Part shown: positions 1 through 64,000 of the stretch, piece after piece
Layout: every line of letters starts with the position of its first letter
How positions within the stretch are numbered: position 1 is the first letter of the stretch
Source: a virus
Virus record (IMG/VR): IMGVR_UViG_3300038427_000078
Length of the DNA stretch: 64,000 nucleotides
Strand: one strand, 5' to 3'
Translations under genes and position numbers: made by a program
The notes under the pieces: generated by a model
Seen by the model: the letters and a program-made list of their open reading frames with translations, nothing else
Database searches by the model: none
What the model was told of the DNA's origin: nothing

Positions 1-100
1 AGCGGCACGGCAGGCTATCCATCTGCACAGAGCAGCGCACGCAGACGGCGAGCAGAGCAGCCTGGACGACTGCATCGCCGCCGCATTCGCGCAGCACGGC

Positions 101-403
101 GTGCTGACGGGCGAGCGTCGAGCCGCCTGGGACAAGCTGCACCGCAGGATGGACGAGGCCACAGCGGGCCTCACAGGGCGCTCGCAGCCCGCAGACCTGG
201 CGCTCGCACAGGCAGAGCGCAGAGCGAGCCGCAGAAGGGCCGAGAGAGGCCGCACAGAGCCGTTGCGCATCGCCCCGTACAGCACGCACCCCGAGCCGCT
301 GAGCCGGTGGCAGAAGCTCGCCGTGGCGCTGGCCGTGCTCACGTTCGCGGCGTTCATGGTGGCAGGCGTGGCGCTGATCGTGCTCGAAGGCGCAGGCCGA
401 TGA
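101..403 (+). CDS. hypothetical protein with C-terminal transmembrane helix (may extend 5' of 101)
   Basis: ORF with hydrophobic C-terminus LAVALAVLTFAAFMVAGVALIVL; stop overlaps next ATG (ATGA at 400-403). Confidence 0.45.
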   Translation: MLTGERRAAWDKLHRRMDEATAGLTGRSQPADLALAQAERRASRRRAERGRTEPLRIAPYSTHPEPLSRWQKLAVALAVLTFAAFMVAGVALIVLEGAGR

Positions 404-660
404 CCTGGCGCGACTACAACGTGACGCACGGCGGAGCGCAGACGAGCGTGGCCGTGGTCCGGGCGACATCATGCGCTGACGCAGTGTGGCGGGCAAAGCG
501 TCGAGGGCTGAGCGTGGTCGCGGTCGAGAGCGTGGACGGCAGGCATGCACTCAGATCGGGCGACAGCGTAGCGGATGGAAGCGTGCCGATCCCCTATCAA
601 GTGGCGGGGCTGAGCGCAATAGCTGCAAGCTACTGTGCAGCAGCCGAGAGGCAGGCGTGA
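400..660 (+). CDS. hypothetical protein
   Basis: ATGA coupling to upstream ORF and GTGA coupling to downstream ORF (MTWRDYNV...). Confidence 0.4.
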   Translation: MTWRDYNVTHGGAQTSVAVVRATSCADAVWRAKRRGLSVVAVESVDGRHALRSGDSVADGSVPIPYQVAGLSAIAASYCAAAERQA

Positions 661-1016
661 CGAGCGCATGGGAGGGCTATGTCAGACTGGCGGACATGCT
701 GGCATGGCGAGCGCCCTACGACTACAGCGCAGAGCGTGCAGAGCAGGCGGCACAGCGTGCGCAACCTACGAGCGAGCGAGTGGCATGCTGCAACTACGCG
801 GACGGCTTCTGTACCAGTCTCCGGCCTGCATGCGCGTACGCTCGCCGGGTCGATTCTCCTCTCGACCAACCCCTCCCAGCGCCCTGCTCACGCGAGGGAG
901 AGAGCGCTATCACATCTAGCCGAGGATGTCAAGCACTAACAGCACATCCGACTACCACATCAGCGCGTGTATGTCAAGCGCACTGGACACATGTACTAGC
1001 CAGCACGCATGGCTAG
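657..1016 (+). CDS. hypothetical protein
   Basis: GTG overlapping stop of previous ORF; no recognisable motif. Confidence 0.3.
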   Translation: MTSAWEGYVRLADMLAWRAPYDYSAERAEQAAQRAQPTSERVACCNYADGFCTSLRPACAYARRVDSPLDQPLPAPCSREGESAITSSRGCQALTAHPTTTSARVCQAHWTHVLASTHG

Positions 1017-1253
1017 CTATGAGTAGGTTTGCATAGATACCGTCCGAGTTGCTAAAGGATGGTTAGCTTTTTGATCGGAACAGACCCGATCCAAATCCTA
1101 CCTAGCATTTTCAAGAGGGCCGCTTAGCCTATTCAGGGCTGGGCGGGTGCGGGCGGAAGAGTGGGTTCGGATTGCGCGCAGTCTTCGGAGTCGTAGTGCA
1201 AGTGGTTGCGACAGCCCTCAGTCTCACACCAGAGAGTGATGAAGCTCATCAGT

Positions 1254-2543
1254 CTACCTCGAACTCGACGCCTGCCTGCTTCTCATGCGATTCTCGCGAC
1301 TTGATGCCTTCGATGACTTGACGAGACTTCCGTTCGGCCTGACCTTTGTCGTAGTAGGTGTCGTAGGCCCCTGCTCGCCGTTGTCATCGACTTTCGCCCA
1401 CCACTCGCGATTATGGCCGCGCAGGTGCGGCGTAATGGTGACCTTGAAGCGCCCGCCTTTCGGCTCCGGGTTTGCTGTGACCTCCGGGGCAGGATTGGGC
1501 TTCTGACGTGGAAAGGGGAATCTCGGTAGGCTCATGACGGCGGTGTACCCTCCTTCCAGTAGCTAGGAGTGCCGTACCAGAAGTCGATGCGGCGGAAGCC
1601 GAGTTGGATGCTGATGAACGGACCGTGAAGGCACGGCCACCAGCCTACCTTGGCTCCTAGCTCGAAGGCGAGGCTCCCGTTTGGGGAGGGCCGGGTCTTG
1701 TTCAGTTCGAGATGGAGTCTCTTGCGATACTGGATTTTGACGGGACGCCTACGCAGGATGAAGTCGAGGACAGCAGGATTCTTGTCGAAGACCTTGTTCC
1801 AGTCGGCCTCGGCGGTCCGGTCGCGGAAGTAGTGCTCGGAGGGCCGAACGGTGGGTCCACCAGGCTTGATCGGAGTGCGTGGATTTGTGTCCATGTGGTC
1901 AGGATACCAGACTTGTGTCCCGATGTCCAGGGTCACGCCGGTAGTTGTAGCGGCGGCGTTCGTAGTGGGCACGTTGGTTGCTGTGGAAGTTGTCGAGCAG
2001 CACGTACTTGCCTCGGCGCATGCGGGCGATCTTCACGCGATCACCGACCGGGCAGTGCTCCATCTCCCGGATCGGATGCGGAGGGTCCATGTCCATGATG
2101 TCGAACCAGAACTTCCAGTCCCAGGTGTCGCCGTTGGACGACAGGTTGAGTCCCTTCGATCTACTCAACGGAGCACCACCCACCAGATGAATCGCATGAT
2201 GCGTTCTTGGCAGCGACCCAACATTCGTGTACCTCCTCTTCGAAGCTCAGTTTGCTCATCGGCGTGAGCACATGGAAGAGCGCGGAGCGCACATGCTCGT
2301 CGGGCAGCCCACGGCTCGCAAGCTCTTCGCGGAATGCACGGGCGAACTCGCTCATCGGCGGAATCCTCGCAGCCACCATAGCTCCCGGAAGCGCCCATCG
2401 CACAGCGCACTGTTTGGGGAGCACTCAAGTCCCTCATGGCGGGTGATCCACCACTGCGAATCCGGTCGCCAGTGCTCTAGAAAGCGGTGGAAGAGTCCAC
2501 GCGGCGTGAGCAGGTTGTCCAAGTTGTACGAAGCGTACTTCAT
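1254..2543 (-). other. cluster of small coupled hypothetical phage genes (about 1254-1535, 1532-1894, 1899-2183, 2161-2355, 2352-2543)
   Basis: Short minus-strand ORFs chained mostly by ATGA start/stop overlaps. Confidence 0.55.
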
Positions 2544-2992
2544 CGTTTGCCTTTGAGTATAGCTTCGAGCTTGGTCTTGGTTTTGTGGCAGTCGTCGCAG
2601 AGGCATTGGAGGTTGGTGACGGCGTGCTTACCACCCCGGAAGAGTGGCTTCTTGTGGTCAGCCTGCCACTTGCACCACACCATCTTGGGGTAGTGGGCCT
2701 TCGGGTACAGTTCCTCACAGATCCGATTGCAGTTGGCACAGCGCAGCAGCCTCTTTCCTTCGCTCTGTGCGACACGTCGCAGCGCCACGCGCGGATCGTA
2801 GACCCGACTGCGCTCATACTCTCCCACGCAATCTCTGCCCTCGTACTTCTTGCGGCAGTAGCGGCGAATCTTGATACGAGGTCCAGACAGTTTGCGCCCG
2901 CACCAGCGACAGGTGCCCTTGGGCGCGTTCGGCTTCTTCGGCTCCCGCAAGACCAACACACCGCTGCGCTTCTTCGCGGTGCTCATCCCCAA
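2540..2992 (-). CDS. HNH endonuclease
   Basis: CANC...ADHKKPLFRGGKHAVTNLQCLCDDCHKTKT HNH signature. Confidence 0.88.
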   Translation of the reverse strand: MGMSTAKKRSGVLVLREPKKPNAPKGTCRWCGRKLSGPRIKIRRYCRKKYEGRDCVGEYERSRVYDPRVALRRVAQSEGKRLLRCANCNRICEELYPKAHYPKMVWCKWQADHKKPLFRGGKHAVTNLQCLCDDCHKTKTKLEAILKGKR

Positions 2993-3775
2993 TACTCCAT
3001 TCCGAGTTCGAGGTCGTCTATCTCGGGGCCGTAAAGCTCCTCGTCTAGTTGGCGGTCGCGAGCTTCGCTTGCTCTGCGATCCAGAGTTTGATTAGAAGCT
3101 CGGCGCGTCGTTGTTGTTTGTTCATGTCCCTCATTATCGCTCGTCGGCTCAAGGATCTGACTGGACAGGAGTCTAAACTTCTCGTAGCAGGCGTTCAACC
3201 AGTGTACGCACACGTCGCCCATGTAGGAGCACGCGAGGCCGCATTCAGGACAGATCCAGTACATCAGCGAGGCCAGTTCTGGTTGAGAACCTTGAGCAAG
3301 AGTTGGATGCCCTCCTCGACTTCCTCTCCTACGTCGTCGGTGTCAATCTCAAGGCTCAGTTCGTTCGGTCCCTCTAGGTAGGCAGCCTTGCGGTCGCCGC
3401 TACGTCCGACGAACTTCCACAAGTCCTTGCCACCGGCTACCCACTGGTACATCAGTCGCCTCCCTTAGACCAGCACTCGCCGCAGTAGGATGCACCTTCG
3501 GTTGGACCTCCGCAGAGCGAGCAAATCGAGTTGCCATTTTCGTCGCTTTTTGGCAACTCGATGGGTGCCCGTTCGTCGCTCGGACCGGACCATTCCGCCC
3601 ACACCTTGCCGTCGCGTATCTCTTGATGAAAGCGGCGTCCTGGGATTGGTCCGCCGCAGTGCTCGCACTCAGCTTTGGTGTGTCCCGCAGGCAACTGGCA
3701 GGTGCCGTACACGCCGACTCTCCCGTCGTCGTCCCGGTACCAATCCTGTGCGCCGCAGACCTCTACGGGATCCAT
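2983..3775 (-). other. three small hypothetical genes (2983-3264, 3264-3452, 3452-3775), two with CxxC pairs
   Basis: Coupled ORFs; CPEC, CEHC, CSLC/CGEC motifs. Confidence 0.5.
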
Positions 3776-4503
3776 GGAACACCCATCCCCAGGATGTCGA
3801 TGCGATCCTTGATGGCCTCCTGTCGGGCCTCCTCGCCGTAGGCTCCGAGTTCTGCCAGTGTGTAGCCGTAGTGCCTCGACCCACACCGGCAGTACCCGGA
3901 GCCTCGCTTGTCGCACAAGTCGTCACAGCACTCATCCGGCTTGGGTGGTGCCTGATCCGTCATGGCCTCGCCAGCGCCCCGACTTTCCTTCGGGTGGCTT
4001 CGGCACGTCGTTCCCTCTAGTCGGAATCGCTCGGTGTTCTGAATCTCCTCACGCACTTGCATGAGTGCCTTGCCCAACTGGTTCTTACCTGTCCATGCCT
4101 TCTCCTTCTCGTTCCACAGACCCCATACGGCGTCGGTGGGAGAGTCCTCGTAGATGTATTCGCTCTCAGTGGCGAGCAGCCATTCGCGGAACCACACGTC
4201 TTGGAACTTGGCCCGCAGAGCCTCGACCATCACGTCGTAGGCACGGGCATCCCAGGCCGCAGCGTCGATCTTGAGGGCACGGCCTGCGCGCTTAGCAGCG
4301 CCAGGAGTGCCCCGGACCGCGATGCGGTCGTGCTCCTCCCGGTCGTTGGCCTTCATCGCTTGGAAGCGGTGCTCGACGCTCGGATAGATGCACTGCTCGT
4401 CGTCTTCAAGCGGGAACGGATGCGGCAGCCTGATCGGGCTGGATGCGAAGTTTGAGAACGGGCCTCCGTAGAAGGAGTATCCTTTGGGAGCATCACCGGG
4501 CAT
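3763..4503 (-). CDS. NADAR (YbiA-like) family protein with in-frame Cys-rich C-terminal extension
   Basis: PFSNF...YPSVEHRFQAMKA...AKRAGR...LRAKFQ...LLAT...EDSPTDAVWG...GKNQLGKALMQVRE; start set at 4503 from extended -10 TGCTACAGT 6 nt upstream. Confidence 0.9.
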   Translation of the reverse strand: MPGDAPKGYSFYGGPFSNFASSPIRLPHPFPLEDDEQCIYPSVEHRFQAMKANDREEHDRIAVRGTPGAAKRAGRALKIDAAAWDARAYDVMVEALRAKFQDVWFREWLLATESEYIYEDSPTDAVWGLWNEKEKAWTGKNQLGKALMQVREEIQNTERFRLEGTTCRSHPKESRGAGEAMTDQAPPKPDECCDDLCDKRGSGYCRCGSRHYGYTLAELGAYGEEARQEAIKDRIDILGMGVPWIP

Positions 4504-4505
4504 GG

Positions 4506-6494
4506 TCATACTGTAGCAGATATTCCGGGCCTGTGGGGACAGAGGGAGTCGGGCAGGTTGGGGCACACGCGGCAGCCGACGCAGTGGTCCCAAATGACCG
4601 TCACCGGGCCGCTGGCTGTCATCTGGATGGCGCAGTAGCGGCGCTTCTGCTCAGGCAGGATTTCCCAATGCTCGATGTGGGCGACGTACAGGAACCAGCG
4701 GCGGAGATAGGCGACGACTTCACGGCCTCTCATCGCCTAGCGTTCCCAAACTCGTTGGGGCGGTGGAAGCGGCGGAACCTCCACCAATAGCGCTCGGCGG
4801 CGCTCGGCATCTGAGGGTTGCTCACGCTCAGGATCACCAAGTACGGGTAGTTGTGCTCGGCTACGTGCATGGCCTCTTTCCGAGTCCTCGCCAGGATCCA
4901 GCGGTCTATCTCCACATCTTCGAGCGTGGTGAGGCGCATGTGGACGATGAACTTCCTGAGCCTCATCGCACCACCTGGACGTGCATCTTCTCGTAGCGCT
5001 CGGGGTGCGTGTCTATCTCCTCTCGAATCACGTTGCCCAGGTGCTCCCACGCCTCGTCATCGATCTTGTCCTGCGGCGAGTTGTGGCGGGAGACTAGCGC
5101 CGTGACCGTCAGTTGTCTGGTGTCATAGCCCATTCTAGGTAGTCTACCATGTTTCGCGGGTCGTTGCGAATGATCCAGCGCTCTAGCTCATCCTCGTCAG
5201 GCTCAGGTGGCGAGAGGGTGCCCATGCACGCCTCACAGGAGCAGATCCAGTCATCCATCGAACGTGCGGTGGGTAGAGATACATGACTTCCAACGGGTCC
5301 ACTCGACCGTGGCCCATCCTAGCCCGCCGTAGTCCTTGCGGGCCTCATGGTGGGGGTCGTAGAGGATGTGCTCGGGCGACAGTTCGCACTTGACATCAGG
5401 CTCTAGATGTTGGTCGTCACAGGTCATTCTTCATTTCCGCCTCGGTCTTGCGTACGAATCCGGTGAGCCGACAGTTGACCGGAGTGGTGGTCTGTCCTAT
5501 CTCGCGCATGCGGTGCCACGCCTTGTCGAAGGAGCGGACAGTCTCGGTGCCGAGAGAGGACGTGATCACAAGCTCAGCCACGACGCTCATCTTCTCGCTC
5601 TTGAGCTTGCCGGATGGCCCTCCCTTGCTCATAGCAATACGCCGGGATCCTTGAAGTGGACGCGGGTGGGTGAACCGAGGTATACGCCTCTTCCCGAACT
5701 CCCGTCATGGGCATCGATCTTGGCGAAGTTGTCAGCCAGTTGCTCATGGTCAACCGGCTCATTCCAGAGGTCGAACATCGACGGTGGCCGGGACTGCTCC
5801 TTCTGCCACGGCCATTTCACGGCACGACCTCGCCAGTCGTGACGCAGTGCAGCGGGTAGTCCATGATGCTCACCGGCCATGCGTAGCAGGCCACGCATGC
5901 GCGGTTGCCGCACGGCTCAGGCTTGTTGAGCGGAGCCAGTATGCTGCGGCGGTAGATGTCGAGCACGCAGTTGGCGATCAGGTCGTTTGGGTGCGCCCTG
6001 ACGTGCTGTTCAAGCTGCTCTTGAACGGTCGGCTCAGACGGGGTGTCGTTCTGCGTGCTCATCTTGGTTCAGCCTCTCGATGTCGTCTAGGGTGTTGTGA
6101 TGTTCGCGCGTGAGTCGGCAGATTTCCTCCATCAACTCGTCGCGGCGCTTGTATAGCCGCTCGAACTCGTCGTTGCGCTGCTCTCGGCGGGTCTGTTCGT
6201 TTGGGGCCATGATGATGACCTCCTGGGAGTCGTCGGGTTGGGTACAGGGAAGCTCGCGAATCTCGCGAAGCTGTTCGTGCATCGCCACTCTGTCGTCGTA
6301 GTCGCTCACGGCGTGAGCCTCACGAACAGGTAGATGAGAGCGAGGACGGCGGCTGGAACGATGAGGATAACCGTGGGGTCGTCTTCGAGAACTAGCATCC
6401 ACGCTACGATGATCGCCCATACAAGGCAGAGCACCTTGATGATCGCCTTGTGCGGGATCAGCGGTTCCTTGTTCCAGTTGTCTTTGATTGTCAT
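4506..6494 (-). other. cluster of small hypothetical genes (e.g. 4506-4733, 4730-4966, 5417-5632, 5817-6062, 6034-6309, membrane protein 6306-6494)
   Basis: Chained minus-strand ORFs with start/stop overlaps; 6306-6494 has two hydrophobic helices. Confidence 0.55.
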
Positions 6495-6501
6495 GGCCGG
6501 G

Positions 6502-6531
6502 ACTATAGCAGAGGATAGTCGGATTTGTCAA
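6502..6531 (-). promoter_or_regulatory. SigA-type promoter, leaderless, embedded in 3' end of the endonuclease VII gene
   Basis: TTGACA-18nt-TATAGT with TG extension; ATG at 6494 lies 7 nt downstream. Confidence 0.75.
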
Positions 6532-6886
6532 GGTAGTCGGCACCTGCTCGTAGACGAGAGGGATCGTCCTTGGCACAACCGAGCATGCTGTTGCATGTAA
6601 AGCAAAGCAACGAACGTACTTGACCTGATTTGTGGCAATGATCTACAGCAAGCTCTTGACCTTCTTCTGCTTCGCCGCAAATGGCGCAAACACCGTCCTG
6701 GGACTCAAGAAGACGGTCATAAGACTCTAGCGTTATGCCGTATCTAGCGAGTGTTCCTCGGCGCTTTGCTGTCGCACCCTTTGGACTCGTCCGATACCAC
6801 TCACGAACATATTCGTTCCAATGGAAGCGACACTTACCGCGTCCGGGCAACTTCGGCTCCGGACAATGAGGGATATTACATGTCAC
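6503..6886 (-). CDS. endonuclease VII-family homing endonuclease
   Basis: YGITLESYDRLLESQDGVCAICG...LAVDHCHKSGQVRSLLCFTCNSMLG. Confidence 0.9.
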   Translation of the reverse strand: MTCNIPHCPEPKLPGRGKCRFHWNEYVREWYRTSPKGATAKRRGTLARYGITLESYDRLLESQDGVCAICGEAEEGQELAVDHCHKSGQVRSLLCFTCNSMLGCAKDDPSRLRAGADYLDKSDYPLL

Positions 6887-7275
6887 AGCAGAGGCACCTT
6901 CTTGTTGTCAAGGACTTGGGGACGATCCTTGTGCAAGAAGGGCCAGGACACAAACATCGTCGCGGACCCAGGCTCTACCTCCGTGAAGCCCTCATCGACC
7001 ATGACGTAGCCAGGAACCTCGCGGACAACGCGGTCGAAGATGGCTTGCGTCTTGGCCCGCTTGACGACGGTCCGGGTGCCTATCTCGAACCAGCGCTGAA
7101 TGTCTTTGTTGAGCAGCCAGTCGCCTTCGTGGAAGGCTAGCTTGCGGTGCGCGAATGCACGGGCTGCAAGCTGGAACGCCTGTCCAACCGACTTGCCCTC
7201 GCCCATCTTGAGAGCACCGTTGACAACGATCACGACCTCGGGAATGTCGTCGCGGGGTTCGTCAATCTTCGTCAT
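6883..7275 (-). CDS. peptidyl-tRNA hydrolase type 2 (Pth2)-like protein
   Basis: VIVVNGALKMGEGKSVGQ...W...GTRTVVKR...DEGFTEVEPGSAT motifs typical of PTH2. Confidence 0.82.
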   Translation of the reverse strand: MTKIDEPRDDIPEVVIVVNGALKMGEGKSVGQAFQLAARAFAHRKLAFHEGDWLLNKDIQRWFEIGTRTVVKRAKTQAIFDRVVREVPGYVMVDEGFTEVEPGSATMFVSWPFLHKDRPQVLDNKKVPLL

Positions 7276-7725
7276 CGATGGGTTCGCCTTTCTGTAGTTG
7301 ATCGGCCCACCAAGGGCGGTCCAGAACGCGCTCCTCTAGCTCCGCGATCAGCGCCCTCTCAAGGTCGCGAGAGTCAGGTCCGATACCCTCAGAGTAGCAG
7401 ACTTCGATGGCTTCGGAAAGCTGTTCTAGCTCTTCGTCAGTCCATCCATCGAATTTGTTCATCGGAACATCCTTCTCTGACGGCGCAGCTTCCGATTCGC
7501 TTCCATCTGCTTGTAGTATCCGGACCTGTTGCGGTAGTTTTTCTGGTGGCGGTCGTTGACGAACCTAGTCGGTTTGCCTGAACGCGGTTCGTCTTCGATC
7601 ATCTCGCCGCAGCCGCACTTGCAAGGGTGAGGTACGGTGATGCCAGAGACAAGAGGCGGCTCGCCTTCACGAATGAACTCGTCCATGCTCTTCCTTCGCA
7701 AGTTGTCGGGTCCAGTCCTTCTCAT
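7262..7725 (-). other. two small hypothetical genes (7262-7462; 7459-7725 with CxCGCG motif)
   Basis: Coupled ORFs; CKCGCGE...FVNDRH is a common phage DNA-binding element. Confidence 0.55.
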
Positions 7726-8125
7726 GCTGGCGGTACCAGGCGTAGCTCACCCCGTCCCGCTCCCATGGCGTGCCCTGGTTGAGTTGGGTCCACGGGTAGC
7801 CGTACAGGGCCAGCACGTCCAGGTAAGTCTCGATGGCGTTGCCGGGATGGATCCAGGCATCCAGCGCCTCTCGGTGAACGGTGGTCACGGGCGTCTTGTG
7901 ACCAGAGAACCGGCCCCGGCGCACTAGCTCACGGACCGTGACTTCGTGGCAGAATCCTAGCCACGCAAGCCCGCGAGGACAATGGCTGTAGCGGAAGCGA
8001 TCCACGTCCTTCCACTTCGTTTTCCAGCCGCCTTCGATGCAGCGAATGGCAAAGTGAATCTCCGCGTGCTGTGCTCGGAGATGCTTGTCGCACAGGTCAC
8101 GCGGATCGCAGTCCCAAACCCTCAT
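7667..8125 (-). CDS. pyrimidine-dimer DNA glycosylase (DenV/Pyr_excise)-like protein
   Basis: N-terminal MRVWDCDPRDLCDKHLRAQHAEIH and EL.RRG...H pattern. Confidence 0.65.
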   Translation of the reverse strand: MRVWDCDPRDLCDKHLRAQHAEIHFAIRCIEGGWKTKWKDVDRFRYSHCPRGLAWLGFCHEVTVRELVRRGRFSGHKTPVTTVHREALDAWIHPGNAIETYLDVLALYGYPWTQLNQGTPWERDGVSYAWYRQHEKDWTRQLAKEEHGRVHS

Positions 8126-8322
8126 TCTATCTCGACCTCTTCGACCTCGGGATCGAAGCGCAGAGCATGCTCGATGGCTTCTTCGTGAAGGGTTTCAAGA
8201 GCATCGGGATCATCCTCAAGAAGTTCGGCAATCTCACCGTCATCCCAATCCTCTACAAGCTCAGCGAGGCTGCACTCGATGTCGTAGAAGAGGCGGACGC
8301 GGACAACACTGTCGAGGTTCAT
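8122..8322 (-). CDS. acidic hypothetical protein
   Basis: ORF preceded by TG-A-TATGAT extended -10. Confidence 0.6.
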   Translation of the reverse strand: MNLDSVVRVRLFYDIECSLAELVEDWDDGEIAELLEDDPDALETLHEEAIEHALRFDPEVEEVEIE

Positions 8323-8334
8323 ACCACCATCATA

Positions 8335-8931
8335 TCAGGTGTCGAGTTTGAGTTTCGCGTTGGCCTGCGTGATCTTGCAGAGCGAGTGGTACACGTCCGA
8401 TGGCATTGGGCTGTACTGCTCCGTGGCGACGTACTTCATCTCGTCGTAGGAGGCGCATCCGGGGATGCCAAACTCCTCCGCGATTTTCCGCTCTTCGTCG
8501 TTCTCTGCGACCACGGCCAGGGGTTCCGCGTACTGCGCACGGATGACGTTTTCCCCGGCATACATCTCGCCCCACATGAGGATTGCGCCGTCGATCATGG
8601 CTCCGCCGAACACGCCCCACAGCATCTTTTCGTGGCTCTTGTAGTTGAAGTTGGCGTGCAGTCCGCAGAGGCAGTTCCAGTGCGGCGACGTGTGCGGCTC
8701 AGGCAGGATGCCGACTGCGCCCTCCATGCCCTTGCACACCGCCTCGTTGACGCCCTTGTTCCACATGCCTTTGTTGGACATCGGGTACAGGCCCGGAGGA
8801 CATTCGCAGTAGTCTTCGTACGTGTCCTGGTCTACGAGCGACAGACAGAACGGCAGGATGATCGGTTTGGTGTACCAAGTCCGAAAGCCGACGACTGGCT
8901 CATCGAGTTTGAAGCCCTCAATTGGCGGCAT
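8335..8931 (-). CDS. conserved phage hypothetical protein (C..H..P..CxCG motif)
   Basis: VVGFRTW...NEAVC...PHTSPHWNCLCGLHA...RAQYA; GC-rich codon usage. Confidence 0.7.
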   Translation of the reverse strand: MPPIEGFKLDEPVVGFRTWYTKPIILPFCLSLVDQDTYEDYCECPPGLYPMSNKGMWNKGVNEAVCKGMEGAVGILPEPHTSPHWNCLCGLHANFNYKSHEKMLWGVFGGAMIDGAILMWGEMYAGENVIRAQYAEPLAVVAENDEERKIAEEFGIPGCASYDEMKYVATEQYSPMPSDVYHSLCKITQANAKLKLDT

Positions 8932-10552
8932 CAGCGGCGAAGATGTCGTAGTGGCTGATCTGCTCCCTCGGCCAGTGGACGTGCTGCTGCTTGTCCGGTA
9001 GGCAGATCGTCAGGATCGTGCCGTTGTTGGTCCAGAAGATGTGCGTGCAGTCGTGGTACCACAACTCGGTCGTTTCGTCGTCGCGGAAGATGCGGATGCT
9101 GCTGCGCTTAGCGGGAGTGCTCATGTCTCCACCTTAGCAGCTATTTTCCGTTCCATGGAGGTCGTTGCTGACCAGCAGCAGAAGTCCATCGACAAGTGGC
9201 CGTAGGTGTTCTTCGGCGTGAAGAAGCTGACGATGCCGTCCGCGATTTCCGTCAGCGCATAGACCCGCTTGCCAAGCCAGGTGTAGGGTGACTTGCGCTT
9301 CTCCGGGTCGCTCGCCAGGAACAGCTTCTCGGCTAGCTCATGGCTCATGTGGACCTAGCACTTGGTCGGCAAGACGCTCGTAGTCACGCTTCCAATCTTC
9401 ACGTTCCTTGACCAACTGGTCGCGCTCTTCTTTGGCGAACTCGCGATGGGCGACCCACGCCTGTTCGTACGCCTCTTCCTCGGGAGTCGGCTCACCGAAG
9501 ATGTAGGTGCCGAAGTAGTCATCCATGTGTCCGCCGAGGCTGGCCTTCTCCCAATCGTCTAGCCCCTCGGGGTTGTACGGACGGTCGTGAGCCATCAGTC
9601 ACACGTTCCTTTCGGTATGTAGTCCCATGTACCTCCGCAGCGCTCGCAGCGATAGAACACCTTGAAGTAGTGCGGAAATTTGTAGAATGTGAAGAGCTTG
9701 TGCTTCATCCTTGCTCACCAAGCCTTGTGTCTGTGCTCGGGTAGTCATCCCATTTGCAGTCCACTTGCTCTCCCTCGTAGTCCTCCGCCTCGGGCACTTC
9801 ACGAAGGAACGCTACTCCACTCGGTCGAGCGATGATGTGCTCGGCGGTCAGGCTGTGCGTACCCGGCTGCTCGCTGTTGACCAGGCAGCCGATTTCGTGC
9901 ATGATCCACTGCGCCCGGTCCTCGCTCTCGGCCTTGATGCTGATGTCGATGTGGCCTCGGTAGTAGTTCATCAGTCCTCCTCGGGCCAATCTCGGCGGTC
10001 GGAGGCGACCTCGACAGGACCGGCGTTGCTGACCCACCGGACACCCTGGAAGTCCTCGATCAAGCCCTCGACCTCATCGGTCAGAGAGGCCAGAGCGTTG
10101 ATGATGTGGTACTCCACGCTGTTGCCAAGCGGGAGCAGGCGAGCCTGTTCGGGATGCGCCTCAGAGTAGGCGGTTCGAGCCTTGTCAAGCTCTCGTCGGA
10201 TGTGGTTTAGATCGGCCATTTGCGTGCAGATTTGTGTTGTCTACGATAGACGATTCAGCTACCCTTGCGCTGTCCGAGGAAGTTGCCGGGGAGCCAGAAA
10301 TAGGTCGGCCCGCGAAAAATTTTGCGGGTCGCGCATGTGAGATTAGCCTAATCATTTAGGCCCTTCGTGATGAGTCTCACCCGGAGTCACGGAAGCGTTG
10401 AAGACTTTGGCATCGTCCTCCTCGCACACGTAGATGCGAGCGTTCGTGAAGCGGACCCGCCCTAGCGCGTACTTGAAGGCTGCTGCGTCGGCGTCGGGTG
10501 CGTTGATGTACTGCGCATCGCTACCCGTATGCCATACGTGATACCACGTCAT
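8918..10552 (-). other. cluster of small hypothetical genes (8918-9124, 9121-9348, 9338-9595, about 9705-9971, 9971-10219, 10352-10552)
   Basis: Chained minus-strand ORFs. Confidence 0.55.
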
Positions 10553-10878
10553 GATTTCTTCGCTCTCCGGGCTGCGCCCGCTGCGCGAGCACGCTCTTTG
10601 GCAGCCTCTTTCTGCTTGGCCGAGAGTTTCGGCGGGACTTTCCGCTGCGTGCGGAAGCTGATGAGGTTGGCCGGAATCTCGAACATGCCTCCGATACTCG
10701 CGCCGCAGGTGATGTCTTCGATGAACTTCGCGGCGGGGTTGTTGCGGAGCTTGGTGTAGATCCGTTTCTGGTGGGTTGAGATTTTCGCGACGTTGGAGCC
10801 GTCGTCCATCAGGATGACAGTCTCGCGCTCGTCGGCGGTGAGAGAACGCTCTTGGGTTTTGGTGGGTTTCCTTGGCAT
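10549..10878 (-). CDS. basic hypothetical protein, possibly nucleic-acid binding
   Basis: ERETVILMDD... with Lys/Arg-rich tail; TGCTATAGT -10 about 7 nt upstream of ATG. Confidence 0.7.
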   Translation of the reverse strand: MPRKPTKTQERSLTADERETVILMDDGSNVAKISTHQKRIYTKLRNNPAAKFIEDITCGASIGGMFEIPANLISFRTQRKVPPKLSAKQKEAAKERARAAGAARRAKKS

Positions 10879-10886
10879 GGCTGAGA

Positions 10887-11115
10887 CTATAGCACGTCGA
10901 TCAGATGTTCGCACTCTTTGATCATCTGACGCAGGAACTCAACGTCCTGGGGAAGCCCCGCTTCGAGACAGCGCATGGCCTTGAGTTCATACGGCTCACG
11001 GGCGAAGTCAGCGGCGTCATCCCACTCGACACGTCCCTCAATCTCGCGGTACTGATCGCAGGTATTCCCGCATCTTGAAGTCGTCCACCCAGCGCTGATA
11101 GTCGTCATCGAACAC
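10887..11115 (-). pseudogene. hypothetical gene interrupted by an apparent frameshift near 11058
   Basis: Promoter TGCTATGCT then GTG 11115 (MFDDDYQRW...REYL) continues sensibly only in another frame (DQYREIEG...IDVL*). Confidence 0.5.
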
Positions 11116-11140
11116 GCTCTTAGCATAGCACGCGGAGCGC

Positions 11141-11509
11141 TTAGCTGTAGAGGGCAAGAACTTCGTGGGCGAACTCCACCAGATCCCCGATACTGGCTCC
11201 GCGAGGATGGATCGAAGCCCGAAGTTCAAGGTTCTTTAGGCGATTGTCGGTACGGATCAGGTTCTTGTGATGCACTGTCTCATGTCGCAGAAGCTCTCGG
11301 CCAAGATGCTCTTCCATGATATGCCGATGGACAAAGGTTGGTTTCCCGTTGATCGACCTCATGCAGTATCCGTCTTTGTTGATCCAGCCTTCGGTAGACC
11401 GTAGTCGGCCAGTATGACCGTGACGCCACTGACGTAGATAGTGCATGTGACAAAGACCCTTACCGTAGTGGGGTTTTGGGCATCCCTTTATATCACAACC
11501 TTTTGCCAT
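11141..11509 (-). CDS. HNH homing endonuclease
   Basis: CxxxGC...KGLCHMHY; HRHIMEEHLGR...VHHKNLIRTDNRLKNLEL. Confidence 0.9.
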   Translation of the reverse strand: MAKGCDIKGCPKPHYGKGLCHMHYLRQWRHGHTGRLRSTEGWINKDGYCMRSINGKPTFVHRHIMEEHLGRELLRHETVHHKNLIRTDNRLKNLELRASIHPRGASIGDLVEFAHEVLALYS

Positions 11510-11566
11510 CTCATCTATTACATGTGAGATGATCAATCATTCTAAGTGCGAACCCTAATGGATGAG

Positions 11567-11818
11567 ATGGATGATGTCCGCACAGTGTTCTCGACCCTTG
11601 CTGACCAGCAGCCAGAGGAATCGATCTGCCCTCGCTGTGGCGACCACATGGCCGACAACATGGCCTTGCAGATCCACATGAAGGAACACGACGAACCCCG
11701 CTGGGAGGTCATGCAGCCGACCGAGGAGTGGGGCGACCTCGAAGACCACGGCTGGATGGGCACCAGCACCCGCAACAACCCGACGATCCGCGACGACTTC
11801 CCGGCGTCCTTCGGCTAA
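11567..11818 (+). CDS. small C2H2 zinc-finger-like protein
   Basis: CPRC...LQIHMKEH; late motif TAA-TGGA-TGA directly upstream. Confidence 0.65.
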   Translation: MDDVRTVFSTLADQQPEESICPRCGDHMADNMALQIHMKEHDEPRWEVMQPTEEWGDLEDHGWMGTSTRNNPTIRDDFPASFG

Positions 11819-11828
11819 GAGGCGTGAG

Positions 11829-12035
11829 ATGGCATGGATAGAGCACTATGACCATCCGCACCGCATCTACGTAGGGCGGACTAGGAAACGTCACGTCCAC
11901 CACTTCTGGCACGGCGTTTGGTTGCTGGTTCTCGCCATCGTCCTGATCGTGAGCGACTGGAAAGACAAACCCTGGTCCTTCTCCGATGATCGTGACCGAT
12001 ACGCCCCTCGAAAGAACCGCGAAGCTCCTGGGTAA
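11829..12035 (+). CDS. small membrane protein (holin-like candidate)
   Basis: One hydrophobic helix GVWLLVLAIVLIV with basic/His-rich N-terminus. Confidence 0.55.
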   Translation: MAWIEHYDHPHRIYVGRTRKRHVHHFWHGVWLLVLAIVLIVSDWKDKPWSFSDDRDRYAPRKNREAPG

Positions 12036-12043
12036 AAGGTGAT

Positions 12044-12847
12044 ATGCCCAACCCACGCCTAGCCCGCTTGACCCTCTACGACTGGATCGATCTACCGGAA
12101 GAAAAAACTCCGGTCAAGCGCACGTCGCTACAGAGCCTTGAAACGCGGTTGGCCGAATTCATCTTCACGGCGGAAGCTGGGATCCGCCACGCGGTCAAAG
12201 AAGCCCCCGAACTCGAAACGCTGCCGGGGTACAAAGAAGCTGAAAACGAAGCTGGCGATGTGGCCTACGCCGAAAAGGAGCAACAGTTCTTCGCCTGGAA
12301 CGCCACCGGCAAAGTGTGGGTGCTGATCCCGGCTCCTCACTGGCGCGCTCCGGTGGGCAAAGCGGGCGAACTCCCCGAAGAAGGCAACGAACTTGGCGAT
12401 GTACGGGTGGACGAGGAAACGTTCCAGTTCTACGTGTGGCACGGGACCGAATGGAAAATCTTCAAACCAGTCGAAGCCGAAAAACACACTCACACCACCG
12501 AGACACTTACTTGGTCGGTAGCTGAAAAACTCACGGAAGAACCCATCATCCCCGGTGGTTTCCGTCGCGTCAACGCGGAATCGGAAGAGGAGTGCGAATT
12601 CTACGAAGTCGAATCTGTGTTGGGCCATGGCAAAGCCGAACTCGAAATCAAGGTCAATGGCACCGCTGTCAAATTCGAAGGCGGTAGCACCAAACTGAAA
12701 GTCACGACGGAAGCCAAAGCCAAGGCGCTAGAACCCAAAGTACGCCTCGGCGCTCACGACAAGATTGAACTCATAGTTTCCTCTGCGACAGAAGCCGAAG
12801 GACTGGCTCTATCCGCTTTCGTGGAACACATCGCTAAGGCGGTCTAG
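12044..12847 (+). CDS. putative virion structural/appendage protein
   Basis: W.D.P...TP....L..LE N-terminal motif and GDxxV...FYVWxGxxW repeats as in fibre proteins; late motif upstream. Confidence 0.65.
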   Translation: MPNPRLARLTLYDWIDLPEEKTPVKRTSLQSLETRLAEFIFTAEAGIRHAVKEAPELETLPGYKEAENEAGDVAYAEKEQQFFAWNATGKVWVLIPAPHWRAPVGKAGELPEEGNELGDVRVDEETFQFYVWHGTEWKIFKPVEAEKHTHTTETLTWSVAEKLTEEPIIPGGFRRVNAESEEECEFYEVESVLGHGKAELEIKVNGTAVKFEGGSTKLKVTTEAKAKALEPKVRLGAHDKIELIVSSATEAEGLALSAFVEHIAKAV

Positions 12848-12877
12848 ATCGCGCGATGAAATGAAAGGAGGTGAACG

Positions 12878-13105
12878 ATGCAATTTGTAGAAGGAGGAGA
12901 AATGGACGCGGGGTTGCCAGACGAAAAAGTTACTGTAAGCGCCCCGAGCGTAACTGCAAACTCCGTTATCTTGCTCACCCAAAACAACAATGGTGAAACC
13001 TTTCAGTCCCTTCGAGTCGAATCGAAAACACCTGGGACGGGTTTCGTTGTAAGAATCTCTGAACCCAAAGTCAAAGTCGGGTTCTACTGGATGGTGTTCA
13101 ATTAG
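12878..13105 (+). CDS. small beta-rich virion protein
   Basis: SD AAGGAGG; VTANSVILLT...GTGFVVR...FYWMV fibre-tip-like pattern. Confidence 0.6.
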   Translation: MQFVEGGEMDAGLPDEKVTVSAPSVTANSVILLTQNNNGETFQSLRVESKTPGTGFVVRISEPKVKVGFYWMVFN

Positions 13106-13107
13106 CG

Positions 13108-14001
13108 ATGTCCTTCCCAACCGTAACCCTGCTGGACTCATTCGTCCGAACCGAAAACCCGCTTGGCGTCACCAAAACTGAATGGCGAGAATTCTTCGAA
13201 TCCGGCACCAATAAAGGATGGTTGAATGGCTCCGAATGGGAAACGCTATCCGGTTTAACCATCGAAGGGGCTTACTGGCATCCGGCCACGTACTCAGAAC
13301 CCGGAGTAGCCCTTGAGTTCACGTTCGAAGACGAATACAGCCCCGGTAACTATTGGGCGGTCATGGCTTGCATCAGCAATCCGGAAGAAATTCATTTCAC
13401 CGGGTATCGCCTCAAGCTCACCACTTTGGGCAAAAAAGAAGGTGCGTCGTTCAAGTTCAAGCTCGAAAAGGCGGTGCTTGGCGTGTGGACGGTACTGGCG
13501 GAAACATCAGAAAGCGTCGTCATGGACAAAGAATATCGCTTTGGTCTATCTGTGCAAGGCGGCAAAGTCATCGGGTGGCGCAAAATCAAAGCGGGAGCAT
13601 GGGAAGAAATCATCAACCATGCCGACTCAGCTTACACCAGCGGTTATGTCGGGTTCAATGCTATCGCTCAGTTCGGTGACATCATCAACTTCGAAGCCGG
13701 TCCCGCAGAAGGTGGGCCTCCGGTTATCACAAATCCTGGCACCCGACACAGCGTCATCAGCAAAGCTCTTACCCGACAGATCAAAGCCACGAACACGACC
13801 GAATACAAAATCACTGGTCTGCCCGAAGGGTTGTCGTACAGTGAAGTCACGGGCTTGATTGAAGGTACCCCGACCAAACTTGAATCAACCAAAGTGAAAG
13901 TCACAGCCAAAGGGCCGGAAGGCGAAGACGAAATCGAATTCGAATGGATCATCGAAGAAGCCTCGGGATCCAAAGAGAACGTCACTTACATGCTGCTCTA
14001 A
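13108..14001 (+). CDS. virion protein with lectin-like beta-sandwich and C-terminal putative Ig domain
   Basis: DSAYTSGYVGF; PVITNPG...TGLPEGLSYSEVTGLIEGTPT...VKVTA (He_PIG-like). Confidence 0.7.
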   Translation: MSFPTVTLLDSFVRTENPLGVTKTEWREFFESGTNKGWLNGSEWETLSGLTIEGAYWHPATYSEPGVALEFTFEDEYSPGNYWAVMACISNPEEIHFTGYRLKLTTLGKKEGASFKFKLEKAVLGVWTVLAETSESVVMDKEYRFGLSVQGGKVIGWRKIKAGAWEEIINHADSAYTSGYVGFNAIAQFGDIINFEAGPAEGGPPVITNPGTRHSVISKALTRQIKATNTTEYKITGLPEGLSYSEVTGLIEGTPTKLESTKVKVTAKGPEGEDEIEFEWIIEEASGSKENVTYMLL

Positions 14002-16250
14002 TCAGCTAGGTCACGCTCGATCAGTACGGCCCGGTTGTTTCTCTGCTGTAGGTTGGTTTCCGCCAGCGGGGTGTCTCCTTCGAACTTGCTCGGTAGGTCG
14101 TCGCGTTCCTGTAGTCCCGACACCGGCTGTAGATCGAGGTCGGCAGGCGGTGACAGTTTCTCCTCGTAGGTGCCCGGTGCATACTCGATGACCTGTGGGT
14201 CTGTGAGCCAGTGAACGAGGCGGTCTGCTTTCGGTTCCTTCGGCAAGAACTCGACCAGATGGACGTTGCTAGGCTTGCGGCGTACTACCAGCCGGTCGGG
14301 TCCGAGAGCGAAGCGGAGGAAGCGGTTGAAGAACATGTGGACAGAAAACTTCAATGCCGCCTTGAAGCGGTGGATGATGGTTTTCTGTAGCTCCGCAGAG
14401 AACCCGACACTTGCCGCGAACCTCTGCACGTACGGAGGCAGCGGGAGCACCAGGCTGGCAACGAGTTTCAACTGCGCGATCAACTGGTGACGGATGGTAC
14501 GGCCCACGGACCCGGAGAAGCTGAGCGCCGCTTCGAACCTCTGCACGATGATTTCGGTGACCTTGCGAGGGCTGAGTGAACCCATGAAGGTGAGAGTTCC
14601 GGCCAGCCCCTTGAAGACGTTCTTACCGACGTAGCCTTCGCCCGTCAGGGTGGCGAGGAGGCCGTGGCCCATGTTGCGTGGCACCGATCCAACGAACGAG
14701 AGCGAGGCTTCGAGGGTCTTGCGGAGGTTGAACTGCTTCGGTAGTTCACCCTGGAAGGTGAGCGTGGCGAAGAGGCGCATGACGTACAACCCGGCTTCGC
14801 GCAGGTGTCCCTGAAATTCGAGTTTGGCGTTTAGCTGGTGAACGATGTTGCGAGGGAGTGACCCTTCTGAGGTCAGTTTCGCAGCGAACGTCTTGATGGC
14901 CTGCGGCACCAGGCTACCGGCGAATGAGAGTGCTGCCGTGAGGGTCTGTGTCACCCGTTTGCCAAGCGTACCTTCGGAGGTCAGTTCCGCCGCTAGCCCG
15001 TGCTCGGTTGACCGTTCAAGGTTGCTTTCAGATGACAGCGCAGCGCTAAAGCGACGGTAGATGTTGCGCGAGAGCGAACCTTCCGAGGTCAGTTTGGCGC
15101 TTAGCTGGTGGAGGATGTTCCGAGGTAGGTTGCCTTCGGCGGTGAGTTCCGCAGCGAGGCTCTTGATCGGTCCCGGCATCATGCTACCGACCTGTTCCAG
15201 CAGTGCCGTTAGCTGGTGAGTGGTCTTGCGCTGTAGAGTGCCTACCAGTTCCAGCATCGCCCCGAACTGGTGCGTGATCTTGCGCTCAAGGGTACCCACG
15301 AACGGCAGCGCTGCGGTCAGGCGGTAGTTGATGTACCGACCGAGTTCCGCGACCGATGTGAGTTCCGCTGCAAGCTGGTGCGTTGTCTTCCGAGGAAGGG
15401 ATCCGACGAAGGGCAAGGTTGCCTCCATCTGATGCACGATGTTACGGGAGAGTTCTCCGGATGAGGTCAACGTGGCTCGTAGGTATTCGACGGTTCGAGG
15501 CATGTTCCCGCTGACTTGCAGAGTTGCCTTGAGCGGATGAATGGTGAAGTCCAGTAGGGAGGTCATGAAGCCAACCGTAGCCCGAAGGTCATGCGTGATG
15601 TTGCGCTGAAGCTTGCCGCTGAGTCCGAGGGTGGCTGTGAGGTAGTACACAAACTTGGACATCGCTCCTTCCAGCCCCAGCGTGGCCGCAAACTGGTGAG
15701 TGATGTTGCGACCGAGTTCTCCTGCCGACTTGACCGTAGCTTCAAGCCTGTGCTGGGTGGTAGATGACAACGACCCTGTGAAGGTCAGGGTTGCTGTTAG
15801 TGCCTTGGCGATGTTTCGAGGCAACCGACCTTCCATGGAAAGAGTGGCCGATAGGCCGTGAACCATAGAACGTTCAAGGTATCCGGCGAAGGAAAGGGTG
15901 GCCGATAGAGCATGGAAAATGTTGCGTGGCAAGCTGCCTGCGAACTTCAGAGTGGCCGTCAATAGATAGAAGATGTTGCGGTCCAACGCGCCAGAGAACT
16001 TCAGTGTTGCTTCGAGTGTCTTGCGAAGATCAAATTCCTTGCTCAAAAAGCCAGAGAACTTCAGTGTTGCGGAGAAAGAGCGAGAGATGTTGCGGGGCAA
16101 CGCTCCGAGGGATTTGAGTGTTGCTGACAGTTTGTGGTACGTGTTGCGTTGTAGCTTACCGGCAGAGGTCAACGTCGCCGTCAGGACCTTTTCGATGACG
16201 CTCGGTCCTCCGGCAAGCTCCTCCTCCGCTAGCGGATCATAGCCGAGCAT
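13998..16250 (-). CDS. 750-aa protein with about 30 tandem ~18-aa repeats (fibre/scaffold candidate)
   Basis: Repeat consensus L-x-A-x-L-x-F-x-G-x-L-x-R-N-I-x-H-x; follows tail-fibre-like gene. Confidence 0.75.
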   Translation of the reverse strand: MLGYDPLAEEELAGGPSVIEKVLTATLTSAGKLQRNTYHKLSATLKSLGALPRNISRSFSATLKFSGFLSKEFDLRKTLEATLKFSGALDRNIFYLLTATLKFAGSLPRNIFHALSATLSFAGYLERSMVHGLSATLSMEGRLPRNIAKALTATLTFTGSLSSTTQHRLEATVKSAGELGRNITHQFAATLGLEGAMSKFVYYLTATLGLSGKLQRNITHDLRATVGFMTSLLDFTIHPLKATLQVSGNMPRTVEYLRATLTSSGELSRNIVHQMEATLPFVGSLPRKTTHQLAAELTSVAELGRYINYRLTAALPFVGTLERKITHQFGAMLELVGTLQRKTTHQLTALLEQVGSMMPGPIKSLAAELTAEGNLPRNILHQLSAKLTSEGSLSRNIYRRFSAALSSESNLERSTEHGLAAELTSEGTLGKRVTQTLTAALSFAGSLVPQAIKTFAAKLTSEGSLPRNIVHQLNAKLEFQGHLREAGLYVMRLFATLTFQGELPKQFNLRKTLEASLSFVGSVPRNMGHGLLATLTGEGYVGKNVFKGLAGTLTFMGSLSPRKVTEIIVQRFEAALSFSGSVGRTIRHQLIAQLKLVASLVLPLPPYVQRFAASVGFSAELQKTIIHRFKAALKFSVHMFFNRFLRFALGPDRLVVRRKPSNVHLVEFLPKEPKADRLVHWLTDPQVIEYAPGTYEEKLSPPADLDLQPVSGLQERDDLPSKFEGDTPLAETNLQQRNNRAVLIERDLAD
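14340..16185 (-). repeat. degenerate ~54-bp coding tandem repeat
   Basis: Periodic LxAxLxxxGxLxR units across the translation. Confidence 0.75.
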
Positions 16251-16252
16251 AC

Positions 16253-18118
16253 TTACACCAACTGGAACGTCACTCCATCGAAGGAGAGATAAGAGTTCGT
16301 TTCAGCGCGGTTTTCGACAACACCCGTGGTCTGGATGATAAGCTGCACAACTGATCCCGCAAGCTGCTGGATGTTGATAAAGACAGTTTCCGCAGGCCGG
16401 AATCCTTCGGGAAGCTGGAAGATTTTTGTGCTGGCAGGAAGTGCCGCGTTACATAGAACCGTGCCATGGATGCGAGCCGAAGCTCCATCATTCTCCCATC
16501 GTACTTGTGTTGTACGAGATTCCGTTTTCGAGGTATAGGATTCTAGCGCAGTCCAGGGACCTACCGAGCTTGGCAACCATTCCTGCGCCGTTGTACCGAC
16601 CACCGTAACACCGAACCTCTGTGAGTAGCGCTTACCCTGATTCTGTGTCCCCGCTTCGACCATTACACATGCCTCGGCAAGTTCTTCCGACGTGTTCGCA
16701 TCTCCGGTACGGGTGAGTACCCATCTCGTTTTCCCGGAACTGCCGAGGGTGGTCACTTCATAGATGCCATCTTGCTTGGATTCGCTCTGATTCTTGACAA
16801 GGACACGTCCATGCAGGGCCGGAATGCTGCCGTCAATGGTTAGAGGTTCTTCTTCGCCTGTGAGCGTGGTTGAGGTTTCACTATGGATCGTAAGCGCTTT
16901 AGTCGTCGCGTAAGCGACAGGTACCTTCCACGATTTACCAGGACCGCCAGTCGCTCCTGTCGCACCCTGTGGCCCTTGTGGCCCTTGTGGTCCTGCTCCT
17001 ACTCGGTTGACTGAGAGGCGGTTCTTTCCAGCTTCAATTATGAGCGCCTTTTCGACTCCGCTGTTGTAGCCCACCAGTTCGATTTTGTCGCCTTTTGCAC
17101 AGTAGATGATGCCGCTAACGGAAGAGCCGTTGTACGCTTCTCCACCCTCCGAGGTCATACTTCCTGCCAGGGCCGCTACTCCGTTGACCCAAATGTTCGC
17201 GACCAAGTAGGCATTGGCCGCTGGTACAGCGAGAACCTCACCGTCTACGTGGTAGTAGCCAGTGGCAGGGACCGTGTAGAATTCGTTAGCACCGATGTTC
17301 GAGCCAGGGTCCTTGATGACGGAGTTGAGTTTGATTTTCGTGTTAGTTGCTGCGGCCAAGTTCTGCGCGGAGTTGCGGTAGGCCATCCCGATAGATTCTT
17401 CGACCAGCTTGTTTTCCGGTCCTGCTTTGCCGGGAGTTGGCATCGGAGCGATGTATGTGTCACCAACGGTCGTGTCGAATTCGCCTTCAACGTTCGCTGT
17501 TTCCACCACTTCAACTTCGACTTCGTAGCATTCCACATGGGACATGAGGCCAACAATTTTCGCAGGCGGATTGATCGCCCGGAACAAGATGTTGTTCTGA
17601 GGCTTGCTGGTCTGCGCGACTACGAACAGGGTACCCGCTGGCAAGAGTTCCTTGAGCTTTTTGCCCGCCGCTTCGTCATAGGTGCCTTTGATCCCGAAGT
17701 AGACTTTCGTGACCGATTTCGGTTTTTCGGAGTTGAAGTTGATCGAACGAGTGTGTTTCGACTGTTCGTATTCAGCGAGGTAGTTGAACGAGAAGGACGG
17801 AGTACCCGCAGCGAGCCTGAGCGATTCGGCGGTCGGCAGCACGTAGACCGCAGTCGTTGCGATGTGTGCTACTTTGGTCGAACCCTCCGCTCCCCGTTCG
17901 AGGACTTTGACGTTTTTGGTGTTTTCTTCCTTGGCTTCGCAGAGGATAATCTCGCTACCAACCGTGATGCGATACTGGCCTGGTTTCTGAAGCTGGGTGG
18001 GAACATTGGCTACGAATTCGAGTTCGGTACCAGCTTCGCTCAATTCGACGTTGAGCGTCGTGATCGGTTCACGTTTGCCGGGAGTCGGGCTATTCAGAAG
18101 TAGCTCAGGAAGGGCCAT
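16253..18118 (-). CDS. tail fibre-like protein (C1q-like domain, short collagen segment, fibre domain)
   Basis: YTVPATGYYHVDG C1q-like; GPQGPQGPQGATGATG; WK.PV..ATT...RVLVKNQ....DGIYEV...WVLTRTGDAN; C-terminal IFQLPEGFRP domain. Confidence 0.78.
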   Translation of the reverse strand: MALPELLLNSPTPGKREPITTLNVELSEAGTELEFVANVPTQLQKPGQYRITVGSEIILCEAKEENTKNVKVLERGAEGSTKVAHIATTAVYVLPTAESLRLAAGTPSFSFNYLAEYEQSKHTRSINFNSEKPKSVTKVYFGIKGTYDEAAGKKLKELLPAGTLFVVAQTSKPQNNILFRAINPPAKIVGLMSHVECYEVEVEVVETANVEGEFDTTVGDTYIAPMPTPGKAGPENKLVEESIGMAYRNSAQNLAAATNTKIKLNSVIKDPGSNIGANEFYTVPATGYYHVDGEVLAVPAANAYLVANIWVNGVAALAGSMTSEGGEAYNGSSVSGIIYCAKGDKIELVGYNSGVEKALIIEAGKNRLSVNRVGAGPQGPQGPQGATGATGGPGKSWKVPVAYATTKALTIHSETSTTLTGEEEPLTIDGSIPALHGRVLVKNQSESKQDGIYEVTTLGSSGKTRWVLTRTGDANTSEELAEACVMVEAGTQNQGKRYSQRFGVTVVGTTAQEWLPSSVGPWTALESYTSKTESRTTQVRWENDGASARIHGTVLCNAALPASTKIFQLPEGFRPAETVFINIQQLAGSVVQLIIQTTGVVENRAETNSYLSFDGVTFQLV

Positions 18119-18139
18119 CGCCTATTACGGCGCGGAACC

Positions 18140-18562
18140 TCATACTTTGCCAGCTTCGTACCGAGCTAGAACCTCTTTGGCCCATGCGATTGCATCCTCT
18201 ACCCTTTGGCCCTTGGGATGCGAAGTGATCCAAAGCTCTAGATTCTCGATTCTGTTGTCCGCCCGATTCCCGTGCTTATGATGAACCTCCTCGTCGGGTA
18301 GAAGCGGGCGTCCAAGATGTTCAGCCATGACTAGACGGTGCTCAAGTACATATCCGGTGCAGTCCGCGTTAGGATGTGTCGGGAAGTACCTCCTCACATA
18401 CCCTCTGGTCGTGAGGTTGGTTTCACCAGGACCACCATTGGTGCGGTACTTGACGCAGAAGCCCGGATCGCCGTATAGACGCAGACGTTCGTAGTGCTTT
18501 TTACAGTATCCCTTCGCCATGTGGCGTCGGTTGCATCCCTTGAAAGAACAAGTGCGCTTCAT
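18140..18562 (-). CDS. HNH homing endonuclease
   Basis: [40 protein letters not shown]. Confidence 0.92.
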
Positions 18563-21147
18563 GCCTTACCTGCTTCCTGGACGGCACTCCAAATCTCCGG
18601 AGTGCTCAGGTGCATCGTATTGCGCATGTGCTGCATGAGCGTTTCTCCCGGAAGACCTTCAAGTCGCTCGCCAGTTTGAGGGTGGATGAACCACGGCGTA
18701 GGCTCGTCAGAAGCGACGTGCCACTGTGCACTACTTAGATGCTGGTACGGCACCGCGTTCTGCGGCACGGTCGGGGAGATGTTGTCCTCGTAGTCCTTGC
18801 CAACCCGTTCACCTTCCGGCTTGGTGAGTTCCCACCACGGCGGTTCCGGCCACTTCTCGTCGCCCTTGAGGGTGCTTTCCTCTTTCTTCCAGTCAATGTT
18901 GTGGTAGTCTTCCGGTTCCAGCACCTTGAGTCCTGAGTGGTCCTGGTGCTCGCCTGGGCCAGAGCGCTTGTAGTCCCACATGCCCCATTGGAACGCTCCG
19001 AGCGGGATGTGGCTGTATCCTGCGGCGTCACGGCGAGCCTGTAGTTCACGCTCCATCTTGAAGTAGTCACGGTTGTTCATTTCCTTTTCGGAACGGCCAA
19101 GCACATCGAGCATGTGACTGTCGATGGTGGCTAGCTGGGACTTGAGCGGCTGTAGGAGGAGCCACGCAAACGAGCAGACCTTCGGTCCCACGCCAGGGAC
19201 TTTGAGTTGCATCACAGAGGCGCGGAAATGGTGGCCTGCGCCGTCGTGCTGATGAACGTCTTCGAGCGCCGCCTTGAGGATGTCCTCGACGTAGAAGCTG
19301 ATCTTGGCGATGGCCTTGAGATGGGGGCCCATGAACGCGCCGTAGCGATCCTTCGGATCCTGCACTTCCGGCTCAGTGGCGTCTAGCTGGAACATCTGTT
19401 CCTGGGCCGGGTCTGCGACGGCGGCTTCGTGGAATCCTTCGGCTTCATCGAGCGAGGTCTGTCGCTCCTTGATGTACTTCTGGATGCGAGCAGCGAGGCG
19501 CTTGTTCGCCTCGTTTTCGACTTGGTACATGACCCGCTTCTTGTCCTCCGGAAGATCACGTTCCTCCCTCATCACCTGTTCCTGCTCCTGTGTCTCCCAA
19601 TCGAACAGAAGCCGTTCGAACTTCTTGTTGGCCTGCTGTGGGTTCACTTTGCGCTTGTAGGTACGGTACACGATGTCACGCAGTTGCGGGAGCAGCTTAC
19701 CGTACGGGCGATGCGCGTAGCGTGCGTCCTCGCCCCAATTCTTGACGTTCCCCGCTTGACGGTGCTTCTCAAGGTGACGCCAGAGGTCGGTCGGATCCGT
19801 CGAGCGGGCATCCATCAAGTCCTGGTAGTGAACCGTGTTCCCGGAGATGGCTACCTTTCCATTGCGGCGAGTAACCATCGTTTCGCTTGGCAAGGAGAAA
19901 CACCATACGCCCCCATGGTACTCAACTTTCGTAGGTCGGGGTAGACGAGTCGGATGTCCGGGGTTCATGGATACCTTCCACTCGTTTGTTTCTGGACGAA
20001 TGAGACTGACCATAGCTCTGATGCCACAATGAACAGCTAGCCTTTGTACGTCGTGCGCTAGCACTGTGCTGCTTGTGTAAAAAGCAGCGCCTTGGGTCCA
20101 ATCCCAATTTTCGTCGGCTGTACCATCTCCCATAAGTAGAGCATGCAACAAAATCCTAGCCTGTCTCGCCCCGAGGTCGAAGACAAAACGAGGCAGCCTC
20201 TTGTACCGCGCTCCGTTACCTATGTGCCTGGATGTCCATTGCCCAAGTTGCTTTGCATGAGGCTTACGAGCCGTCCAAATCCATTGCCCATCATCTCGTT
20301 CTGTGCTAGTTCCTATCCCCATATTTTTGCATGCTTCCTTGACAGACTCTATCACGGGAGAGGCATTGGCCTGACAGACACTAGGATGTTGACGACTCGT
20401 CAACGATCCCTCAGAAATGTACCAACCAAGCCAGCGCAGCCATGTGTCCATGGGCACAGTCAAATCCGGATGGAACGATTTTGAAATGCGCCCAGGTTTC
20501 TTGTAATCGCGCATCGCACAGCCTGGTATCGTGAACTCCTCTACGTCAAATCCTCGTTTGATTCCGGCCATTGGAACCTGGGGACGCTCATTGTTACGAC
20601 CAACCCCGGTGAAGATTTGATCTGCTGGAATGAACTCTTCCTCTGATGTCAGCATGCGATGGTTCGGCGTGACTAGCATATCCACAAAGCGTCCTTGGAA
20701 CGCGATAAGCTCTCCGTCAAAGCGTTGTTCTACGAAACGCTGCGGTCGCTCGTAGACAATACGACCGGCTTTGTACGCTGCTACCCTGAAATCGGACTCT
20801 CCCCATTGATAGCGAAGATCAGACAAAGACATCCAACCTCGATTGGTCAAGGCTTCTGTCTTCTCATCATGACAATTCCAGCGGAGGTTCTTGCGAGGGC
20901 TGAGGAGCACGGCACGGAAGGCGTTTTCGATGGCTTCCTCCATCTGGCGCTTGTCGGGTAGTGACTCCCACTCGGTGTTGATGAGAGCGGCGTTGTCCAT
21001 CACCTGTTGACCCTGTAGCGGGTCTTCTCCGTTCTCGTCGCGGAAGCTCATGAAGGCGTTCGGCTCTCGTAGCTGTACGCCCGTGTCGAATCCCTCGTTC
21101 GGATCGCGGAGAGTGGGATCGACTTCGTTTTTGACAGGAGGAGCCAT
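18559..21147 (-). CDS. intein-containing protein with C-terminal HhH DNA glycosylase/AP-lyase-like domain
   Basis: [11 protein letters not shown]...ATIDSHML...Y..ME...LGAFQWGMW resembles HhH-GPD/8-oxoG glycosylases; spliced product about 516 aa. Confidence 0.7.
19837..20874 (-). mobile_element. intein (346 aa) with LAGLIDADG endonuclease domain
   Basis: Starts [14 protein letters not shown]; block B VTPNHRM; LGWYISEGS and LLMGDG motifs; ends [13 protein letters not shown] followed by Thr; lower GC than flanks. Confidence 0.92.
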
Positions 21148-21503
21148 CAGCGATTCTTCTCCGGATGCTCGACCTCGGCGTGGCAGTTACCGCAAAGCAG
21201 ATCGCACTTCACAATCTCCTCTAGGATCCTTGACCACTTACGAGTGATGTTTGAACTGACTGGAAAGCTCTTGGTTGTTGGATCACGGTGATGGTAGTGC
21301 AGGGCCGCAGAGTTCCTATCGTATTTGCATTTGTCACATCCTCGCTCTAGCTTCATAGCATCGAGTTGTTCGCGACGTTCTGCTTCCAGGGAGTTCCGTT
21401 CTTTTCCATACTCCCGCATTCGGGCTAGCTTTTTCTCATGACCCGGTAGGTCTTTGCGGCGACGATCATAGGCTTTCCGATCCTGTGGATTCTTGTAGGG
21501 CAT
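21147..21503 (-). CDS. HNH homing endonuclease
   Basis: CDKC...ALHYHHRDP..K...EIVKCDLLCGNCH. Confidence 0.88.
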   Translation of the reverse strand: MPYKNPQDRKAYDRRRKDLPGHEKKLARMREYGKERNSLEAERREQLDAMKLERGCDKCKYDRNSAALHYHHRDPTTKSFPVSSNITRKWSRILEEIVKCDLLCGNCHAEVEHPEKNR

Positions 21504-21506
21504 GAT

Positions 21507-22463
21507 TCAGTCCATCCACCCTCGGCTAGCTTCGTATGCCCGGTTGCCCTGCGGCCCTTCCTGGTGTGGAGCGATGGTGCCCCACGGCAGACCGACCGGC
21601 TCTGATGGCTTGACCGCAGGCATGGCGACCGGAGCCTGAGTCTGACTCGGGTGGGTGCCCTGGTAGCCCTCGTAGACTCCCTCGGCCTCCTGAGCAGGCT
21701 CTACGAACTGCTGGAACAGCGCCACCTTCTGCGGGCCGAAGCTGCGGTAGTGGGCGGCGTAAGCGGTCTGTCCGATGCACTCGGAGAAGAGAGCTTGCTG
21801 AGCCTCCTTGTCGAGCAGCGGGAAGTGAGCTTGGCAGGCCCGGTTCTCTCCCTCCCAGCCGAAGTCTCCTCCTGACACAGCGTGGCCCAGCACATCGTGG
21901 ACGATGCGGAAGTTGACGCCCTGCTCCGGTGTCCAGAGCGGGTGGTCGAGGTTGGCTTTGCTGACCGTGTAGTGCTGTCGTTTGTGGATGTCGTCGGCCT
22001 GGTCCTGGGCGTTGGCATACGGCTCAGGGTCGTGGACCTCCTCGATGTCAAGCTGATTGCGAAGGATGTCCGCCCTGCGCTTGGAGTCTTCCGCGAGCCG
22101 CTGGTAAGCGACGGCTGCCTTCGGGTCGTAGACCGGAGCCTTGGCGTAGGCTTCCGCGATAGGCTTGAGTTGGTCGATCCAGTTGTATTTCCACATGCTG
22201 AGCATCTGCATGGCGGCGGACTTAGACCAGCGCCCGTGGTTGAGGCGGGACACAGCCAGCGCCAGGTGGCGGACGGCGTGGTCAACGGTGGTGCCCCTGC
22301 CGACTGCTTTCTCGCCATGCGGCGATTTCGCCTCGGCAACCCAGCGGTCGGCCTTCTTGTCGAACTTCACCTTGCTGACGGACCAGCCCTGGTCGCTGAT
22401 TAGTTTGTAGATGTCTGTCAGTGCGGACTCAAATCCGAACTGCGGAGTGTACTGGAAGGTCAT
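21507..22463 (-). CDS. putative internal virion protein with zincin-like HDxxGH domain
   Basis: NFRIVHDVLGH...F...GENRA..AH...ALFSECIGQ pattern as seen in phage polyvalent proteins. Confidence 0.55.
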   Translation of the reverse strand: MTFQYTPQFGFESALTDIYKLISDQGWSVSKVKFDKKADRWVAEAKSPHGEKAVGRGTTVDHAVRHLALAVSRLNHGRWSKSAAMQMLSMWKYNWIDQLKPIAEAYAKAPVYDPKAAVAYQRLAEDSKRRADILRNQLDIEEVHDPEPYANAQDQADDIHKRQHYTVSKANLDHPLWTPEQGVNFRIVHDVLGHAVSGGDFGWEGENRACQAHFPLLDKEAQQALFSECIGQTAYAAHYRSFGPQKVALFQQFVEPAQEAEGVYEGYQGTHPSQTQAPVAMPAVKPSEPVGLPWGTIAPHQEGPQGNRAYEASRGWMD

Positions 22464-22852
22464 GACTGCTCTCTAGCCTTCATGTTACGAACTCTATGAC
22501 AAATGGCACAGATTACTTCGCACTTGGCAATCTCGGTCATAAGTCGAGGAATGCTAGCTTTGAGCAGGTTTGAAACCGGGGCTGTCTTTGTTGCCGGATC
22601 GCGATGATGAAAATCAAGACCACAGGCATACTCGTTGTAGCCGCAATCTGCACATCCTGCCTCTAGCTTTATGGCATCGATGAGAGCATGCCTCTCTGGA
22701 TAAGTTTCTTTGTGTACCTTTCTTCGACGGATCTTGTCTCGGTCTTCATGGGCCGCTTGCCATTCTTTCGTTTTCCGAATGCGGCTCTCTTTGTGGGCCT
22801 GATGATAGGCTTTCGCGTACTTCTTAGCTTGGGCAGGATCCTTGTACGGCAT
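22460..22852 (-). CDS. HNH homing endonuclease
   Basis: CADCG...LDFHHRDP..K...EIAKCEVICAICH. Confidence 0.88.
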   Translation of the reverse strand: MPYKDPAQAKKYAKAYHQAHKESRIRKTKEWQAAHEDRDKIRRRKVHKETYPERHALIDAIKLEAGCADCGYNEYACGLDFHHRDPATKTAPVSNLLKASIPRLMTEIAKCEVICAICHRVRNMKAREQS

Positions 22853-22864
22853 ATCCCTACCTCC

Positions 22865-23254
22865 TCACTGTATCACACCGGGCGTGCTGACCGTGAAGAC
22901 CCCGGTGAGCATGGCGTAGGTGTCTTTTGGGCCTCCCGGTTCATAGAGGAAGAGCGTGTAGTAGGCTTTCTTCCATTCGAAGCCGGTCGTGTCTTCGGCA
23001 TCGATGTAGAGTTCCACGTAGCCCTGCGTGGGTTCCGGGAATTTGACTCCGCCGTTGCCCGAAGTGAGTTCGAAGAGCGTTTCCCCGGCTGGTCCGAGGA
23101 GCAGCAACTCGCCGCTGAACCCGGTCACGTTGTGGGGCGTGCGGACTTCTTTGCCTTCGACCTCTTCGGCGTCGATCCACTGGAACTTGTAGCGGAAGGT
23201 GCTCCCTTTCCAGACGGGAGGGTTCAGTTTGGCGGGAATGAAGCTCGCAGTCAT
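22865..23254 (-). CDS. beta-sandwich virion protein (BppU/LtfC-like)
   Basis: GSTFRYKFQW...NVTGFSG...LTSGNGG...GYVELYI; late motif upstream. Confidence 0.6.
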   Translation of the reverse strand: MTASFIPAKLNPPVWKGSTFRYKFQWIDAEEVEGKEVRTPHNVTGFSGELLLLGPAGETLFELTSGNGGVKFPEPTQGYVELYIDAEDTTGFEWKKAYYTLFLYEPGGPKDTYAMLTGVFTVSTPGVIQ

Positions 23255-23285
23255 CAACCTTTACTTGTCCGAAGGGTAATGGATG

Positions 23286-23423
23286 ATGGCACTCACCGAT
23301 CAAGTCTATCAAGCTCCGTACATGCCTACCGTGGTCCACGTCATCTCCACGGGAGCCACGATCAACCATCTTGAGCCGCCGACGTGGAGGTTGTACTTCA
23401 AAAGACTTCGAGGCGTAGGGTAA
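23286..23423 (+). CDS. 45-aa hypothetical late protein (not in ORF track)
   Basis: GTAA-TGGA-TG-ATG motif at 23276-23288 opens MALTDQVYQAPYMPT...LRGVG*. Confidence 0.45.
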   Translation: MALTDQVYQAPYMPTVVHVISTGATINHLEPPTWRLYFKRLRGVG

Positions 23424-23432
23424 TAGACGATG
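23420..23432 (+). promoter_or_regulatory. representative copy of putative phage late promoter GTAA-N4-YG-ATG
   Basis: GTAATAGACGATG; about 20 similarly spaced copies before late genes. Confidence 0.7.
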
Positions 23433-24413
23433 GCTACGACGAACATGCAATCAGAAGTTGGCTTTGGCGGAAGCGTCAAGCCGAAGCGCTACAAGGACGA
23501 GGCGGCTCAGGCCAAGGCCCGTGCCAAGAGGAGCAAGGTCTACTCCTTCTCCATCCCCGGAGGACTAGGGCGCTTCGCCTTCACCCGTGATCGCGGCGAG
23601 GGTGGACTCTTCCAGACCAGCCAGCTACGCAGCCACCTGGGAGCCGTGCTCTACGCTCCGGACGTGAGCGTCCGTGGACAGATCCGCCGAGGCAAGATCA
23701 TTGACGAATACGATCTTGGATCCGGCCTCGTCACCAACATCGGCGTCACCGCCCTCGGATACGACGCACAGTGGACCGTCGAAACAACCGAACTCATCAA
23801 CACTCTGGCCGCATGCAAGTGGCAGCAGTGGGGTACAGGGAAAACGGCGGCTGCCCAAACAGACTTCAAGCTACAGACGCTAGCCGAAAACGAATTGCAC
23901 AAAAAAGAAGGCGTCGAAGCAACCAACCTTCTGAAATGGCTCGCCACCGGCAACGCCAAGCTGATCAGCACCGCGACACTCACTGAGGAAGCGGCTGGTC
24001 CTGTCGAAATCTCGGAGTGGGGACTCTTCTCCGCAAAAAACATCCTTGGCACAGAAAAAACGGCGGTCAACGCCGGTGCCAACACCGCAACCACCTTCAC
24101 TGACACAGGTGGCCTCGTCGCTCCGGGTACAGAAGCCTCGGGTGCGAAAAAACGAGGAGCGCAGAACTACGTTCTCTTCGCGAAAGAAGCCGAAGAAGCC
24201 TACGGCCTCATCGAGAAAAACACCACCGAAGTTGCAACGGTTGCTGGATTCTCGAAAGCAGCGTCCGCAGCCGAAGCCGCCGTCCCGTCCAAAACCTCGA
24301 AATACTTCATCCTGCCTGTCATGTTTGACCACCGCGTGTTCGCCGTGATCAACGTCGAAAAAGGCAACAAAATCGAATTCCCGTACGAACTCGAAATCCA
24401 GGGTGGTCACTGA
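23430..24413 (+). CDS. collar/appendage fibre subunit-like structural protein
   Basis: GLVTNIG...WGTGKTAAAQTD..L...ISEWGLFSA...HRVFAVINVEKGNKIEFPYEL pattern of tail-collar fibre folds. Confidence 0.68.
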   Translation: MATTNMQSEVGFGGSVKPKRYKDEAAQAKARAKRSKVYSFSIPGGLGRFAFTRDRGEGGLFQTSQLRSHLGAVLYAPDVSVRGQIRRGKIIDEYDLGSGLVTNIGVTALGYDAQWTVETTELINTLAACKWQQWGTGKTAAAQTDFKLQTLAENELHKKEGVEATNLLKWLATGNAKLISTATLTEEAAGPVEISEWGLFSAKNILGTEKTAVNAGANTATTFTDTGGLVAPGTEASGAKKRGAQNYVLFAKEAEEAYGLIEKNTTEVATVAGFSKAASAAEAAVPSKTSKYFILPVMFDHRVFAVINVEKGNKIEFPYELEIQGGH

Positions 24414-24417
24414 TCCG

Positions 24418-24906
24418 ATGGGCACGTTCGGCACAGAAACAGTACCTAAGTCCGCTCTGACATCTGCGGAAGGGTCAGACAAAAAACTGGAAGAAGAACT
24501 AGCGACTGCCAATGCTGCGACCGCTGCTCAGAAAGCTCTCAAGGAAGCTGCCGAAGCCGAGCTTGTGGAATACGAGCCGGGTGCCTGGACGCCGGTAACT
24601 CTTCCCGCAAGCGTCGAAGCGGGCACTGGCGGTACACCGGAATGTCGCCTTCTTTCCTCAGCGAAGTCCCCTGGCAAACTCTTCGTTGAGTTCCAGGGTG
24701 CCACAAAGGTCAAAGCAGGCAAAGAAGTCAAAACGACGGAAACCCTGTTCACCGTACCCGCAGGTTTCATACCGGCTGGAACACGGGTCACAGCACCGAG
24801 CACGACATCGCTTTCGATTGCCGTCACCACGGGCATCGCTAAACCATCAGTGAATCAGACCGAAGGACTTGAACTGGTGCTCACTGGTTTCGTCTACGCG
24901 CTCTGA
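24418..24906 (+). CDS. short fibre/spike-like virion protein
   Basis: Coiled N-terminus then GAWTPVTL...TLFTVPAGFIP head domain; paralogue of 44353-44810. Confidence 0.6.
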   Translation: MGTFGTETVPKSALTSAEGSDKKLEEELATANAATAAQKALKEAAEAELVEYEPGAWTPVTLPASVEAGTGGTPECRLLSSAKSPGKLFVEFQGATKVKAGKEVKTTETLFTVPAGFIPAGTRVTAPSTTSLSIAVTTGIAKPSVNQTEGLELVLTGFVYAL

Positions 24907-25384
24907 TCGATCACTAGCAAGTTGCTAGGACTGGTCACCTTGGATATGTGCCCGCGTGGGTGCCAGCCGCCGAAGAAGTCGCTGAGCAGTTCTACCTCGA
25001 TGAGAGGTCGCTCCTTGCCGTACTGTTTGCGCGTCTTGAGAGCCTTGATGCGGCCCTTGCAGACGTTGCCTTCGCAGTTGTAGGCCACGATCTGTCCAAC
25101 CTCTAGGACGCGACTGCTGGTGTCTGTCAGTTCGTTCATCAGTGGTAGTAGTCCGATCCCGCAGGAGGCGACTTAGGAGGAGAAGGGCCGCTCTGATCGA
25201 TGACCTCGATGGCCCGTAACAGGTCAGACACGCGGAAGGACATCCCATCGGTGTTGCCGCCAAGCATGATGACCTCGGGCGTGAGGCGCGTGACCAGCAC
25301 CTTGCGCTCGTAGTGCTGTGACTCTTCCCGCTGTCCACGGCTGTAGACGGTGGCGTCGATCTTGATGTCCTGGTGAACCATCAA
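24894..25384 (-). other. two small hypothetical genes (24894-25139, 25139-25384)
   Basis: Coupled ORFs; the first is SH3-like (LEVGQIVAY). Confidence 0.55.
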
Positions 25385-25836
25385 CTCACCATCCTCGCGG
25401 CCAGGTCGCCTATCGTGTTGACTCCCTCAAGATCACGTTCGACCCGCCGTTTGCCCTCTAGCTCCGTGCGCAGCGTGGCAAGGTCGCCCCGGTACTTGTC
25501 GTTGCGAGGATCGATGACTGCGGCCCGTGTCTCGGGCGTGCTCAGGACTGTCTCAATCTCAAAGACGTGCATCGTGTACCATGCGCCGTTCGAGTCCTCC
25601 CCACCGAGGCGTAGCGTGCCTACGAAGTCGAGGATGGCGTAGTTGAAGACCTCGCCGGTGGTGACGATCTGGAAGGTACGCGGCTCGACCACCAGCCTCT
25701 CATCGACCACGGCGGTCAGGAACGGGAAGCCGTACTTGTTCACCAGTCCGAGAATGTCGGCGTTCCTCGGCATCATGATGATCTGTTTGCCATCGGCCTG
25801 TAGCTCAAAATTCCATATTCTTCGCTCCCACGTCAT
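25381..25836 (-). CDS. conserved phage hypothetical protein with replaced N-terminus
   Basis: RRIWNFEL...MPRNADIL...RTFQIVTTGE...FVGT...HVFE family pattern. Confidence 0.7.
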   Translation of the reverse strand: MTWERRIWNFELQADGKQIIMMPRNADILGLVNKYGFPFLTAVVDERLVVEPRTFQIVTTGEVFNYAILDFVGTLRLGGEDSNGAWYTMHVFEIETVLSTPETRAAVIDPRNDKYRGDLATLRTELEGKRRVERDLEGVNTIGDLAARMVS

Positions 25837-26263
25837 TAGGCGCATACCTCTCGATAAGCTCTTGTGCCCAAGCCAGGGCATCGCAAACCCGTGCTCCTGT
25901 AGGATGCCCTACGGTCCAAAGCTCTAAGTTCTCGGGTCGATTGTCTGTTTTGATGTTGTTCTTGTGATGTACTCGCTCGTCGGGATAGAGCGGTCGTCCA
26001 AGCATTTCGCTCATCACCATGGTGTGCTCGCCCACGTATCCTCCCTTGTGAGCATTGGGATGCTCGGGGAAACAAACCCGTACATAGCCCTTCATGATGT
26101 AGGTATTGCCCGGAGTGCCTGGTTTGCGGCGAGGCTGTAAGTTGATCAAAGGATCGCCATGACGATGCCAACGCTGATAGTGGATTTCGCACCAGCCTCG
26201 ACAAACGGCCTCTGTTTCGCATCCATCGACGGCACATGGAATGCCCGTATATATGCCCATCAT
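25805..26263 (-). CDS. HNH homing endonuclease
   Basis: YVGEHTMVMSEMLGRPLYPDERVHHKNNIKTDNRPENLEL; own TGCTATCAT -10. Confidence 0.92.
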   Translation of the reverse strand: MMGIYTGIPCAVDGCETEAVCRGWCEIHYQRWHRHGDPLINLQPRRKPGTPGNTYIMKGYVRVCFPEHPNAHKGGYVGEHTMVMSEMLGRPLYPDERVHHKNNIKTDNRPENLELWTVGHPTGARVCDALAWAQELIERYAPNDVGAKNMEF

Positions 26264-26285
26264 TTATATGATAGCAGGTGAGCCG

Positions 26286-26327
26286 TTGCAACTCGTAGTT
26301 GAAGATGCGTCGTGTGTACTCGCTCAC
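26286..26327 (-). pseudogene. orphaned original N-terminus of the 25381-25836 gene
   Basis: VSEYTRRIFNYELQ aligns with MTWERRIWNFELQ; GTG coupled to stop of HD gene. Confidence 0.7.
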
Positions 26328-26770
26328 TCGCGTAGCCCTTCTAGGATCTGACGAGCCTTGTCATAGCGACCGCCCGGAGCGCGCATGCCCATCTTGTCAG
26401 CGGGGCAGGGACGGGAGCAGTTGTCGTGGTTATCTGCGAGCTTGACTTCAACGGCTATCTCGCCAGCCTCGCCCTCGGCGTGAGCTATGCACCGGATATA
26501 GTCGAGGTAGGTTTCCTCGGGCATCCGGGTGAGGAGGAACAGAGCGTTGTACTCCGTGTCGCTGATGCCCGCATCACGCAGAGCGCCGAGAGTGGTCAGG
26601 CCATCCTCAACCGCGTCGTGAAGATAGGCGACCACCTGACAGTGGGTCGTCACGTTGTAGGCCACGCGCTCAAGGTGCTCGAACTCTGGCTTCGAGGACC
26701 AGTCCACCCTACCGTGGTAGAGGACTTGTGCGATGGCTCTAGCTTGGTCTGTGTTCACGATGGACCACAC
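26324..26770 (-). CDS. HD-domain phosphohydrolase (SpoT/Mesh1-like)
   Basis: H.RVD....P...HLERVA...AYLHDAVED...VKLADNHDN. Confidence 0.85.
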   Translation of the reverse strand: MWSIVNTDQARAIAQVLYHGRVDWSSKPEFEHLERVAYNVTTHCQVVAYLHDAVEDGLTTLGALRDAGISDTEYNALFLLTRMPEETYLDYIRCIAHAEGEAGEIAVEVKLADNHDNCSRPCPADKMGMRAPGGRYDKARQILEGLRE

Positions 26771-26952
26771 GTTCTCGGAACGAGAGCTTTGATGCCAAGA
26801 ACTTTGCGGAACTGTCGAGCATCGCGTGCGGCGTCACCGAAGGTTGAGAACGCAACGCTTGCGCTCTGGCAAAGGTACCCGTGCTCCGGTGGCGCTTGTA
26901 GCTTCCAGCGGTACGTTCCGTGTTCGGGGTTTCTCAGGATGTCGAATCTCAT
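26755..26952 (-). CDS. small hypothetical protein (DUF1508/YegP-like pattern)
   Basis: MRFDILRN..G.YRWKLQA......QS...F. Confidence 0.5.
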   Translation of the reverse strand: MRFDILRNPEHGTYRWKLQAPPEHGYLCQSASVAFSTFGDAARDARQFRKVLGIKALVPRTCGPS

Positions 26953-27112
26953 GGACGGAGCTTAGCACGCACTTCGTCCTCTGTCAAGTTGTGGACCTTG
27001 GCGTAGCACGGGATGCACAGGTTGTCGAGGCCGATGATGGCCCACCGGCAGCCGCAGCGCTTGCAGCCGACGCCCGCGTGAGGCTTGGTCGTGAAGGTGA
27101 TCGGGCCGGTCG

Positions 27113-27517
27113 TCATGATGGAGGCGTGTAGTAGGCCAGGATGTCGCGCTTCTTGCCTCGGAAGGCGTTGTGCGTGTCGTGAGGCATGCCGTCAATGACT
27201 GCGACAAGGTGGTGCTGTAGGCGGCAGATGACGCGGCCCAACGGGATGTCCCAAATCGGCGTCGGCATCCAGGGGCCTTCGTAGTGCCAGCCCATGTCGG
27301 TGAGGAGGGGATGGTATGTCTCTCGGAAGACTCCTTTGTCCACGCACTGCCGGGACTGCGCTTTCGCCATGGCTTCCAGAGCCGTGCGGATGCTCTCGTA
27401 GGGCATCTCGGAGGCGATGGCGATAGCCCGGACTACACAGTCGTTCGCCTGACGCCTGTAGCCCGCCTTCCTGCGGCCCCCGTCGTCGTAGATGTACTTG
27501 CGCGCGAACAGTTGCAT
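27113..27517 (-). CDS. conserved phage protein with DCVVRA motif (papain-like fold candidate)
   Basis: NDCVVRAIAIA...HLVAVIDG..HDT; TTGACA-17-TACGCT promoter upstream. Confidence 0.65.
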   Translation of the reverse strand: MQLFARKYIYDDGGRRKAGYRRQANDCVVRAIAIASEMPYESIRTALEAMAKAQSRQCVDKGVFRETYHPLLTDMGWHYEGPWMPTPIWDIPLGRVICRLQHHLVAVIDGMPHDTHNAFRGKKRDILAYYTPPS

Positions 27518-27523
27518 GATGAG

Positions 27524-27552
27524 AGCGTAGCAGAAGCCATAGCGTATGTCAA
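27524..27552 (-). promoter_or_regulatory. SigA-type promoter
   Basis: TTGACA-17nt-TACGCT with TG extension, 6 nt before ATG. Confidence 0.7.
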
Positions 27553-27576
27553 GCCGTTTGCGGACACTAAAGGGTG

Positions 27577-28179
27577 ATGAGCCTATCAACTTTCTCACTA
27601 GACGAACTAGCGCAGTACACGCCAGAGGGAGCCTTCCCGGAAGGGGACTCTCCCGACTTCCGCGTGTTCTATGTCGGACGCGATGATGTCCACAGCATCC
27701 TCAAACACCTGCTCGACAACGTGACCCTCTCGGTCCAGATGAACATGTTTGGGTTCGATGATGATGCCCTCAACCTACTCCTGATGGAACACGTCAAGGA
27801 TCCGAACATCGTCGTCCAGGTCACACTCGACAAGTCCCAGGCGGGCGGGGTCCATGAGAAGAAGCTGATCGAAGCGGACGAGGCCGCTGACCCCACAGGC
27901 TTCGCCAACTCATTCGCCATCGGCCAGTCCTCTACCCACCAGATTAGCCATACCAAGGGAGGCATCCTAGATGGCGTGGTCGCCTTCGAGGGTAGCACGA
28001 ACTGGTCGGCCAGCGGCGAGGGCGAAGGCATCGTACTCAAAGGCGCTCAGGGCACCGGGTTCAAAGCTCAGAACAACACGCTCTCCGTCTACACGAATCG
28101 CACAGAGATTGCGAAGTTCGCAGCCCGCCTCGCCTATGAGCACGGGGTGGCCGCAGCGCAGCAACAGAAAGCAGCCTGA
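27577..28179 (+). CDS. phospholipase D-family protein with a single HKD motif
   Basis: SHTKGGILDG...FEGSTNWS...AQNN; late motif upstream. Confidence 0.85.
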   Translation: MSLSTFSLDELAQYTPEGAFPEGDSPDFRVFYVGRDDVHSILKHLLDNVTLSVQMNMFGFDDDALNLLLMEHVKDPNIVVQVTLDKSQAGGVHEKKLIEADEAADPTGFANSFAIGQSSTHQISHTKGGILDGVVAFEGSTNWSASGEGEGIVLKGAQGTGFKAQNNTLSVYTNRTEIAKFAARLAYEHGVAAAQQQKAA

Positions 28180-28511
28180 TGCCGGTACCAGACGACCTCA
28201 AGAGTCTGCTGGACCCGACATACGACGACTCGGACTACAACGGTCCGCTCTACTGGCTGTGGGTGTTCGATCCGGTCAGTGGCAAGGTCACAGTCGCCAC
28301 CAATGACGACAAGCACCCCGCTGACACCATCAGCCATGAACACATCGCCACTGACGCTACGCACCCGTCACGGCAGGAGGGCTACTGTTACAAGATCCGA
28401 GGCGGCTACCGGATCACCGACATTACGCACAAACCTGTCGTAGATCCGTACGTCAAACGAGAGGTCCGCAAAGAGTGCGAACACGACCTCAAGCGCTTTT
28501 CTCATCAGTGA
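28179..28511 (+). CDS. hypothetical protein
   Basis: Coupled (TGATG) to PLD gene. Confidence 0.65.
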   Translation: MPVPDDLKSLLDPTYDDSDYNGPLYWLWVFDPVSGKVTVATNDDKHPADTISHEHIATDATHPSRQEGYCYKIRGGYRITDITHKPVVDPYVKREVRKECEHDLKRFSHQ

Positions 28512-28887
28512 ACGCACCGGGCGCGAGCTTCCGAAGGTCGGCACGGATGGTGCCGAGGCCACCGGGCGTTTCCTCGTTGACTCGATCAGCGATCAGGTCG
28601 AGCGTGGAGTTGGACTCGGCTTCGGGGTCAAGCTGGTCGAGGATCAAGGAGAGCTTGCGATGCAACTCCGCATGGCTAGCCTCATGGTCGAACTTCTGGA
28701 TGTCCTTCGTGATCCATTTGTGGACCCAATAGGTGATGGTACCGAGGATCGCTAGCGGCAGCACCGCAAAGACGTTGCCCCACACCAGACCTTCATACCA
28801 CGGCTTGCCCGGTGGGAAGAAGTACAGGTTCCACCAGTGCGCGAAGTCTGTGTTCCACAAGTGAGTGATGACGATGACTGCGTTCAT
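28489..28887 (-). CDS. membrane protein
   Basis: TM helix NVFAVLPLAILGTITYW followed by coiled acidic region. Confidence 0.6.
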   Translation of the reverse strand: MNAVIVITHLWNTDFAHWWNLYFFPPGKPWYEGLVWGNVFAVLPLAILGTITYWVHKWITKDIQKFDHEASHAELHRKLSLILDQLDPEAESNSTLDLIADRVNEETPGGLGTIRADLRKLAPGAFTDEKSA

Positions 28888-29324
28888 GCTGTCTCCTTTT
28901 CGCGAGCGATGTAACGACGAAGAATCTCTTGTGCCCATTGTATCGCATCGGATATGGTGATACCCGGTCCATGAGCATTGACCTTTAGTTCCAGGTTCTC
29001 GAAACGATTGTCGTTATGCACACCGTTTTTGTGATGAACTTGCTCATCTGGATAGAGAGGACGACCAAGATGTTCGCTCATGACTACAGTATGTTCGTAG
29101 AGATTGCCTTCTCCCCATGCGTTCGGATGCTCTGGCATGTAGACAATAATGTAGCCTTTCTTGGTTTCTCTACGACACCCTGGTTGACCGACAGAGCGAT
29201 GTCGCCTTTGCTGAGGTTTGGCGAATCCGCCATTACGATACCTGCGCAAATAGTGCATGTGGCAATATCCACGACTATGTTGAGGTTTACGACATTTTGG
29301 TTCAGAACAAGAATCTTTCATCAC
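28884..29324 (-). CDS. HNH homing endonuclease
   Basis: EHTVVMSEHLGRPLYPDEQVHHKNGVHNDNRFENLEL. Confidence 0.92.
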   Translation of the reverse strand: MMKDSCSEPKCRKPQHSRGYCHMHYLRRYRNGGFAKPQQRRHRSVGQPGCRRETKKGYIIVYMPEHPNAWGEGNLYEHTVVMSEHLGRPLYPDEQVHHKNGVHNDNRFENLELKVNAHGPGITISDAIQWAQEILRRYIAREKETA

Positions 29325-29846
29325 TTCTTATGAGTAAGAAGTCGTTCTTTTACAATGCGCTCCTTTTTCTCGATAGGTCGGACTTTCTCCTGTATCTTAG
29401 CAGCGATGTCAGGCATGACCTCCTTCATCAGCCCGTCCTCGCCGTCGATGAGCCAGGAGCCAAACTTGCAGTGCGCTTGCACAGTCACGCCATCGGCGGT
29501 AATGTTGCACTTCCAGAAGCCCTTGTCGTCGCGTTCGAGCTTGGTGATCGTGAGGTCACGCTTGGGCATCGAGGGCTTCTCCCTTCGGGGTTACACGGTA
29601 CTCGATTTCGCCGTCGTCATCGACTCCGACGATTTCGAGATAGCCCTTCTCGACAGACCGGGCGAGGATGTCGTCCGCGATCATCTTCTGCAACTGCTGC
29701 GCGACCTCCGCGATGAACTCATCGCTGTCGTAGTCAGCCACGCAGCCGCCGAAGGCTCGCTCCGCCCGTTCGTAGGCGACGACCCAACGCTCATCGCTCA
29801 TGGCGACCGCGAGGTCATCGACGGGGATTTTCGGCTCGTTGCTCAT
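29321..29846 (-). other. two hypothetical genes (29321-29569, 29556-29846)
   Basis: Coupled ORFs; the second ends in a winged-helix-like YRVTPKG. Confidence 0.55.
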
Positions 29847-30187
29847 ACGAAGGTGTCCGGGTTGTAGATGACACGGGTCACGCGAGTAGGCACGGGAGCG
29901 TGTCGGAAGCAGTCGAGGATGCGCTGTGCTCCGCTGCCCGACATCGAGTGGACGTTGATCTTCGCCGGGAAGATGCGCTTCTGCTCCATCCAGCGAGCAA
30001 GGTCGTAGCCTGTTTCGTCCGCTGTTCCCTGAATCAAGTAGTGATCGCCAGGGCGTCCGCCGAGGTCGTGGTCGATGGAAATCTCCGTCACGCATCCAGT
30101 TTCGAGAGCAGCCTTCGCCGCCTCGTTGTTGATGGCCCACACCCAACCACGGGGAGGGATTCTGATGTCGTCGTGCCAGAGCTTCAT
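29843..30187 (-). CDS. cyclic-phosphate-processing receiver domain protein
   Basis: MKLWHDDIR.PP.GW...ISIDHDLG...TGYD...W...VHSMS. Confidence 0.8.
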   Translation of the reverse strand: MKLWHDDIRIPPRGWVWAINNEAAKAALETGCVTEISIDHDLGGRPGDHYLIQGTADETGYDLARWMEQKRIFPAKINVHSMSGSGAQRILDCFRHAPVPTRVTRVIYNPDTFV

Positions 30188-30200
30188 AGCCGGAAGGGTA

Positions 30201-31240
30201 TCAGGTCGGATCCGGCTTGTCAAGCAGCCATTCCGTATGGCCCCTCCATGGGATGTCCGAGTTCTGGCACTCCTGGCACTTCCATCGGCCTACCGGCATG
30301 TCGCTCGGTATCCACAGCATGTCGTGCTGCTCGGCTTCCTTCCCGCACCAGCCGCAGACCCTCATGTGCTCGTACAGATGGTCAGTGCCTTCTGTCCGGT
30401 AGACGTGCTCGCGCTTGATAATGTAGTCGTGCTCGCGCTTGTGGCGCTCACGTTCTTTCGCCTCCTCTTGAGCAGGGGTAAGCCGATCCGAATGACGGAT
30501 AACTGGTCCCTTACGTGGTCCGGGCTTCTCATGCCAGGACCAGCGCATCAGTCCTCCTTTGGTGCTCCCTCGCGCAACGCACGCTCTGTAGCCTGCGCCT
30601 GTGCGCCCAACTGCTCAGCAGCCTGCTTAGCGCCCGGACCCTGTGCCACAATCAGCGAACTCTTCGCGGGCGGCGGTCCGATCTTCTCAAGCACTTCGGT
30701 AAGCTCGTCCTTGAACTCTACCGCGAGGCCGTAGCCTGTCGGGATTTTCAGCGCACCGACAGGGATGAGTCCCTGCTGCTGCGGTTCGCCGGGATTCTCT
30801 GGCGGAAGGCCGGGGATGACGATGCCTGCCTGGAACTGCAAGATGACATGATGCTGGTCAGGAACCGGGATCACATCCATGGTGAAGCACTGTACTGTTG
30901 CGTCGAAGAACACGTTACCTCTCTTTCGTTATTGGATGTTCTCGATTTCTTCGCGAGCCTTCCGCAAAGTGGGTATGGTCTTGGCTGTCTCTTCCGCCTG
31001 CCTCAGTTCTGCATCGACACGGGCCTTGAGTCCCGCTGTCGCCTTGCGGACAAGCTCGAAGGGAGTGACGGGTAGTCCCTCGCTGATCACGGCATCACCG
31101 ACGACACGGGCTATCTGCTCCGTGGCTGCGACTGTGATCCGCACCGGCTGCTGCGACTGACCATCGACTAGAGTGTGTAGCTGCCACCCGTCCGGGTGGA
31201 GAGCGATGGTCAAGGCGTATGACGGAGGTTGTCCAGTCAT
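30201..31240 (-). other. three hypothetical genes (30201-30548 zinc ribbon, 30548-30913, 30929-31240)
   Basis: Coupled ORFs; CGWC...CQEC in the first. Confidence 0.6.
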
Positions 31241-31773
31241 GAGTCCATTGTAGCAGGGTGGGAAATAACGATATGGACACCCGCGTTCTCAAGCCGACCG
31301 AAGATCGACTCCGGGCCGAAGTCGATGGTGTCGTAGCAGTCGGAGTAGTCGATGCCATCCTCGCTCGCCGTGATCGACAGGTCGAGCGTCGTTTTGAGGC
31401 CGAGGGCCGAGGCATCGAACGCAGTCTGCGACACGCTCCACTCGATGAAGTAGCCGCCCACGATGACATCGGTGATGCCGTGAGCTTTCAGGATGCGCTC
31501 TGTACTTTCGATAGGTCTGAGCGATCCTCCTTCAAATGCGGAGGGTGCAGCCCCTCCGTCCTTCGTAACCAGGACTTGTGCCTGCTTGGACACATACGGG
31601 TTGATACGCGCCCCAGGAGTGCCCTTCTTGCAGACCTTGGAGGCGTAGCGACGGGAGGCGATGATCAGATCGACCGGCGAGTAGCCGTCCTTGAAACGCT
31701 TGATCGGATAGTCCTGTCCGACCGCGATGTTGTCGGCTTGGCAATCGACCAGGATCAGGGCTGTCTTGCTCAT
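31237..31773 (-). CDS. isochorismatase/nicotinamidase-fold protein with catalytic Cys replaced by Ser
   Basis: TALILVDCQ...VTK...SAFEG...LKAHGITDVIVGG...WSVSQTAFDA. Confidence 0.78.
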   Translation of the reverse strand: MSKTALILVDCQADNIAVGQDYPIKRFKDGYSPVDLIIASRRYASKVCKKGTPGARINPYVSKQAQVLVTKDGGAAPSAFEGGSLRPIESTERILKAHGITDVIVGGYFIEWSVSQTAFDASALGLKTTLDLSITASEDGIDYSDCYDTIDFGPESIFGRLENAGVHIVISHPATMDS

Positions 31774-31806
31774 CTCCCGCAAGGATAGCACACGCTTGCA
31801 TGTAGA

Positions 31807-32214
31807 TCAACCATATCGCTGTTGAATCTCAGCCGCCCATGCAAGCGCCTCTTCAATCGTAAGACCCTTGGGATGAGCACCCACCCGAAGTTCAAGATTT
31901 TTCGGATTATTGTCGTCGGGCACACCGTTCTTATGATGGACTGTCTCGCCCGGAGCAAGAGGTCGTTCCAACATTTCGATCATGATCTTACGATGCTCAA
32001 GAATATTGCCATTGATATCTGCGTTTGGATGATCCTTGCCAATGTGGATGAATCTAGTACCCTTGGGACCAGGCCATGTATGACCATCCGCTGTACTTCG
32101 ATAGCGTCTTAGATCCGATGGACGTTTACGTCGAATACGTTCGTAGTGCATCTGGCAGAATCCACGGGCATGTATCTGACGGTCGCACCCAGGATGTTTA
32201 CACGTCTTGCTCAT
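31807..32214 (-). CDS. HNH homing endonuclease
   Basis: ILEHRKIMIEMLERPLAPGETVHHKNGVPDDNNPKNLEL. Confidence 0.92.
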   Translation of the reverse strand: MSKTCKHPGCDRQIHARGFCQMHYERIRRKRPSDLRRYRSTADGHTWPGPKGTRFIHIGKDHPNADINGNILEHRKIMIEMLERPLAPGETVHHKNGVPDDNNPKNLELRVGAHPKGLTIEEALAWAAEIQQRYG

Positions 32215-32302
32215 ATAGATAGGATAGCAGAATAACGTAGATTACAAAGCATCATCTAGTGGTCCGACTACAAAAATCAGGCTTGCTAGCTTGTAATGAA
32301 CG

Positions 32303-32704
32303 ATGAGCACACCTACATTCACCGGAACCTTCGAAGGCTCGTTTCCGGGTCTTTTCGTACGCGAACCATTCCAAGCATTGATCGCATCTACCAGTGCAGC
32401 AGAAGCCCTCAGCGTGCAGCAGACTTCTCCGGATGGGGCCGAAGGGGTCATTCTCGCGTTTTACTCCACAGCGCATGCAGGCACCAATAGCTACGATCTA
32501 GTCGTAGAAGGATATGACGATGAGGCCGCTGTATATCATCACATCGTTACCAAAGGCTATAGTGGTGCGACCGAAAAATCAGAATTGTGGATCCCCTTCG
32601 GTCCGTTAGCTGGGAAAGGCGAACCCTTGTTCTACCATTGGCGATTGAAGTTCCTCAATAGCGAACCTGGCATCACTTTCAACGCCAACTTACAATACGT
32701 CTGA
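32303..32704 (+). CDS. putative beta-sandwich virion protein
   Basis: Late motif GTAA-TGAA-CG-ATG; beta-rich sequence. Confidence 0.6.
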   Translation: MSTPTFTGTFEGSFPGLFVREPFQALIASTSAAEALSVQQTSPDGAEGVILAFYSTAHAGTNSYDLVVEGYDDEAAVYHHIVTKGYSGATEKSELWIPFGPLAGKGEPLFYHWRLKFLNSEPGITFNANLQYV

Positions 32705-33261
32705 TGGCACGCTTCACAACTCTCAACTCGACCAAAGTAGCCGAATCCGCGACTATCTACGGTCGTCCTTCCAACACCGACTTCGCTGAATACATCACGG
32801 GTCAAGCCTTCTCCGAAAAGAAAGGAATCGTCCGAGTCGAAGAGTGCTACGACCTCCCGGTCTTCCCTGCCCTTCTCAACAACGATGGCACTCTCGCGAC
32901 TCCGCCTGTGGCGGAAAACACAGGCCGATTCGAAGGCCATGGCGCAGGCTTGCCGGTGGCTCCTCCGTCCTCTTCGGAAATCGCAGCGAACCAGAAAACT
33001 CGGAAGGAAGAACGCGAAGCCAAAGAAAACGAACTCTACAAACTCTGGTCAGAAGAAGGCCACTGGTCAGTTTGTACCTTCGCGGAAATCCAGGAACACG
33101 AAAAACCGCAGGGCTTGTGCGAATTCATTGTCAAAGAAGGCGTTGAGCTTTCGTTCAACGCTTACGCCGGTGCCCCGATGTGGCGAGTGTCATTCGAGGC
33201 AACCGCCGAAACAAAATTGGTGCGTATCTTCGCGCGAGCCTTCGAGCGTGGCAAGGTCTGA
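32704..33261 (+). CDS. putative virion protein (Glu-rich, Asp-poor)
   Basis: Coupled late ORF with GAA/AAA codon regime. Confidence 0.6.
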   Translation: MARFTTLNSTKVAESATIYGRPSNTDFAEYITGQAFSEKKGIVRVEECYDLPVFPALLNNDGTLATPPVAENTGRFEGHGAGLPVAPPSSSEIAANQKTRKEEREAKENELYKLWSEEGHWSVCTFAEIQEHEKPQGLCEFIVKEGVELSFNAYAGAPMWRVSFEATAETKLVRIFARAFERGKV

Positions 33262-33279
33262 TCAGGCCGGGAGTGCCTG

Positions 33280-36200
33280 ATGAAAGACCCTTTCACGATC
33301 AACAACGCCGACCTCTCGCAGTGCCCCGATTGCGGCGCTCACTTTCAAGTAGACCCTCGCGGTGACATCCAGTCGGGTCCGTGCCCGGAATGTGGCGGCA
33401 CGCGCATGTTCATGGACCAGCCATCACCTGTGCAGTCTGACGGCACACTGCGCAACATGGTGGACAGTGACACTCAGAAAGATGCCGGGGGCAACCCGCT
33501 CAAAGAGGGTACGATCATGGGCGAAGATGGCGAACGCTCACTCGACCACCGTGACAACTACATGCACGGTCATGTCATCGCGGCTATCTTCGAGACTCCC
33601 GAGGAGCAGGAACAGCGCGAAGCCGAGGAAGCCGCTGGGCATGTCCACGTCGCTCCGGAGATAGTGAATCTACACGATCATCCTGACACCTGGCGCACAC
33701 CATCTCCGTTCGAGCCTCCTAAGAAGCCAGGTCTTATACAGCGCATGTTCGAAGCCAATTTGGTCATCACATCTGGCGTCTGCCCAGCCTGCGGCAAAAG
33801 CACTACGGTCTACCCGAACGGAGCCTCCGCTTGTAACAGTTACCTCTGCGGCAAGCATTGGGGACCGGACGGTCAAGAGGTAGACCACAAAGTCCCACCT
33901 GCGACCGAACCTCCGGGTCCAGTCAAAGGAGCCACGCCGTACCTCGACATCGACAAGATCAGCGCCGTGGATGTCTACACGCAGCCCAACTCTCAGGAAG
34001 GTGAGGGAGACAGCCAGAAGGCGCGTCTGTGGGACCGCATTGACAAGCTGCGTGACCAGGGCGAAGTGTCGGGCCTCTTGCCGAAGCAGAACTTCGACAA
34101 ACCCGCGTGGGAGCCGACCCTGTTCCAGACGCCGCAGATTCCCCGCTGCCGAGGCTGCAAGAAGCCGATAGCTGATTGGGGTGCGGCTGCCCAGGACGGA
34201 GTATACGAGTGCCCCGGCTGTTCGCAACTCAGCATGGTGACCAAGATAAGGCATCAAGGTGCCTCCAATCCCAGCGTAATAGATAGGAAGATGACTGACT
34301 TCGAGCGCCATAGCCGCAGCATGGAACCGTACGAGTCGCTATGGGAGCGTGAGGGTGGCTTGGTAAACGAAGAAGAGGCTGCTGGCAACCCGCAGCCCGG
34401 AGAGGCGCAGCCTCAGCAACAGCAGGGCGGCGGTGGAGGCGGAGGCTTGCCTGTACCCGGCGTCGGCGGCTTGATGAAGGGCGTCATGGGCGGAGGCGGA
34501 GAGGCCGGAGCCGGGGCCGCAGGCTTGGGCGAGGTCGCAGAGCTTGCTCCTCTCGCACTCCTCGCATTCGTGGACCAGAGCCACTATGAAACTCCTGCGT
34601 CAAACCCGGACGTTGGCACCAAGCATGACGACCCGGAGGAGGTCGATCAGAAGGAGTTCAACGACGGCGACAAATCACCGAAAAACATCAAGAACCCGGA
34701 GACAGGCGAACCGGGTGGTGTCACGCTGGGCGAGAAAGGTCACAACAAGGCCGACGACAGCATGGGGATGGACAACTTCGATGACCACAGCCCTGCGAGC
34801 GAGACTTTCCAGCAACTCCTCCCACTTCTGTTACACTTCTTCAATAGTGAGGAGTCCGGAGCCAACCACCCGGCGATCAAGGGACTACACGAAATGCTAG
34901 AGCAAGAGCACCCAGGATACTTGGACAAGGGTGACCCACATCACGCAGAGATTTTGATCCAGACGCTACAAGCGCCAAAGCATGCCGGTGCGCCTTCCGT
35001 TTGGGAAGAGACAGGCCAGCAAGTTCCATGCTCTACATGCCAGGCTAGCGGCAACCCTAACTGCCCTATGTGTCAAGGTAGAGGCACGATGCCCGAGCGC
35101 CGTTCAATTGTCTCACCTGATGAGATTGATCGTGCTGCTGAAATTCTTCGAGGAGGGGACCGTCGCCAGGCCGTTGTCGAAAATCCAGGAATGGCCGGAG
35201 AAGCACCTGAAATGGTGGGCGGCGGTGCTCCCGAAGCTAAGCCCTTCGCCGGGATGCAACCGGGAGGCATGGCCGAGCCTGGCATCGGAGGAGGTTGCCC
35301 TTCTTGCGGCGGTGCGCTCGATGGTGCTGGCGGATGCCCACAGTGCGGAACAGGTCAAGGCAACACGCAGACACAGCAGATGTCTCCTCTACCCGGAGGA
35401 TCGGCCTTCGCACAGCAAGCATTACAGACACCGCAGAATCCTCAGATGCGAGCCGCCAACCATCAGGGTCCGGTCACACCTGAGCAGATTTCTGTCATTC
35501 AGACATGGCTCATGGAACATGGTCGTCAAGAAGAGGTACCGAATGTACCCCTCGATCCGGGCAATCCCGAGTACGTCAAGATCCTCTCTGAAATCCAGGG
35601 CCGAGCAAACGTAGCTCCGCAGGTACAGCCACAGGAAGTCACTCCTCCGCCTCCACCGCCCTCTCCGGGTGGATCGATGCCGGTACCAGGCATGGGCGCA
35701 GGCGAAGCAGGCGGACAGCCAATGTCACCTGTCTCCTCCGTCAACGAGGACTTCCCTGACGACGCTCTCTTCTTCGACAAGATTTCAGGCAATTGGAGCA
35801 ACGGTTACGAAGCTCCGATGAAGCCGTCGCTCTTCGATGAGAAAGCGGGACTCGGTGCTCCGCCTGCCGAGGAGGAGCGCTACATCACCGCTCCCGATGG
35901 AAGGGTCATCGACACATGGGCGCACAACAACGTGTCCGCTCCGGAGGCTCTGACTCAGGACGACCAGTGGTGGCAGGATCACGATCTGTGGGCAGGCCAC
36001 ACCGCCGCTGACAACGTGGCTGAGCGCTGCCCTCAGTGCGGCTCAGCAACGACCGGCATGGTGGGCGACCAGGATGGCACACAGCACTGCCACTCATGCG
36101 GCAACAACTGGCGGAAATCTGACGAGATTGATGACGCAGGCATCGGTAGCAGCACACTCTCTCACACCGCAGCGCCCACGATCCAGGCTCCGAACCCGGT

Positions 36201-37167
36201 AGACGCTCCTGCCGCAGAGCAGGCATCGCCGCTCGACATCCAGCCGAACGAAGACTCAGGACTCACCTGGAAGGACGAGTCGGGCCAGCCGCTTGAGGCC
36301 GGTCAGACCTACATGATGAAGTCCACACAGTACCCGGTCCCGGACATGGTGAAGATCATGCGCGTGAAGCCGGATGGACTTGAAGTCAACGAGATTGGTA
36401 CCTTCGGCAACGACCCGAACGCTCTTCATCACACCATCCACGTTACACGCGAGGAAATGCAGGCCAACGAGTTGACCTTCCAGGTCGCTCCGCAGGACGC
36501 CGACGACCGCAACAACGAACCTCCGGTTGGTGGACAGGCTCCGGGCATGCCGCCCGTGCAAGAAACCACTGACCAGCGATCAGACGCGGACCAGAGCTTC
36601 CGCGCGAGCGTACAGGAGCAGGATGACAGGTGCCCGAAGTGCGGACACGCCGATGGCGACCTCACCAGCAAGGGACACCGCATCAGCCACTCCTCAACGA
36701 TGGTATCCGAGGATCAGGTCGAACACGAATGCTCGTACTGCGGGGAGAACTGGATCACGAAGGAAGAGATGGTCGAAGGACTTCACGCTACGGCAGGCGA
36801 GAACGGAGAACGCACCTGGGCCAATCCTGCCGCCGACTGGTTGAACGAAGACGAGGACAGTTGGGGCGAGGTTGACCGCCAGCGTATGCTCGCTGCGGCC
36901 TCACACCGAAGCCGCAACATCGGAGACATCCCTCGCGACAGGCACGCCCAGGAGGTCAAGGCGTACCTCGACAGCCAGCCATCCATCGTGAAGGAGGGCG
37001 GTCGCTACTTTAGTCCTATGGAGCAGCGGGGACTAATAGATGAGGATGGTGTGGCGCGTAACAGCGACATGCTCAACCTCGATGGGACGCACTACAAGCA
37101 TTCCAGAGAAGAGACAACAGTAGATCCAGACAGGGTGCCTCTAGAGCACATTCTCTTCGGGTTATAG
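33280..37167 (+). CDS. 1295-aa multi-zinc-ribbon, low-complexity putative internal head protein
   Basis: Seven CxxC..CxxC-type pairs; C-terminal FSPMEQRGLIDEDG.ARN..L.LDGTHY motif; lies upstream of head genes. Confidence 0.7.
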   Translation: MKDPFTINNADLSQCPDCGAHFQVDPRGDIQSGPCPECGGTRMFMDQPSPVQSDGTLRNMVDSDTQKDAGGNPLKEGTIMGEDGERSLDHRDNYMHGHVIAAIFETPEEQEQREAEEAAGHVHVAPEIVNLHDHPDTWRTPSPFEPPKKPGLIQRMFEANLVITSGVCPACGKSTTVYPNGASACNSYLCGKHWGPDGQEVDHKVPPATEPPGPVKGATPYLDIDKISAVDVYTQPNSQEGEGDSQKARLWDRIDKLRDQGEVSGLLPKQNFDKPAWEPTLFQTPQIPRCRGCKKPIADWGAAAQDGVYECPGCSQLSMVTKIRHQGASNPSVIDRKMTDFERHSRSMEPYESLWEREGGLVNEEEAAGNPQPGEAQPQQQQGGGGGGGLPVPGVGGLMKGVMGGGGEAGAGAAGLGEVAELAPLALLAFVDQSHYETPASNPDVGTKHDDPEEVDQKEFNDGDKSPKNIKNPETGEPGGVTLGEKGHNKADDSMGMDNFDDHSPASETFQQLLPLLLHFFNSEESGANHPAIKGLHEMLEQEHPGYLDKGDPHHAEILIQTLQAPKHAGAPSVWEETGQQVPCSTCQASGNPNCPMCQGRGTMPERRSIVSPDEIDRAAEILRGGDRRQAVVENPGMAGEAPEMVGGGAPEAKPFAGMQPGGMAEPGIGGGCPSCGGALDGAGGCPQCGTGQGNTQTQQMSPLPGGSAFAQQALQTPQNPQMRAANHQGPVTPEQISVIQTWLMEHGRQEEVPNVPLDPGNPEYVKILSEIQGRANVAPQVQPQEVTPPPPPPSPGGSMPVPGMGAGEAGGQPMSPVSSVNEDFPDDALFFDKISGNWSNGYEAPMKPSLFDEKAGLGAPPAEEERYITAPDGRVIDTWAHNNVSAPEALTQDDQWWQDHDLWAGHTAADNVAERCPQCGSATTGMVGDQDGTQHCHSCGNNWRKSDEIDDAGIGSSTLSHTAAPTIQAPNPVDAPAAEQASPLDIQPNEDSGLTWKDESGQPLEAGQTYMMKSTQYPVPDMVKIMRVKPDGLEVNEIGTFGNDPNALHHTIHVTREEMQANELTFQVAPQDADDRNNEPPVGGQAPGMPPVQETTDQRSDADQSFRASVQEQDDRCPKCGHADGDLTSKGHRISHSSTMVSEDQVEHECSYCGENWITKEEMVEGLHATAGENGERTWANPAADWLNEDEDSWGEVDRQRMLAAASHRSRNIGDIPRDRHAQEVKAYLDSQPSIVKEGGRYFSPMEQRGLIDEDGVARNSDMLNLDGTHYKHSREETTVDPDRVPLEHILFGL

Positions 37168-37205
37168 ATACCAATAAATCATCCTTGTTCGGAACATAAA
37201 GGGTG

Positions 37206-37637
37206 ATGACCCGTTTCAAAGGCGACAAGGACATTGTGCCAACCCGTACGCATAAGGTGTGCGGCAAGTGCAAACTGGATAAGGAGCTAACCGCCTTTGG
37301 TTTGTCTTCGACATCTCGCGATGGACGCCGTAGTCGCTGTACGGAATGTCGAAGTCGGTACGACTGTAAAGACAAGGCACTACGATCACAACGGCAACGA
37401 GAACGCTATGACGAAGGCAAACGATTCGTAGATGACCTCAAGACCAAAGGGTCGTGTATCGATTGCAAACAGAAATTTCATCCAGTTTGCATGCAGTTTC
37501 ATCACCGTGATCCTGCAACCAAGATCAAAGCGGTCGCAGAAATGCTTAGCCATAGCCGTGAGACTCTGGAAGCCGAGATAGCTAAGTGCGATTTGATCTG
37601 CGCTAACTGCCATCTTCTGCGTACCTACGGAGGATAA
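37206..37637 (+). CDS. HNH homing endonuclease
   Basis: CIDC...MQFHHRDP..K...EIAKCDLICANCH. Confidence 0.88.
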   Translation: MTRFKGDKDIVPTRTHKVCGKCKLDKELTAFGLSSTSRDGRRSRCTECRSRYDCKDKALRSQRQRERYDEGKRFVDDLKTKGSCIDCKQKFHPVCMQFHHRDPATKIKAVAEMLSHSRETLEAEIAKCDLICANCHLLRTYGG

Positions 37638-37688
37638 ATAGTAGGAAACCGATGTTCGGTCTGTAACCAACACAAAGGAGAGTAAGTC

Positions 37689-37934
37689 ATGTCAGATGAG
37701 CAAGCAGTACCAGAGGACAACAGAGAGCAGGAAATCGAGTGTTCCATTTGCGGTAGAGCAGGTATCCCGCCGAAGGCATGCACAACCTGCCTCGGCGGAG
37801 CTAAGGTGCAGGAGCGTGCCTACACCTTGAGCGAGCTACGCGGCATGAGCCAAGAGGAGCGGGACCGCATCACACGCGGTAATCGCCCGAGTGGTGCGCC
37901 ACCGAGAATCGTCCACTTGCCGGGTTCGGCGTGA
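37689..37934 (+). CDS. small zinc-ribbon protein
   Basis: SD AAGGAG; CSIC...CTTC. Confidence 0.6.
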   Translation: MSDEQAVPEDNREQEIECSICGRAGIPPKACTTCLGGAKVQERAYTLSELRGMSQEERDRITRGNRPSGAPPRIVHLPGSA

Positions 37935-37972
37935 GCACGTACAAACCAACGAAAACGGAAAGGTAACAGACG

Positions 37973-38872
37973 ATGGCATTCTTATTCCTACAAGGTCCAG
38001 AGGTCCGCAAGGTCAGCCGCAAGGAAGCCGAGGCAGCAATCCGCGAGCATGAGGACGTTCCCGCTGAGGGAGCAGAGGTCGCGGTCAGCGAGCTAGCAGG
38101 ACATTGGGTCGCAGCCGTCTACGTCGCTGACGCTCCGCCATTCAAGGCGGACGGTCCAGCAGACGCCGACGAGGAGATTCCTGGTCCGAAGAGCGAGTCA
38201 CCGGACGACGCCACACCGTCAGCAGATAACGGCGGCTCAGACGACAGCGATGGCCCGCCTTCTGACGACGGCGGCGACAGCGATGGACCGCCGAAGGACG
38301 ACAAGGGCGAGAAGGGTGGCGAGAAGCATGAGCTTGGAGAGGTACTTCACCTGCTCACCACACTCTTCGAAGGTCTTGGACTCCCGCTTCCAGGTGGACT
38401 TGGCGGATCGCCGGTTCCTGGTGAAGATCCTACCGCTGGTGGCCCTCCGGGTGCCGGTGGACCTCCTGGCGCTGGCGGACCCCCGCCTGGTGCTGGTGGA
38501 CCGCCTCCGGGTGGAGGACAGCCGGGACCGCTTGGTCACGGTGGACACCCCGCTGAACAGAGGATTCAGCATGAGCGTGCTCTCAAGCCGGGAGAAGTTC
38601 CTCCGGGATCAACTCCAATCGGCGCTCCCGCTTTCTCTCACATCCTAGCCAGCCACCCGGTGAAACCTCACCCGTGGGCCAACGTACTTGGCAAGAAGGC
38701 TACGTTCGAGACTGAGCCGGAACGAATCCCTGAGACACACACGGCTGAGGCTGTCACGGCGGAACTCAATTACCTCGCTCAAGGCACCGGCTACAAGGTG
38801 AAGCAGGTTCACATCGAAGTGGACCCGGCAACCGGCCACCGCATCGCACGCGGTCTACTCTCACGACGCTAA
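37973..38872 (+). CDS. Gly/Pro/Asp-rich putative head-associated protein
   Basis: Late motif upstream; AGGPP repeats; position before protease. Confidence 0.65.
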   Translation: MAFLFLQGPEVRKVSRKEAEAAIREHEDVPAEGAEVAVSELAGHWVAAVYVADAPPFKADGPADADEEIPGPKSESPDDATPSADNGGSDDSDGPPSDDGGDSDGPPKDDKGEKGGEKHELGEVLHLLTTLFEGLGLPLPGGLGGSPVPGEDPTAGGPPGAGGPPGAGGPPPGAGGPPPGGGQPGPLGHGGHPAEQRIQHERALKPGEVPPGSTPIGAPAFSHILASHPVKPHPWANVLGKKATFETEPERIPETHTAEAVTAELNYLAQGTGYKVKQVHIEVDPATGHRIARGLLSRR

Positions 38873-38882
38873 GGAGGTCGGC

Positions 38883-39068
38883 ATGGCCGATCTAGATGAC
38901 GCCATCCGCGATGAGTTCAATCGCATGCGTGGACGCCTCTGTGGATTCATAGAGGCTTGTGGTTTGCCAGAGCGCCAGGAGCGCGGAGCTATCGCCACTC
39001 TCAAGTCACTTTCGTACGACGCCGAGAACGAGATAGTTCGTTTGGTGGATGACCGGGACGAGCAGTAA
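38883..39068 (+). CDS. hypothetical protein
   Basis: SD AAGGAGG upstream. Confidence 0.6.
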   Translation: MADLDDAIRDEFNRMRGRLCGFIEACGLPERQERGAIATLKSLSYDAENEIVRLVDDRDEQ

Positions 39069-39097
39069 CTAGCGCTCGTCCTGTGACGTAAAGAGCG

Positions 39098-39511
39098 ATG
39101 GCTACTAAAGTCTGCTCACGATGCGAACTTGAGAAGGAGTCGGATGACTTCTACTTCTACGCGGGAAGGTACTTCCCGTACTGCAAGGAATGCGCAGGCA
39201 AGGCCGACAAACGCCGTCGTGCCGAAGATCCTTTGCGCACCAAGCGCTCAGATCGAGCAGCGCATCTACGGCTATATGGTCTGACTTTAGCGGACTACGA
39301 TGCACTGCTTGAAGATCAGGGCGGTGTTTGCGCGATTTGTGGCACGGAAGAGAGTGGGCACGGGCGCACAGAACACTTCTTGGTCGATCATGACCACGAC
39401 ACAGATGAGGTTCGAGGACTTCTATGCCAGGGCTGCAATACTGGCCTGGGAGGATTTCGCGAGAACATAGACTCACTCAAATCGGCAATCGATTACTTGG
39501 AGAGATTCTAA
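39098..39511 (+). CDS. endonuclease VII-family homing endonuclease
   Basis: YGLTLADYDALLEDQGGVCAICG...VDHDHDTDEVRGLLCQGCNTGLG. Confidence 0.9.
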   Translation: MATKVCSRCELEKESDDFYFYAGRYFPYCKECAGKADKRRRAEDPLRTKRSDRAAHLRLYGLTLADYDALLEDQGGVCAICGTEESGHGRTEHFLVDHDHDTDEVRGLLCQGCNTGLGGFRENIDSLKSAIDYLERF

Positions 39512-42039
39512 TGGCATTCACAAAGTATTGCTCCGTGCAGGATGCGCAAGTCCTTGATGTCAAGGGATCTGCAACACGCCTGCACCTAGCCACACTCGAC
39601 AAGGTAGGGGACTACTCCAACTACCGCACGGGCGATGGCTACATGTATGTCCGCTTGCGTGCCATCTCCTCCCGCGTGAACAAGAACCACGACGGGTGGC
39701 CGAGCATCGAGCTTGCCGGTGGACCGAAGGTCTTCGAGCGTGTGTCCAGGCAGTCAAGCACCGGCTATACGCTGGCCGCTAAGGACGGTGACCCGGAGTA
39801 CGGATTCGCCACCTTCCTTGGCAAGCCGAACTTCATCGATCACAACAACAGCGACCCGGAGCGTTCACGCGGTGTCATCGTAGACTCGAAGTGCCGCGTC
39901 CTCCCGATGGAGCACCTAGCGTCCTTCGGTGACGACTACTGGACCAGCGGCACCGCTGACCCGGAGCACCTACCTCCAACCGAGATTGAACTCCTCATCG
40001 AGATTGACGCTCACCAGTTCCCGAAATACGCCAGCGCCGTTCGCAAAGGTGAAATCGATGGCTTCTCGATGGGCTGCGACGTTGACGAGTCCAAGTGCTC
40101 ACACTGCGGACACGTCGCGACCAACCCGACCGAGTATTGCTCGCACATCTTGATGAAGGGTGCCCACCACGACTTCAAGACTGCGGACGGGCAGCGCATC
40201 TCCAAGAAGAGCTACGAGAACTGCTACGGCATCAAGTTCTTCGAGATTAGCGCCGTGTTCGAACCAGCCGACGAGACAGCACTCGCCCGCGAGGTTGTCG
40301 CTGCCATCCAGACCGAGGGTATGCGCAAGGGCGCACCGGATCCTGGTGACGACACCTACTTCGGCGGCGAGGCCGGATCATCCCGCAAGGCTTACGACGC
40401 CATGATCAAAGAGTACGGTCATGAGAAGGGCGAGGAGGTCTACTACGCCACTCGCAACAAGAAGAAAGGCAAACACGCCCACCGCCTAGCCGAACACCCG
40501 GATCCACAGTCCATGGAGACAAAAGCACCCGACGAGGTTGATACCATGAGGCAGGAGAAAGTCTGCCCTCTCTGTGGTGAGACTATGGAGGGTCACTCAT
40601 GCGACGTGTGTGGTTTCGAGGAACCACCGGAGGGCATGGGCAACCCGGACTTGGAGAAGGCGAAAAAGGTCCGCGAGGAGGCCGCTGAACACGACGAACA
40701 GGAGGAGTTGAACCCTGCTCCTGAATCCCCACCCGGATCTGTGCCACAGCCACAGCCCGGTGGAGCGCCCGTAGGACAGGAAGAGAACGGCCCGCAGCAC
40801 CACCAGCACCCGCCAGCCGGGAGTTTCTTGCAGACTAGAAATCGGCAACCTACTGGCGCAGTAATGAGTGAGATGCGTTGGGCACCAAGAATTGACGAGA
40901 AGTTGGCTGGTCGGATCAACAAACAGGAGGTACCGATCAAAGGAACTCCTGCCCCGACCGGACAGCCGACACAAGTGACTGTCGTCAAGAGTCCAACACA
41001 GCCAGTCACAGCAGCGATGCGAAACGCCCAGGAATTGATCCAGGCAACTAACCAAACAGGAGACACCATCATGAGTACACAGCACACAGCCGATGGTGCC
41101 ACCCCACCGAGTGACACAGCCGCCGACACACGGGTTGACGTGACTGGCGTGGGTGGCGTCATCGAGCCAAGCAACGACGCAGCATCTAAGGCCGACGCAC
41201 AGGTCGATGTCACAGGCATCGGTTCAACCGGCGTCACGGACGTAGAGGCTGACGAGACAGACACGCTCCCGACAGCGAGCGAGACATCCGACGACAGCGG
41301 CTTCAACGAGGACAAGATCATCGAGGCCATTCCGACGAAAACCTACGGCGACAGCGACGGCACGGAGAAAGGGTTTACCGACCCCGTGACCGACACCGCG
41401 TACCCGCAGGACGCAGAGGTCTACAAGGGATCCAAGGTATCGTACGACGCTAAGCCGTTCTACGACCAGCCGGGACTCTCTGGTGGATCAGCGAACAAAG
41501 GCACCGAGCCTTCTGACCCGGTGGGCAAAGCAGAGGACCGTGTAGACGTTCTTCAAGCTGCGGCTACCCCGGAGAACAACTCTGGACCGACGAAGACTTG
41601 GAGCGGCACGGACGGCAACGCCATCTACCGCCAGCAGGATCCGGTCACCAACGAGAGCATCGCTCTCGGTGAGTCGAACGGAAACAACGGCGCGAACTGG
41701 ACAAGTCACGTCGTAGCCTGCCTCAAGCTCGCTGATCTAGAGGTTGACCTTGACCTCACTCCGAAAGAGCAGAAGTACGCTAGGATCGCTGAGCTAGACA
41801 AGCAGAGCGATGCCGAGATTGTCGCGCAGTTCAACATGCTATCGCGTGTACGCACTGCGGGACTCGCCAAGCTAGCCTCTAGGCGTCAGGCAGGAGTCAC
41901 CAAGCTCCCGGCTGCGTTCGGAGGATCTACGGCGGCAGGACGACGCTTCGCAAGCGCGGTCGATGGAGAGCTTATCGAGGATGCACAGCAGCCTCAAGAG
42001 CTAGCCGAGGACCAGCTTGACGCCTCGCTGTTCAGCTAA
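39511..42039 (+). CDS. capsid maturation protease / scaffold fusion
   Basis: RAISSRVNKNHDG...TFLGKPNFIDHNNSD..RSRGVI...GFSMGC..CSHC..YCSH...ENCYG..FFEIS.V.EPAD; directly upstream of capsid genes. Confidence 0.72.
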   Translation: MAFTKYCSVQDAQVLDVKGSATRLHLATLDKVGDYSNYRTGDGYMYVRLRAISSRVNKNHDGWPSIELAGGPKVFERVSRQSSTGYTLAAKDGDPEYGFATFLGKPNFIDHNNSDPERSRGVIVDSKCRVLPMEHLASFGDDYWTSGTADPEHLPPTEIELLIEIDAHQFPKYASAVRKGEIDGFSMGCDVDESKCSHCGHVATNPTEYCSHILMKGAHHDFKTADGQRISKKSYENCYGIKFFEISAVFEPADETALAREVVAAIQTEGMRKGAPDPGDDTYFGGEAGSSRKAYDAMIKEYGHEKGEEVYYATRNKKKGKHAHRLAEHPDPQSMETKAPDEVDTMRQEKVCPLCGETMEGHSCDVCGFEEPPEGMGNPDLEKAKKVREEAAEHDEQEELNPAPESPPGSVPQPQPGGAPVGQEENGPQHHQHPPAGSFLQTRNRQPTGAVMSEMRWAPRIDEKLAGRINKQEVPIKGTPAPTGQPTQVTVVKSPTQPVTAAMRNAQELIQATNQTGDTIMSTQHTADGATPPSDTAADTRVDVTGVGGVIEPSNDAASKADAQVDVTGIGSTGVTDVEADETDTLPTASETSDDSGFNEDKIIEAIPTKTYGDSDGTEKGFTDPVTDTAYPQDAEVYKGSKVSYDAKPFYDQPGLSGGSANKGTEPSDPVGKAEDRVDVLQAAATPENNSGPTKTWSGTDGNAIYRQQDPVTNESIALGESNGNNGANWTSHVVACLKLADLEVDLDLTPKEQKYARIAELDKQSDAEIVAQFNMLSRVRTAGLAKLASRRQAGVTKLPAAFGGSTAAGRRFASAVDGELIEDAQQPQELAEDQLDASLFS

Positions 42040-42137
42040 TCCATTAGCGGCACTTACTTTTTCTGACCCGCCGTCGCGGGAATAGATGAGAAGCATCCAA
42101 TCCCGGACGCTTCGTAGCAACCAAGGATGAAACAAGC

Positions 42138-42764
42138 ATGCAAGTAATTTACGACGATGCGAGTAACGTCAGGTTGACCGCGCAGAAGCGTTTGGTTAGG
42201 GTTGTCTATGGGCAGACGCAGATCACTCCGTATGCCTGTGTTCTAGACCCGTCGCTGCGTAACTCCGAAGGGGCTGTCGAAGTCCCTGGCGAAGCCGCAA
42301 CGAAACCAGTCAAACGCTCGAAAGCCGTCTTCACGTTCAGGAACTCTATCGTACCGGGTACGGTTCTTGTCAAGACGGAAGGCGAGTACGTTGTACCTGC
42401 TGCGGGTAACAAGGCAGATCGTCCCTTCGGCCTCTTGGGTCAATGGGTCGGTGGAACCTTCGACAACCTGAAAGGTACCAACGAGGTTTCAGCATGGCTG
42501 GGACCGGATGGCACCGTGGATCTGTTGAAACCAGCTTTCAACACCACGAACGCCGCAGGCCACTCGATCACTACGACTCTCGCAACGTCGAAGTCGGATC
42601 TAGAAGCCGATACCCGCTACGGAAACGCAGTGGTCGTCGCTGGCGCGAACAGCCTAGTCGAAGTTGTGACTGAGGTCGAAGCGAACAGCGCCGAACAAGT
42701 CGTTATTGGAGATGTAGTCGAACTCCTCAACGCAAATGTCCTACGTCTAAAGCTGAGGATCTGA
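42138..42764 (+). CDS. capsid decoration/cement protein
   Basis: Between protease and capsid gene; IVPGTVLVK...PFGL pattern. Confidence 0.62.
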   Translation: MQVIYDDASNVRLTAQKRLVRVVYGQTQITPYACVLDPSLRNSEGAVEVPGEAATKPVKRSKAVFTFRNSIVPGTVLVKTEGEYVVPAAGNKADRPFGLLGQWVGGTFDNLKGTNEVSAWLGPDGTVDLLKPAFNTTNAAGHSITTTLATSKSDLEADTRYGNAVVVAGANSLVEVVTEVEANSAEQVVIGDVVELLNANVLRLKLRI

Positions 42765-42766
42765 TC

Positions 42767-43867
42767 ATGTCTGATTTCGAGAACTACAGCCGACAGGTAG
42801 TCGCTTCTGGTGACTACGAGGAGAGGCTAAAGGGAACTCCGAAGCTCTCCAAGAAGCAAAAGGTGGGACGCCTAGAAGCAATTCTAGCGGACAAGGGTAA
42901 CGCGATGCGTCGTATCGGTCAGGGAATGATCGGTCCGATTCAGATCCGTTTGAGGTACGAGGGAATCGTGCGCAACGTGCTCGTAGAGGACACGTTGGAG
43001 CGCGGACCGCTCATGCCTTACGACATCCTTGACGATCTAGGTCGCGCGTACGTGCTCAACAGCACGGACGATGAGGTCAAGATCACGCCCTTCGAGGGTA
43101 AGCAGGCATTCCCGTACCTATTCAGGGTTGCCACCTTCCCGCGAGTGCGCAAGGAGGATCTGTACTACCTCCGCGTGAACGCCGTCGAATACGCCCAGGA
43201 CGAATCTCGTCAGGCAATCCAGAAGCAGGAGGACGCACGTCTGGTCCTACTTCTAGAGAACGCCATCACGAACCTCGGTGAAGCCGTATCCGAAGTTGTC
43301 GGTCTAGCGCCGACAGGTGGTCGCGCAGTAGGAATCGCGGAAGGCCCGGTCGGGCACACGAACGAGCACACAGTCTTGATCGGAGCTAACGCCCCGCTTG
43401 AGCCTGCGGACTTCTACAGTGCTGTCACTCAGATCGAAATCAACCAGTTGGAGGCTCGTCGCGTGCTGGCACACCCTGCCGACATTCGTGACCTCTACAA
43501 TTGGGATCTGAACGTCACAGGGTTCCGCTTCAAGGACGAGGTATTCTCAGGAGGACGCATCACATCCTTCGGTGAGTTCCAGATCCAGCGTTCGATCATC
43601 ATCCCGCAAGGAGAGGTCTTCCTCTGCGCCGAGCCGGAGTTCATCGGGGTCTTCCCTGTCATGTACTCTCTCGATGTCGAGGAGAACCACCAAGTAGAGC
43701 AGTTCTACAAGGGATGGGTCATGGACGAGCTTATCGGGATGCTTATCTTGAACCCGCGTGGTTTGAGCCGTATCCTCAAGAGCACGTCAACGGCAGCGCC
43801 GGAAAAGCTCAACATCAGCGGCCTCGGCACTGGTGGACCGGCTGGCCCTGGCGAATGGTCACTCTGA
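42767..43867 (+). CDS. major capsid protein
   Basis: 366 aa; MIGPIQIRLRYEGIVRNVL...FPRVRKEDL...AIQKQED...GWVMDELIGM.ILNPRG; followed by strong terminator. Confidence 0.88.
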   Translation: MSDFENYSRQVVASGDYEERLKGTPKLSKKQKVGRLEAILADKGNAMRRIGQGMIGPIQIRLRYEGIVRNVLVEDTLERGPLMPYDILDDLGRAYVLNSTDDEVKITPFEGKQAFPYLFRVATFPRVRKEDLYYLRVNAVEYAQDESRQAIQKQEDARLVLLLENAITNLGEAVSEVVGLAPTGGRAVGIAEGPVGHTNEHTVLIGANAPLEPADFYSAVTQIEINQLEARRVLAHPADIRDLYNWDLNVTGFRFKDEVFSGGRITSFGEFQIQRSIIIPQGEVFLCAEPEFIGVFPVMYSLDVEENHQVEQFYKGWVMDELIGMLILNPRGLSRILKSTSTAAPEKLNISGLGTGGPAGPGEWSL

Positions 43868-43893
43868 TCCAAGTCAACAACATCGCAGCAACA

Positions 43894-43925
43894 AAGAAAG
43901 GCTCCTTCGGGAGCCTTCTTGTTCA
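43894..43925 (+). terminator. intrinsic terminator after capsid gene
   Basis: AAGGCTCC-TTCG-GGAGCCTT stem followed by CTTGTT. Confidence 0.8.
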
Positions 43926-43949
43926 CCAGAAAGAGGCTCCCGAAGAGGC

Positions 43950-44306
43950 ATGTGGCAACATCGACTATCCAATATCAACGAGAGAACACGCACAGCTTTG
44001 TGTGAGGCATGCGGGCCGACAACCATACGCATTCGCAATAGCTCACGTTCCGGTTCCGCCAAGTGGAAGTGCAATGGTACCCGCTCACGCGAAAAGCGGG
44101 AAAGGAAGAACAACTCCTATCGTCGTCATTGCAAGGATCACTGCGAGCGTTGTCCGTACAAGACACGCGATCCCGTGCTCAGGCGAGATTTAGACGTTCA
44201 TCACAAGGACGGCGATCATTACAACGACGATCCAGCCAATCTCGAAACGCTCTGCGCCAACTGCCATAGGCTCGTCGGAGTAAAGGAGGCTCACTCCAAA
44301 GAGTGA
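43950..44306 (+). CDS. HNH endonuclease
   Basis: CERC...LDVHHKDGDHYNDDPANLETLCANCH. Confidence 0.9.
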   Translation: MWQHRLSNINERTRTALCEACGPTTIRIRNSSRSGSAKWKCNGTRSREKRERKNNSYRRHCKDHCERCPYKTRDPVLRRDLDVHHKDGDHYNDDPANLETLCANCHRLVGVKEAHSKE

Positions 44307-44314
44307 GCCTTCTT
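44283..44314. terminator. probable bidirectional terminator between convergent genes
   Basis: AAGGAGGCTCACTC-CAAA-GAGTGAGCCTTCTT hairpin. Confidence 0.7.
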
Positions 44315-44352
44315 GCCGTTCCGGTTCGTTTAGTTATGAGTTGGAACGCAAG

Positions 44353-44810
44353 TCAAGTCAGCGGATAAGTGATCGTGTCGATGTGGCAGTCGATGTAGTG
44401 TTCGGCTTTGGCTTCGCCTTTGCCGTTGCCCTGTAGAACGAGTTCGCCATTGGTTTTCAAGATGAACGCTTCTGTCCCGTATTCGTTCGTGCTACCCTCT
44501 TCTCCAACGCGGAGGTTGAGGGCTATGTTGTGTCCTGGCCTAACAGCCTCCGGGACGGTGAGGATCAAGGTGTTCGGTCCCTGCATGTTCGGCGTGGTGA
44601 TCCTGCCCGCAGTCGGACCGACTCGCCCTCGATCCTAGCGCCGAGGGTAGCATAGTCTGCATCGCCCTTCGTAGCGCCATCTTCGTAACCCTCGGCTAGC
44701 ACCACAGGCAGCCATGGACCGGGAGTAGCCAGCGCTAGCGCTTCCTTCGCGATGGCTACGGCGTCGTCGGCTACCGCAGTGGGCACGGTCGAAGTCTCAA
44801 ACGTACCCAC
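44353..44810 (-). pseudogene. short fibre-like gene with a single-base frameshift near 44607
   Basis: MGTFETSTVP...ESVRLR joins GRITTPNMQGPNTLILTVPEAVRP if one G is added to CGGG; paralogue of 24418-24906. Confidence 0.65.
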
Positions 44811-44818
44811 GATGCTCC

Positions 44819-45565
44819 TTACAGTTTGCTCAGGTCTGCTTGTAGCAGTTCGACGTTGATGCCGAGGGTGTCTTTCTTGGCCTCAACCAACTGCTGTGGA
44901 ATGACTACCCACGCCTCAGTCAAGTAATGGGCGAGGAACGACGGGGTGACGACGGCGATGCCTCCCCAGGTGGCGCAGTGGAGTCCACCGTTCGGGCCGT
45001 AACCGAGAGCCACGATGCAGTGACCGTCTTCGGTCTGTTCACCCTGGAAAGTCCACGGTTCCCCTTTGGCGAACTGTTCCTGGGCGGTATTCGGGCAGGC
45101 GATGCCCAAGTAAACGGCCCCGGTGAATGCGATGGCCTGGTGCCACTGTAGGAGGCTGGTGGTAGACAGAGGAGCAAACCCGGCGATCTTCGTTCCGAAA
45201 ATCTCTTCCTCGTACCATGTTTTGAGGACGAATTCCTCGTTGAGTCCGGTGTCGCCTCCGCCTGTGAGACTGCGGTACTTGGTTTTGATCTGCGTGTCAG
45301 TCGGTGCAGCATAAGGCTCTTTGAAGAGAATGCTGCCTGCCCGGTTGAGATGATCTAGCCCCGCGATGGTACAGTCGCCTTCTTTTTCGTTGTTGTCCAT
45401 GGGGTACACTTCGATCCCTTGGGTGATCTGTTTCTGACCCGGTACTTCCCATGTCGGAGGCGGTGTTGGGAACGGAGTGGTCTGATAGACCTCAAAGTCC
45501 TTGAACTGCTTAGAGCGCGTTGCTTTGAGCGCGCCAGTCTCGTATTTGCGGGTGGATGTAGTCAT
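44819..45565 (-). CDS. papain-like cysteine peptidase
   Basis: GDCTIAG...GHCIVALGY...ATWG; late motif upstream. Confidence 0.75.
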   Translation of the reverse strand: MTTSTRKYETGALKATRSKQFKDFEVYQTTPFPTPPPTWEVPGQKQITQGIEVYPMDNNEKEGDCTIAGLDHLNRAGSILFKEPYAAPTDTQIKTKYRSLTGGGDTGLNEEFVLKTWYEEEIFGTKIAGFAPLSTTSLLQWHQAIAFTGAVYLGIACPNTAQEQFAKGEPWTFQGEQTEDGHCIVALGYGPNGGLHCATWGGIAVVTPSFLAHYLTEAWVVIPQQLVEAKKDTLGINVELLQADLSKL

Positions 45566-45673
45566 CACCCCTTACGTCACCGAGCACCTGTTTATTGGTG
45601 GTCGCCGTGGTAGAATGTATGAGGGTGCCATGGTGGTGCTCTTGGTCAAGTGAAATATAGGAAGGTGGAACCA

Positions 45674-46570
45674 ATGGCGACAGCCAAAACAACCGCGAAG
45701 CGTAAACCAGCGAAAGCACGCGCTCGCAAACCAGCAGCGAAAGCAGCACCGGCCCCGCAGGTAGAGGTCGAGGAGCAGATTGCTCAAGAGTACGATCCCG
45801 CGTGGCACGCGACCGTAGAAGCCTACGTGACGCTCCGTGACGCAGGAGCGCAGATCCCCGACGCCATCCGCATCCCTGTGGAGAAGTGGCTCAAGGATCA
45901 AGAGGCGAAACTCCGTGTCGAGCAGGCTCGACAGGCGGAGGACGCTGCAAAGCGTCAGAAGGCTGACGAGAAAGGTCCGAAATGGATCCGCAGCAACGTC
46001 ACTAGCGAATTCGTTCTACGCCTCGAACGCCAGGAGGACAAGCGCCGCCGCATCGAGCTAAAGCCTCGCGGCCAGCGCGGAGACTTGTTCCCACTCGAAC
46101 CGGGCGACGAGAAGGACCAGGGTGTCGTCACCAGCGTCAACGCTGGCTACATCGAGCTTATCGGGCAGACCGAGGCCGAAGATGTCATTCAGCACCAGAC
46201 GCAGAACATCCAGCGCGTTCACTCACCGATTGCCGTTCTCACCAACGAGAAGGGCGAACGGCCAGAGGGCGGGTTCAACGTCAAGGTCGAGACTGAGCAC
46301 GGCAAGCAGGGCGTCGTGGTCGGTGTGATCAAGCCAGAGGAATCACAGCGTCACGGGTTGGGTACGATCTACCGTCCCGAGCAGACTCAGCGATTCTTTC
46401 CGACCGGAGGCAACCCGGCTATCGTGTCCAGTGGATACGACCAGCCCGCGTTGGGCAAGGACGCGAAGGCATCCATCCTCGATGACCTAGCCCGTCGCAA
46501 GGGCGTGCAGGGTCGTCCCGAGGACGTGCTGAACCTCAGCGTCACCGTTGAGCCTCCGCAGAGGACTTGA
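45674..46570 (+). CDS. hypothetical protein with basic N-terminus, probably morphogenesis-related
   Basis: Long ORF with typical codon usage between capsid and neck genes. Confidence 0.7.
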   Translation: MATAKTTAKRKPAKARARKPAAKAAPAPQVEVEEQIAQEYDPAWHATVEAYVTLRDAGAQIPDAIRIPVEKWLKDQEAKLRVEQARQAEDAAKRQKADEKGPKWIRSNVTSEFVLRLERQEDKRRRIELKPRGQRGDLFPLEPGDEKDQGVVTSVNAGYIELIGQTEAEDVIQHQTQNIQRVHSPIAVLTNEKGERPEGGFNVKVETEHGKQGVVVGVIKPEESQRHGLGTIYRPEQTQRFFPTGGNPAIVSSGYDQPALGKDAKASILDDLARRKGVQGRPEDVLNLSVTVEPPQRT

Positions 46571-47141
46571 TCATGCGCGAAGTCAAAGTCAACGGGAAAA
46601 CCCCGAAACGGAGTGGACTCACCCGCAAGGAGCAGCTAAGCGGGATCCTTGGTCGTATCCAGAGTGAGTACCGTCGCCGCAAGCGCAAGTTGCAGTGGCA
46701 GCTACTCATCGCGAAAAACCCGAGGAAGGCTCACTACCCGAACTACAAAGGCCAGGAGTACCAGGGACCAGAGGTAGCAGTGAATACCCTGCGTCACGCC
46801 AAGGAGGTCAACGAGCACTACCAGGCGCTCACGCCTCCTGACTTGTCGTTCAAGCAGGGACGCAAGCCATGAACGTCAACGTTCGTCAGTACCTCAGCAA
46901 CTACCAGAGTTGGGAGCACATGGACCACGACGAACACATGGCATGGCTAGTGCGGCCTCTATCCAGGTGGTCGAAGATCCAGATCAAACTCCGCAAAATG
47001 AAGTGGGCCTTCAACACATGGCGTCAGCTACGCCAGCTTGACTACGAATGCAAGCACGAAGACCCGAAGGGCGGCGCTGACGAAGTGCTGTTCCTGCGGA
47101 GCCGTTGCACCCTAGAGCCTGAGCACAAGACTCAGGCGTAA
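46567..47141 (+). other. two small basic hypothetical genes (46567-46872, 46869-47141)
   Basis: Coupled ORFs. Confidence 0.55.
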
Positions 47142-47575
47142 ACGTCAACCGATGGCTGCGGCTGTTCTTGGCCGTACGCCATCGGATCGACTACCGGCAT
47201 AGGAGCCGGTTCAAGGAACTGCGGGTGTGCGCCCATGTTCGGTACATGCTTGCGATTCGGTACAGTCCACGACTGGACGCCTTTGTCGCCGGTCTTGGAT
47301 GCACCGATGGCCGGGTGATTCGTCATCTCTCCGACGTGGGTGGCAAGCTGCTTGACGAAGCCGTCCACCATCGGATCATCCTCTGCTTGAGTGACTAGGT
47401 GATGGACCGGGCCGTAGCTGTGCTGGTGCGGTCCCTCGATCCAACTCTCATGAAAGAGTCGGGGGTACTGAGCTAGGAGCCACTGGTGCGCTGCCTGCGG
47501 AAATTCCGGGTGCATCGGCTGACCCAGGTGATCCTGCGCCGGGATCTGCACTCGGTAGGTCGCTTGCTGTGCCAT
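47132..47575 (-). CDS. hypothetical late protein (Gln/His/Pro-rich)
   Basis: GTAA-TAGA-CG-ATG motif upstream. Confidence 0.65.
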   Translation of the reverse strand: MAQQATYRVQIPAQDHLGQPMHPEFPQAAHQWLLAQYPRLFHESWIEGPHQHSYGPVHHLVTQAEDDPMVDGFVKQLATHVGEMTNHPAIGASKTGDKGVQSWTVPNRKHVPNMGAHPQFLEPAPMPVVDPMAYGQEQPQPSVDVYA

Positions 47576-47921
47576 CGTCTATTACAGTACCGTGTTCCTC
47601 GTAATGACAGTTGGCACAGAGGAGAGTACACTTCTCTGCCTCTTCGCGACCTTTCTTAGTATTGAATGTAGTCGCGCTAATGTGGAGGACTTTGGTGCTT
47701 TTGTCTCTATGATGGAAATGAAGCGCTCGCGCACAGCGTTTGTAGTGGCACAATAGACATCCTCGCTCTAGCTTGTACGCATTGAACTCATCCTGACGGC
47801 GCTTGTTATGCTTAGCGACCAAGGCGCGTTCCGCAGGAAGGGTTCGATAGCGAGCGCGTTTCCTGGCGCATTCTCGCTCACGATTTTCGGCGTAATACTT
47901 AGCTCTGTTTGTCGGCATCAT
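47448..47921 (-). CDS. HNH homing endonuclease (C-terminal tail overlaps next gene)
   Basis: CLLC...ALHFHHRD..K...EAEKCTLLCANCH. Confidence 0.85.
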   Translation of the reverse strand: MMPTNRAKYYAENRERECARKRARYRTLPAERALVAKHNKRRQDEFNAYKLERGCLLCHYKRCARALHFHHRDKSTKVLHISATTFNTKKGREEAEKCTLLCANCHYEEHGTVIDDGTASDLPSADPGAGSPGSADAPGISAGSAPVAPSSVPPTLS

Positions 47922-48417
47922 CGTAGAGGCGAGAACGCCAGCCATGTTCGGGGTCGTAGTATTCATCCAACATTTTCTGTAGGATGGCTTCCTCGCAGTA
48001 GTTGTAGGTGCCGTCCGGACGCTTGGGGTGAGCGCGTGTCTCCTGCACCGTTCGAGCGAGCAGCGAGCGAAGCTCCATTTCACTCCACTCTCGCTTGCGA
48101 GACATGCCCATCAGTTCGCCAAGATGACCAGGCCCGCGTTGAGCGTGTGCCACTCAACATCAGGGATGAAGGTGTAGGGCAGGTTGTGTACCTGGCAGTA
48201 CACTTGTGCCGCGAGGCGAAGCTGCTGTCGGCTCAGGAGCATCGGGAACATCAGCGCCTCCCGTGCTTTTCAGCAGCTTCCCGCTGCCGTTGATCTAGGG
48301 TCTTGCCGTGCGCCAAGCGGCGCTGCTCCCACCAGCCCTCGATGTCGAAGTGAAACCAGAGGGCCAGTGAGAGCATGTTGCCGATGAAGGAGGCAACGAC
48401 TGCGAGCAAGAGTGTGA

Positions 48418-48906
48418 TCACTCGCCGTCATCCCCGCCACCACTGAACGAGTCGTCCCCACCGCCATCGTCGCCTGACGAGTCATCACTGCCCGAGTTGT
48501 CGCTTGGAGAGTCAGACTGATCGTCGCTTGGAGGAAGGTCCGAGGGATCATCTGCTTCCTCTGAACTCTTCGTCGCTTCGTCCGACTGGTCGAGTTCGTC
48601 CTTGGACGCACCCTCTTCTGTCGGCGTGGATGATGTGGTCGGGACTTCCGACTTGTACGTCGGAGCCGTCGCGTAGTTGTTGTTGTTGATCACCGTGGAG
48701 TTCTGCTGGCTCAGCAGAAGATACCACCACACGACCGGGATCCACTCGCCTTCGCGTCCACCGCTGCTTGCGGTCTGCTTGCACTTCGCGGCGTGCGGTT
48801 TGCACACAGGAACGCTTGACGTGTTGCTTCCGCCGCAGGCTGTCAGGCCGATGGCGATCACCAACGCTATCGCACAGAGTGCGATCACTGCATAGAGCCG
48901 TTTCAT
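48418..48906 (-). CDS. lipoprotein with acidic Ser/Asp/Gly tail
   Basis: Signal peptide MKRLYAVIALCAIALVIAIG with lipobox LTAC. Confidence 0.72.
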   Translation of the reverse strand: MKRLYAVIALCAIALVIAIGLTACGGSNTSSVPVCKPHAAKCKQTASSGGREGEWIPVVWWYLLLSQQNSTVINNNNYATAPTYKSEVPTTSSTPTEEGASKDELDQSDEATKSSEEADDPSDLPPSDDQSDSPSDNSGSDDSSGDDGGGDDSFSGGGDDGE

Positions 48907-49084
48907 ACTATGAATTTCACCCCCTCGTATAGTCCGATTCCGCCCCAAAGGATGATGTTCCCGAAGACGATGAACTGCGCAAGCAGCGTGATCCACGCTG
49001 ACTGCGAGTAGGTGCAAGTCACCTTGTCACCTGCGGACTGCCGAGTCGTGTAGATAGGCAGCGATTGCCCGATACCCTTGAGCA

Positions 49085-49435
49085 TCAGCCCACCAACGTC
49101 ACAAGTGCGAGGGTGGACAAGAGCGCAATCCCGATAGCGATGGGCACCTTGTGGTACCAGTGCGAGCAGAACGTCGCCGCATAGAACCCACCGGCGTCAG
49201 CGATGCCGTCGAAGTAGATGTGCTGCGTGTAGAGCCTGAGCGACGGAACTCCGTGGATTTCGTTCAGGTTGAACAGTGGCGAGAAGATCCCCGCCAGCGC
49301 GATCAGCACTAGGACGATGGGGAAGATAGCCCGCTTTGGCACCTGCCAACGTGCGATACGTACATGGCCGTGAAGAAGGGTAGTGGGGATGGACTGTCTG
49401 ATCTGCATCAGATGCTCCGCTCCACGACGCGCCAA
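49085..49435 (-). CDS. membrane protein
   Basis: Two to three hydrophobic segments. Confidence 0.55.
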   Translation of the reverse strand: MARRGAEHLMQIRQSIPTTLLHGHVRIARWQVPKRAIFPIVLVLIALAGIFSPLFNLNEIHGVPSLRLYTQHIYFDGIADAGGFYAATFCSHWYHKVPIAIGIALLSTLALVTLVG

Positions 49436-49593
49436 CGGCGGAAGGGTCGTGCGGAGCGCTTGACCAAGATGTCGATGCGCTGGTTCCCGCTGCTACGGCC
49501 TGCTTTGAGGTTGGCCTCTGCTTTCGCCGCGTGGTGTTCCGCGATGCGTCGGGTCAGGTGGTATGAGCGGGTGTGCTGTGCCATGATGTCGGT

Positions 49594-49622
49594 ATCGTAG
49601 CAGCCTGTCAGCAACTTGTCAA
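49594..49622 (-). promoter_or_regulatory. SigA-type promoter
   Basis: TTGACA-17nt-TACGAT with TG extension upstream of ATG 49584. Confidence 0.7.
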
Positions 49623-49867
49623 GGTATCGACGTTGTGGGGCCAGGAGAGTCCGATTTTGTGTCCGTACTGACAGACGATTTGGGATCCCGCTTGTGGTCG
49701 GTGGCATAGAACCCCTTGCCCTTGAAGTGGATGGCGGGAGCGTGGAAAACACGGGCCGCATCGAGGCCACAGTTGGTGCAGGTGATCGACGCCGGAATGT
49801 CCGACATCGGGAAGATTCCCTCACTCAGATGCTTGCACGTCGAGCAGCGATACTCGTAGGCAGGCAT
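49619..49867 (-). CDS. FmdB-family zinc ribbon protein
   Basis: MPAYEYRCSTC...CTNCG...RVF..P.I.FKGKGFYATD. Confidence 0.85.
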   Translation of the reverse strand: MPAYEYRCSTCKHLSEGIFPMSDIPASITCTNCGLDAARVFHAPAIHFKGKGFYATDHKRDPKSSVSTDTKSDSPGPTTSIP

Positions 49868-50610
49868 CAGGTTTCGACTTCGGCAACCGTTTCTGAGGGG
49901 AGCCATATCCCGGCCAGTTTGCCGTGATCGCCCTTGTCCCCGATGTCAACGCAGTACGACAGAATCTCGTCGCCTCCGTCCTCCGGTACGTGCTTGTACG
50001 TGCGTACCTTGGGCGGATGAGCCGTGTGGCCGAACACCTGCGGAAACTGGAAGCTGAGCGCTTCCTTCGCGTCCCGCCAGAGTACGCCGCCGCAGAAGTG
50101 CGATCCGCCTCGTTCGAAGCTGATGGAGTCCCGCACAGGTACTCGCGTATCGCTTGGCTCTACCTCGTCGTTGAGCCATTTCGCGCATACCGCTGCTGAC
50201 ATCGGCTTCTCGATCAGCTTCGGGTGCAGACCCGCGTGCGTGAGGAGGAAGCCATGCGCCTCGTACGCCAGTTTGAGCTTGCCCGAGGAGCGCAGCGCCA
50301 GCACCTTGTGAATGACGTGCGGCTCAGGACGACGGTAGCCGCCGAAGCCGTGGGTCCGCTCTTCTACGAGCGCCCGGTCATGGTTGCCCCACAGCATCAC
50401 GTCGAGCCATGCCGGGGCCACCGTCACGGTTTCGTCGTCCTCCTGCTCTGTGGCGTATCCCCAATGGCCGAAGTCGCCAAGCTGCACGACCGTCACGTCG
50501 GGACGAAGGCGGTCGCCCTTGTCGTCCAGCAAGCCCTCCTGTTGGAGCAGCTTCGTGAGCCGATCTAGGTGGCCGTGAACGTCGCCTATGACGAACGTGT
50601 CGTCAGTCAT
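49867..50610 (-). CDS. calcineurin-like metallophosphoesterase
   Basis: GDVHGH, LGDF, GNHD, THAG, FGHT motifs. Confidence 0.9.
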   Translation of the reverse strand: MTDDTFVIGDVHGHLDRLTKLLQQEGLLDDKGDRLRPDVTVVQLGDFGHWGYATEQEDDETVTVAPAWLDVMLWGNHDRALVEERTHGFGGYRRPEPHVIHKVLALRSSGKLKLAYEAHGFLLTHAGLHPKLIEKPMSAAVCAKWLNDEVEPSDTRVPVRDSISFERGGSHFCGGVLWRDAKEALSFQFPQVFGHTAHPPKVRTYKHVPEDGGDEILSYCVDIGDKGDHGKLAGIWLPSETVAEVET

Positions 50611-50844
50611 GGATCTTCCCCGTGCTGTCGCATGTAGTCTCCGCGTCCACCGTATTTCTCCTTGCAGTCGTCGTGGATGATGCCCTTGAAGTAGGACGAA
50701 ACGCCATCTTCCCCTAGTCTAGCAGACTTGTGGCAGTACATGCACCGGACGTATTCCAGCGCCTTGCTGATGTAGCGCCGCGCGAGGGGAACACACGGAG
50801 GATCCTCGCACAGCGCTGCGTCAGCTTCTTCAAGCTCCCACTGG

Positions 50845-51246
50845 TTAGAACTCACAGGCCCATCCCGTAGATTCCGCCGTGGCGTAGTGATAGCCCGTGT
50901 CGTCCTCGTACGAGAAGGAGTGAGGCGGTCCACAGCATCCGCATCCGCAGCCAGGGTCGGAAGCGCATTCACCCGTGAGCCGTTCCCACTCAGGGATAGC
51001 GTCAGCCGGGTTGTCGAACTCCTTGGCAGCCGACATCGCTTCGCCGCCAAGCCACTCCTCGCCCTTCGTGCGCGGGCACGGGACAAGCGGGTTCTCATAC
51101 GACACGGACGGACGGCTGTAGCCGTACTCGCCCTTGGCGACCCAATGCACGTTCCAGCCAGCCTCCTCTAGCGCCTCCCAATCCTTGCTGTCAAGCCACC
51201 AGGAGCCGCCGCTGTTGTTGCTGTCGTATGTGACTACTACGCCCAT
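50845..51246 (-). CDS. hypothetical protein
   Basis: YDSNNSGGSWWL...GCGCGCCGPPHSF; TTGACG/TACTAT promoter upstream. Confidence 0.7.
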   Translation of the reverse strand: MGVVVTYDSNNSGGSWWLDSKDWEALEEAGWNVHWVAKGEYGYSRPSVSYENPLVPCPRTKGEEWLGGEAMSAAKEFDNPADAIPEWERLTGECASDPGCGCGCCGPPHSFSYEDDTGYHYATAESTGWACEF

Positions 51247-51277
51247 GCCCTGATAGTAGCAGGCTCTCGCCCGCTCG

Positions 51278-51745
51278 TCAAGCCATTCTGCTGCGGGCTA
51301 CGATTTCCTGGGCCTTGCGAGTGCGCTCACCCACGTCGGACGGGCGCTTGGGAACGACGGCGATCTTGTAGACGATCACGCTGGCGTTCATGTCGATGTC
51401 CGTCCCGTCTACCATGACGCCTGTCTCGTTGCCCCATTCATCAGTCTCAGGCTGCTGGATCCAGACAAGGAAGCTCTCCTCTTCATCGATGACTTGCTGC
51501 TCCTCCATCTCGATTGGCTCGAAGTTGCGGTCGTGGAGGAGCTTCTGGACCTCCGGGTCACGGGTGTCAGGCCATGCGGTCCTCACTTGCTGGCCGTCGT
51601 TGAGTTCGGCTAGCCGCTTGGCTAGCTGCTCTTGCTCCTGCTCCGTATAGACGTTGGTGGTTTGTAGTTTGGGCTTCGAGGGATCACGGATCGTGTACCC
51701 GACGAAGCTCCCTGTCAGGGTATAGATCGCAACGGCTTCAACCAT
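51278..51745 (-). CDS. hypothetical protein
   Basis: ATG 51745 a few nt after TGCTACTAT -10. Confidence 0.65.
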   Translation of the reverse strand: MVEAVAIYTLTGSFVGYTIRDPSKPKLQTTNVYTEQEQEQLAKRLAELNDGQQVRTAWPDTRDPEVQKLLHDRNFEPIEMEEQQVIDEEESFLVWIQQPETDEWGNETGVMVDGTDIDMNASVIVYKIAVVPKRPSDVGERTRKAQEIVARSRMA

Positions 51746-51782
51746 GACTCCATAGTAGCAGATTCCCGCACAGTAAAGGGTG

Positions 51783-52265
51783 ATGGCCTTCACGAACTGC
51801 ACAATCACCGGAACCTTCAAGGATCCCAGCGGCAATCTTCTGAACGGCACCTTCGAAGCTACTCCTTCCGGTGTCATGCAGAACAGCGGCGTCACGACCT
51901 CGCCCAAGACGATCAAAGCCAAAATCACCGCAGGAGCACTCTCTGTCAAACTCGTTGCCAACAACGACCCCGGTACGCTGCCTCTGACTGGCCCGAGCAG
52001 CCTTGACGGAACGACCACCTTTTACACCATCAAGGTCATGTTGGGCGGAGTGGTGCAGGAACAGTTCACCGTTTTCGTCCTCCATGAAAAAGAAGAATGG
52101 GACATCACCGAACTGCGCGAAAAAGCAGGCCAAGTCGGGATCGCTCCGAGTCAGCGTCAGCCGTTGACCACAAGGGCGACCAATCAGCAGATCGTTGAAC
52201 TTCTCGGCAACCTCGGTTTGTGTGAGGTCATTCAGATCCAGCCTCTACCCGGAGAACTTCCATGA
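51783..52265 (+). CDS. virion structural protein
   Basis: Late motif; ITGTFKDPSG...G beta-sandwich pattern. Confidence 0.65.
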   Translation: MAFTNCTITGTFKDPSGNLLNGTFEATPSGVMQNSGVTTSPKTIKAKITAGALSVKLVANNDPGTLPLTGPSSLDGTTTFYTIKVMLGGVVQEQFTVFVLHEKEEWDITELREKAGQVGIAPSQRQPLTTRATNQQIVELLGNLGLCEVIQIQPLPGELP

Positions 52266-53110
52266 TCGGCACCATCGCAGTCCGCTTCGACATCGGCCAG
52301 ATCAACAAAGGCGACACCGCCGAGTTGAAATCCGCGCTGCGGGTTGCCGATGGCGTGGTGGAAGCCAACGAAATCGCGTCCGTCACCTACACGGTCCAGC
52401 GACCGAACGGCATCCTCGAAGAGCCGGTCGAAGGTCGCATCGAACCAAATGGCGAAGGCTACTTCCAGTGGACCGAAACCGAAGAAGAAGGCAAATACAT
52501 CGCGCAGGCACAGTACCTACTCACCACAGGTGAGATTCGATCTTGCCTCGTCAACTTCACTGTTGAGGATCCCTTCCTCATAGACAACCAGCTTGAACAG
52601 ATTCTCGCAGAGGAGGTCTGGTTCAGGCTCGAAGACTGCTTCGAAGCTGTCGAAGGAGGCCCGTGGCTCCGCGACGAAACGCTGGCGAACTTCGATGAGA
52701 CTAAGATCCGTCGATTCATTCCCGAGGTACTGCTCGACATCAATGTGCAGTCGCCGTTGACCCGAGCCAGCCTTGGCGAATTCGTGTCGCTGGGTTCAAG
52801 CAACCCCAATCTTCCACTACTCGCCAAGGGCGTGCTCTGCAAGACGATTCAACACATGGTCCGTTCATACGCCGAGGTCGCCGTTCCAGTCGGCGGACAG
52901 GTTGTCTACGAAGAACGCGCGAACTACTGGCAGCGTTGGCAGACCATCTACAAGTCGGAGCACGAAGACTACTACACAATGGTCCGCCTCTGGAAGCGTG
53001 GATTCCTCGGATACGGCAAATCCGCTCTGCTCGTCAGCAGCAAGGCGGGTCGCCTCTTCTACGGCTCCGTGCAGCGCACCCGGAACGCAGGAAGGGGTGG
53101 CTATTACTAA
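52262..53110 (+). CDS. head-tail adaptor/neck protein with N-terminal Ig-like domain
   Basis: Synteny; RLEDCF...GGPWL...DIN...RSY.E...W..I. Confidence 0.6.
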   Translation: MIGTIAVRFDIGQINKGDTAELKSALRVADGVVEANEIASVTYTVQRPNGILEEPVEGRIEPNGEGYFQWTETEEEGKYIAQAQYLLTTGEIRSCLVNFTVEDPFLIDNQLEQILAEEVWFRLEDCFEAVEGGPWLRDETLANFDETKIRRFIPEVLLDINVQSPLTRASLGEFVSLGSSNPNLPLLAKGVLCKTIQHMVRSYAEVAVPVGGQVVYEERANYWQRWQTIYKSEHEDYYTMVRLWKRGFLGYGKSALLVSSKAGRLFYGSVQRTRNAGRGGYY

Positions 53111-53170
53111 TACCCTTCAACGGTTGTTACTACTGCTGCGTAATGGGTGGAAACTACCAAAGGAGGCTAT

Positions 53171-53590
53171 ATGAGTACCCGTGTCTGTAGCAAGTGCGGC
53201 GAAGTCAAGAACCTTGAGAAAGACTTTCAGAAGGGGAAGCGGTATCGGGGCGGATACTATGCCCAATGTCGCGATTGCCGTAAGAAGCATCCTTCGCAAA
53301 CCCCCGAAGCTAAGCTGTTGAATCTCTACAAGATTCGTCGGCGCAATCTTCAATTCGTTTGGGACTACTACAAGGCCCATCCCTGCGTTGACTGTGGTGA
53401 GCCTGATCCGATTGTATTGCAGCCGGATCATGTACGAGGCAAGAAGCTAGACGGCGTATCCAGGCTCGTACATAACAACCGCTCCTTGAAGGTAATAGCT
53501 GATGAGCTTGCCAAGTGCGAAATCGTGTGTGCCAACTGCCATGAACGGCGAACAGCCGTCACCCAAGGCTGGTACGCCGATGTTGTCTAG
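53171..53590 (+). CDS. HNH homing endonuclease
   Basis: HPCVDCGEPDPIVLQPDHVRG.K...ELAKCEIVCANCH. Confidence 0.9.
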   Translation: MSTRVCSKCGEVKNLEKDFQKGKRYRGGYYAQCRDCRKKHPSQTPEAKLLNLYKIRRRNLQFVWDYYKAHPCVDCGEPDPIVLQPDHVRGKKLDGVSRLVHNNRSLKVIADELAKCEIVCANCHERRTAVTQGWYADVV

Positions 53591-53954
53591 AATCAGATGT
53601 GGACCGACCGGATTCACGGTTCTCTTTCGAGAGGGTCATCCTCCAACGTTTTGTCAGCGCGTTACTGAGACACTTCCCATCTCTGGTCCGGGTAAGCTAG
53701 TTCTCAATCTCTTCGAGGAGTTCGGCACAGATGGTGTAGCCAACAAGGTCTGGAATCGCCTTGGTTACAACCCTCTAGTAGCACGCGGAACAAGGGTCAT
53801 CCGTTACATGCGTTATTTTGGTGGAGAGCCTTACTCGGAAGAGTACATGGATGTGAAGATAGTAGCCGAGAACGGAAGTGTGGAAAACGTAGGTTCCATG
53901 GAGGTCATCAGCCAAATCGAGCTAACGTATGCGGAGAAGAAAGTGGCCGCATGA
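53580..53954 (+). CDS. shortened tail-tube paralogue (124 aa)
   Basis: Colinear with tube gene 57919-58620: GFTV, FCQ.V, LNLFE.FG..G.A.KVW.RLG, PY.EEY, VG.ME. Confidence 0.78.
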   Translation: MLSRIRCGPTGFTVLFREGHPPTFCQRVTETLPISGPGKLVLNLFEEFGTDGVANKVWNRLGYNPLVARGTRVIRYMRYFGGEPYSEEYMDVKIVAENGSVENVGSMEVISQIELTYAEKKVAA

Positions 53955-53974
53955 GCGGATACTACTGATAGGCT

Positions 53975-54766
53975 ATGCCGCGTGAACCACTCACTAAGCC
54001 CCTCTACAAAAACGTCATCCGGTTCCTTGGTGACGCTGGTAGCGCGGCTGACATCCGCCGTCGTAGGCGATGGACGGGGCAGACGATGCGCCGCCTTGGT
54101 ACCCCTGTGCTCATCAAGCACATGTATACCATCGATGATGTCAAGAAGAACCCGACCGAAGAGGAAATCCTCAACGGGACTGCTGCTCAACTAAGCACCA
54201 ACTTTGATACCGCCTACGACCAATCGACCCACAACGACCCGTTCTCACATGGGGTGGGTTATGTATCGTGGGCCACAACGGAAGGACTCGAACCGCAGGA
54301 ATGGATCGCTCCTGACCCCAACGGACGCAAGCAGGCCAAACTCGTCCAAGGACCATACGAAGAAGGCTTTGTCCCGGCTCCGCTCTATCGCGGCTATGGT
54401 CCGGGCTACCTGACCTACGTCATCCTGCCTGACGCTCCGGTCGATGTGTTCAAGCTCACAGACGAGGGCGCTCTCATTCGCACACAGCAGGCTCGCGTCA
54501 ACCTCCCGTGGTACCCGGAAGTGGGAGACAACGACATCCTCATCACCGTCGAACTGGACGCCGCTGAGCGCATCATCAAAACGGGCACCCGTTACCAGTT
54601 GAAGAAGGTCAACCCGGTCACCATGAGGGGCCGCGACAGGCTGGGACGACAGGAGCTAGGACAGATGATCGAGGGCGGAGGTAACAGGTACCGAGTGGGT
54701 CAGTTCTGCGAAGCTAACAAGGTGCCCGAGACTGAGCCGATCTATGAAGTGGAGACAGATCGATGA
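53975..54766 (+). CDS. head closure/neck protein
   Basis: Synteny between adaptor and terminator; PWYPEVGDNDILI. Confidence 0.6.
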   Translation: MPREPLTKPLYKNVIRFLGDAGSAADIRRRRRWTGQTMRRLGTPVLIKHMYTIDDVKKNPTEEEILNGTAAQLSTNFDTAYDQSTHNDPFSHGVGYVSWATTEGLEPQEWIAPDPNGRKQAKLVQGPYEEGFVPAPLYRGYGPGYLTYVILPDAPVDVFKLTDEGALIRTQQARVNLPWYPEVGDNDILITVELDAAERIIKTGTRYQLKKVNPVTMRGRDRLGRQELGQMIEGGGNRYRVGQFCEANKVPETEPIYEVETDR

Positions 54767-55923
54767 GCGAAGAAATCGACACCAACCAGAAAGACCAGCT
54801 TAGCGAGAAATCCGGCTTGCAGCAAGTCACGCCACAGTATCTCCCGCAGGCCACTCTACAGTACCGCACATTCCTCAAGCGATCCATCACGGAGGGGTTG
54901 CAGAATGCGTTCGTCCAGTACGATGACGAAACACTAGAAGCGTGCAAGATCGGTATCGACTACCAGACCTCGCGCATCAACTTCCCGAACATCGTCGTCA
55001 AGTATTACGAGAAGTCGCTACAGAACGCAGGCGTGGGCCACAAAGAGTGGGGCAACAATGGTCAGCTTACCGAACTCATCGCGGAGGAAGTCACGATCAA
55101 CGCGGCGGAAGCCAAGCTCGAAAAACTCGCCAGCACCGAGCCTCTGGTCGCTGGTGAAACCACTGTGCGCGGACCGGGGATCCCACCGGAGACATTTGTC
55201 CAAGAGATAATCGACGGCACGTCCGTCTTCTTGAGCAACCACCCGGAACGGGACGTAGCCAGCGCTACGGTGCGGTTCAAATCGTACACGTCAGACAAAT
55301 ACACCGAATACCACCATTACCGCTACAACGGTGACATCTCGCTTGAGATATACGGCATGAGTTCCGCCGACCGCGACCGCGTGTCTGACGCCGTGGTGGA
55401 GGTTGTCGCCATGGGCACCGTAGGCGTCGAGGGTCGGAGCTTTCAGGAACGCCTCTACAACACCATCGAACAAGCCAGCTTCCCGTACTCGGCGTGGCAC
55501 TTCATCGTCGTCAATACAGACATCCTCACCAACTATGGCGAGACAGAGGAACTAGCGCCATGGATGCCCGAGGACGTGTGGCTCTACAAGACTGAGTACC
55601 GCTTCCCTGTGCAGGGCGAGTTCTACAGCATCACTCCGCTTGTCCCGGTGGCCGATCTTGCCCTCGTCAAGCAAGTGGATGTCCACCCGTTCCACGAAGA
55701 GCGCGAATCCGGACAGCCCATTGACATCATCCCGGTCGGGGTCGAAGACGATGTGGTCCACATGAAGACTCCGGAGGAATACCCGGATGAGGTCATCGCT
55801 CCCGCAGACTACCTCCACATCAAGAAGAAAGTCCGCAAAGTGGGTCAGGGCAAAGTGAAGTTCGAAGGATTGGAGGCAGGCTGCGGGTTCTCGGCCAGCC
55901 TGGTCCCGAGGTTCATCCCATGA
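54763..55923 (+). CDS. tail terminator/completion protein
   Basis: Directly upstream of sheath; FPNIVVKY...ISLEIYGMSS.DRDRVSD. Confidence 0.6.
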   Translation: MSEEIDTNQKDQLSEKSGLQQVTPQYLPQATLQYRTFLKRSITEGLQNAFVQYDDETLEACKIGIDYQTSRINFPNIVVKYYEKSLQNAGVGHKEWGNNGQLTELIAEEVTINAAEAKLEKLASTEPLVAGETTVRGPGIPPETFVQEIIDGTSVFLSNHPERDVASATVRFKSYTSDKYTEYHHYRYNGDISLEIYGMSSADRDRVSDAVVEVVAMGTVGVEGRSFQERLYNTIEQASFPYSAWHFIVVNTDILTNYGETEELAPWMPEDVWLYKTEYRFPVQGEFYSITPLVPVADLALVKQVDVHPFHEERESGQPIDIIPVGVEDDVVHMKTPEEYPDEVIAPADYLHIKKKVRKVGQGKVKFEGLEAGCGFSASLVPRFIP

Positions 55924-55965
55924 GAGAACTGATTTCTTGGTCGGTACTTGCTGGTAAATGACGAT

Positions 55966-56379
55966 ATGGATAGAGATTTTGGTCATTGGCTTGCTGGTTT
56001 CATTGATGGAGAGGGATGCTTCACCATCGTCAAAAATAGAGGATCCTGGCAATGCAATTTCGCGATATCCGTTCGGTCCGATGACGGTGCAATCTTGATA
56101 CAGGCCCGCGATTGGCTACAGGCCGGTCACATCTATCAGGCTCCTCGTAACCAGGGGCGAAATCCCATGGTCGAGTGGCGTATTGGCAGTTTAGATGATT
56201 GTTTAGCCCTCATCCAGTTGCTAGACGAGTGTCCTCTTCGAGCCAAGAAGGCAGCCGATTATCGAATCTGGCGCGAGGCCATATTTGCCAAACAAGAAAG
56301 CGACAATCGCAAGATAGGATCCCTAGCCCAAGTCCTCAAAGCAGGACGGGCTTACAAACTCGCGTCATCGCCTTGGTAA
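55966..56379 (+). CDS. LAGLIDADG homing endonuclease (single motif)
   Basis: WLAGFIDGEGCF...PLRAKKAADYRIW. Confidence 0.92.
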   Translation: MDRDFGHWLAGFIDGEGCFTIVKNRGSWQCNFAISVRSDDGAILIQARDWLQAGHIYQAPRNQGRNPMVEWRIGSLDDCLALIQLLDECPLRAKKAADYRIWREAIFAKQESDNRKIGSLAQVLKAGRAYKLASSPW

Positions 56380-56382
56380 TGG

Positions 56383-57897
56383 ATGAGATTCATGGCTCCT
56401 CACTACATCCCACCTGGCGTTACGATCACTGAGGCAGTACAGCCTCAGATTGTTCCTCTCGTCACATCCACCGCAGAACTCGTCATCGTCGGTCAAGCCG
56501 GAGGCGTCCAGACACGAACGGACCAGATCGTCGTGGGCAAAGCAGGTACGGAACAGGCGCTTCCCTACCTAGCGCAAGTCCCGCATACCAAACTCGTTGG
56601 CGAAAAACCGATCAAAACGGTCATCAACACCTTCCACCCGTCAGAACCGTCCGGTTCCAAAGGCAAAGGCTACAAAGAAGGCGAATCCTGGGAAATCAAA
56701 TCCGAAAAGTTCGTGAACAAGGAAGGGGAACACCCGATCCCGGAGGGCACCGTGGTCAGCATCACCTACACCTTCATCGCGGGCAACTACTACAACCCGA
56801 TCCGGCTCTTCGATGCTTCCGAAGTCCAGTCGCGGTTCGGTGAACCCATCGTCGGCGGCAAAGTCGCCTCTCCGCTATCCCTAGCGGCAACCAAGGCATT
56901 TGAAAACGGAGCACAGACAGTCATCTGTCAGCCGTTGTTCAAGACCTCATCCGGCTCGCTCGAATACAACCAGCTTGGCTACATCGTCAACGGTGAAGCC
57001 CTGACCGAAGAAGAAGCCGAAGAACCGACGCATTGGGCCACGACCCTACAGGCTCTCGGTACCGTCGAAGTCATCGACATCCTCGTTCCGGTCAGCGGCG
57101 TCGAAGAAGTTCTCGACAAGGTGCTCCAACTAGAGCAGGACCGGGCGTACGAACAGCAGTACGTCTTTGGGGTCTACGGGACCGACACAACGGTCACTGC
57201 GAAAACCGCTGCCGAAATCCGCACACTGGCGAAAGCTCTTGCAGGCTACGCGAGCGGTGCGTACTCACAGCAGAACATCCTCATCAATACCAGCAGCTTC
57301 AACGTCCGCGCTTCGCAGAGCGAAGAAATCCAGGTCGGCGGTCAGTACGTGGCCGCAGCCATCGCCGGTAAAATGGCTGGCTCACCGGCCTCACAGTCTC
57401 TCACCCGTCAGCCGATTGGCGGCTTCCGCGCTGTCAACGATCACCGCAACTCGTCTGAAAAGAACCTCGACGCCGAAAACGGCCTCATGGTCGTGGAGGA
57501 AATCAAGGGCGGATCCATCCGCATCCGCCACGGCATCACCATCGACACCGAAGGTGGCGCTGCCCGCTCTGAGGTATCCGTGGTCAGGGCCAAGTTCAAC
57601 GTCATCGAATCAATCCGTGAAACCCTCGAAAATCAGGTCATCGGCAAGATCATCGCTGACTCGAACTCTCCGGTCATCGTGCGCTCAGCCATCAGCGCTG
57701 TGCTAGCGGTGCTCGAAAGGACTCGCCAGATCGTCGGCTACAACATTCCGGAAGTCAAAGTGGCTTCTCTAGAACCGACGACTCTCGTCGCATCGTTCAG
57801 CTACCGTCCAGCCTTCACCGTCAACTACATCGACATCGTGTTCCAGCTTGATCTCTCAAGCCAGAGCGTGACCGTGTTCGAAGAACAAAAAGTCTGA
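56383..57897 (+). CDS. tail sheath protein (start may be 56392)
   Basis: YIPPGVTITE...RFG...SLAA..AFENGA...AAAIAG...SLTRQ...RIRHGIT...YRPAF.VNYI. Confidence 0.88.
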   Translation: MRFMAPHYIPPGVTITEAVQPQIVPLVTSTAELVIVGQAGGVQTRTDQIVVGKAGTEQALPYLAQVPHTKLVGEKPIKTVINTFHPSEPSGSKGKGYKEGESWEIKSEKFVNKEGEHPIPEGTVVSITYTFIAGNYYNPIRLFDASEVQSRFGEPIVGGKVASPLSLAATKAFENGAQTVICQPLFKTSSGSLEYNQLGYIVNGEALTEEEAEEPTHWATTLQALGTVEVIDILVPVSGVEEVLDKVLQLEQDRAYEQQYVFGVYGTDTTVTAKTAAEIRTLAKALAGYASGAYSQQNILINTSSFNVRASQSEEIQVGGQYVAAAIAGKMAGSPASQSLTRQPIGGFRAVNDHRNSSEKNLDAENGLMVVEEIKGGSIRIRHGITIDTEGGAARSEVSVVRAKFNVIESIRETLENQVIGKIIADSNSPVIVRSAISAVLAVLERTRQIVGYNIPEVKVASLEPTTLVASFSYRPAFTVNYIDIVFQLDLSSQSVTVFEEQKV

Positions 57898-57918
57898 TAC
57901 GCATAGGTAATCTGTGAG

Positions 57919-58620
57919 ATGGCATCAGAATTCTTGAAATCCAGAGGTCGAGTCGGTGGTTCCGGCTTCACCGTATTCACCTTCGGCGGACAGCCAATCG
58001 CGTTCTGCCAGCAGGTGTCCTACACCAGCCCCCAGCCAGTCGGCGGAGGCGCTTCCCCTATTCAGCCGATGGACGAGCCGTACCCGGTTGAGATTATGAC
58101 GCCCGCCGCAGCAGGCATGGGCCAAGTCGTACTCAACTTGTTCGAGCTTTTCGGATCCAACGGCATCGCATCGAAGGTGTGGGACCGTCTAGGTCTATCC
58201 CTCGGTGCCGGGTTCAGCGCAAGCAACCCATTCGGAGCCAACACTCCGGAAAACCAGTCAACGAACTTCACCCTCACAGGCGAAACCGTCAAGAACGAAC
58301 AGAGCGCACCATTTGCGGGCGCTGTGGACATCGTGGACGTGTTCGTCCGTCAGGCACAGACCGAAGCCCACAAGCTACAGATCGTCAAGATCGTTCGCCC
58401 GCTCAACCCGAACGGACCTCCGGGTAACGCCGAAGTCCAGCCGTACACAGAAGAGTACCACGGCTGCGCGATCACGAACATTCAGGATGGCGAGCAGATT
58501 TCTGTCGGCACGATGGAAATCCTCAAGCAGATCACGGTCAACTTCTGCTACGTGACCCGTAACGGACAGACGAGCCTCGCGTTCAAACTCCGTAACGACC
58601 CACTAGCCGCTGCTGGCTGA
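57919..58620 (+). CDS. tail tube protein
   Basis: Follows sheath; RVGGSGFTVF...P.P...IQPMDEPYPVEI.TP...YHGC.I. Confidence 0.8.
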   Translation: MASEFLKSRGRVGGSGFTVFTFGGQPIAFCQQVSYTSPQPVGGGASPIQPMDEPYPVEIMTPAAAGMGQVVLNLFELFGSNGIASKVWDRLGLSLGAGFSASNPFGANTPENQSTNFTLTGETVKNEQSAPFAGAVDIVDVFVRQAQTEAHKLQIVKIVRPLNPNGPPGNAEVQPYTEEYHGCAITNIQDGEQISVGTMEILKQITVNFCYVTRNGQTSLAFKLRNDPLAAAG

Positions 58621-58648
58621 TTCAAGTTAGTCTAGAAAGGAGAGTAGT

Positions 58649-58990
58649 ATGGCTTTCGACAAGAAAGCATACATGAGGGAGTATCGACCAAGGTATCGTC
58701 AAGAACATCCTGAGAAGAATCGCGACTATCAGAGGAAGCGCGAACAGGAAAGACGCGATCTATTCGCGGATATCAAGACCAAAGCCGGTTGTGCTCGATG
58801 CGGATACAAAGACAACCCATATGGACTAGAGTTTCATCATCGCGACCCAAGCGAAAAGAGTTTCCCTATCGCTCATGGTTCCAAACGTTCCCTCAAAGCG
58901 ATACTAGCAGAGATTGCAAAGTGTGATGTCCTTTGCGGTACATGTCATTCTATCGTAACTCACGATCCGGAGGTTAGGTCAAATGTCTGA
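58649..58990 (+). CDS. HNH homing endonuclease
   Basis: CARCGY...LEFHHRDP..K...EIAKCDVLCGTCH. Confidence 0.88.
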   Translation: MAFDKKAYMREYRPRYRQEHPEKNRDYQRKREQERRDLFADIKTKAGCARCGYKDNPYGLEFHHRDPSEKSFPIAHGSKRSLKAILAEIAKCDVLCGTCHSIVTHDPEVRSNV

Positions 58991-59537
58991 GGAGACTCAG
59001 GAGCAAGGTGAGAAGGGACCAGAGAAGGTCGAACCGTTCAAGCTGTTCTCGCCACGTATTCAGGAGGCGGTACAGGGACTCTTGTTCCTGGGCCATTTGC
59101 AGAAGGATTTCAACTTCTGTGGACACAACTTCACGCTTCGCACCCTCCGCCCTGCGGAGAGAGCCGCTATCGCCGTGGTCATCAAGCCGTGGCGCGAAAC
59201 CATCGCTGAGCCGGAAGTGTGGGCGAACGCTCAGGTGGCCGCAGCCCTTGTCTCCATCGACGGCTACTCTGACTTCTTGCAGCAGGCTGGACCCGACCTA
59301 GAGTCGCACGTTCGCGCACGACTGCGCTACATCACCAACTCAGAGACAGGCTGGTACGGACCGACCATCTCGTTCCTCTACGACTGTCTCCTTGGCATGG
59401 AAGACGAAGCGCTGAAAGCGCTGAACGAGCTACAAAATTTATCACAGAGGGATCTGGACCAATTGCGACCCTCGCCAGATTCCTTAGAGACACCGGGTAC
59501 CTCACCCGACGAGACAACCTTGGACTTCCCCTCCTGA
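58983..59537 (+). CDS. tail assembly chaperone (gpG-like)
   Basis: Between tube and tape measure; GHNFTLRTL; contains slippery heptamer. Confidence 0.78.
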   Translation: MSEETQEQGEKGPEKVEPFKLFSPRIQEAVQGLLFLGHLQKDFNFCGHNFTLRTLRPAERAAIAVVIKPWRETIAEPEVWANAQVAAALVSIDGYSDFLQQAGPDLESHVRARLRYITNSETGWYGPTISFLYDCLLGMEDEALKALNELQNLSQRDLDQLRPSPDSLETPGTSPDETTLDFPS

Positions 59538-59782
59538 ACGCGCTCCACCTGGAACTGGTGCAGTACCTCGCCCAGCTAGACGAGGAGGCGAAGGACCGCG
59601 AAGCCGAAGGTGAAATGGAGCGCAACATCTTCGCGACCAACCCGGCTCTATGGAAGCACATGTACGCTCCGAACATGAACGAGGACGGCGAAGTCATCCT
59701 CACACCGGGTAGCCCGGAGGAGTTGAAGGAAATGGCCGCAGAGTGGGGCTTGACACCCGAGGAAATAGCCGAACTCGGATGA
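58983..59782 (+). CDS. tail assembly chaperone, -1 frameshift product (gpGT-like)
   Basis: A-AAT-TTA at 59435-59441; the -1 frame is open to TGA 59782. Confidence 0.78.
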
Positions 59783-59813
59783 TGAAATAGCGAGGGGCGG
59801 GGCGTAATAGCTG

Positions 59814-61904
59814 ATGGCCGACGAATCTCCACAGCCGATTGATCCGCAGCGCTCGCTCAAACGTTCGCTTGACCAGCTAACACAGGCGGTGCGGTCGATG
59901 AACAAGCACCTGGAATCCCTCGACGCTGAGGGCCAGGGCCAGTACATCGAGGGCCAGAAAGAGTCGAACGCAGCGAAAAAGATCCGCGAAGCATCGTGGT
60001 CTATGCAGGAGGCTAGAAAACCCTCCTCCCAGCTACAGCAGCCGGGTTCACTCAACCCCGACGCCTCTATCTCTGACGCGATTGCGTCGATCAAGTCGGC
60101 CTACGAGAACCAGAATGTGAACGCGGTTCAGCGGGCCGCTGATATGGTCAATAAAGCGGGCACCATGAGGCTACCAGAAGCGGAAGCTCAGGAAGCCAAA
60201 GAAGACGAAGCGAACTACTACCAGGAACTCCAAGACAAGCGCATGACTGGCCTGGGATGGATGACCCCCGACAAGATGGAAAAGCTGCGCGCAGAAACTC
60301 CGCATCTCAAGGGCTACTCCTACGGCAATTGGGAACGCAAAGCAAGGGTCGTTGAAAGCCGAGTCGGTGGAGCGCAAGCCTACGCAACTAAAGCCGCAGC
60401 CAAGATGGGTGAAGAAGGTCACGAAGGACTGGCGAATGCTTTCGGAAGTGTTGCCAAGGGCGCAGGCAAGATAGAAGAAAATGCCATGCCTATCGTCATT
60501 GGCGTAGACATGGCAAAGCGAGCCTGGGCAGGAATGGAAAAGGGACAGAGGAACGTTATCGAAGGTACGGGCCTGGGCTACTCCGGTGAAGGCGTACCTG
60601 GCGGTCAGTTCCTACCAGGAGGTATTCGTAACCCGCTGGCTCTCTTCACCGAAGCTGGTCAGCAAGGGTTCGGCATCAAAGCCGCTGCCATCGAAAACGC
60701 CCTCAAGGGTAACCTTGGGTTCGGTGAATCCGCCAAGCTGTCTGAAAACCTCGCCAGCCTGGGATTCAGCAACCGACACGGCAGCGGTATCCCAGGCTTC
60801 CTCGGCCTGGACAACAGCGGTCGCAACCAAGAACTTGTGGAACTCGGCAGCAAAGCGAAACGAGAGGGCTTGCCGGAAGCCGAGTTCGTGAAAATGGCCG
60901 AAGGCATCAGGTTCGGTGGAGGTTCGATCAAGCAGTTGAACGAAAACATCAACGGGCTAGGCGAAGCTGCCAAGAATGCTGGAACCAGCACGAAGGTACT
61001 GGCCGAAAGCATGAACGAATACGCCGCCCTCACCGAAAAGGAAGGACCGAAAACAGCGCAGGAACGCAAGGGCAGGGAAATCTTCGAAAACACAGGTAGG
61101 CCCGCGAAGCTGACTGCCGAAGTGAACAACACGGCGCTAGGCAAGGCGACGGCTGGTCGCTACGGGATCCTCCCTGGCACCATTGGCAACACCAAAGGTG
61201 ACTTCCAGAACGCCATTGAATTGCAGACCATCGAACAGGCCGCTCACATGACGCGCGGTGGTGTGGTAGCTCACATCACGAACCCGGAAACTGGTGAAAC
61301 GATCACCAGCGGTAACTCGAAGGAAATGCAAGCTGCCGAAATGTCCAAAATCTACGGCATCCCGCCGCAGCTAGCGATGCTGTATCTCAACGACCCGAAG
61401 AAGTTCAAGCAGTCCGAGTTCGCGGGCGGTGAAATCTCCAACCACATCAAGCGTCTACAGGCCGAGCAGAAGTCAGGTCTGCCAGGATACAATCAGGGAG
61501 CCGAATGGGGCAAGCTGTGGGGTGCCACGGACGATCTTATCACCGCAAAGCAGTACCAGGCCGACTACAAGATCGACAAAGGAGGCATCAAGTCACAGCA
61601 GGCGTTGCAGGCGCAGGTTGACGAAGCCAAAGAAAAGCTCAATGAACAGCAGGGCAACGGTCAGGGCGAAATCACACTCAGCAAGGAAGCTCAGCGATTC
61701 TTCAAGCTCAACATGCCGAAACAGTATGCGAAGTTCCAGAAGGAACGTGAAAAGGAAGAAGGCAAGTCGGGAGCGCAAGGAGCTACGAAACCAAGTACGG
61801 GCAAGACCTCGATACCAGGAGAAGCCTTGGGTGCTCTAGGCAACGCGGCTCAGGCGGGGGCCGAAGCTCTGCCTAACCTCGCTCTTCACGCCTTCCTACC
61901 GTAA
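59814..61904 (+). CDS. tape measure protein
   Basis: Ala/Gly/Glu/Lys-rich helical 696 aa directly after chaperones. Confidence 0.72.
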   Translation: MADESPQPIDPQRSLKRSLDQLTQAVRSMNKHLESLDAEGQGQYIEGQKESNAAKKIREASWSMQEARKPSSQLQQPGSLNPDASISDAIASIKSAYENQNVNAVQRAADMVNKAGTMRLPEAEAQEAKEDEANYYQELQDKRMTGLGWMTPDKMEKLRAETPHLKGYSYGNWERKARVVESRVGGAQAYATKAAAKMGEEGHEGLANAFGSVAKGAGKIEENAMPIVIGVDMAKRAWAGMEKGQRNVIEGTGLGYSGEGVPGGQFLPGGIRNPLALFTEAGQQGFGIKAAAIENALKGNLGFGESAKLSENLASLGFSNRHGSGIPGFLGLDNSGRNQELVELGSKAKREGLPEAEFVKMAEGIRFGGGSIKQLNENINGLGEAAKNAGTSTKVLAESMNEYAALTEKEGPKTAQERKGREIFENTGRPAKLTAEVNNTALGKATAGRYGILPGTIGNTKGDFQNAIELQTIEQAAHMTRGGVVAHITNPETGETITSGNSKEMQAAEMSKIYGIPPQLAMLYLNDPKKFKQSEFAGGEISNHIKRLQAEQKSGLPGYNQGAEWGKLWGATDDLITAKQYQADYKIDKGGIKSQQALQAQVDEAKEKLNEQQGNGQGEITLSKEAQRFFKLNMPKQYAKFQKEREKEEGKSGAQGATKPSTGKTSIPGEALGALGNAAQAGAEALPNLALHAFLP

Positions 61905-61912
61905 GGGTCACC

Positions 61913-62734
61913 ATGAGTGAAGTCATCTTCAACCATAGCAAGACCGGCAAGCTGGTGATGCCCATCGGCCTGAACGGTGTCTCCTGGGCGTACATGCTCA
62001 ATACCGCAACCTTCAATACCTACGGCGGCGAAGTGGTGCAGATCCTTAGCTGCTATATCGACGCTCTCACCGTCGAGGGAGATGTCAAGCGTTACAAAGA
62101 TGCCGAGGAAGTGTACGAATTCTTCGCCGCGTACTTCACTGCTGCGACACAGGGAGCCACGGCAGAACACAACGGCCAGGAAGGGGTCTTCGAACAGGAG
62201 CCGATGTCTCTTGAATACCCGGACCGAGGGTGGACCTTCTGGATCCAGCCGATGTCCGCACCTGGCTTTCTGTATGGCAAGAACGTAGTGACTCCGAAAT
62301 GGAGAATGCAGGCGTGGATCGTGGACCGAGGATTGAACAACGAAGAGTTGAAACAGTACGTCGGTGAATACGCACAGAAACAGATCGCAGAACTCGGTGG
62401 GCGCTTCAACCTCACCGGAGAACTCTCACCTGTGTCCGGTGACCCAGCCAACAACCCGTTCATCGCTCCTCTTGTTCCGAAGGTGTCGGAACCGAACGCC
62501 AAAGGCGAATACGAATTCGAACCTGTCAAGGCGGAAGAAGTGCAGTCGAACGTGGAACGCCTCGCTGACTTCTACACCAGCCTGATCCCGTCGTACCTCA
62601 AAGGCGACTTCGCAGACGTGACACAGGTGTCAGGATCATCACCCATCTTTAGCCAGCCGGGTTCACCTACGACGGAAGAACGTGCGGCGGAAAAGGGCAA
62701 CGTTGAACAGACGACACAAGGGTCGATCCAATGA
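61913..62734 (+). CDS. baseplate/tube-initiator-type protein
   Basis: Synteny; VSWAYMLNT..FNTYGGEVVQILS. Confidence 0.6.
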   Translation: MSEVIFNHSKTGKLVMPIGLNGVSWAYMLNTATFNTYGGEVVQILSCYIDALTVEGDVKRYKDAEEVYEFFAAYFTAATQGATAEHNGQEGVFEQEPMSLEYPDRGWTFWIQPMSAPGFLYGKNVVTPKWRMQAWIVDRGLNNEELKQYVGEYAQKQIAELGGRFNLTGELSPVSGDPANNPFIAPLVPKVSEPNAKGEYEFEPVKAEEVQSNVERLADFYTSLIPSYLKGDFADVTQVSGSSPIFSQPGSPTTEERAAEKGNVEQTTQGSIQ

Positions 62735-63567
62735 TCCTTCCGCCTATCGCATGGGAGAGCCTACCGGACTTCACACTGGCTGACGCCACCAGTGTTAGCG
62801 CCAGCATTGTGCCTGCCGTTGACCAGGGCTATGACATCGAAGGAGTACGACGTACTCCGGCTCGGACAGAGGAAATCCTCTCCGCCTGCAACGGTGTACT
62901 CTGCACCCGTCAGCACCGCATGCGCTTCTTCATCAACTCAGTGGAAGTGGCGACGGGTATCTCGGCTCGCTTCGGACAGGGCCGACGTACCCGTGACATG
63001 TACCCACAGGCGTTTGTTATGCCTCGCTACAAAGTCAACGCGCAGTCGCTCACTCAGGAAGACTATGGCCTCATGTGTGAGTTCGTTCACGCGCACCACC
63101 AGGAAGCGGTCGGCAACGGTAACACTGTGCAGTTGAGCGTGCGGGAGGGATGGAACCCTTACACCAACCACGAAAACCTCGAACCGCAGCTTGAGAGCGC
63201 GGGTATGGCAGGCTACCACAAACCGATTGAGGCAGCCGGGTTCGTGTTGGAGATGCCCCGCACACATGAACGATTCGTATACACGCCCGAGTTCGAATTC
63301 GAATTCAGCGTGATGCAGTCATACATCGGCGTCTTCTCCGGACAAGTCTTCACCTACGACAACGTGCAGGAAAGCATCATGGAAATCCTTGAAGCACAGG
63401 AACGCCCGTTCAGTCAGGCTCCCCAGGCGAAACCTGCGCCCAAGGTCATTACGCCCGAAGAGGAAACTCAGCTACAGAAAGAACGTCACGAAAAGGCGTT
63501 CGGCCCTGGTCCTGGCATCAATAGTGGTCCTCTGTTCACTGACCAACCACCGAAACCGACGCGCTGA
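62731..63567 (+). CDS. baseplate-region structural protein
   Basis: Coupled ORF between tape measure and hub genes. Confidence 0.55.
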   Translation: MILPPIAWESLPDFTLADATSVSASIVPAVDQGYDIEGVRRTPARTEEILSACNGVLCTRQHRMRFFINSVEVATGISARFGQGRRTRDMYPQAFVMPRYKVNAQSLTQEDYGLMCEFVHAHHQEAVGNGNTVQLSVREGWNPYTNHENLEPQLESAGMAGYHKPIEAAGFVLEMPRTHERFVYTPEFEFEFSVMQSYIGVFSGQVFTYDNVQESIMEILEAQERPFSQAPQAKPAPKVITPEEETQLQKERHEKAFGPGPGINSGPLFTDQPPKPTR

Positions 63568-64000
63568 TGGCAGGCAACTCAGACATCCAGAGACTCGTCT
63601 ATCCTCCGAAGGTGTGGGTCTTCGTCAAGACCGCCAACGGTGAAACGCTAGACCTCACGGACTACGTGATCAGCGGGGAAGTCGTTCGTCGCATCGGGGC
63701 TGCGTCCACGGCTAGCCTAGTGCTGCGTAACCCCAACCACTTGTTCACTGCGTTCAGCAAAAAATACGCGACACTGCACCCGATGGATCCGATCACGATC
63801 TACATGGAGCGCTTCCCTGGTCGTCACGTACAGGTGTTCACTGGCTACCTGGACACAACACCATACTTGCAGTTGATCCCTGGCCCGGTCACCATCGAAG
63901 CTACCTGCACACTCAAGCGGCTCGAATTCAACTGGTTCCAGCTAGCCCAGCAGTACACCCTCTCATTCTTCGAACACTTCGGATGGAAGCTCATCGGAGA
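63567..64000 (+). CDS. baseplate hub-like protein, truncated by window end
   Basis: MAGNSDIQRLVYPPKVWVFV...DLTDYV..G.V.R....STASLVLRNP...PMDPITI...QVFTGYLD...ATCTLKRL, open to end. Confidence 0.65.
   Translation, partial: MAGNSDIQRLVYPPKVWVFVKTANGETLDLTDYVISGEVVRRIGAASTASLVLRNPNHLFTAFSKKYATLHPMDPITIYMERFPGRHVQVFTGYLDTTPYLQLIPGPVTIEATCTLKRLEFNWFQLAQQYTLSFFEHFGWKLIG

Follow-up and report, generated by a model that had tools for sequence, protein, structure and literature searches.

The window analysed here is a 64,000-nucleotide stretch of a viral genome, W, whose own contig is 172,635 bp long. Together with its near relatives among the IMG/VR contigs, G1, G2 and G3, W forms a clade of large soil myoviruses (about 160-172 kb) to which the cluster C mycobacteriophages are distantly related. 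Phages Myrna, E3 and Stormageddon and the outgroup contigs G4, G5 and G7 were compared as distant homologues. Genes of the window were assigned to class A when their GAA fraction was at least 0.7 (16 genes, 4855 codons) and to class B when it was at most 0.5 (48 ORFs, 9494 codons). The genes that follow the GAA regime, and the GAG-type genes with which they are contrasted, are the following:

12044-12847, + strand: class A gene; Glu 42, Asp 6, GAA 37/42, AAA 15/21; orthologue GAA fraction 0.88 in G1 and 0.95 in G2; no match in Pfam or PHROG.
12878-13105, + strand: small class A ORF; GAA 6/6, AAA 4/4.
13108-14001, + strand: class A gene with a C-terminal Ig-like domain (Pfam He_PIG, E 2e-7); Glu 35, Asp 6, GAA 33/35.
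13998-16250, - strand: 750-aa repeat protein that follows the regime only in its first ~640 codons (GAA 29, GAG 7, Asp 5) and switches at the C-terminus (last 110 codons: GAA 4, GAG 5, Asp 10).
16253-18118, - strand: class A protein resembling a fibre, in which a collagen-like GPQ/GAT run occurs; matched by PHROG families for virion structure and head decoration; Glu 53, Asp 11, GAA 46/53.
22865-23257, - strand: small class A gene; GAA 10/12, AAA 6/8; GAA fraction 0.75-0.79 in orthologues.
23430-24413, + strand: class A virion protein with an internal codon switch; first 115 codons GAA 2, GAG 2, Asp 6, AAA 0, AAG 7, and thereafter GAA 19, GAG 3, Asp 3, AAA 15, AAG 3.
24418-24906, + strand: class A gene; Glu 17, Asp 1, GAA 14/17.
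32303-32704 and 32704-33261, + strand: two class A genes immediately upstream of the GAG-type head genes; GAA 9/10 and 20/24, Asp 4 and 3.
33280-37167, 37973-38872 and 39511-42039, + strand: GAG-type, Asp-rich head-internal genes; GAA fractions 0.38, 0.30 and 0.16, Glu/(Glu+Asp) 0.51-0.59; the last has a prohead protease domain (protease PHROG match).
42138-42764, + strand: GAA-type gene abutting the capsid gene; GAA 9/12; orthologue GAA fractions 0.89 (G1), 0.91 (G2) and 0.67 (G3).
42767-43867, + strand: major capsid protein (phrog_2522, E 5e-90), GAG-type overall; GAA in 9 of 32 Glu codons, at non-conserved sites only, and AAA in 0 of 14 Lys codons.
51780-52265 and 52262-53110, + strand: class A or intermediate virion genes; GAA 9/10 and 19/29.
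56383-57897, + strand: tail sheath (phrog_2839, E 1e-43), class A; Glu 44, Asp 12, GAA 39/44.
57919-58620, + strand: tail tube, intermediate; GAA 8/13.
58983-59537, + strand: GAG-type gene with a weak match (23% identity, E 7e-6) to a Myrna frame annotated as tail assembly chaperone; GAA 5/18.
59814-61904, + strand: tape measure protein, called by its position between the chaperone and baseplate genes, as in Myrna and E3; class A (GAA 55, GAG 4, Asp 12) except for an N-terminal switch in the first ~110 codons (GAA 3, GAG 5, Asp 7).
61913-62734, + strand: tail/baseplate gene, class A; GAA 23/27, Asp 9.
62731-63567, + strand: tail/baseplate gene, intermediate; GAA 18/27, Asp 8.

The usage of GAA and GAG per gene is bimodal (heterogeneity chi2 341, dof 52, p 4e-44, 53 genes). 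Class A contains 373 GAA and 65 GAG codons, against 249 and 541 in class B (OR 12.5, p 1.5e-77), and GAA makes up 85% of the Glu codons in the former and 32% in the latter. The Lys codons are split in the same direction, with AAA/AAG counts of 159/132 and 124/363 (p 5.5e-16). Asp accounts for 2.4% of codons in class A versus 6.6% in class B (p 5e-30), and class A is also depleted in Cys, His, Met and Trp. All codon families other than Glu and Lys, Gln CAA/CAG included, are identical in the two classes; two of the 18 degenerate amino acids are affected by the split, and in most of the other families the G-ending codons are commoner than the A-ending ones. The depletion of GAG is specific to the reading frame (the ratio is 0.23 there, but 1.03 and 0.67 in the other two frames), CTC is unchanged, and genes on both strands follow the pattern on their own coding strand. 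The GAG-type genes include the major capsid protein, the portal-region genes and the chaperone. The GAA-type gene at 42138 and the capsid gene at 42767 are only 2 bases apart, which reveals that both regimes alternate within one gene run. The coding strand of the GAA-type genes has a positive AT skew.

An earlier note on this DNA had described exposed virion proteins rich in Glu and Lys, poor in Asp and coded by GAA and AAA. Its counts for 12044-12847 (42 Glu, 6 Asp, 5 GAG) and 24418-24906 (17 Glu, 1 Asp) agree with ours, and the genes at 33280, 37973 and 39511 are, as it stated, Asp-rich and of the GAG/AAG type. The shortage of Asp is borne out within W, but the excess of Glu is not (9.0% in class A, 8.3% in class B); enrichment in Glu and Lys appears only against orthologues in related phages. 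The gene at 42138-42764, which had been placed in the regime, has the GAA preference without the Asp deficit, and the switch inside 23430-24413 is real but falls at about codon 115, not near codon 90.

The same dichotomy between GAA and GAG genes is found in the orthologues of G1, G2 and G3; it is absent from the per-gene table of Myrna and from the outgroup contigs G4, G5 and G7. In the class A orthologue sets, Glu amounts to 9.0, 7.4, 7.6 and 5.4% in W, G1, G2 and G3, against 2.9, 3.0 and 4.7% in the outgroups; Lys is up in W, G1 and G2, and Ser, Thr, Gln, Asn and Asp are down. The sheath has Glu/Asp counts of 44/12 in W, 24/37 in Myrna, 15/34 in G7 and 9/17 in G4, and Asp also abounds in the sheaths of E3 and Stormageddon, as it does in that of Myrna. 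Between W and G1 the sheath is 53% identical, and the capsid protein 88%. In the family of 23430-24413 (Glu 8.0%, Lys 7.6%), Glu and Lys stand at 6-10% in W and its near relatives and at 1-2% in distant members. The class B orthologue sets are unchanged in composition and the enzymes of the clade show no Glu/Lys shift; relative to the outgroup contigs the shift is mainly a gain of Glu and Lys, in virion proteins only. The gained residues lie at variable positions, where the outgroups have mostly polar residues. The remodelling is lineage-wide and directional, as the earlier note proposed; distant homologues, which would refute it if they had the same composition, do not have it.

The codon split is also held at individual sites. 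GAG codons of the capsid protein are aligned to Glu in Myrna, E3 and Stormageddon in 37 of 69 cases, and GAA codons in 3 of 21; the corresponding fractions for homologue Glu are 8/14 and 8/105 in the sheath and 10/15 and 2/21 in the tail tube. At sites with a conserved residue, the choice between GAA and GAG is concordant between genomes (OR 24.5 for G1-G2, 18 for W-G1, 25 for W-G2 and 7 for G1-G3), as is that between AAA and AAG (OR 6.6-24 between clade genomes); for Gln, Asp, Asn, Phe, Tyr and His the concordance is near random. The concordance remains after stratification by gene (Mantel-Haenszel OR 5-17) and belongs to the site itself, with an OR of 24.5 at the same site versus 2.5 at the neighbouring one. 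In the class A genes of W and G2, Glu codon identity is 0.93 versus 0.63 expected, and the other families are at random expectation. The outgroup pair G4-G5 shows no site-level GAA/GAG concordance (OR 1.2). GAA sites stay Glu nearly as often as GAG sites (56% vs 60%, G1-G2), which indicates that they are not simply unimportant sites.

The earlier note had proposed a look at the phage tRNAs, and anticodons UUC and UUU are indeed among the about 30 tRNAs of W. The tRNA(UUC) is five-armed, with a hairpin in the D-loop, and is found in all of W, G1, G2 and G3, as is an ordinary tRNA-Glu(CUC). The extra hairpin (5-7 bp) is conserved with covariation, and the genes of G1, G2 and G3 show compensatory changes in every stem, including the extra one. 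On the W contig the five-armed tRNA adjoins a tRNA-Lys(UUU) of ordinary appearance. The four genomes are one clade and hence provide just one evolutionary event by which to link the codon split with the odd tRNA. The Lys split is largely lost in G3, where AAA sites have often turned into AAG Lys; G3 has CUU tRNAs, but so has G2 (one), which kept the split.

The explanation we favour, to which we give somewhat less than an even chance, combines recharged virion proteins with two unequal decoding channels. In this reading the stem lineage of the clade recharged its virion proteins, with sheath, baseplate, fibres, tape measure and decoration-type proteins gaining Glu and Lys at the expense of Ser, Thr, Gln, Asn and Asp, mostly where relatives vary. 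Derived Glu and Lys are spelled GAA and AAA and ancestral ones keep GAG and AAG, so that GAA-type genes are those genes or domains that are rich in derived sites. As the split is actively maintained at each site, GAA and GAG, and likewise AAA and AAG, are not interchangeable during infection. A separate tRNA for each codon is the likely cause: the five-armed tRNA(UUC) would decode GAA, the phage tRNA-Lys(UUU) would decode AAA, the ordinary tRNA-Glu(CUC) of the phage would decode GAG, and a CUU tRNA from either host or phage would decode AAG. The two channels probably differ in speed or fidelity. The A-ending channel may be favoured for bulk decoding of virion genes and the G-ending one kept where the exact residue matters, a trade-off of speed or supply against fidelity. 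Virion stability or surface charge is a possible ecological driver of the Glu and Lys gain. Several observations count against this explanation. GAA sites are retained as Glu about as often as GAG sites; a rule that important sites use GAG does not predict the columns with Glu in all outgroups that are GAA in all three clade genomes compared (10 seen, about 1 expected); Gln remains unsplit with two phage tRNAs; Lys is split despite an ordinary-looking tRNA-Lys(UUU), and CUU tRNAs accompany both the loss of this split in G3 and its persistence in G2; and the link with the odd tRNA comes from one clade.

An alternative, which we consider unlikely, is that late or highly expressed genes adapted to the phage tRNA pool at the level of the gene, without meaning for individual sites. 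The large tRNA set with UUC and UUU anticodons and the identity of the GAA genes as virion genes are consistent with this. Cowe and Sharp reportedly found in 1991 that the codon usage of T4 late genes matches the phage tRNAs. In Shigella phage Sf14, too, late and structural codon usage is matched to phage-encoded tRNAs (PMC12482277). Like these phages, W is rich in tRNAs and its virion genes prefer the Watson-Crick codons of its own tRNAs (GAA-UUC, AAA-UUU). However, only two codon pairs are involved, and the divide cuts through operons, genes and single sites instead of following temporal classes; the capsid gene, together with the portal-region and chaperone genes, is on the GAG side, and the tRNA for the avoided GAG is itself supplied by the phage. 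Adaptation of whole genes also does not account for a site-level effect tenfold above that at neighbouring sites.

Selection at the protein level alone, which for the sake of chemical stability or charge moved exposed residues to Glu and Lys and away from Asp with the codons incidental, has a low probability. The rise in Glu and Lys and the fall in Asp are genuine, are peculiar to the lineage and affect virion proteins only, the replaced residues were mostly polar, and class A is short of four further amino acids. In the AlphaFold model of 23430-24413 (pLDDT 82), which in structure comes closest to tail, fibre and baseplate proteins of phages (9h4p, Z 10.6; 24qj, Z 9.5), the gained charged residues fall on alternate positions along a predicted beta-strand. 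Suhre and Claverie are said to have described in 2003 a charged-versus-polar bias of thermophile proteomes, and the direction here is the same (Glu and Lys up; Ser, Thr, Gln and Asn down), although the clade's own enzymes are unchanged. Surface selection is partly supported: it would account for the change in amino acids. The codon data contradict it as the only cause, since it leaves the preference of GAA over GAG unexplained, both the 85-94% GAA where most other families favour G-ending codons and the fixation per site while other synonymous sites are saturated. The line that the earlier note drew between exposed and internal proteins does not hold either, as the regime extends to the tape measure, which lies within the tube, and reaches the mostly GAG-coded capsid protein only at its few variable sites.

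We also regard it as improbable that GAA is not plain Glu, i.e., that the five-armed tRNA(UUC) is mischarged, ambiguously charged or carries a modified residue, and that GAA marks a distinct residue class avoided by conserved Glu sites. The D-arm, the altered part of this tRNA, is a GluRS identity element in E. coli, and the fixation is confined to the clade with the odd tRNA. Between G1 and G2, GAA is exchanged for GAG as seldom (9.5%) as GAG is for Asp (9.3%), whereas GAC/GAT is fully randomised. The pattern resembles that in Candida, where ambiguously decoded CUG codons were relocated to non-conserved positions (PMC4428446): in both, the codon of the unusual tRNA occurs mainly at non-conserved, probably exposed positions, and other codons mostly specify the original amino acid where it is conserved. 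In the W clade, however, GAA occupies 13-17% of the columns with Glu in all outgroups, about three times Asp and equal to ordinary background usage; the commonest outgroup residue at GAA sites is Glu (0.28-0.39); GAA does not swap with AAA, GAY or CAR; AAA/AAG is fixed alike with an ordinary-looking tRNA-Lys, and in G3 AAA often becomes AAG Lys; there is no sign of non-Glu charging; and a search for a clade-specific enzyme gene found none. According to Ivanova (2014) and Borges (2022), crAss-like and Lak phages reportedly recode late-gene stop codons via suppressor tRNAs. The likeness lies in the abundance, in virion genes, of a codon that would depend on a phage tRNA to be read efficiently; GAA, however, is a sense codon for which the host has a normal reader, and the W clade shows no sign of changed meaning or timing control.

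A mutational bias or a DNA or RNA motif that makes and keeps GAA and AAA is very improbable. It would fit the AT skew of these genes, but is contradicted by the frame-specific effect, by its independence of flanking bases and neighbouring residues, by the weak effect of reverse-complement context, by the randomisation of Gln CAA/CAG and all fourfold sites over the same divergence, and by genes of both strands each following their own coding strand. A mosaic origin of GAA-type genes or domains from phages of other codon usage has next to no chance, even though mosaicism commonly affects tail and fibre genes and the changes of regime coincide with domain boundaries. It is contradicted on three counts: the remaining codon families are identical in both classes, the pattern persists across genomes with other synonymous sites saturated, and the single-site effect is present in the vertically inherited, alignable capsid, sheath and tube genes.

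The pattern can also be compared with selection for translational accuracy, for which Akashi (1994) and Stoletzki and Eyre-Walker (2007) are said to have found favoured codons at conserved residues. Reported odds ratios are roughly 1.1-1.5 and concern many amino acids. In the W clade, too, the codon of Glu and Lys differs between conserved and less conserved residues; however, the OR is 7-25, only Glu and Lys in one clade are concerned, and the codon at less conserved sites is held fixed instead of drifting. With respect to the tRNA, changes in the D-arm alter decoding speed and fidelity, as in the Hirsh suppressor tRNA-Trp G24A and LeuZ A25G (PMC11805395). As in these mutants, the altered part is the D-arm hinge region, which tunes acceptance on the ribosome, but in place of a laboratory-selected point mutation the natural phage genes carry a whole covarying hairpin.

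The window covers a portion of a large myovirus genome (W) and includes these structural genes:

39511-42039, prohead-protease fusion
42767-43867, major capsid protein (phrog_2522, E 5e-90)
56383-57897, tail sheath
57919-58620, tail tube
59814-61904, tape measure, followed by baseplate genes

Among named phages W is closest to cluster C-type actinophages such as Myrna, Rhodococcus phage E3 and Gordonia phages, with which it shares about 54% identity in the capsid protein and only about 28% in the sheath. A Megablast search of the tail region of the window against phage records gave no match, and a scan of IMG/VR with the sheath as single query returned nothing; the capsid protein query succeeded and uncovered closer relatives, with capsid identities of 70-89%. 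Seven of these relative contigs were read from end to end or almost so. G1, G2 and G3 (GC 57%, 52% and 58%) belong to the clade of W, and G4, G5 and G7 (47%, 45% and 64%) served as outgroups.

The use of GAA and GAG is bimodal among the genes of W (chi2 341, 52 degrees of freedom, p 4e-44). GAA accounts for 85% of the Glu codons in the 16 genes whose GAA fraction is at least 0.7 (GAA-type), against 32% in the 48 ORFs where this fraction is at most 0.5 (GAG-type; odds ratio 12.5, p 1.5e-77); the gene calls are our own, and the latter set may contain some spurious small ORFs. The AAA share is 55% in the GAA-type and 25% in the GAG-type set, and Asp makes up 2.4% and 6.6% of the codons, respectively. 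The per-gene counts with which an earlier note had described exposed virion proteins as rich in Glu and Lys, poor in Asp and coded by GAA and AAA were exact on recount. All codon families except Glu and Lys are used equally in both sets, including Gln CAA/CAG and all pairs with C or T as the last base, which excludes both a foreign origin of the GAA-type genes and a general expression-linked bias. GAG is depleted in frame only, at a ratio of 0.23 as against 1.03 and 0.67 in the other two frames, and CTC shows no change; the effect therefore belongs to translation rather than to a motif in DNA or RNA. Tests of the flanking bases, the neighbouring residues and the reverse-complement context gave no explanation of the pattern either.

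GAA-type and GAG-type genes alternate along one gene run, and in three genes the regime switches internally: it starts after about codon 115 in 23430-24413, ends before the final 110 codons of 13998-16250, and starts past codon 110 of the tape measure. The capsid, the protease fusion, a 1295-aa head gene and the chaperone are GAG-type. The line that the earlier note drew between exposed and internal proteins holds approximately, with exposure judged solely from conservation, outgroup residue types and the strand pattern of one model; it breaks down for the tape measure, which follows the regime, and the capsid follows it only at the few sites that vary in this protein.

The remodelling is lineage-specific and consists chiefly of a gain of Glu and Lys. 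Glu reaches 9.0, 7.4, 7.6 and 5.4% in the GAA-type orthologue sets of W, G1, G2 and G3, as compared to 2.9, 3.0 and 4.7% in the outgroups; in these sets W, G1 and G2 also show more Lys, and Ser, Thr, Gln, Asn and Asp are down. No such change is seen in the GAG-type sets, which consist mostly of enzymes and head genes (Glu 8.4-9.0% versus 7.3-8.1%). Myrna shows no GAA preference in any of its genes and has Asp-rich tail proteins, Asp exceeds Glu in the sheaths of Myrna, E3 and Stormageddon, and the between-gene GAA/GAG dichotomy is not seen in G4, G5 and G7.

Glu/Asp in the tail sheath of W, its clade (G1-G3), the outgroups (G4, G5, G7) and Myrna
W, 44/12
G2, 49/13
G1, 37/17
G3, 22/18
G4, 9/17
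G5, 11/22
G7, 15/34
Myrna, 24/37

The earlier proposal of a lineage-wide, directional change tied to virion proteins is thereby upheld: W, G1, G2 and G3 share it, the composition is absent from the homologues in Myrna, E3, Stormageddon, G4, G5 and G7, and Glu and Lys rise in the GAA-type sets and not in the GAG-type sets. The protein encoded at 23430 illustrates the shift within one family of 242 homologues, whose distant members contain 1-2% Glu and Lys, as against 6-8% Glu and 7-10% Lys in W and its near relatives, with Asp the same in both. Its predicted structure (pLDDT 82) is similar to those of tail, fibre and baseplate proteins of phages (VIA-align Z 10.6, 9.5 and 7.9), which supports the label "virion" for these genes; a Foldseek search of the model against the PDB gave no significant match. 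The rise of Glu and Lys at the expense of Ser, Thr, Asn and Gln in the GAA-type sets is shared with the charged-versus-polar shift of thermophiles; however, the change in the clade of W is not proteome-wide, as the GAG-type sets did not take part in it.

Codon choice was compared between pairs of genomes at aligned sites where both retain the amino acid. The choice is close to random (phi 0-0.3) for Gln, Asp, Asn, Phe, Tyr and His, but strongly conserved for Glu and Lys.

GAA/GAG odds ratios between genomes at shared Glu sites
G1-G2, 24.5 (table 439/90/162/813)
W-G1, 18
W-G2, 25
G1-G3, 7

The corresponding odds ratios for AAA/AAG are 6.6-24. There is no GAA/GAG fixation in the outgroup pair G4-G5 (1.2) or between G2 and G4 (1.3). 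Stratified by gene, the Mantel-Haenszel odds ratios are 5-17 for Glu and 7-15 for Lys, and for the other six amino acids mostly about 1-2, occasionally higher. When each site is instead compared with the Glu site that follows in the other genome, the odds ratio falls from 24.5 to 2.5, so that heterogeneity among domains is not sufficient to account for the conservation. Nor are synonymous sites simply unsaturated: between the GAA-type genes of W and G2 codon identity is 0.93 for Glu (0.63 expected) and 0.72 for Lys (0.49 expected), and all other families are at random expectation. A change from GAA to GAG (9.5%) is as rare as one from GAG to Asp (9.3%), whereas GAC and GAT are fully mixed.

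Within single genes, the two Glu codons also differ in the sites they occupy. Codons of W aligned to Glu in Myrna, E3 and Stormageddon comprise 37 of 69 GAG and 3 of 21 GAA in the capsid, 8 of 14 and 8 of 105 in the sheath, and 10 of 15 and 2 of 21 in the tube. GAA makes up 0.14-0.22 of the Glu codons at columns where every outgroup has Glu and 0.41-0.67 where none of them does. At the former columns the clade has GAG at 64-70%, Asp at 4-6% and GAA at 13-17%, the last being ordinary background usage. These columns are over-dispersed, with GAA in all three genomes at 10 sites where about one is expected, and GAA sites are conserved within the clade about as well as GAG sites; both observations match simple synonymy poorly.

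As read from these alignments, GAA in the clade probably still means Glu. Where G1 and G2 both have GAA, the nearer outgroup G4 (0.28) and G3 (0.39) most often have Glu, followed by Gln, Asp, Ser and Thr. In alignments of GAA codons to Myrna, E3 and Stormageddon, by comparison, no single residue stands out (Asp 0.12, Glu 0.10). AAA, GAY and CAR do not stand in for GAA, and a reading as Lys, Asp or Gln was rejected on this ground. Lys codons are fixed in like manner though the Lys tRNA looks ordinary, and many AAA sites turned into AAG Lys in G3. A regular-expression search for codons of catalytic Glu residues (RecA, SNF2, DnaB, RNase H, Walker B) gave mostly spurious matches.

G1, G2 and G3 each encode 32-47 tRNAs, among which ARAGORN finds no tRNA-Glu(UUC) and reports tRNA-Glu(CUC) as the sole Glu tRNA. 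The Rfam tRNA model, however, detects in each a five-armed tRNA of 95 nt whose anticodon loop reads UUC and whose D loop carries an extra hairpin of 5-7 bp. The copies retain the cloverleaf plus the fifth arm, with compensatory changes at nine base pairs, the extra stem included, and the gene always lies between tRNA-Pro(CGG) and tRNA-Pro(UGG). The 172,635-bp contig of W (ENA ERZ4200889 NODE_91), reached by walking with exact protein look-ups, has a 96-nt copy at the same position, labelled 'tRNA-???' by ARAGORN and recognised by the Rfam model. The contig occurs in the samples behind ENA ERZ4200889 and ERZ27250039. In a near-identical strain (L158) the loop is CUUUCAA and the hairpin, of 7 bp, is closed by UUCG. 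Annotators should thus be aware that ARAGORN overlooks the five-armed tRNA or gives it no anticodon.

L160 10883-10978 (-), five-armed tRNA(UUC), contig of W, outside the window
L160 11486-11558, tRNA-Lys(UUU), contig of W
L086 14788-14882 (-), five-armed tRNA(UUC), contig of G1
L113 14710-14804 (-), five-armed tRNA(UUC), a further contig of the clade
L098 4848-4942 (+), five-armed tRNA(UUC), contig of G3

The UUC and UUU anticodons that the earlier note named are both present among the tRNAs of the contig of W, and also in G1-G3. The contig of W further encodes tRNA-Glu(CUC) and tRNA-Asp; no tRNA-Lys(CUU) occurs in the portion that was read. The outgroups G4, G5 and G7 have tRNA-Glu(UUC) genes of ordinary length; the odd tRNA, the gain of Glu and the site-level fixation thus co-occur in one clade, and their association counts as one evolutionary event, not four. 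No enzyme acting on tRNA(UUC) was found among the genes specific to G1, G2 and G3, which number only 7 and are mostly fibre-type; the four of them that are absent from the window had no significant Pfam match. This too fits GAA still being Glu. The tRNA islands also contain a tmRNA gene (L160 7387-7784 (-); L098 967-1392 (+)) and, in G1 (L086 7031-7427) and G3 (L098 7569-7870), weak matches to bacterial RNase P RNA that score far under the Rfam gathering score.

The best-supported account is that the virion proteins were re-charged with Glu and Lys and that GAA/GAG and AAA/AAG are read via unequal tRNA channels. New residues would be kept on the channel of the codons ending in A, and inherited residues under constraint on that of the codons ending in G. 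Changes in the D arm are known to shift the balance between decoding speed and fidelity (PMC11805395), which makes a kinetic or fidelity difference between the two channels plausible. If such a difference is the cause, this would be by far the strongest natural example known to us, and the odd viral tRNA would gain a function.

Effects of site conservation on codon choice are already known. As under selection for translational accuracy, one codon of the pair, GAG, is enriched at conserved residues; however, the effect in the clade does not extend across amino acids but is limited to Glu and Lys. The matching of late genes to phage tRNAs by gene class is known as well (PMC12482277), and the clade does encode the cognate tRNA(UUC) and tRNA-Lys(UUU). 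Unlike in that system, the bias, as judged from sequence, does not follow temporal or functional gene class, switches inside three genes, and involves Glu and Lys only rather than all families served by the tRNAs. Our literature search turned up no case of two synonymous pairs being fixed site by site at comparable strength, and none linking such fixation to a five-armed phage tRNA.

An alternative explanation is that GAA and GAG are no longer synonyms, with the five-armed tRNA(UUC) bringing something other than plain Glu to about 8% of virion positions and true Glu residing on GAG. The residue would be ambiguous, mischarged or modified in a tRNA-dependent way, and the clade would provide the first virus-carried split of a sense-codon box. 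Formally, Candida comes nearest to this, as its CUG codons were relocated to non-conserved positions (PMC4428446). Candida CUG is served by a dedicated tRNA with unusual identity features, and the clade likewise has its five-armed tRNA(UUC); CUG, however, was purged from conserved sites, whereas GAA persists in the all-outgroup-Glu columns. We consider this altered decoding improbable. Selection on the particle surface, which the earlier note favoured, cannot explain the division between GAA and GAG.

Synonymous codons are usually assumed to be interchangeable at a given site, and many evolutionary methods rest on this assumption. Across the clade GAA/GAG and AAA/AAG act as separate letters while other synonymous choices are randomised, and this coincides with a structurally unusual phage tRNA and a wholesale re-charging of virion proteins. 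Under either unequal channels or altered decoding, dN/dS estimates that treat GAA/GAG and AAA/AAG changes as neutral would be biased for these phages.

The gene at 13998-16250 (-) encodes a 750-aa protein of about 30 tandem copies of a unit of about 20 residues (pattern L.ATL.F.G.L.RN), for which no family match was obtained. Its neighbour at 16253-18118 (-) encodes a fibre-like protein in which a short collagen-like run, GPQGPQGPQGATGATGGPG, precedes a C-terminal domain with matches to PHROGs for head decoration and virion structural proteins.

Seven ORFs of homing-endonuclease type are scattered among the structural genes of the window:

18140-18562 (-), homing-endonuclease-type ORF
21147-21503 (-), homing-endonuclease-type ORF
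22460-22852 (-), homing-endonuclease-type ORF
37203-37637 (+), homing-endonuclease-type ORF
39098-39511 (+), homing-endonuclease-type ORF
55948-56379 (+), homing-endonuclease-type ORF
58649-58990 (+), homing-endonuclease-type ORF

By sequence motif six are HNH-like and one is LAGLIDADG-like, the latter call being supported by a Pfam match on the equivalent ORF in a related contig. Their codon usage, with GC3 of 0.44-0.57 and many T-ending codons, sets them apart from the remainder of the genome, and the presence of individual ORFs varies among strain-level contigs. The gene at 18559-22463 (-) appears to be twice interrupted by selfish elements: the ORFs 21507-22463 and 18559-21147 (-) both match a single 831-aa ORF of G1, an HNH gene sits between them, and 18559-21147 contains an intein-like insert with a LAGLIDADG-type segment.

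Within the one phage lineage represented by the contigs G1-G7, GC content ranges from 45% to 64% at capsid identities to W of 72-88%, which makes this lineage a useful case for how codon usage follows host change.

Follow-up and report, generated by a model that had tools for sequence, protein, structure and literature searches.

Among the tube-fold accessory parts of contractile tails, gp3, gp48 and gp54 of T4 and Afp16 and Afp7 of AFP end or start the tube without elongating it, and T4 gp3 and the tube-like domain of Afp16 cap the finished tube. To our knowledge, other tube-fold paralogues are described only as fixed tail parts (terminators, initiators, Hcp).

In the tube proteins themselves, most of the ring-to-ring contacts are carried by a long loop (PMC9022992), and long-loop mutants of lambda and SPP1 are reported to be dominant negative (PMC9022992, PMC13581612). 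The tube is also bound by host immune sensors, in such a way that the hairpin is the target of Avs16 (PMC13581612) and the monomeric tube core is that of DSR2 (PMC10981675). A phage protein, DSAD1, stops DSR2 responding to tube monomers, binding a different conformation of the sensor domain (PMC10981675). With respect to mobility, the flanking DNA and the "cargo" of phage homing endonucleases are copied along with them (PMC10448857), and homing endonucleases promote the spread or amplification of anti-defence loci (PMC13096335).

The window analyzed here is a stretch of 64,000 nucleotides of the IMG/VR virus record IMGVR_UViG_3300038427_000078. The region under study covers the neck/tail genes of a large myophage that is a distant relative of the Bixzunavirus mycobacteriophages, and its gene order matches that of Alice (gp114, gp116, gp119, sheath gp120 and tube gp121), from which the endonucleases are absent. 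The window contains at least six HNH genes and one LAGLIDADG gene. The features of the region are the following:

52262..53110, + strand: conserved structural-module gene, 282 aa (phrog_2791, Alice gp114 family); left flank of the insertion hotspot
53111..53974, no strand: segment of 864 nt with the HNH and mini-tube genes, flanked by two conserved structural genes, which are directly adjacent to each other in many relatives
53171..53590, + strand: free-standing HNH homing endonuclease gene, 139 aa (phrog_2255)
53580..53954, + strand: mini-tube gene (ORF124), 124 aa, a truncated tail-tube paralogue
53975..54766, + strand: conserved structural-module gene, 263 aa (weak phrog_2806 match, Alice gp116 family); right flank of the hotspot
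54763-55923, + strand: 386-aa gene, between the 263-aa gene and the LAGLIDADG gene
55948-56379, + strand: LAGLIDADG gene, downstream of the 386-aa gene and upstream of the sheath gene
56383-57897, + strand: sheath gene, upstream of the tube
57919..58620, + strand: canonical tail tube protein, 233 aa (phrog_2756), parent family of the mini-tube
58649-58990, + strand: second HNH gene, after the tube and followed by the tail assembly chaperone and the tape measure

The identity of the 233-aa protein as the tube is clear, as its gene follows the sheath gene, its sequence matches phrog_2756, the family of the Bixzunavirus tube gp121, with E 1e-26, and its model matches the tubes of phage 812, AFP and pyocin in Foldseek searches. 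More than 400 tube homologues were found. The tubes of the clade conserve at least 50% identity among themselves, two relatives, L006 and L017, having 69-72% identical tubes, and 15 residues are invariant over 116 of them, four of which (P50, D52, E53 and P54) lie in the beta2-beta3 hairpin. This hairpin is present in 116/116 tubes, and the shorter tube of Alice keeps it too. It was also observed that the clade tubes (about 205-245 aa) carry a surface insertion of ~45-50 aa, roughly at residues 92-136, which is absent from the 155-aa Bixzunavirus tube and is modelled with low confidence in the tube monomer (pLDDT 40-55).

ORF124 is, from its alignment, a true paralogue of this resident contractile-tail tube protein, and constitutes a second tube-like copy ~4 kb upstream of the real tube, unlike the single copy next to the sheath. 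In BLASTP, its residues 1-62 aligned with residues 6-92 of the tube (39% identity with one 25-residue gap, E 2e-16), and its residues 83-117 with tube residues 174-209 (36% identity, E 8e-6). The central part of the tube (~93-173), main helix included, is missing, with ~20 aa in its place, the segment that holds the main helix being tube 93-158. A first-pass annotation of this DNA had quoted five matching segments between both proteins and the lack of a ~25-aa segment and of a central part; the five segments were all found in the alignment and both losses were confirmed, whereas its description of the similarity as end to end holds for the two aligned blocks but not for the last ~24 residues of the tube, which have no counterpart in ORF124. 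When ORF124 was searched against 1.84 billion representatives with phmmer, the only matches were tube proteins, at 1e-9 to 1e-10, and short tube-like proteins, and for this reason a chance similarity can be excluded. ORF124 matched no family at E <= 0.01 among the Pfam and PHROG profiles and gave no match by tblastn against 50,697 GenBank phages, nor in a scan of IMG/VR with the single protein, the same scan being also negative for the 282-aa protein. The syntenic gene of Alice, gp115, showed no similarity to ORF124, and a profile search of the whole Alice genome gave no match but likewise missed the known tube gp121, in such a way that it is uninformative either way.

The AF2 model of ORF124, for which an alignment of 46 tubes and mini-tubes was used as input, reached a pLDDT of 85.3 and a pTM of 0.77, with strands at residues 10-17, 20-31 and 38-47, a helix spanning 53-61 and another five strands. 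The protein is confidently predicted to keep the beta-sandwich core of the tube, an Hcp-like fold, with one short helix. In fold searches of the PDB, BFVD and the Atlas (Foldseek, VIA), nearly all the matches of the model were tail tubes or Hcp. The best match in BFVD was the tail tube of mycobacteriophage Spud, the tube clusters of the Atlas were matched at TM 0.52-0.62, and the best VIA matches were the monomeric SPR tube as held by DSR2, with Z up to 7.3, a modest value inside the common-fold range that partly reflects disordered loops in the matched chains.

As the first-pass annotation had proposed, the deleted segment is the stacking loop: the 25-30-residue deletion sits between strands 2 and 3 of the ORF124 model (E20-31 and E38-47), that is, at the beta2-beta3 hairpin or "long loop" of the tubes. 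Besides this stacking hairpin, ORF124 is devoid of the C-terminal arm and of the central insertion and the helix within it, and all three elements serve in the tube to join the rings or to decorate them. A non-stacking mimic is thus structurally reasonable, since the loop is the ring-stacking element and loop mutants of lambda and SPP1 are dominant negative. In the mutants of lambda gpV and SPP1 gp17.1 the stacking loop is disabled (PMC9022992), and in the mini-tube this occurs naturally, although those are siphophage tubes that retain all other interfaces, whereas the mini-tube has also lost the helix, the C-terminal arm and invariant residues. Its hairpin loss is then a natural counterpart of the loop mutants that poison tail assembly in lambda and SPP1. 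A predicted complex between tube and mini-tube scored 0.01, a value that counts neither for nor against binding.

Exhaustive phmmer and profile searches yielded a family of seven members, made up of ORF124 and six further short tube-like proteins of 130-169 aa, besides an extra 99% identical copy of ORF124. The mini-tubes are a small, undescribed family of fast-evolving tube paralogues. The hairpin deletion and the helix loss are common to all seven, which form one group in the tree (SH-aLRT 98). All 7 mini-tubes have switched at three sites with a conservation of at least 95% in tubes (F20 to L, L77 to E, K or R, and K203 to S); D190, E192 and G14 have been lost and P50/D52/E53/P54 deleted, while T18, F29, L72, W88, L91 and Y180 are retained in nearly every member. 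Twelve columns are invariant within the family, and the frames, of 124-169 codons, are open in the seven lineages with every indel in frame. At L77, a buried position beside the deleted helix, the change to a charged residue suggests a repaired surface rather than decay, and the charged site together with the new invariant serine are, as read in the alignment, marks of reshaping under selection, not of decay.

In the maximum likelihood tree, the mini-tube group was placed inside the tube subclade that holds the tube of the window. An origin inside the crown tube clade is not claimed, as the AU test keeps a sister position outside the sampled tubes (p 0.25). We conclude only that the tubes of Bixzunavirus type had already split off when the duplication took place. 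One of the members (P0123, on contig L012) is labelled in NCBI as a protein from a Thaumarchaeota MAG, but its 4.4-kb contig looks like the same phage group, with small ORFs and Phage_zn_bind_8, and the label is probably a binning artefact. A further protein of 210 aa (P0129) is made of three repeats, each with SRIRAGPRGFTV, a sequence similar to that of the mini-tube N-terminus; it was matched by ORF124 in phmmer with E 1e-4, and this match may be due to chance or to repeat DNA.

A profile search detected a mini-tube in 1/26 related IMG/VR records. Five of these records have a completeness of at least 90%, and of the five it was found in G003, 56 kb from the tube of that genome and on the opposite strand, and was absent from G006, G008, G011 and G013. 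These data show that the mini-tube is an optional gene and not a tail building block, and its patchy distribution away from the tube implies that it is not needed to finish every tail. The six other members lie on five distinct contigs (L009-L013 and L054), in accessory regions formed by same-strand arrays of small ORFs, downstream of thyX and of an RF-1-domain gene and with DUF4326, NADAR and zinc-binding genes nearby; no adjacent HNH or tail gene was found beside them on their contigs. Three mini-tubes overlap the upstream gene by a 4-nt start/stop overlap. The location in the neck/tail module is found only in the window lineage, of which the analysis covered the 64,000 nucleotides of the window, and a second mini-tube may lie near the thyX region of this phage.

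Compared with the tubes of the Bixzunavirus/phage 812 type (phrog_2756; Alice gp121, Spud tail tube), the mini-tube is homologous (E 2e-16) and has the same beta-sandwich/Hcp-like fold, but neither the hairpin, which carries the invariant P-x-D-E-P motif, nor the main helix nor the C-terminal arm is present; the mini-tube is also optional, mostly far from the sheath and tube genes, evolves several-fold faster and falls below the PHROG profile. It belongs to the tube superfamily by descent and fold, but lacks the features of a working tube (hairpin, profile match, single essential copy). Tube terminators, caps and initiators are tube-fold paralogues like the mini-tube, but they are universal, ancient and structural, whereas the mini-tube is sporadic, apparently young and usually outside the tail module, and thus lacks the features that define a terminator, universality above all. 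What is new in the mini-tube is that it is optional, fast-evolving and usually located among accessory genes, and that it lacks exactly the stacking elements.

The rate of evolution of the family was compared with that of its neighbours. In contigs whose thyX proteins are 76-80% identical and whose RF-1 proteins are 64-86% identical, the mini-tubes are only 27-48% identical. In the one close pair (P0128/P0131; L013:2039-2542 vs L054:267-776), the mini-tubes differ at 27/501 nt, with 19 aa changes, a dN of 0.066 and a dS of 0.027 (dN/dS 2.41), whereas the adjacent end of thyX in the same contigs shows 18 nt and 2 aa changes, with a dN of 0.022 and a dS of 0.27 (dN/dS 0.08), and the difference between both genes is significant (Fisher p 2e-7). 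A comparison of this single usable pair with strict neutrality gave a dN excess that is suggestive but not significant (binomial p 0.07). It was also noticed that the dS of 0.027 of this mini-tube pair contrasts with values of 0.27-0.35 in the flanking genes, and the allele may come from a recent exchange between phages or be under unusual constraint. Between the window and L007/L008, the single difference over 1,394 nt is non-synonymous and falls in ORF124 (N64D). The objections that the first-pass annotation had foreseen to its own proposal of a mimic fell away, as the gene is not universal and its frame is intact, with a dN/dS of 2.4 in the one usable pair.

We propose that ORF124 is a member of a mini-tube family acting as a non-stacking mimic of the tube subunit in some conflict, a reading to which we assign a probability of about 0.5. 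The mini-tube would imitate a free tube subunit without polymerizing, and would compete for something that binds tube subunits. If this target were the growing tube or the tube subunits, a lateral insertion or an end-binding without onward stacking would interfere with tube assembly or with its timing, mainly against co-infecting relatives. This variant, drawn by analogy, is supported by the existence of laboratory dominant-negative loop mutants, and we hold it as a tentative one. Surfaces for docking on a tube may have disappeared with K203, D190, E192 and a part of the N-terminal arm, which weakens the variant of a cap or poison, and the mini-tube would be co-transcribed with the phage's own tail genes in the window, in such a way that an unspecific poison would harm the phage itself. 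If assembly interference is true, the mini-tube would represent a new weapon in phage-phage competition.

That the target be instead a host immune sensor of tube monomers, against which the mini-tube would serve as decoy or shield, is possible but doubtful. In its fuller form, also a doubtful one in our opinion, the mini-tube would imitate the monomeric tube core and would either occupy a DSR2- or Avs16-like sensor or hide the tube from it, preventing abortive infection. The patchy distribution, with a mini-tube in 1/5 complete relatives, the arrays of small accessory genes around it in 5 lineages, and the dN/dS of 2.4 versus 0.08 for the neighbouring gene are in agreement with this explanation, and sensors of tube proteins are known (PMC13581612, PMC10981675), with homing endonucleases known to spread or amplify anti-defence loci (PMC13096335). 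The best VIA matches, which correspond to the SPR tube monomer held by DSR2, point in the same direction, but their modest Z of 7.3 is within the common-fold range and comes in part from disordered loops. On the other hand, Avs16 binds the hairpin that is deleted in the mini-tube (PMC13581612), and a permanently monomeric core resembles the form that activates DSR2, so that it could trigger the sensor (PMC10981675); moreover, a decoy made from its own trigger is, as far as we found, without precedent. A possible functional analogue is DSAD1, also a small accessory phage protein and an inhibitor of DSR2 (PMC10981675), although we found no report of its derivation from a tube, whereas the mini-tube is tube-derived. 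The more specific version, a hairpin-less decoy against a tube-sensing defence of DSR2 or Avs type that is spread by the homing endonuclease in this phage, appears unlikely. If tube-sensing immunity were blocked in this way, the mini-tube would belong to a new class of anti-defence protein, and, if the decoy is true, it would be the first case of an anti-defence protein that originated from its own trigger.

It could also be argued that the mini-tube has no function and is a passenger, a decaying tube duplicate carried by recombination around homing endonucleases. The family is certainly very rare, with seven members versus more than 400 tubes, it has no Pfam or PHROG match, and in the sole close pair dN/dS is not below 1. 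The base composition agrees as well, as the first-pass annotation was right in noticing a lower-GC codon style in common with the HNH gene: GC3 is 0.52 in ORF124 and 0.60 in the adjacent HNH gene, with 0.50 and 0.44 in the other two homing-endonuclease genes, versus 0.65-0.75 in the structural genes. However, a decaying copy would hardly keep frames of 124-169 codons open, with in-frame indels, in seven lineages that are 27-48% identical, nor twelve invariant columns with new residues fixed family-wide at tube-invariant sites, nor a confidently predicted fold; in addition, the divergence of the close pair (27/501 nt) is far under that expected from the dS of 0.27-0.35 of its neighbours, which argues that it is not drifting freely. 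We consider this explanation improbable, and leave a part of the probability to explanations other than those discussed here.

The proposal of the first-pass annotation that the protein could be a tube terminator, or another stoichiometric tail part such as a hexamer capping the finished tube below the neck, is very improbable despite its position in the neck/tail module upstream of the sheath gene in the window phage, its tube fold, as in terminators and initiators, and the lack of the stacking hairpin, which would suit a last ring, because it is absent from 4/5 complete relatives and from the junction in all other lineages, the other family members are outside structural modules, its 39% identity to the tube of its own clade is far higher than expected for an ancient terminator paralogue, its evolution is much faster than that of the neighbouring genes, and the tube-invariant K203, D190 and E192 have been lost. 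Neither of the two structural proteins encoded next to it nor the tube/mini-tube profile gave a significant match in searches of PDB sequences, and for this reason we put no name to the real terminator of the window phage.

Returning to the mimic of the tube subunit that we favour, its association with the HNH gene was studied. The start codon of the HNH gene is the ATG at 53171, preceded by AAGGAGG, and on identical contigs the gene callers predict the same 139 aa. The protein matches the HNH endonucleases of phrog_2255 (E 9e-31) and also phrog_3106 (E 6e-15), and the motifs DH...N...CANCH (His/Asn/Cys-x2-Cys) are readable in its translation, while the Pfam HNH profile gave no match at E 0.01 for the gene at 53171-53590. 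ORF124 starts with the ATG at 53580, 8 nt upstream of the HNH stop codon (TAG, 53588-53590), giving an overlap of 11 nt that confirms the one reported previously for the two genes, and the mini-tube appears to be translationally coupled to the HNH gene in the window lineage. Homology to the tube begins at codon 2 of ORF124, whose start codon arises inside the final codons of the HNH gene, and the overlap looks like a recombination joint that created the coupled start by chance.

The junction between the 282-aa and 263-aa genes (53110/53975) was compared with that of L006, L015-L040 and L056-L058. The layout with HNH and mini-tube was found only in the window and in L007, L008 and L055, all of them more than 99.9% identical. 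Both structural genes are separated by 2 nt in L006, and the junction is empty, with at most 21 nt, in 10 loci. In L023 and L056 this junction is occupied solely by a homologue of the window-type HNH, with 58-59% identity, and in L023 a spacer of 66 nt follows it up to the next gene; L057 has a different HNH type before the 263-aa gene. In 4 loci the junction holds 170-285 nt without a convincing gene, and in 9 distant relatives it holds a gene of 133-163 aa starting with MANIT.YL. No mini-tube was found at this junction in the other lineages sampled. This comparison of loci identifies the junction as a homing-endonuclease hotspot, colonized repeatedly by different types, and, as relatives carry the HNH there without a mini-tube, the HNH homes to the junction by itself.

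The mini-tube as cargo of a homing endonuclease, as had been put forward from the sequence of the window, holds for the adjacency and the 11-nt overlap in the window lineage but not for a co-occurrence across genomes, and a presence/absence linkage between both genes was contradicted by the HNH alone in L023 and L056 and by the mini-tubes without HNH on five contigs. We infer that the mini-tube normally lives elsewhere and was joined to the HNH once, as a secondary event in the window lineage and not as a property of the family. In this lineage, a cut by the HNH would lead, through gene conversion or break repair, to the copying of the mini-tube into relatives without the insert. The arrangement resembles that of the HEG-islands (Barth et al. 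2023, PMC10448857) in having a free-standing HNH at a structural-gene junction and an adjacent co-convertible gene, but the cargo of those islands consists of core genes that are essential, lie between endonucleases and are conserved in distant phages, whereas the window has a single optional gene linked to one HNH in one lineage only. The locus is a clean example of a structural-gene junction that is repeatedly colonized by different homing endonucleases and can capture an accessory gene.

With regard to the other endonuclease genes of the region, the LAGLIDADG gene (55948-56379) and the second HNH (58649-58990) are absent from L002-L005, relatives with a 98% identical tube, and LAGLIDADG homologues with 40-50% identity were observed at the matching spot in L019, L020 and L031. 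The idea that the two HNH genes flanking the tube-like genes derive from a duplicated cassette was rejected, as they have only the catalytic motif in common. In L055, which is 99.95% identical to the window, an extra HNH-type gene of ~650 nt (L055:2124-2774, at ~54738 of the window) was observed at the 3' end of the 263-aa gene. This insert is in frame and ends with a repeat of the last residues of the 263-aa gene, and it seems to bring a replacement C-terminus for that gene, in such a way that even near-identical genomes differ in their homing-endonuclease content.
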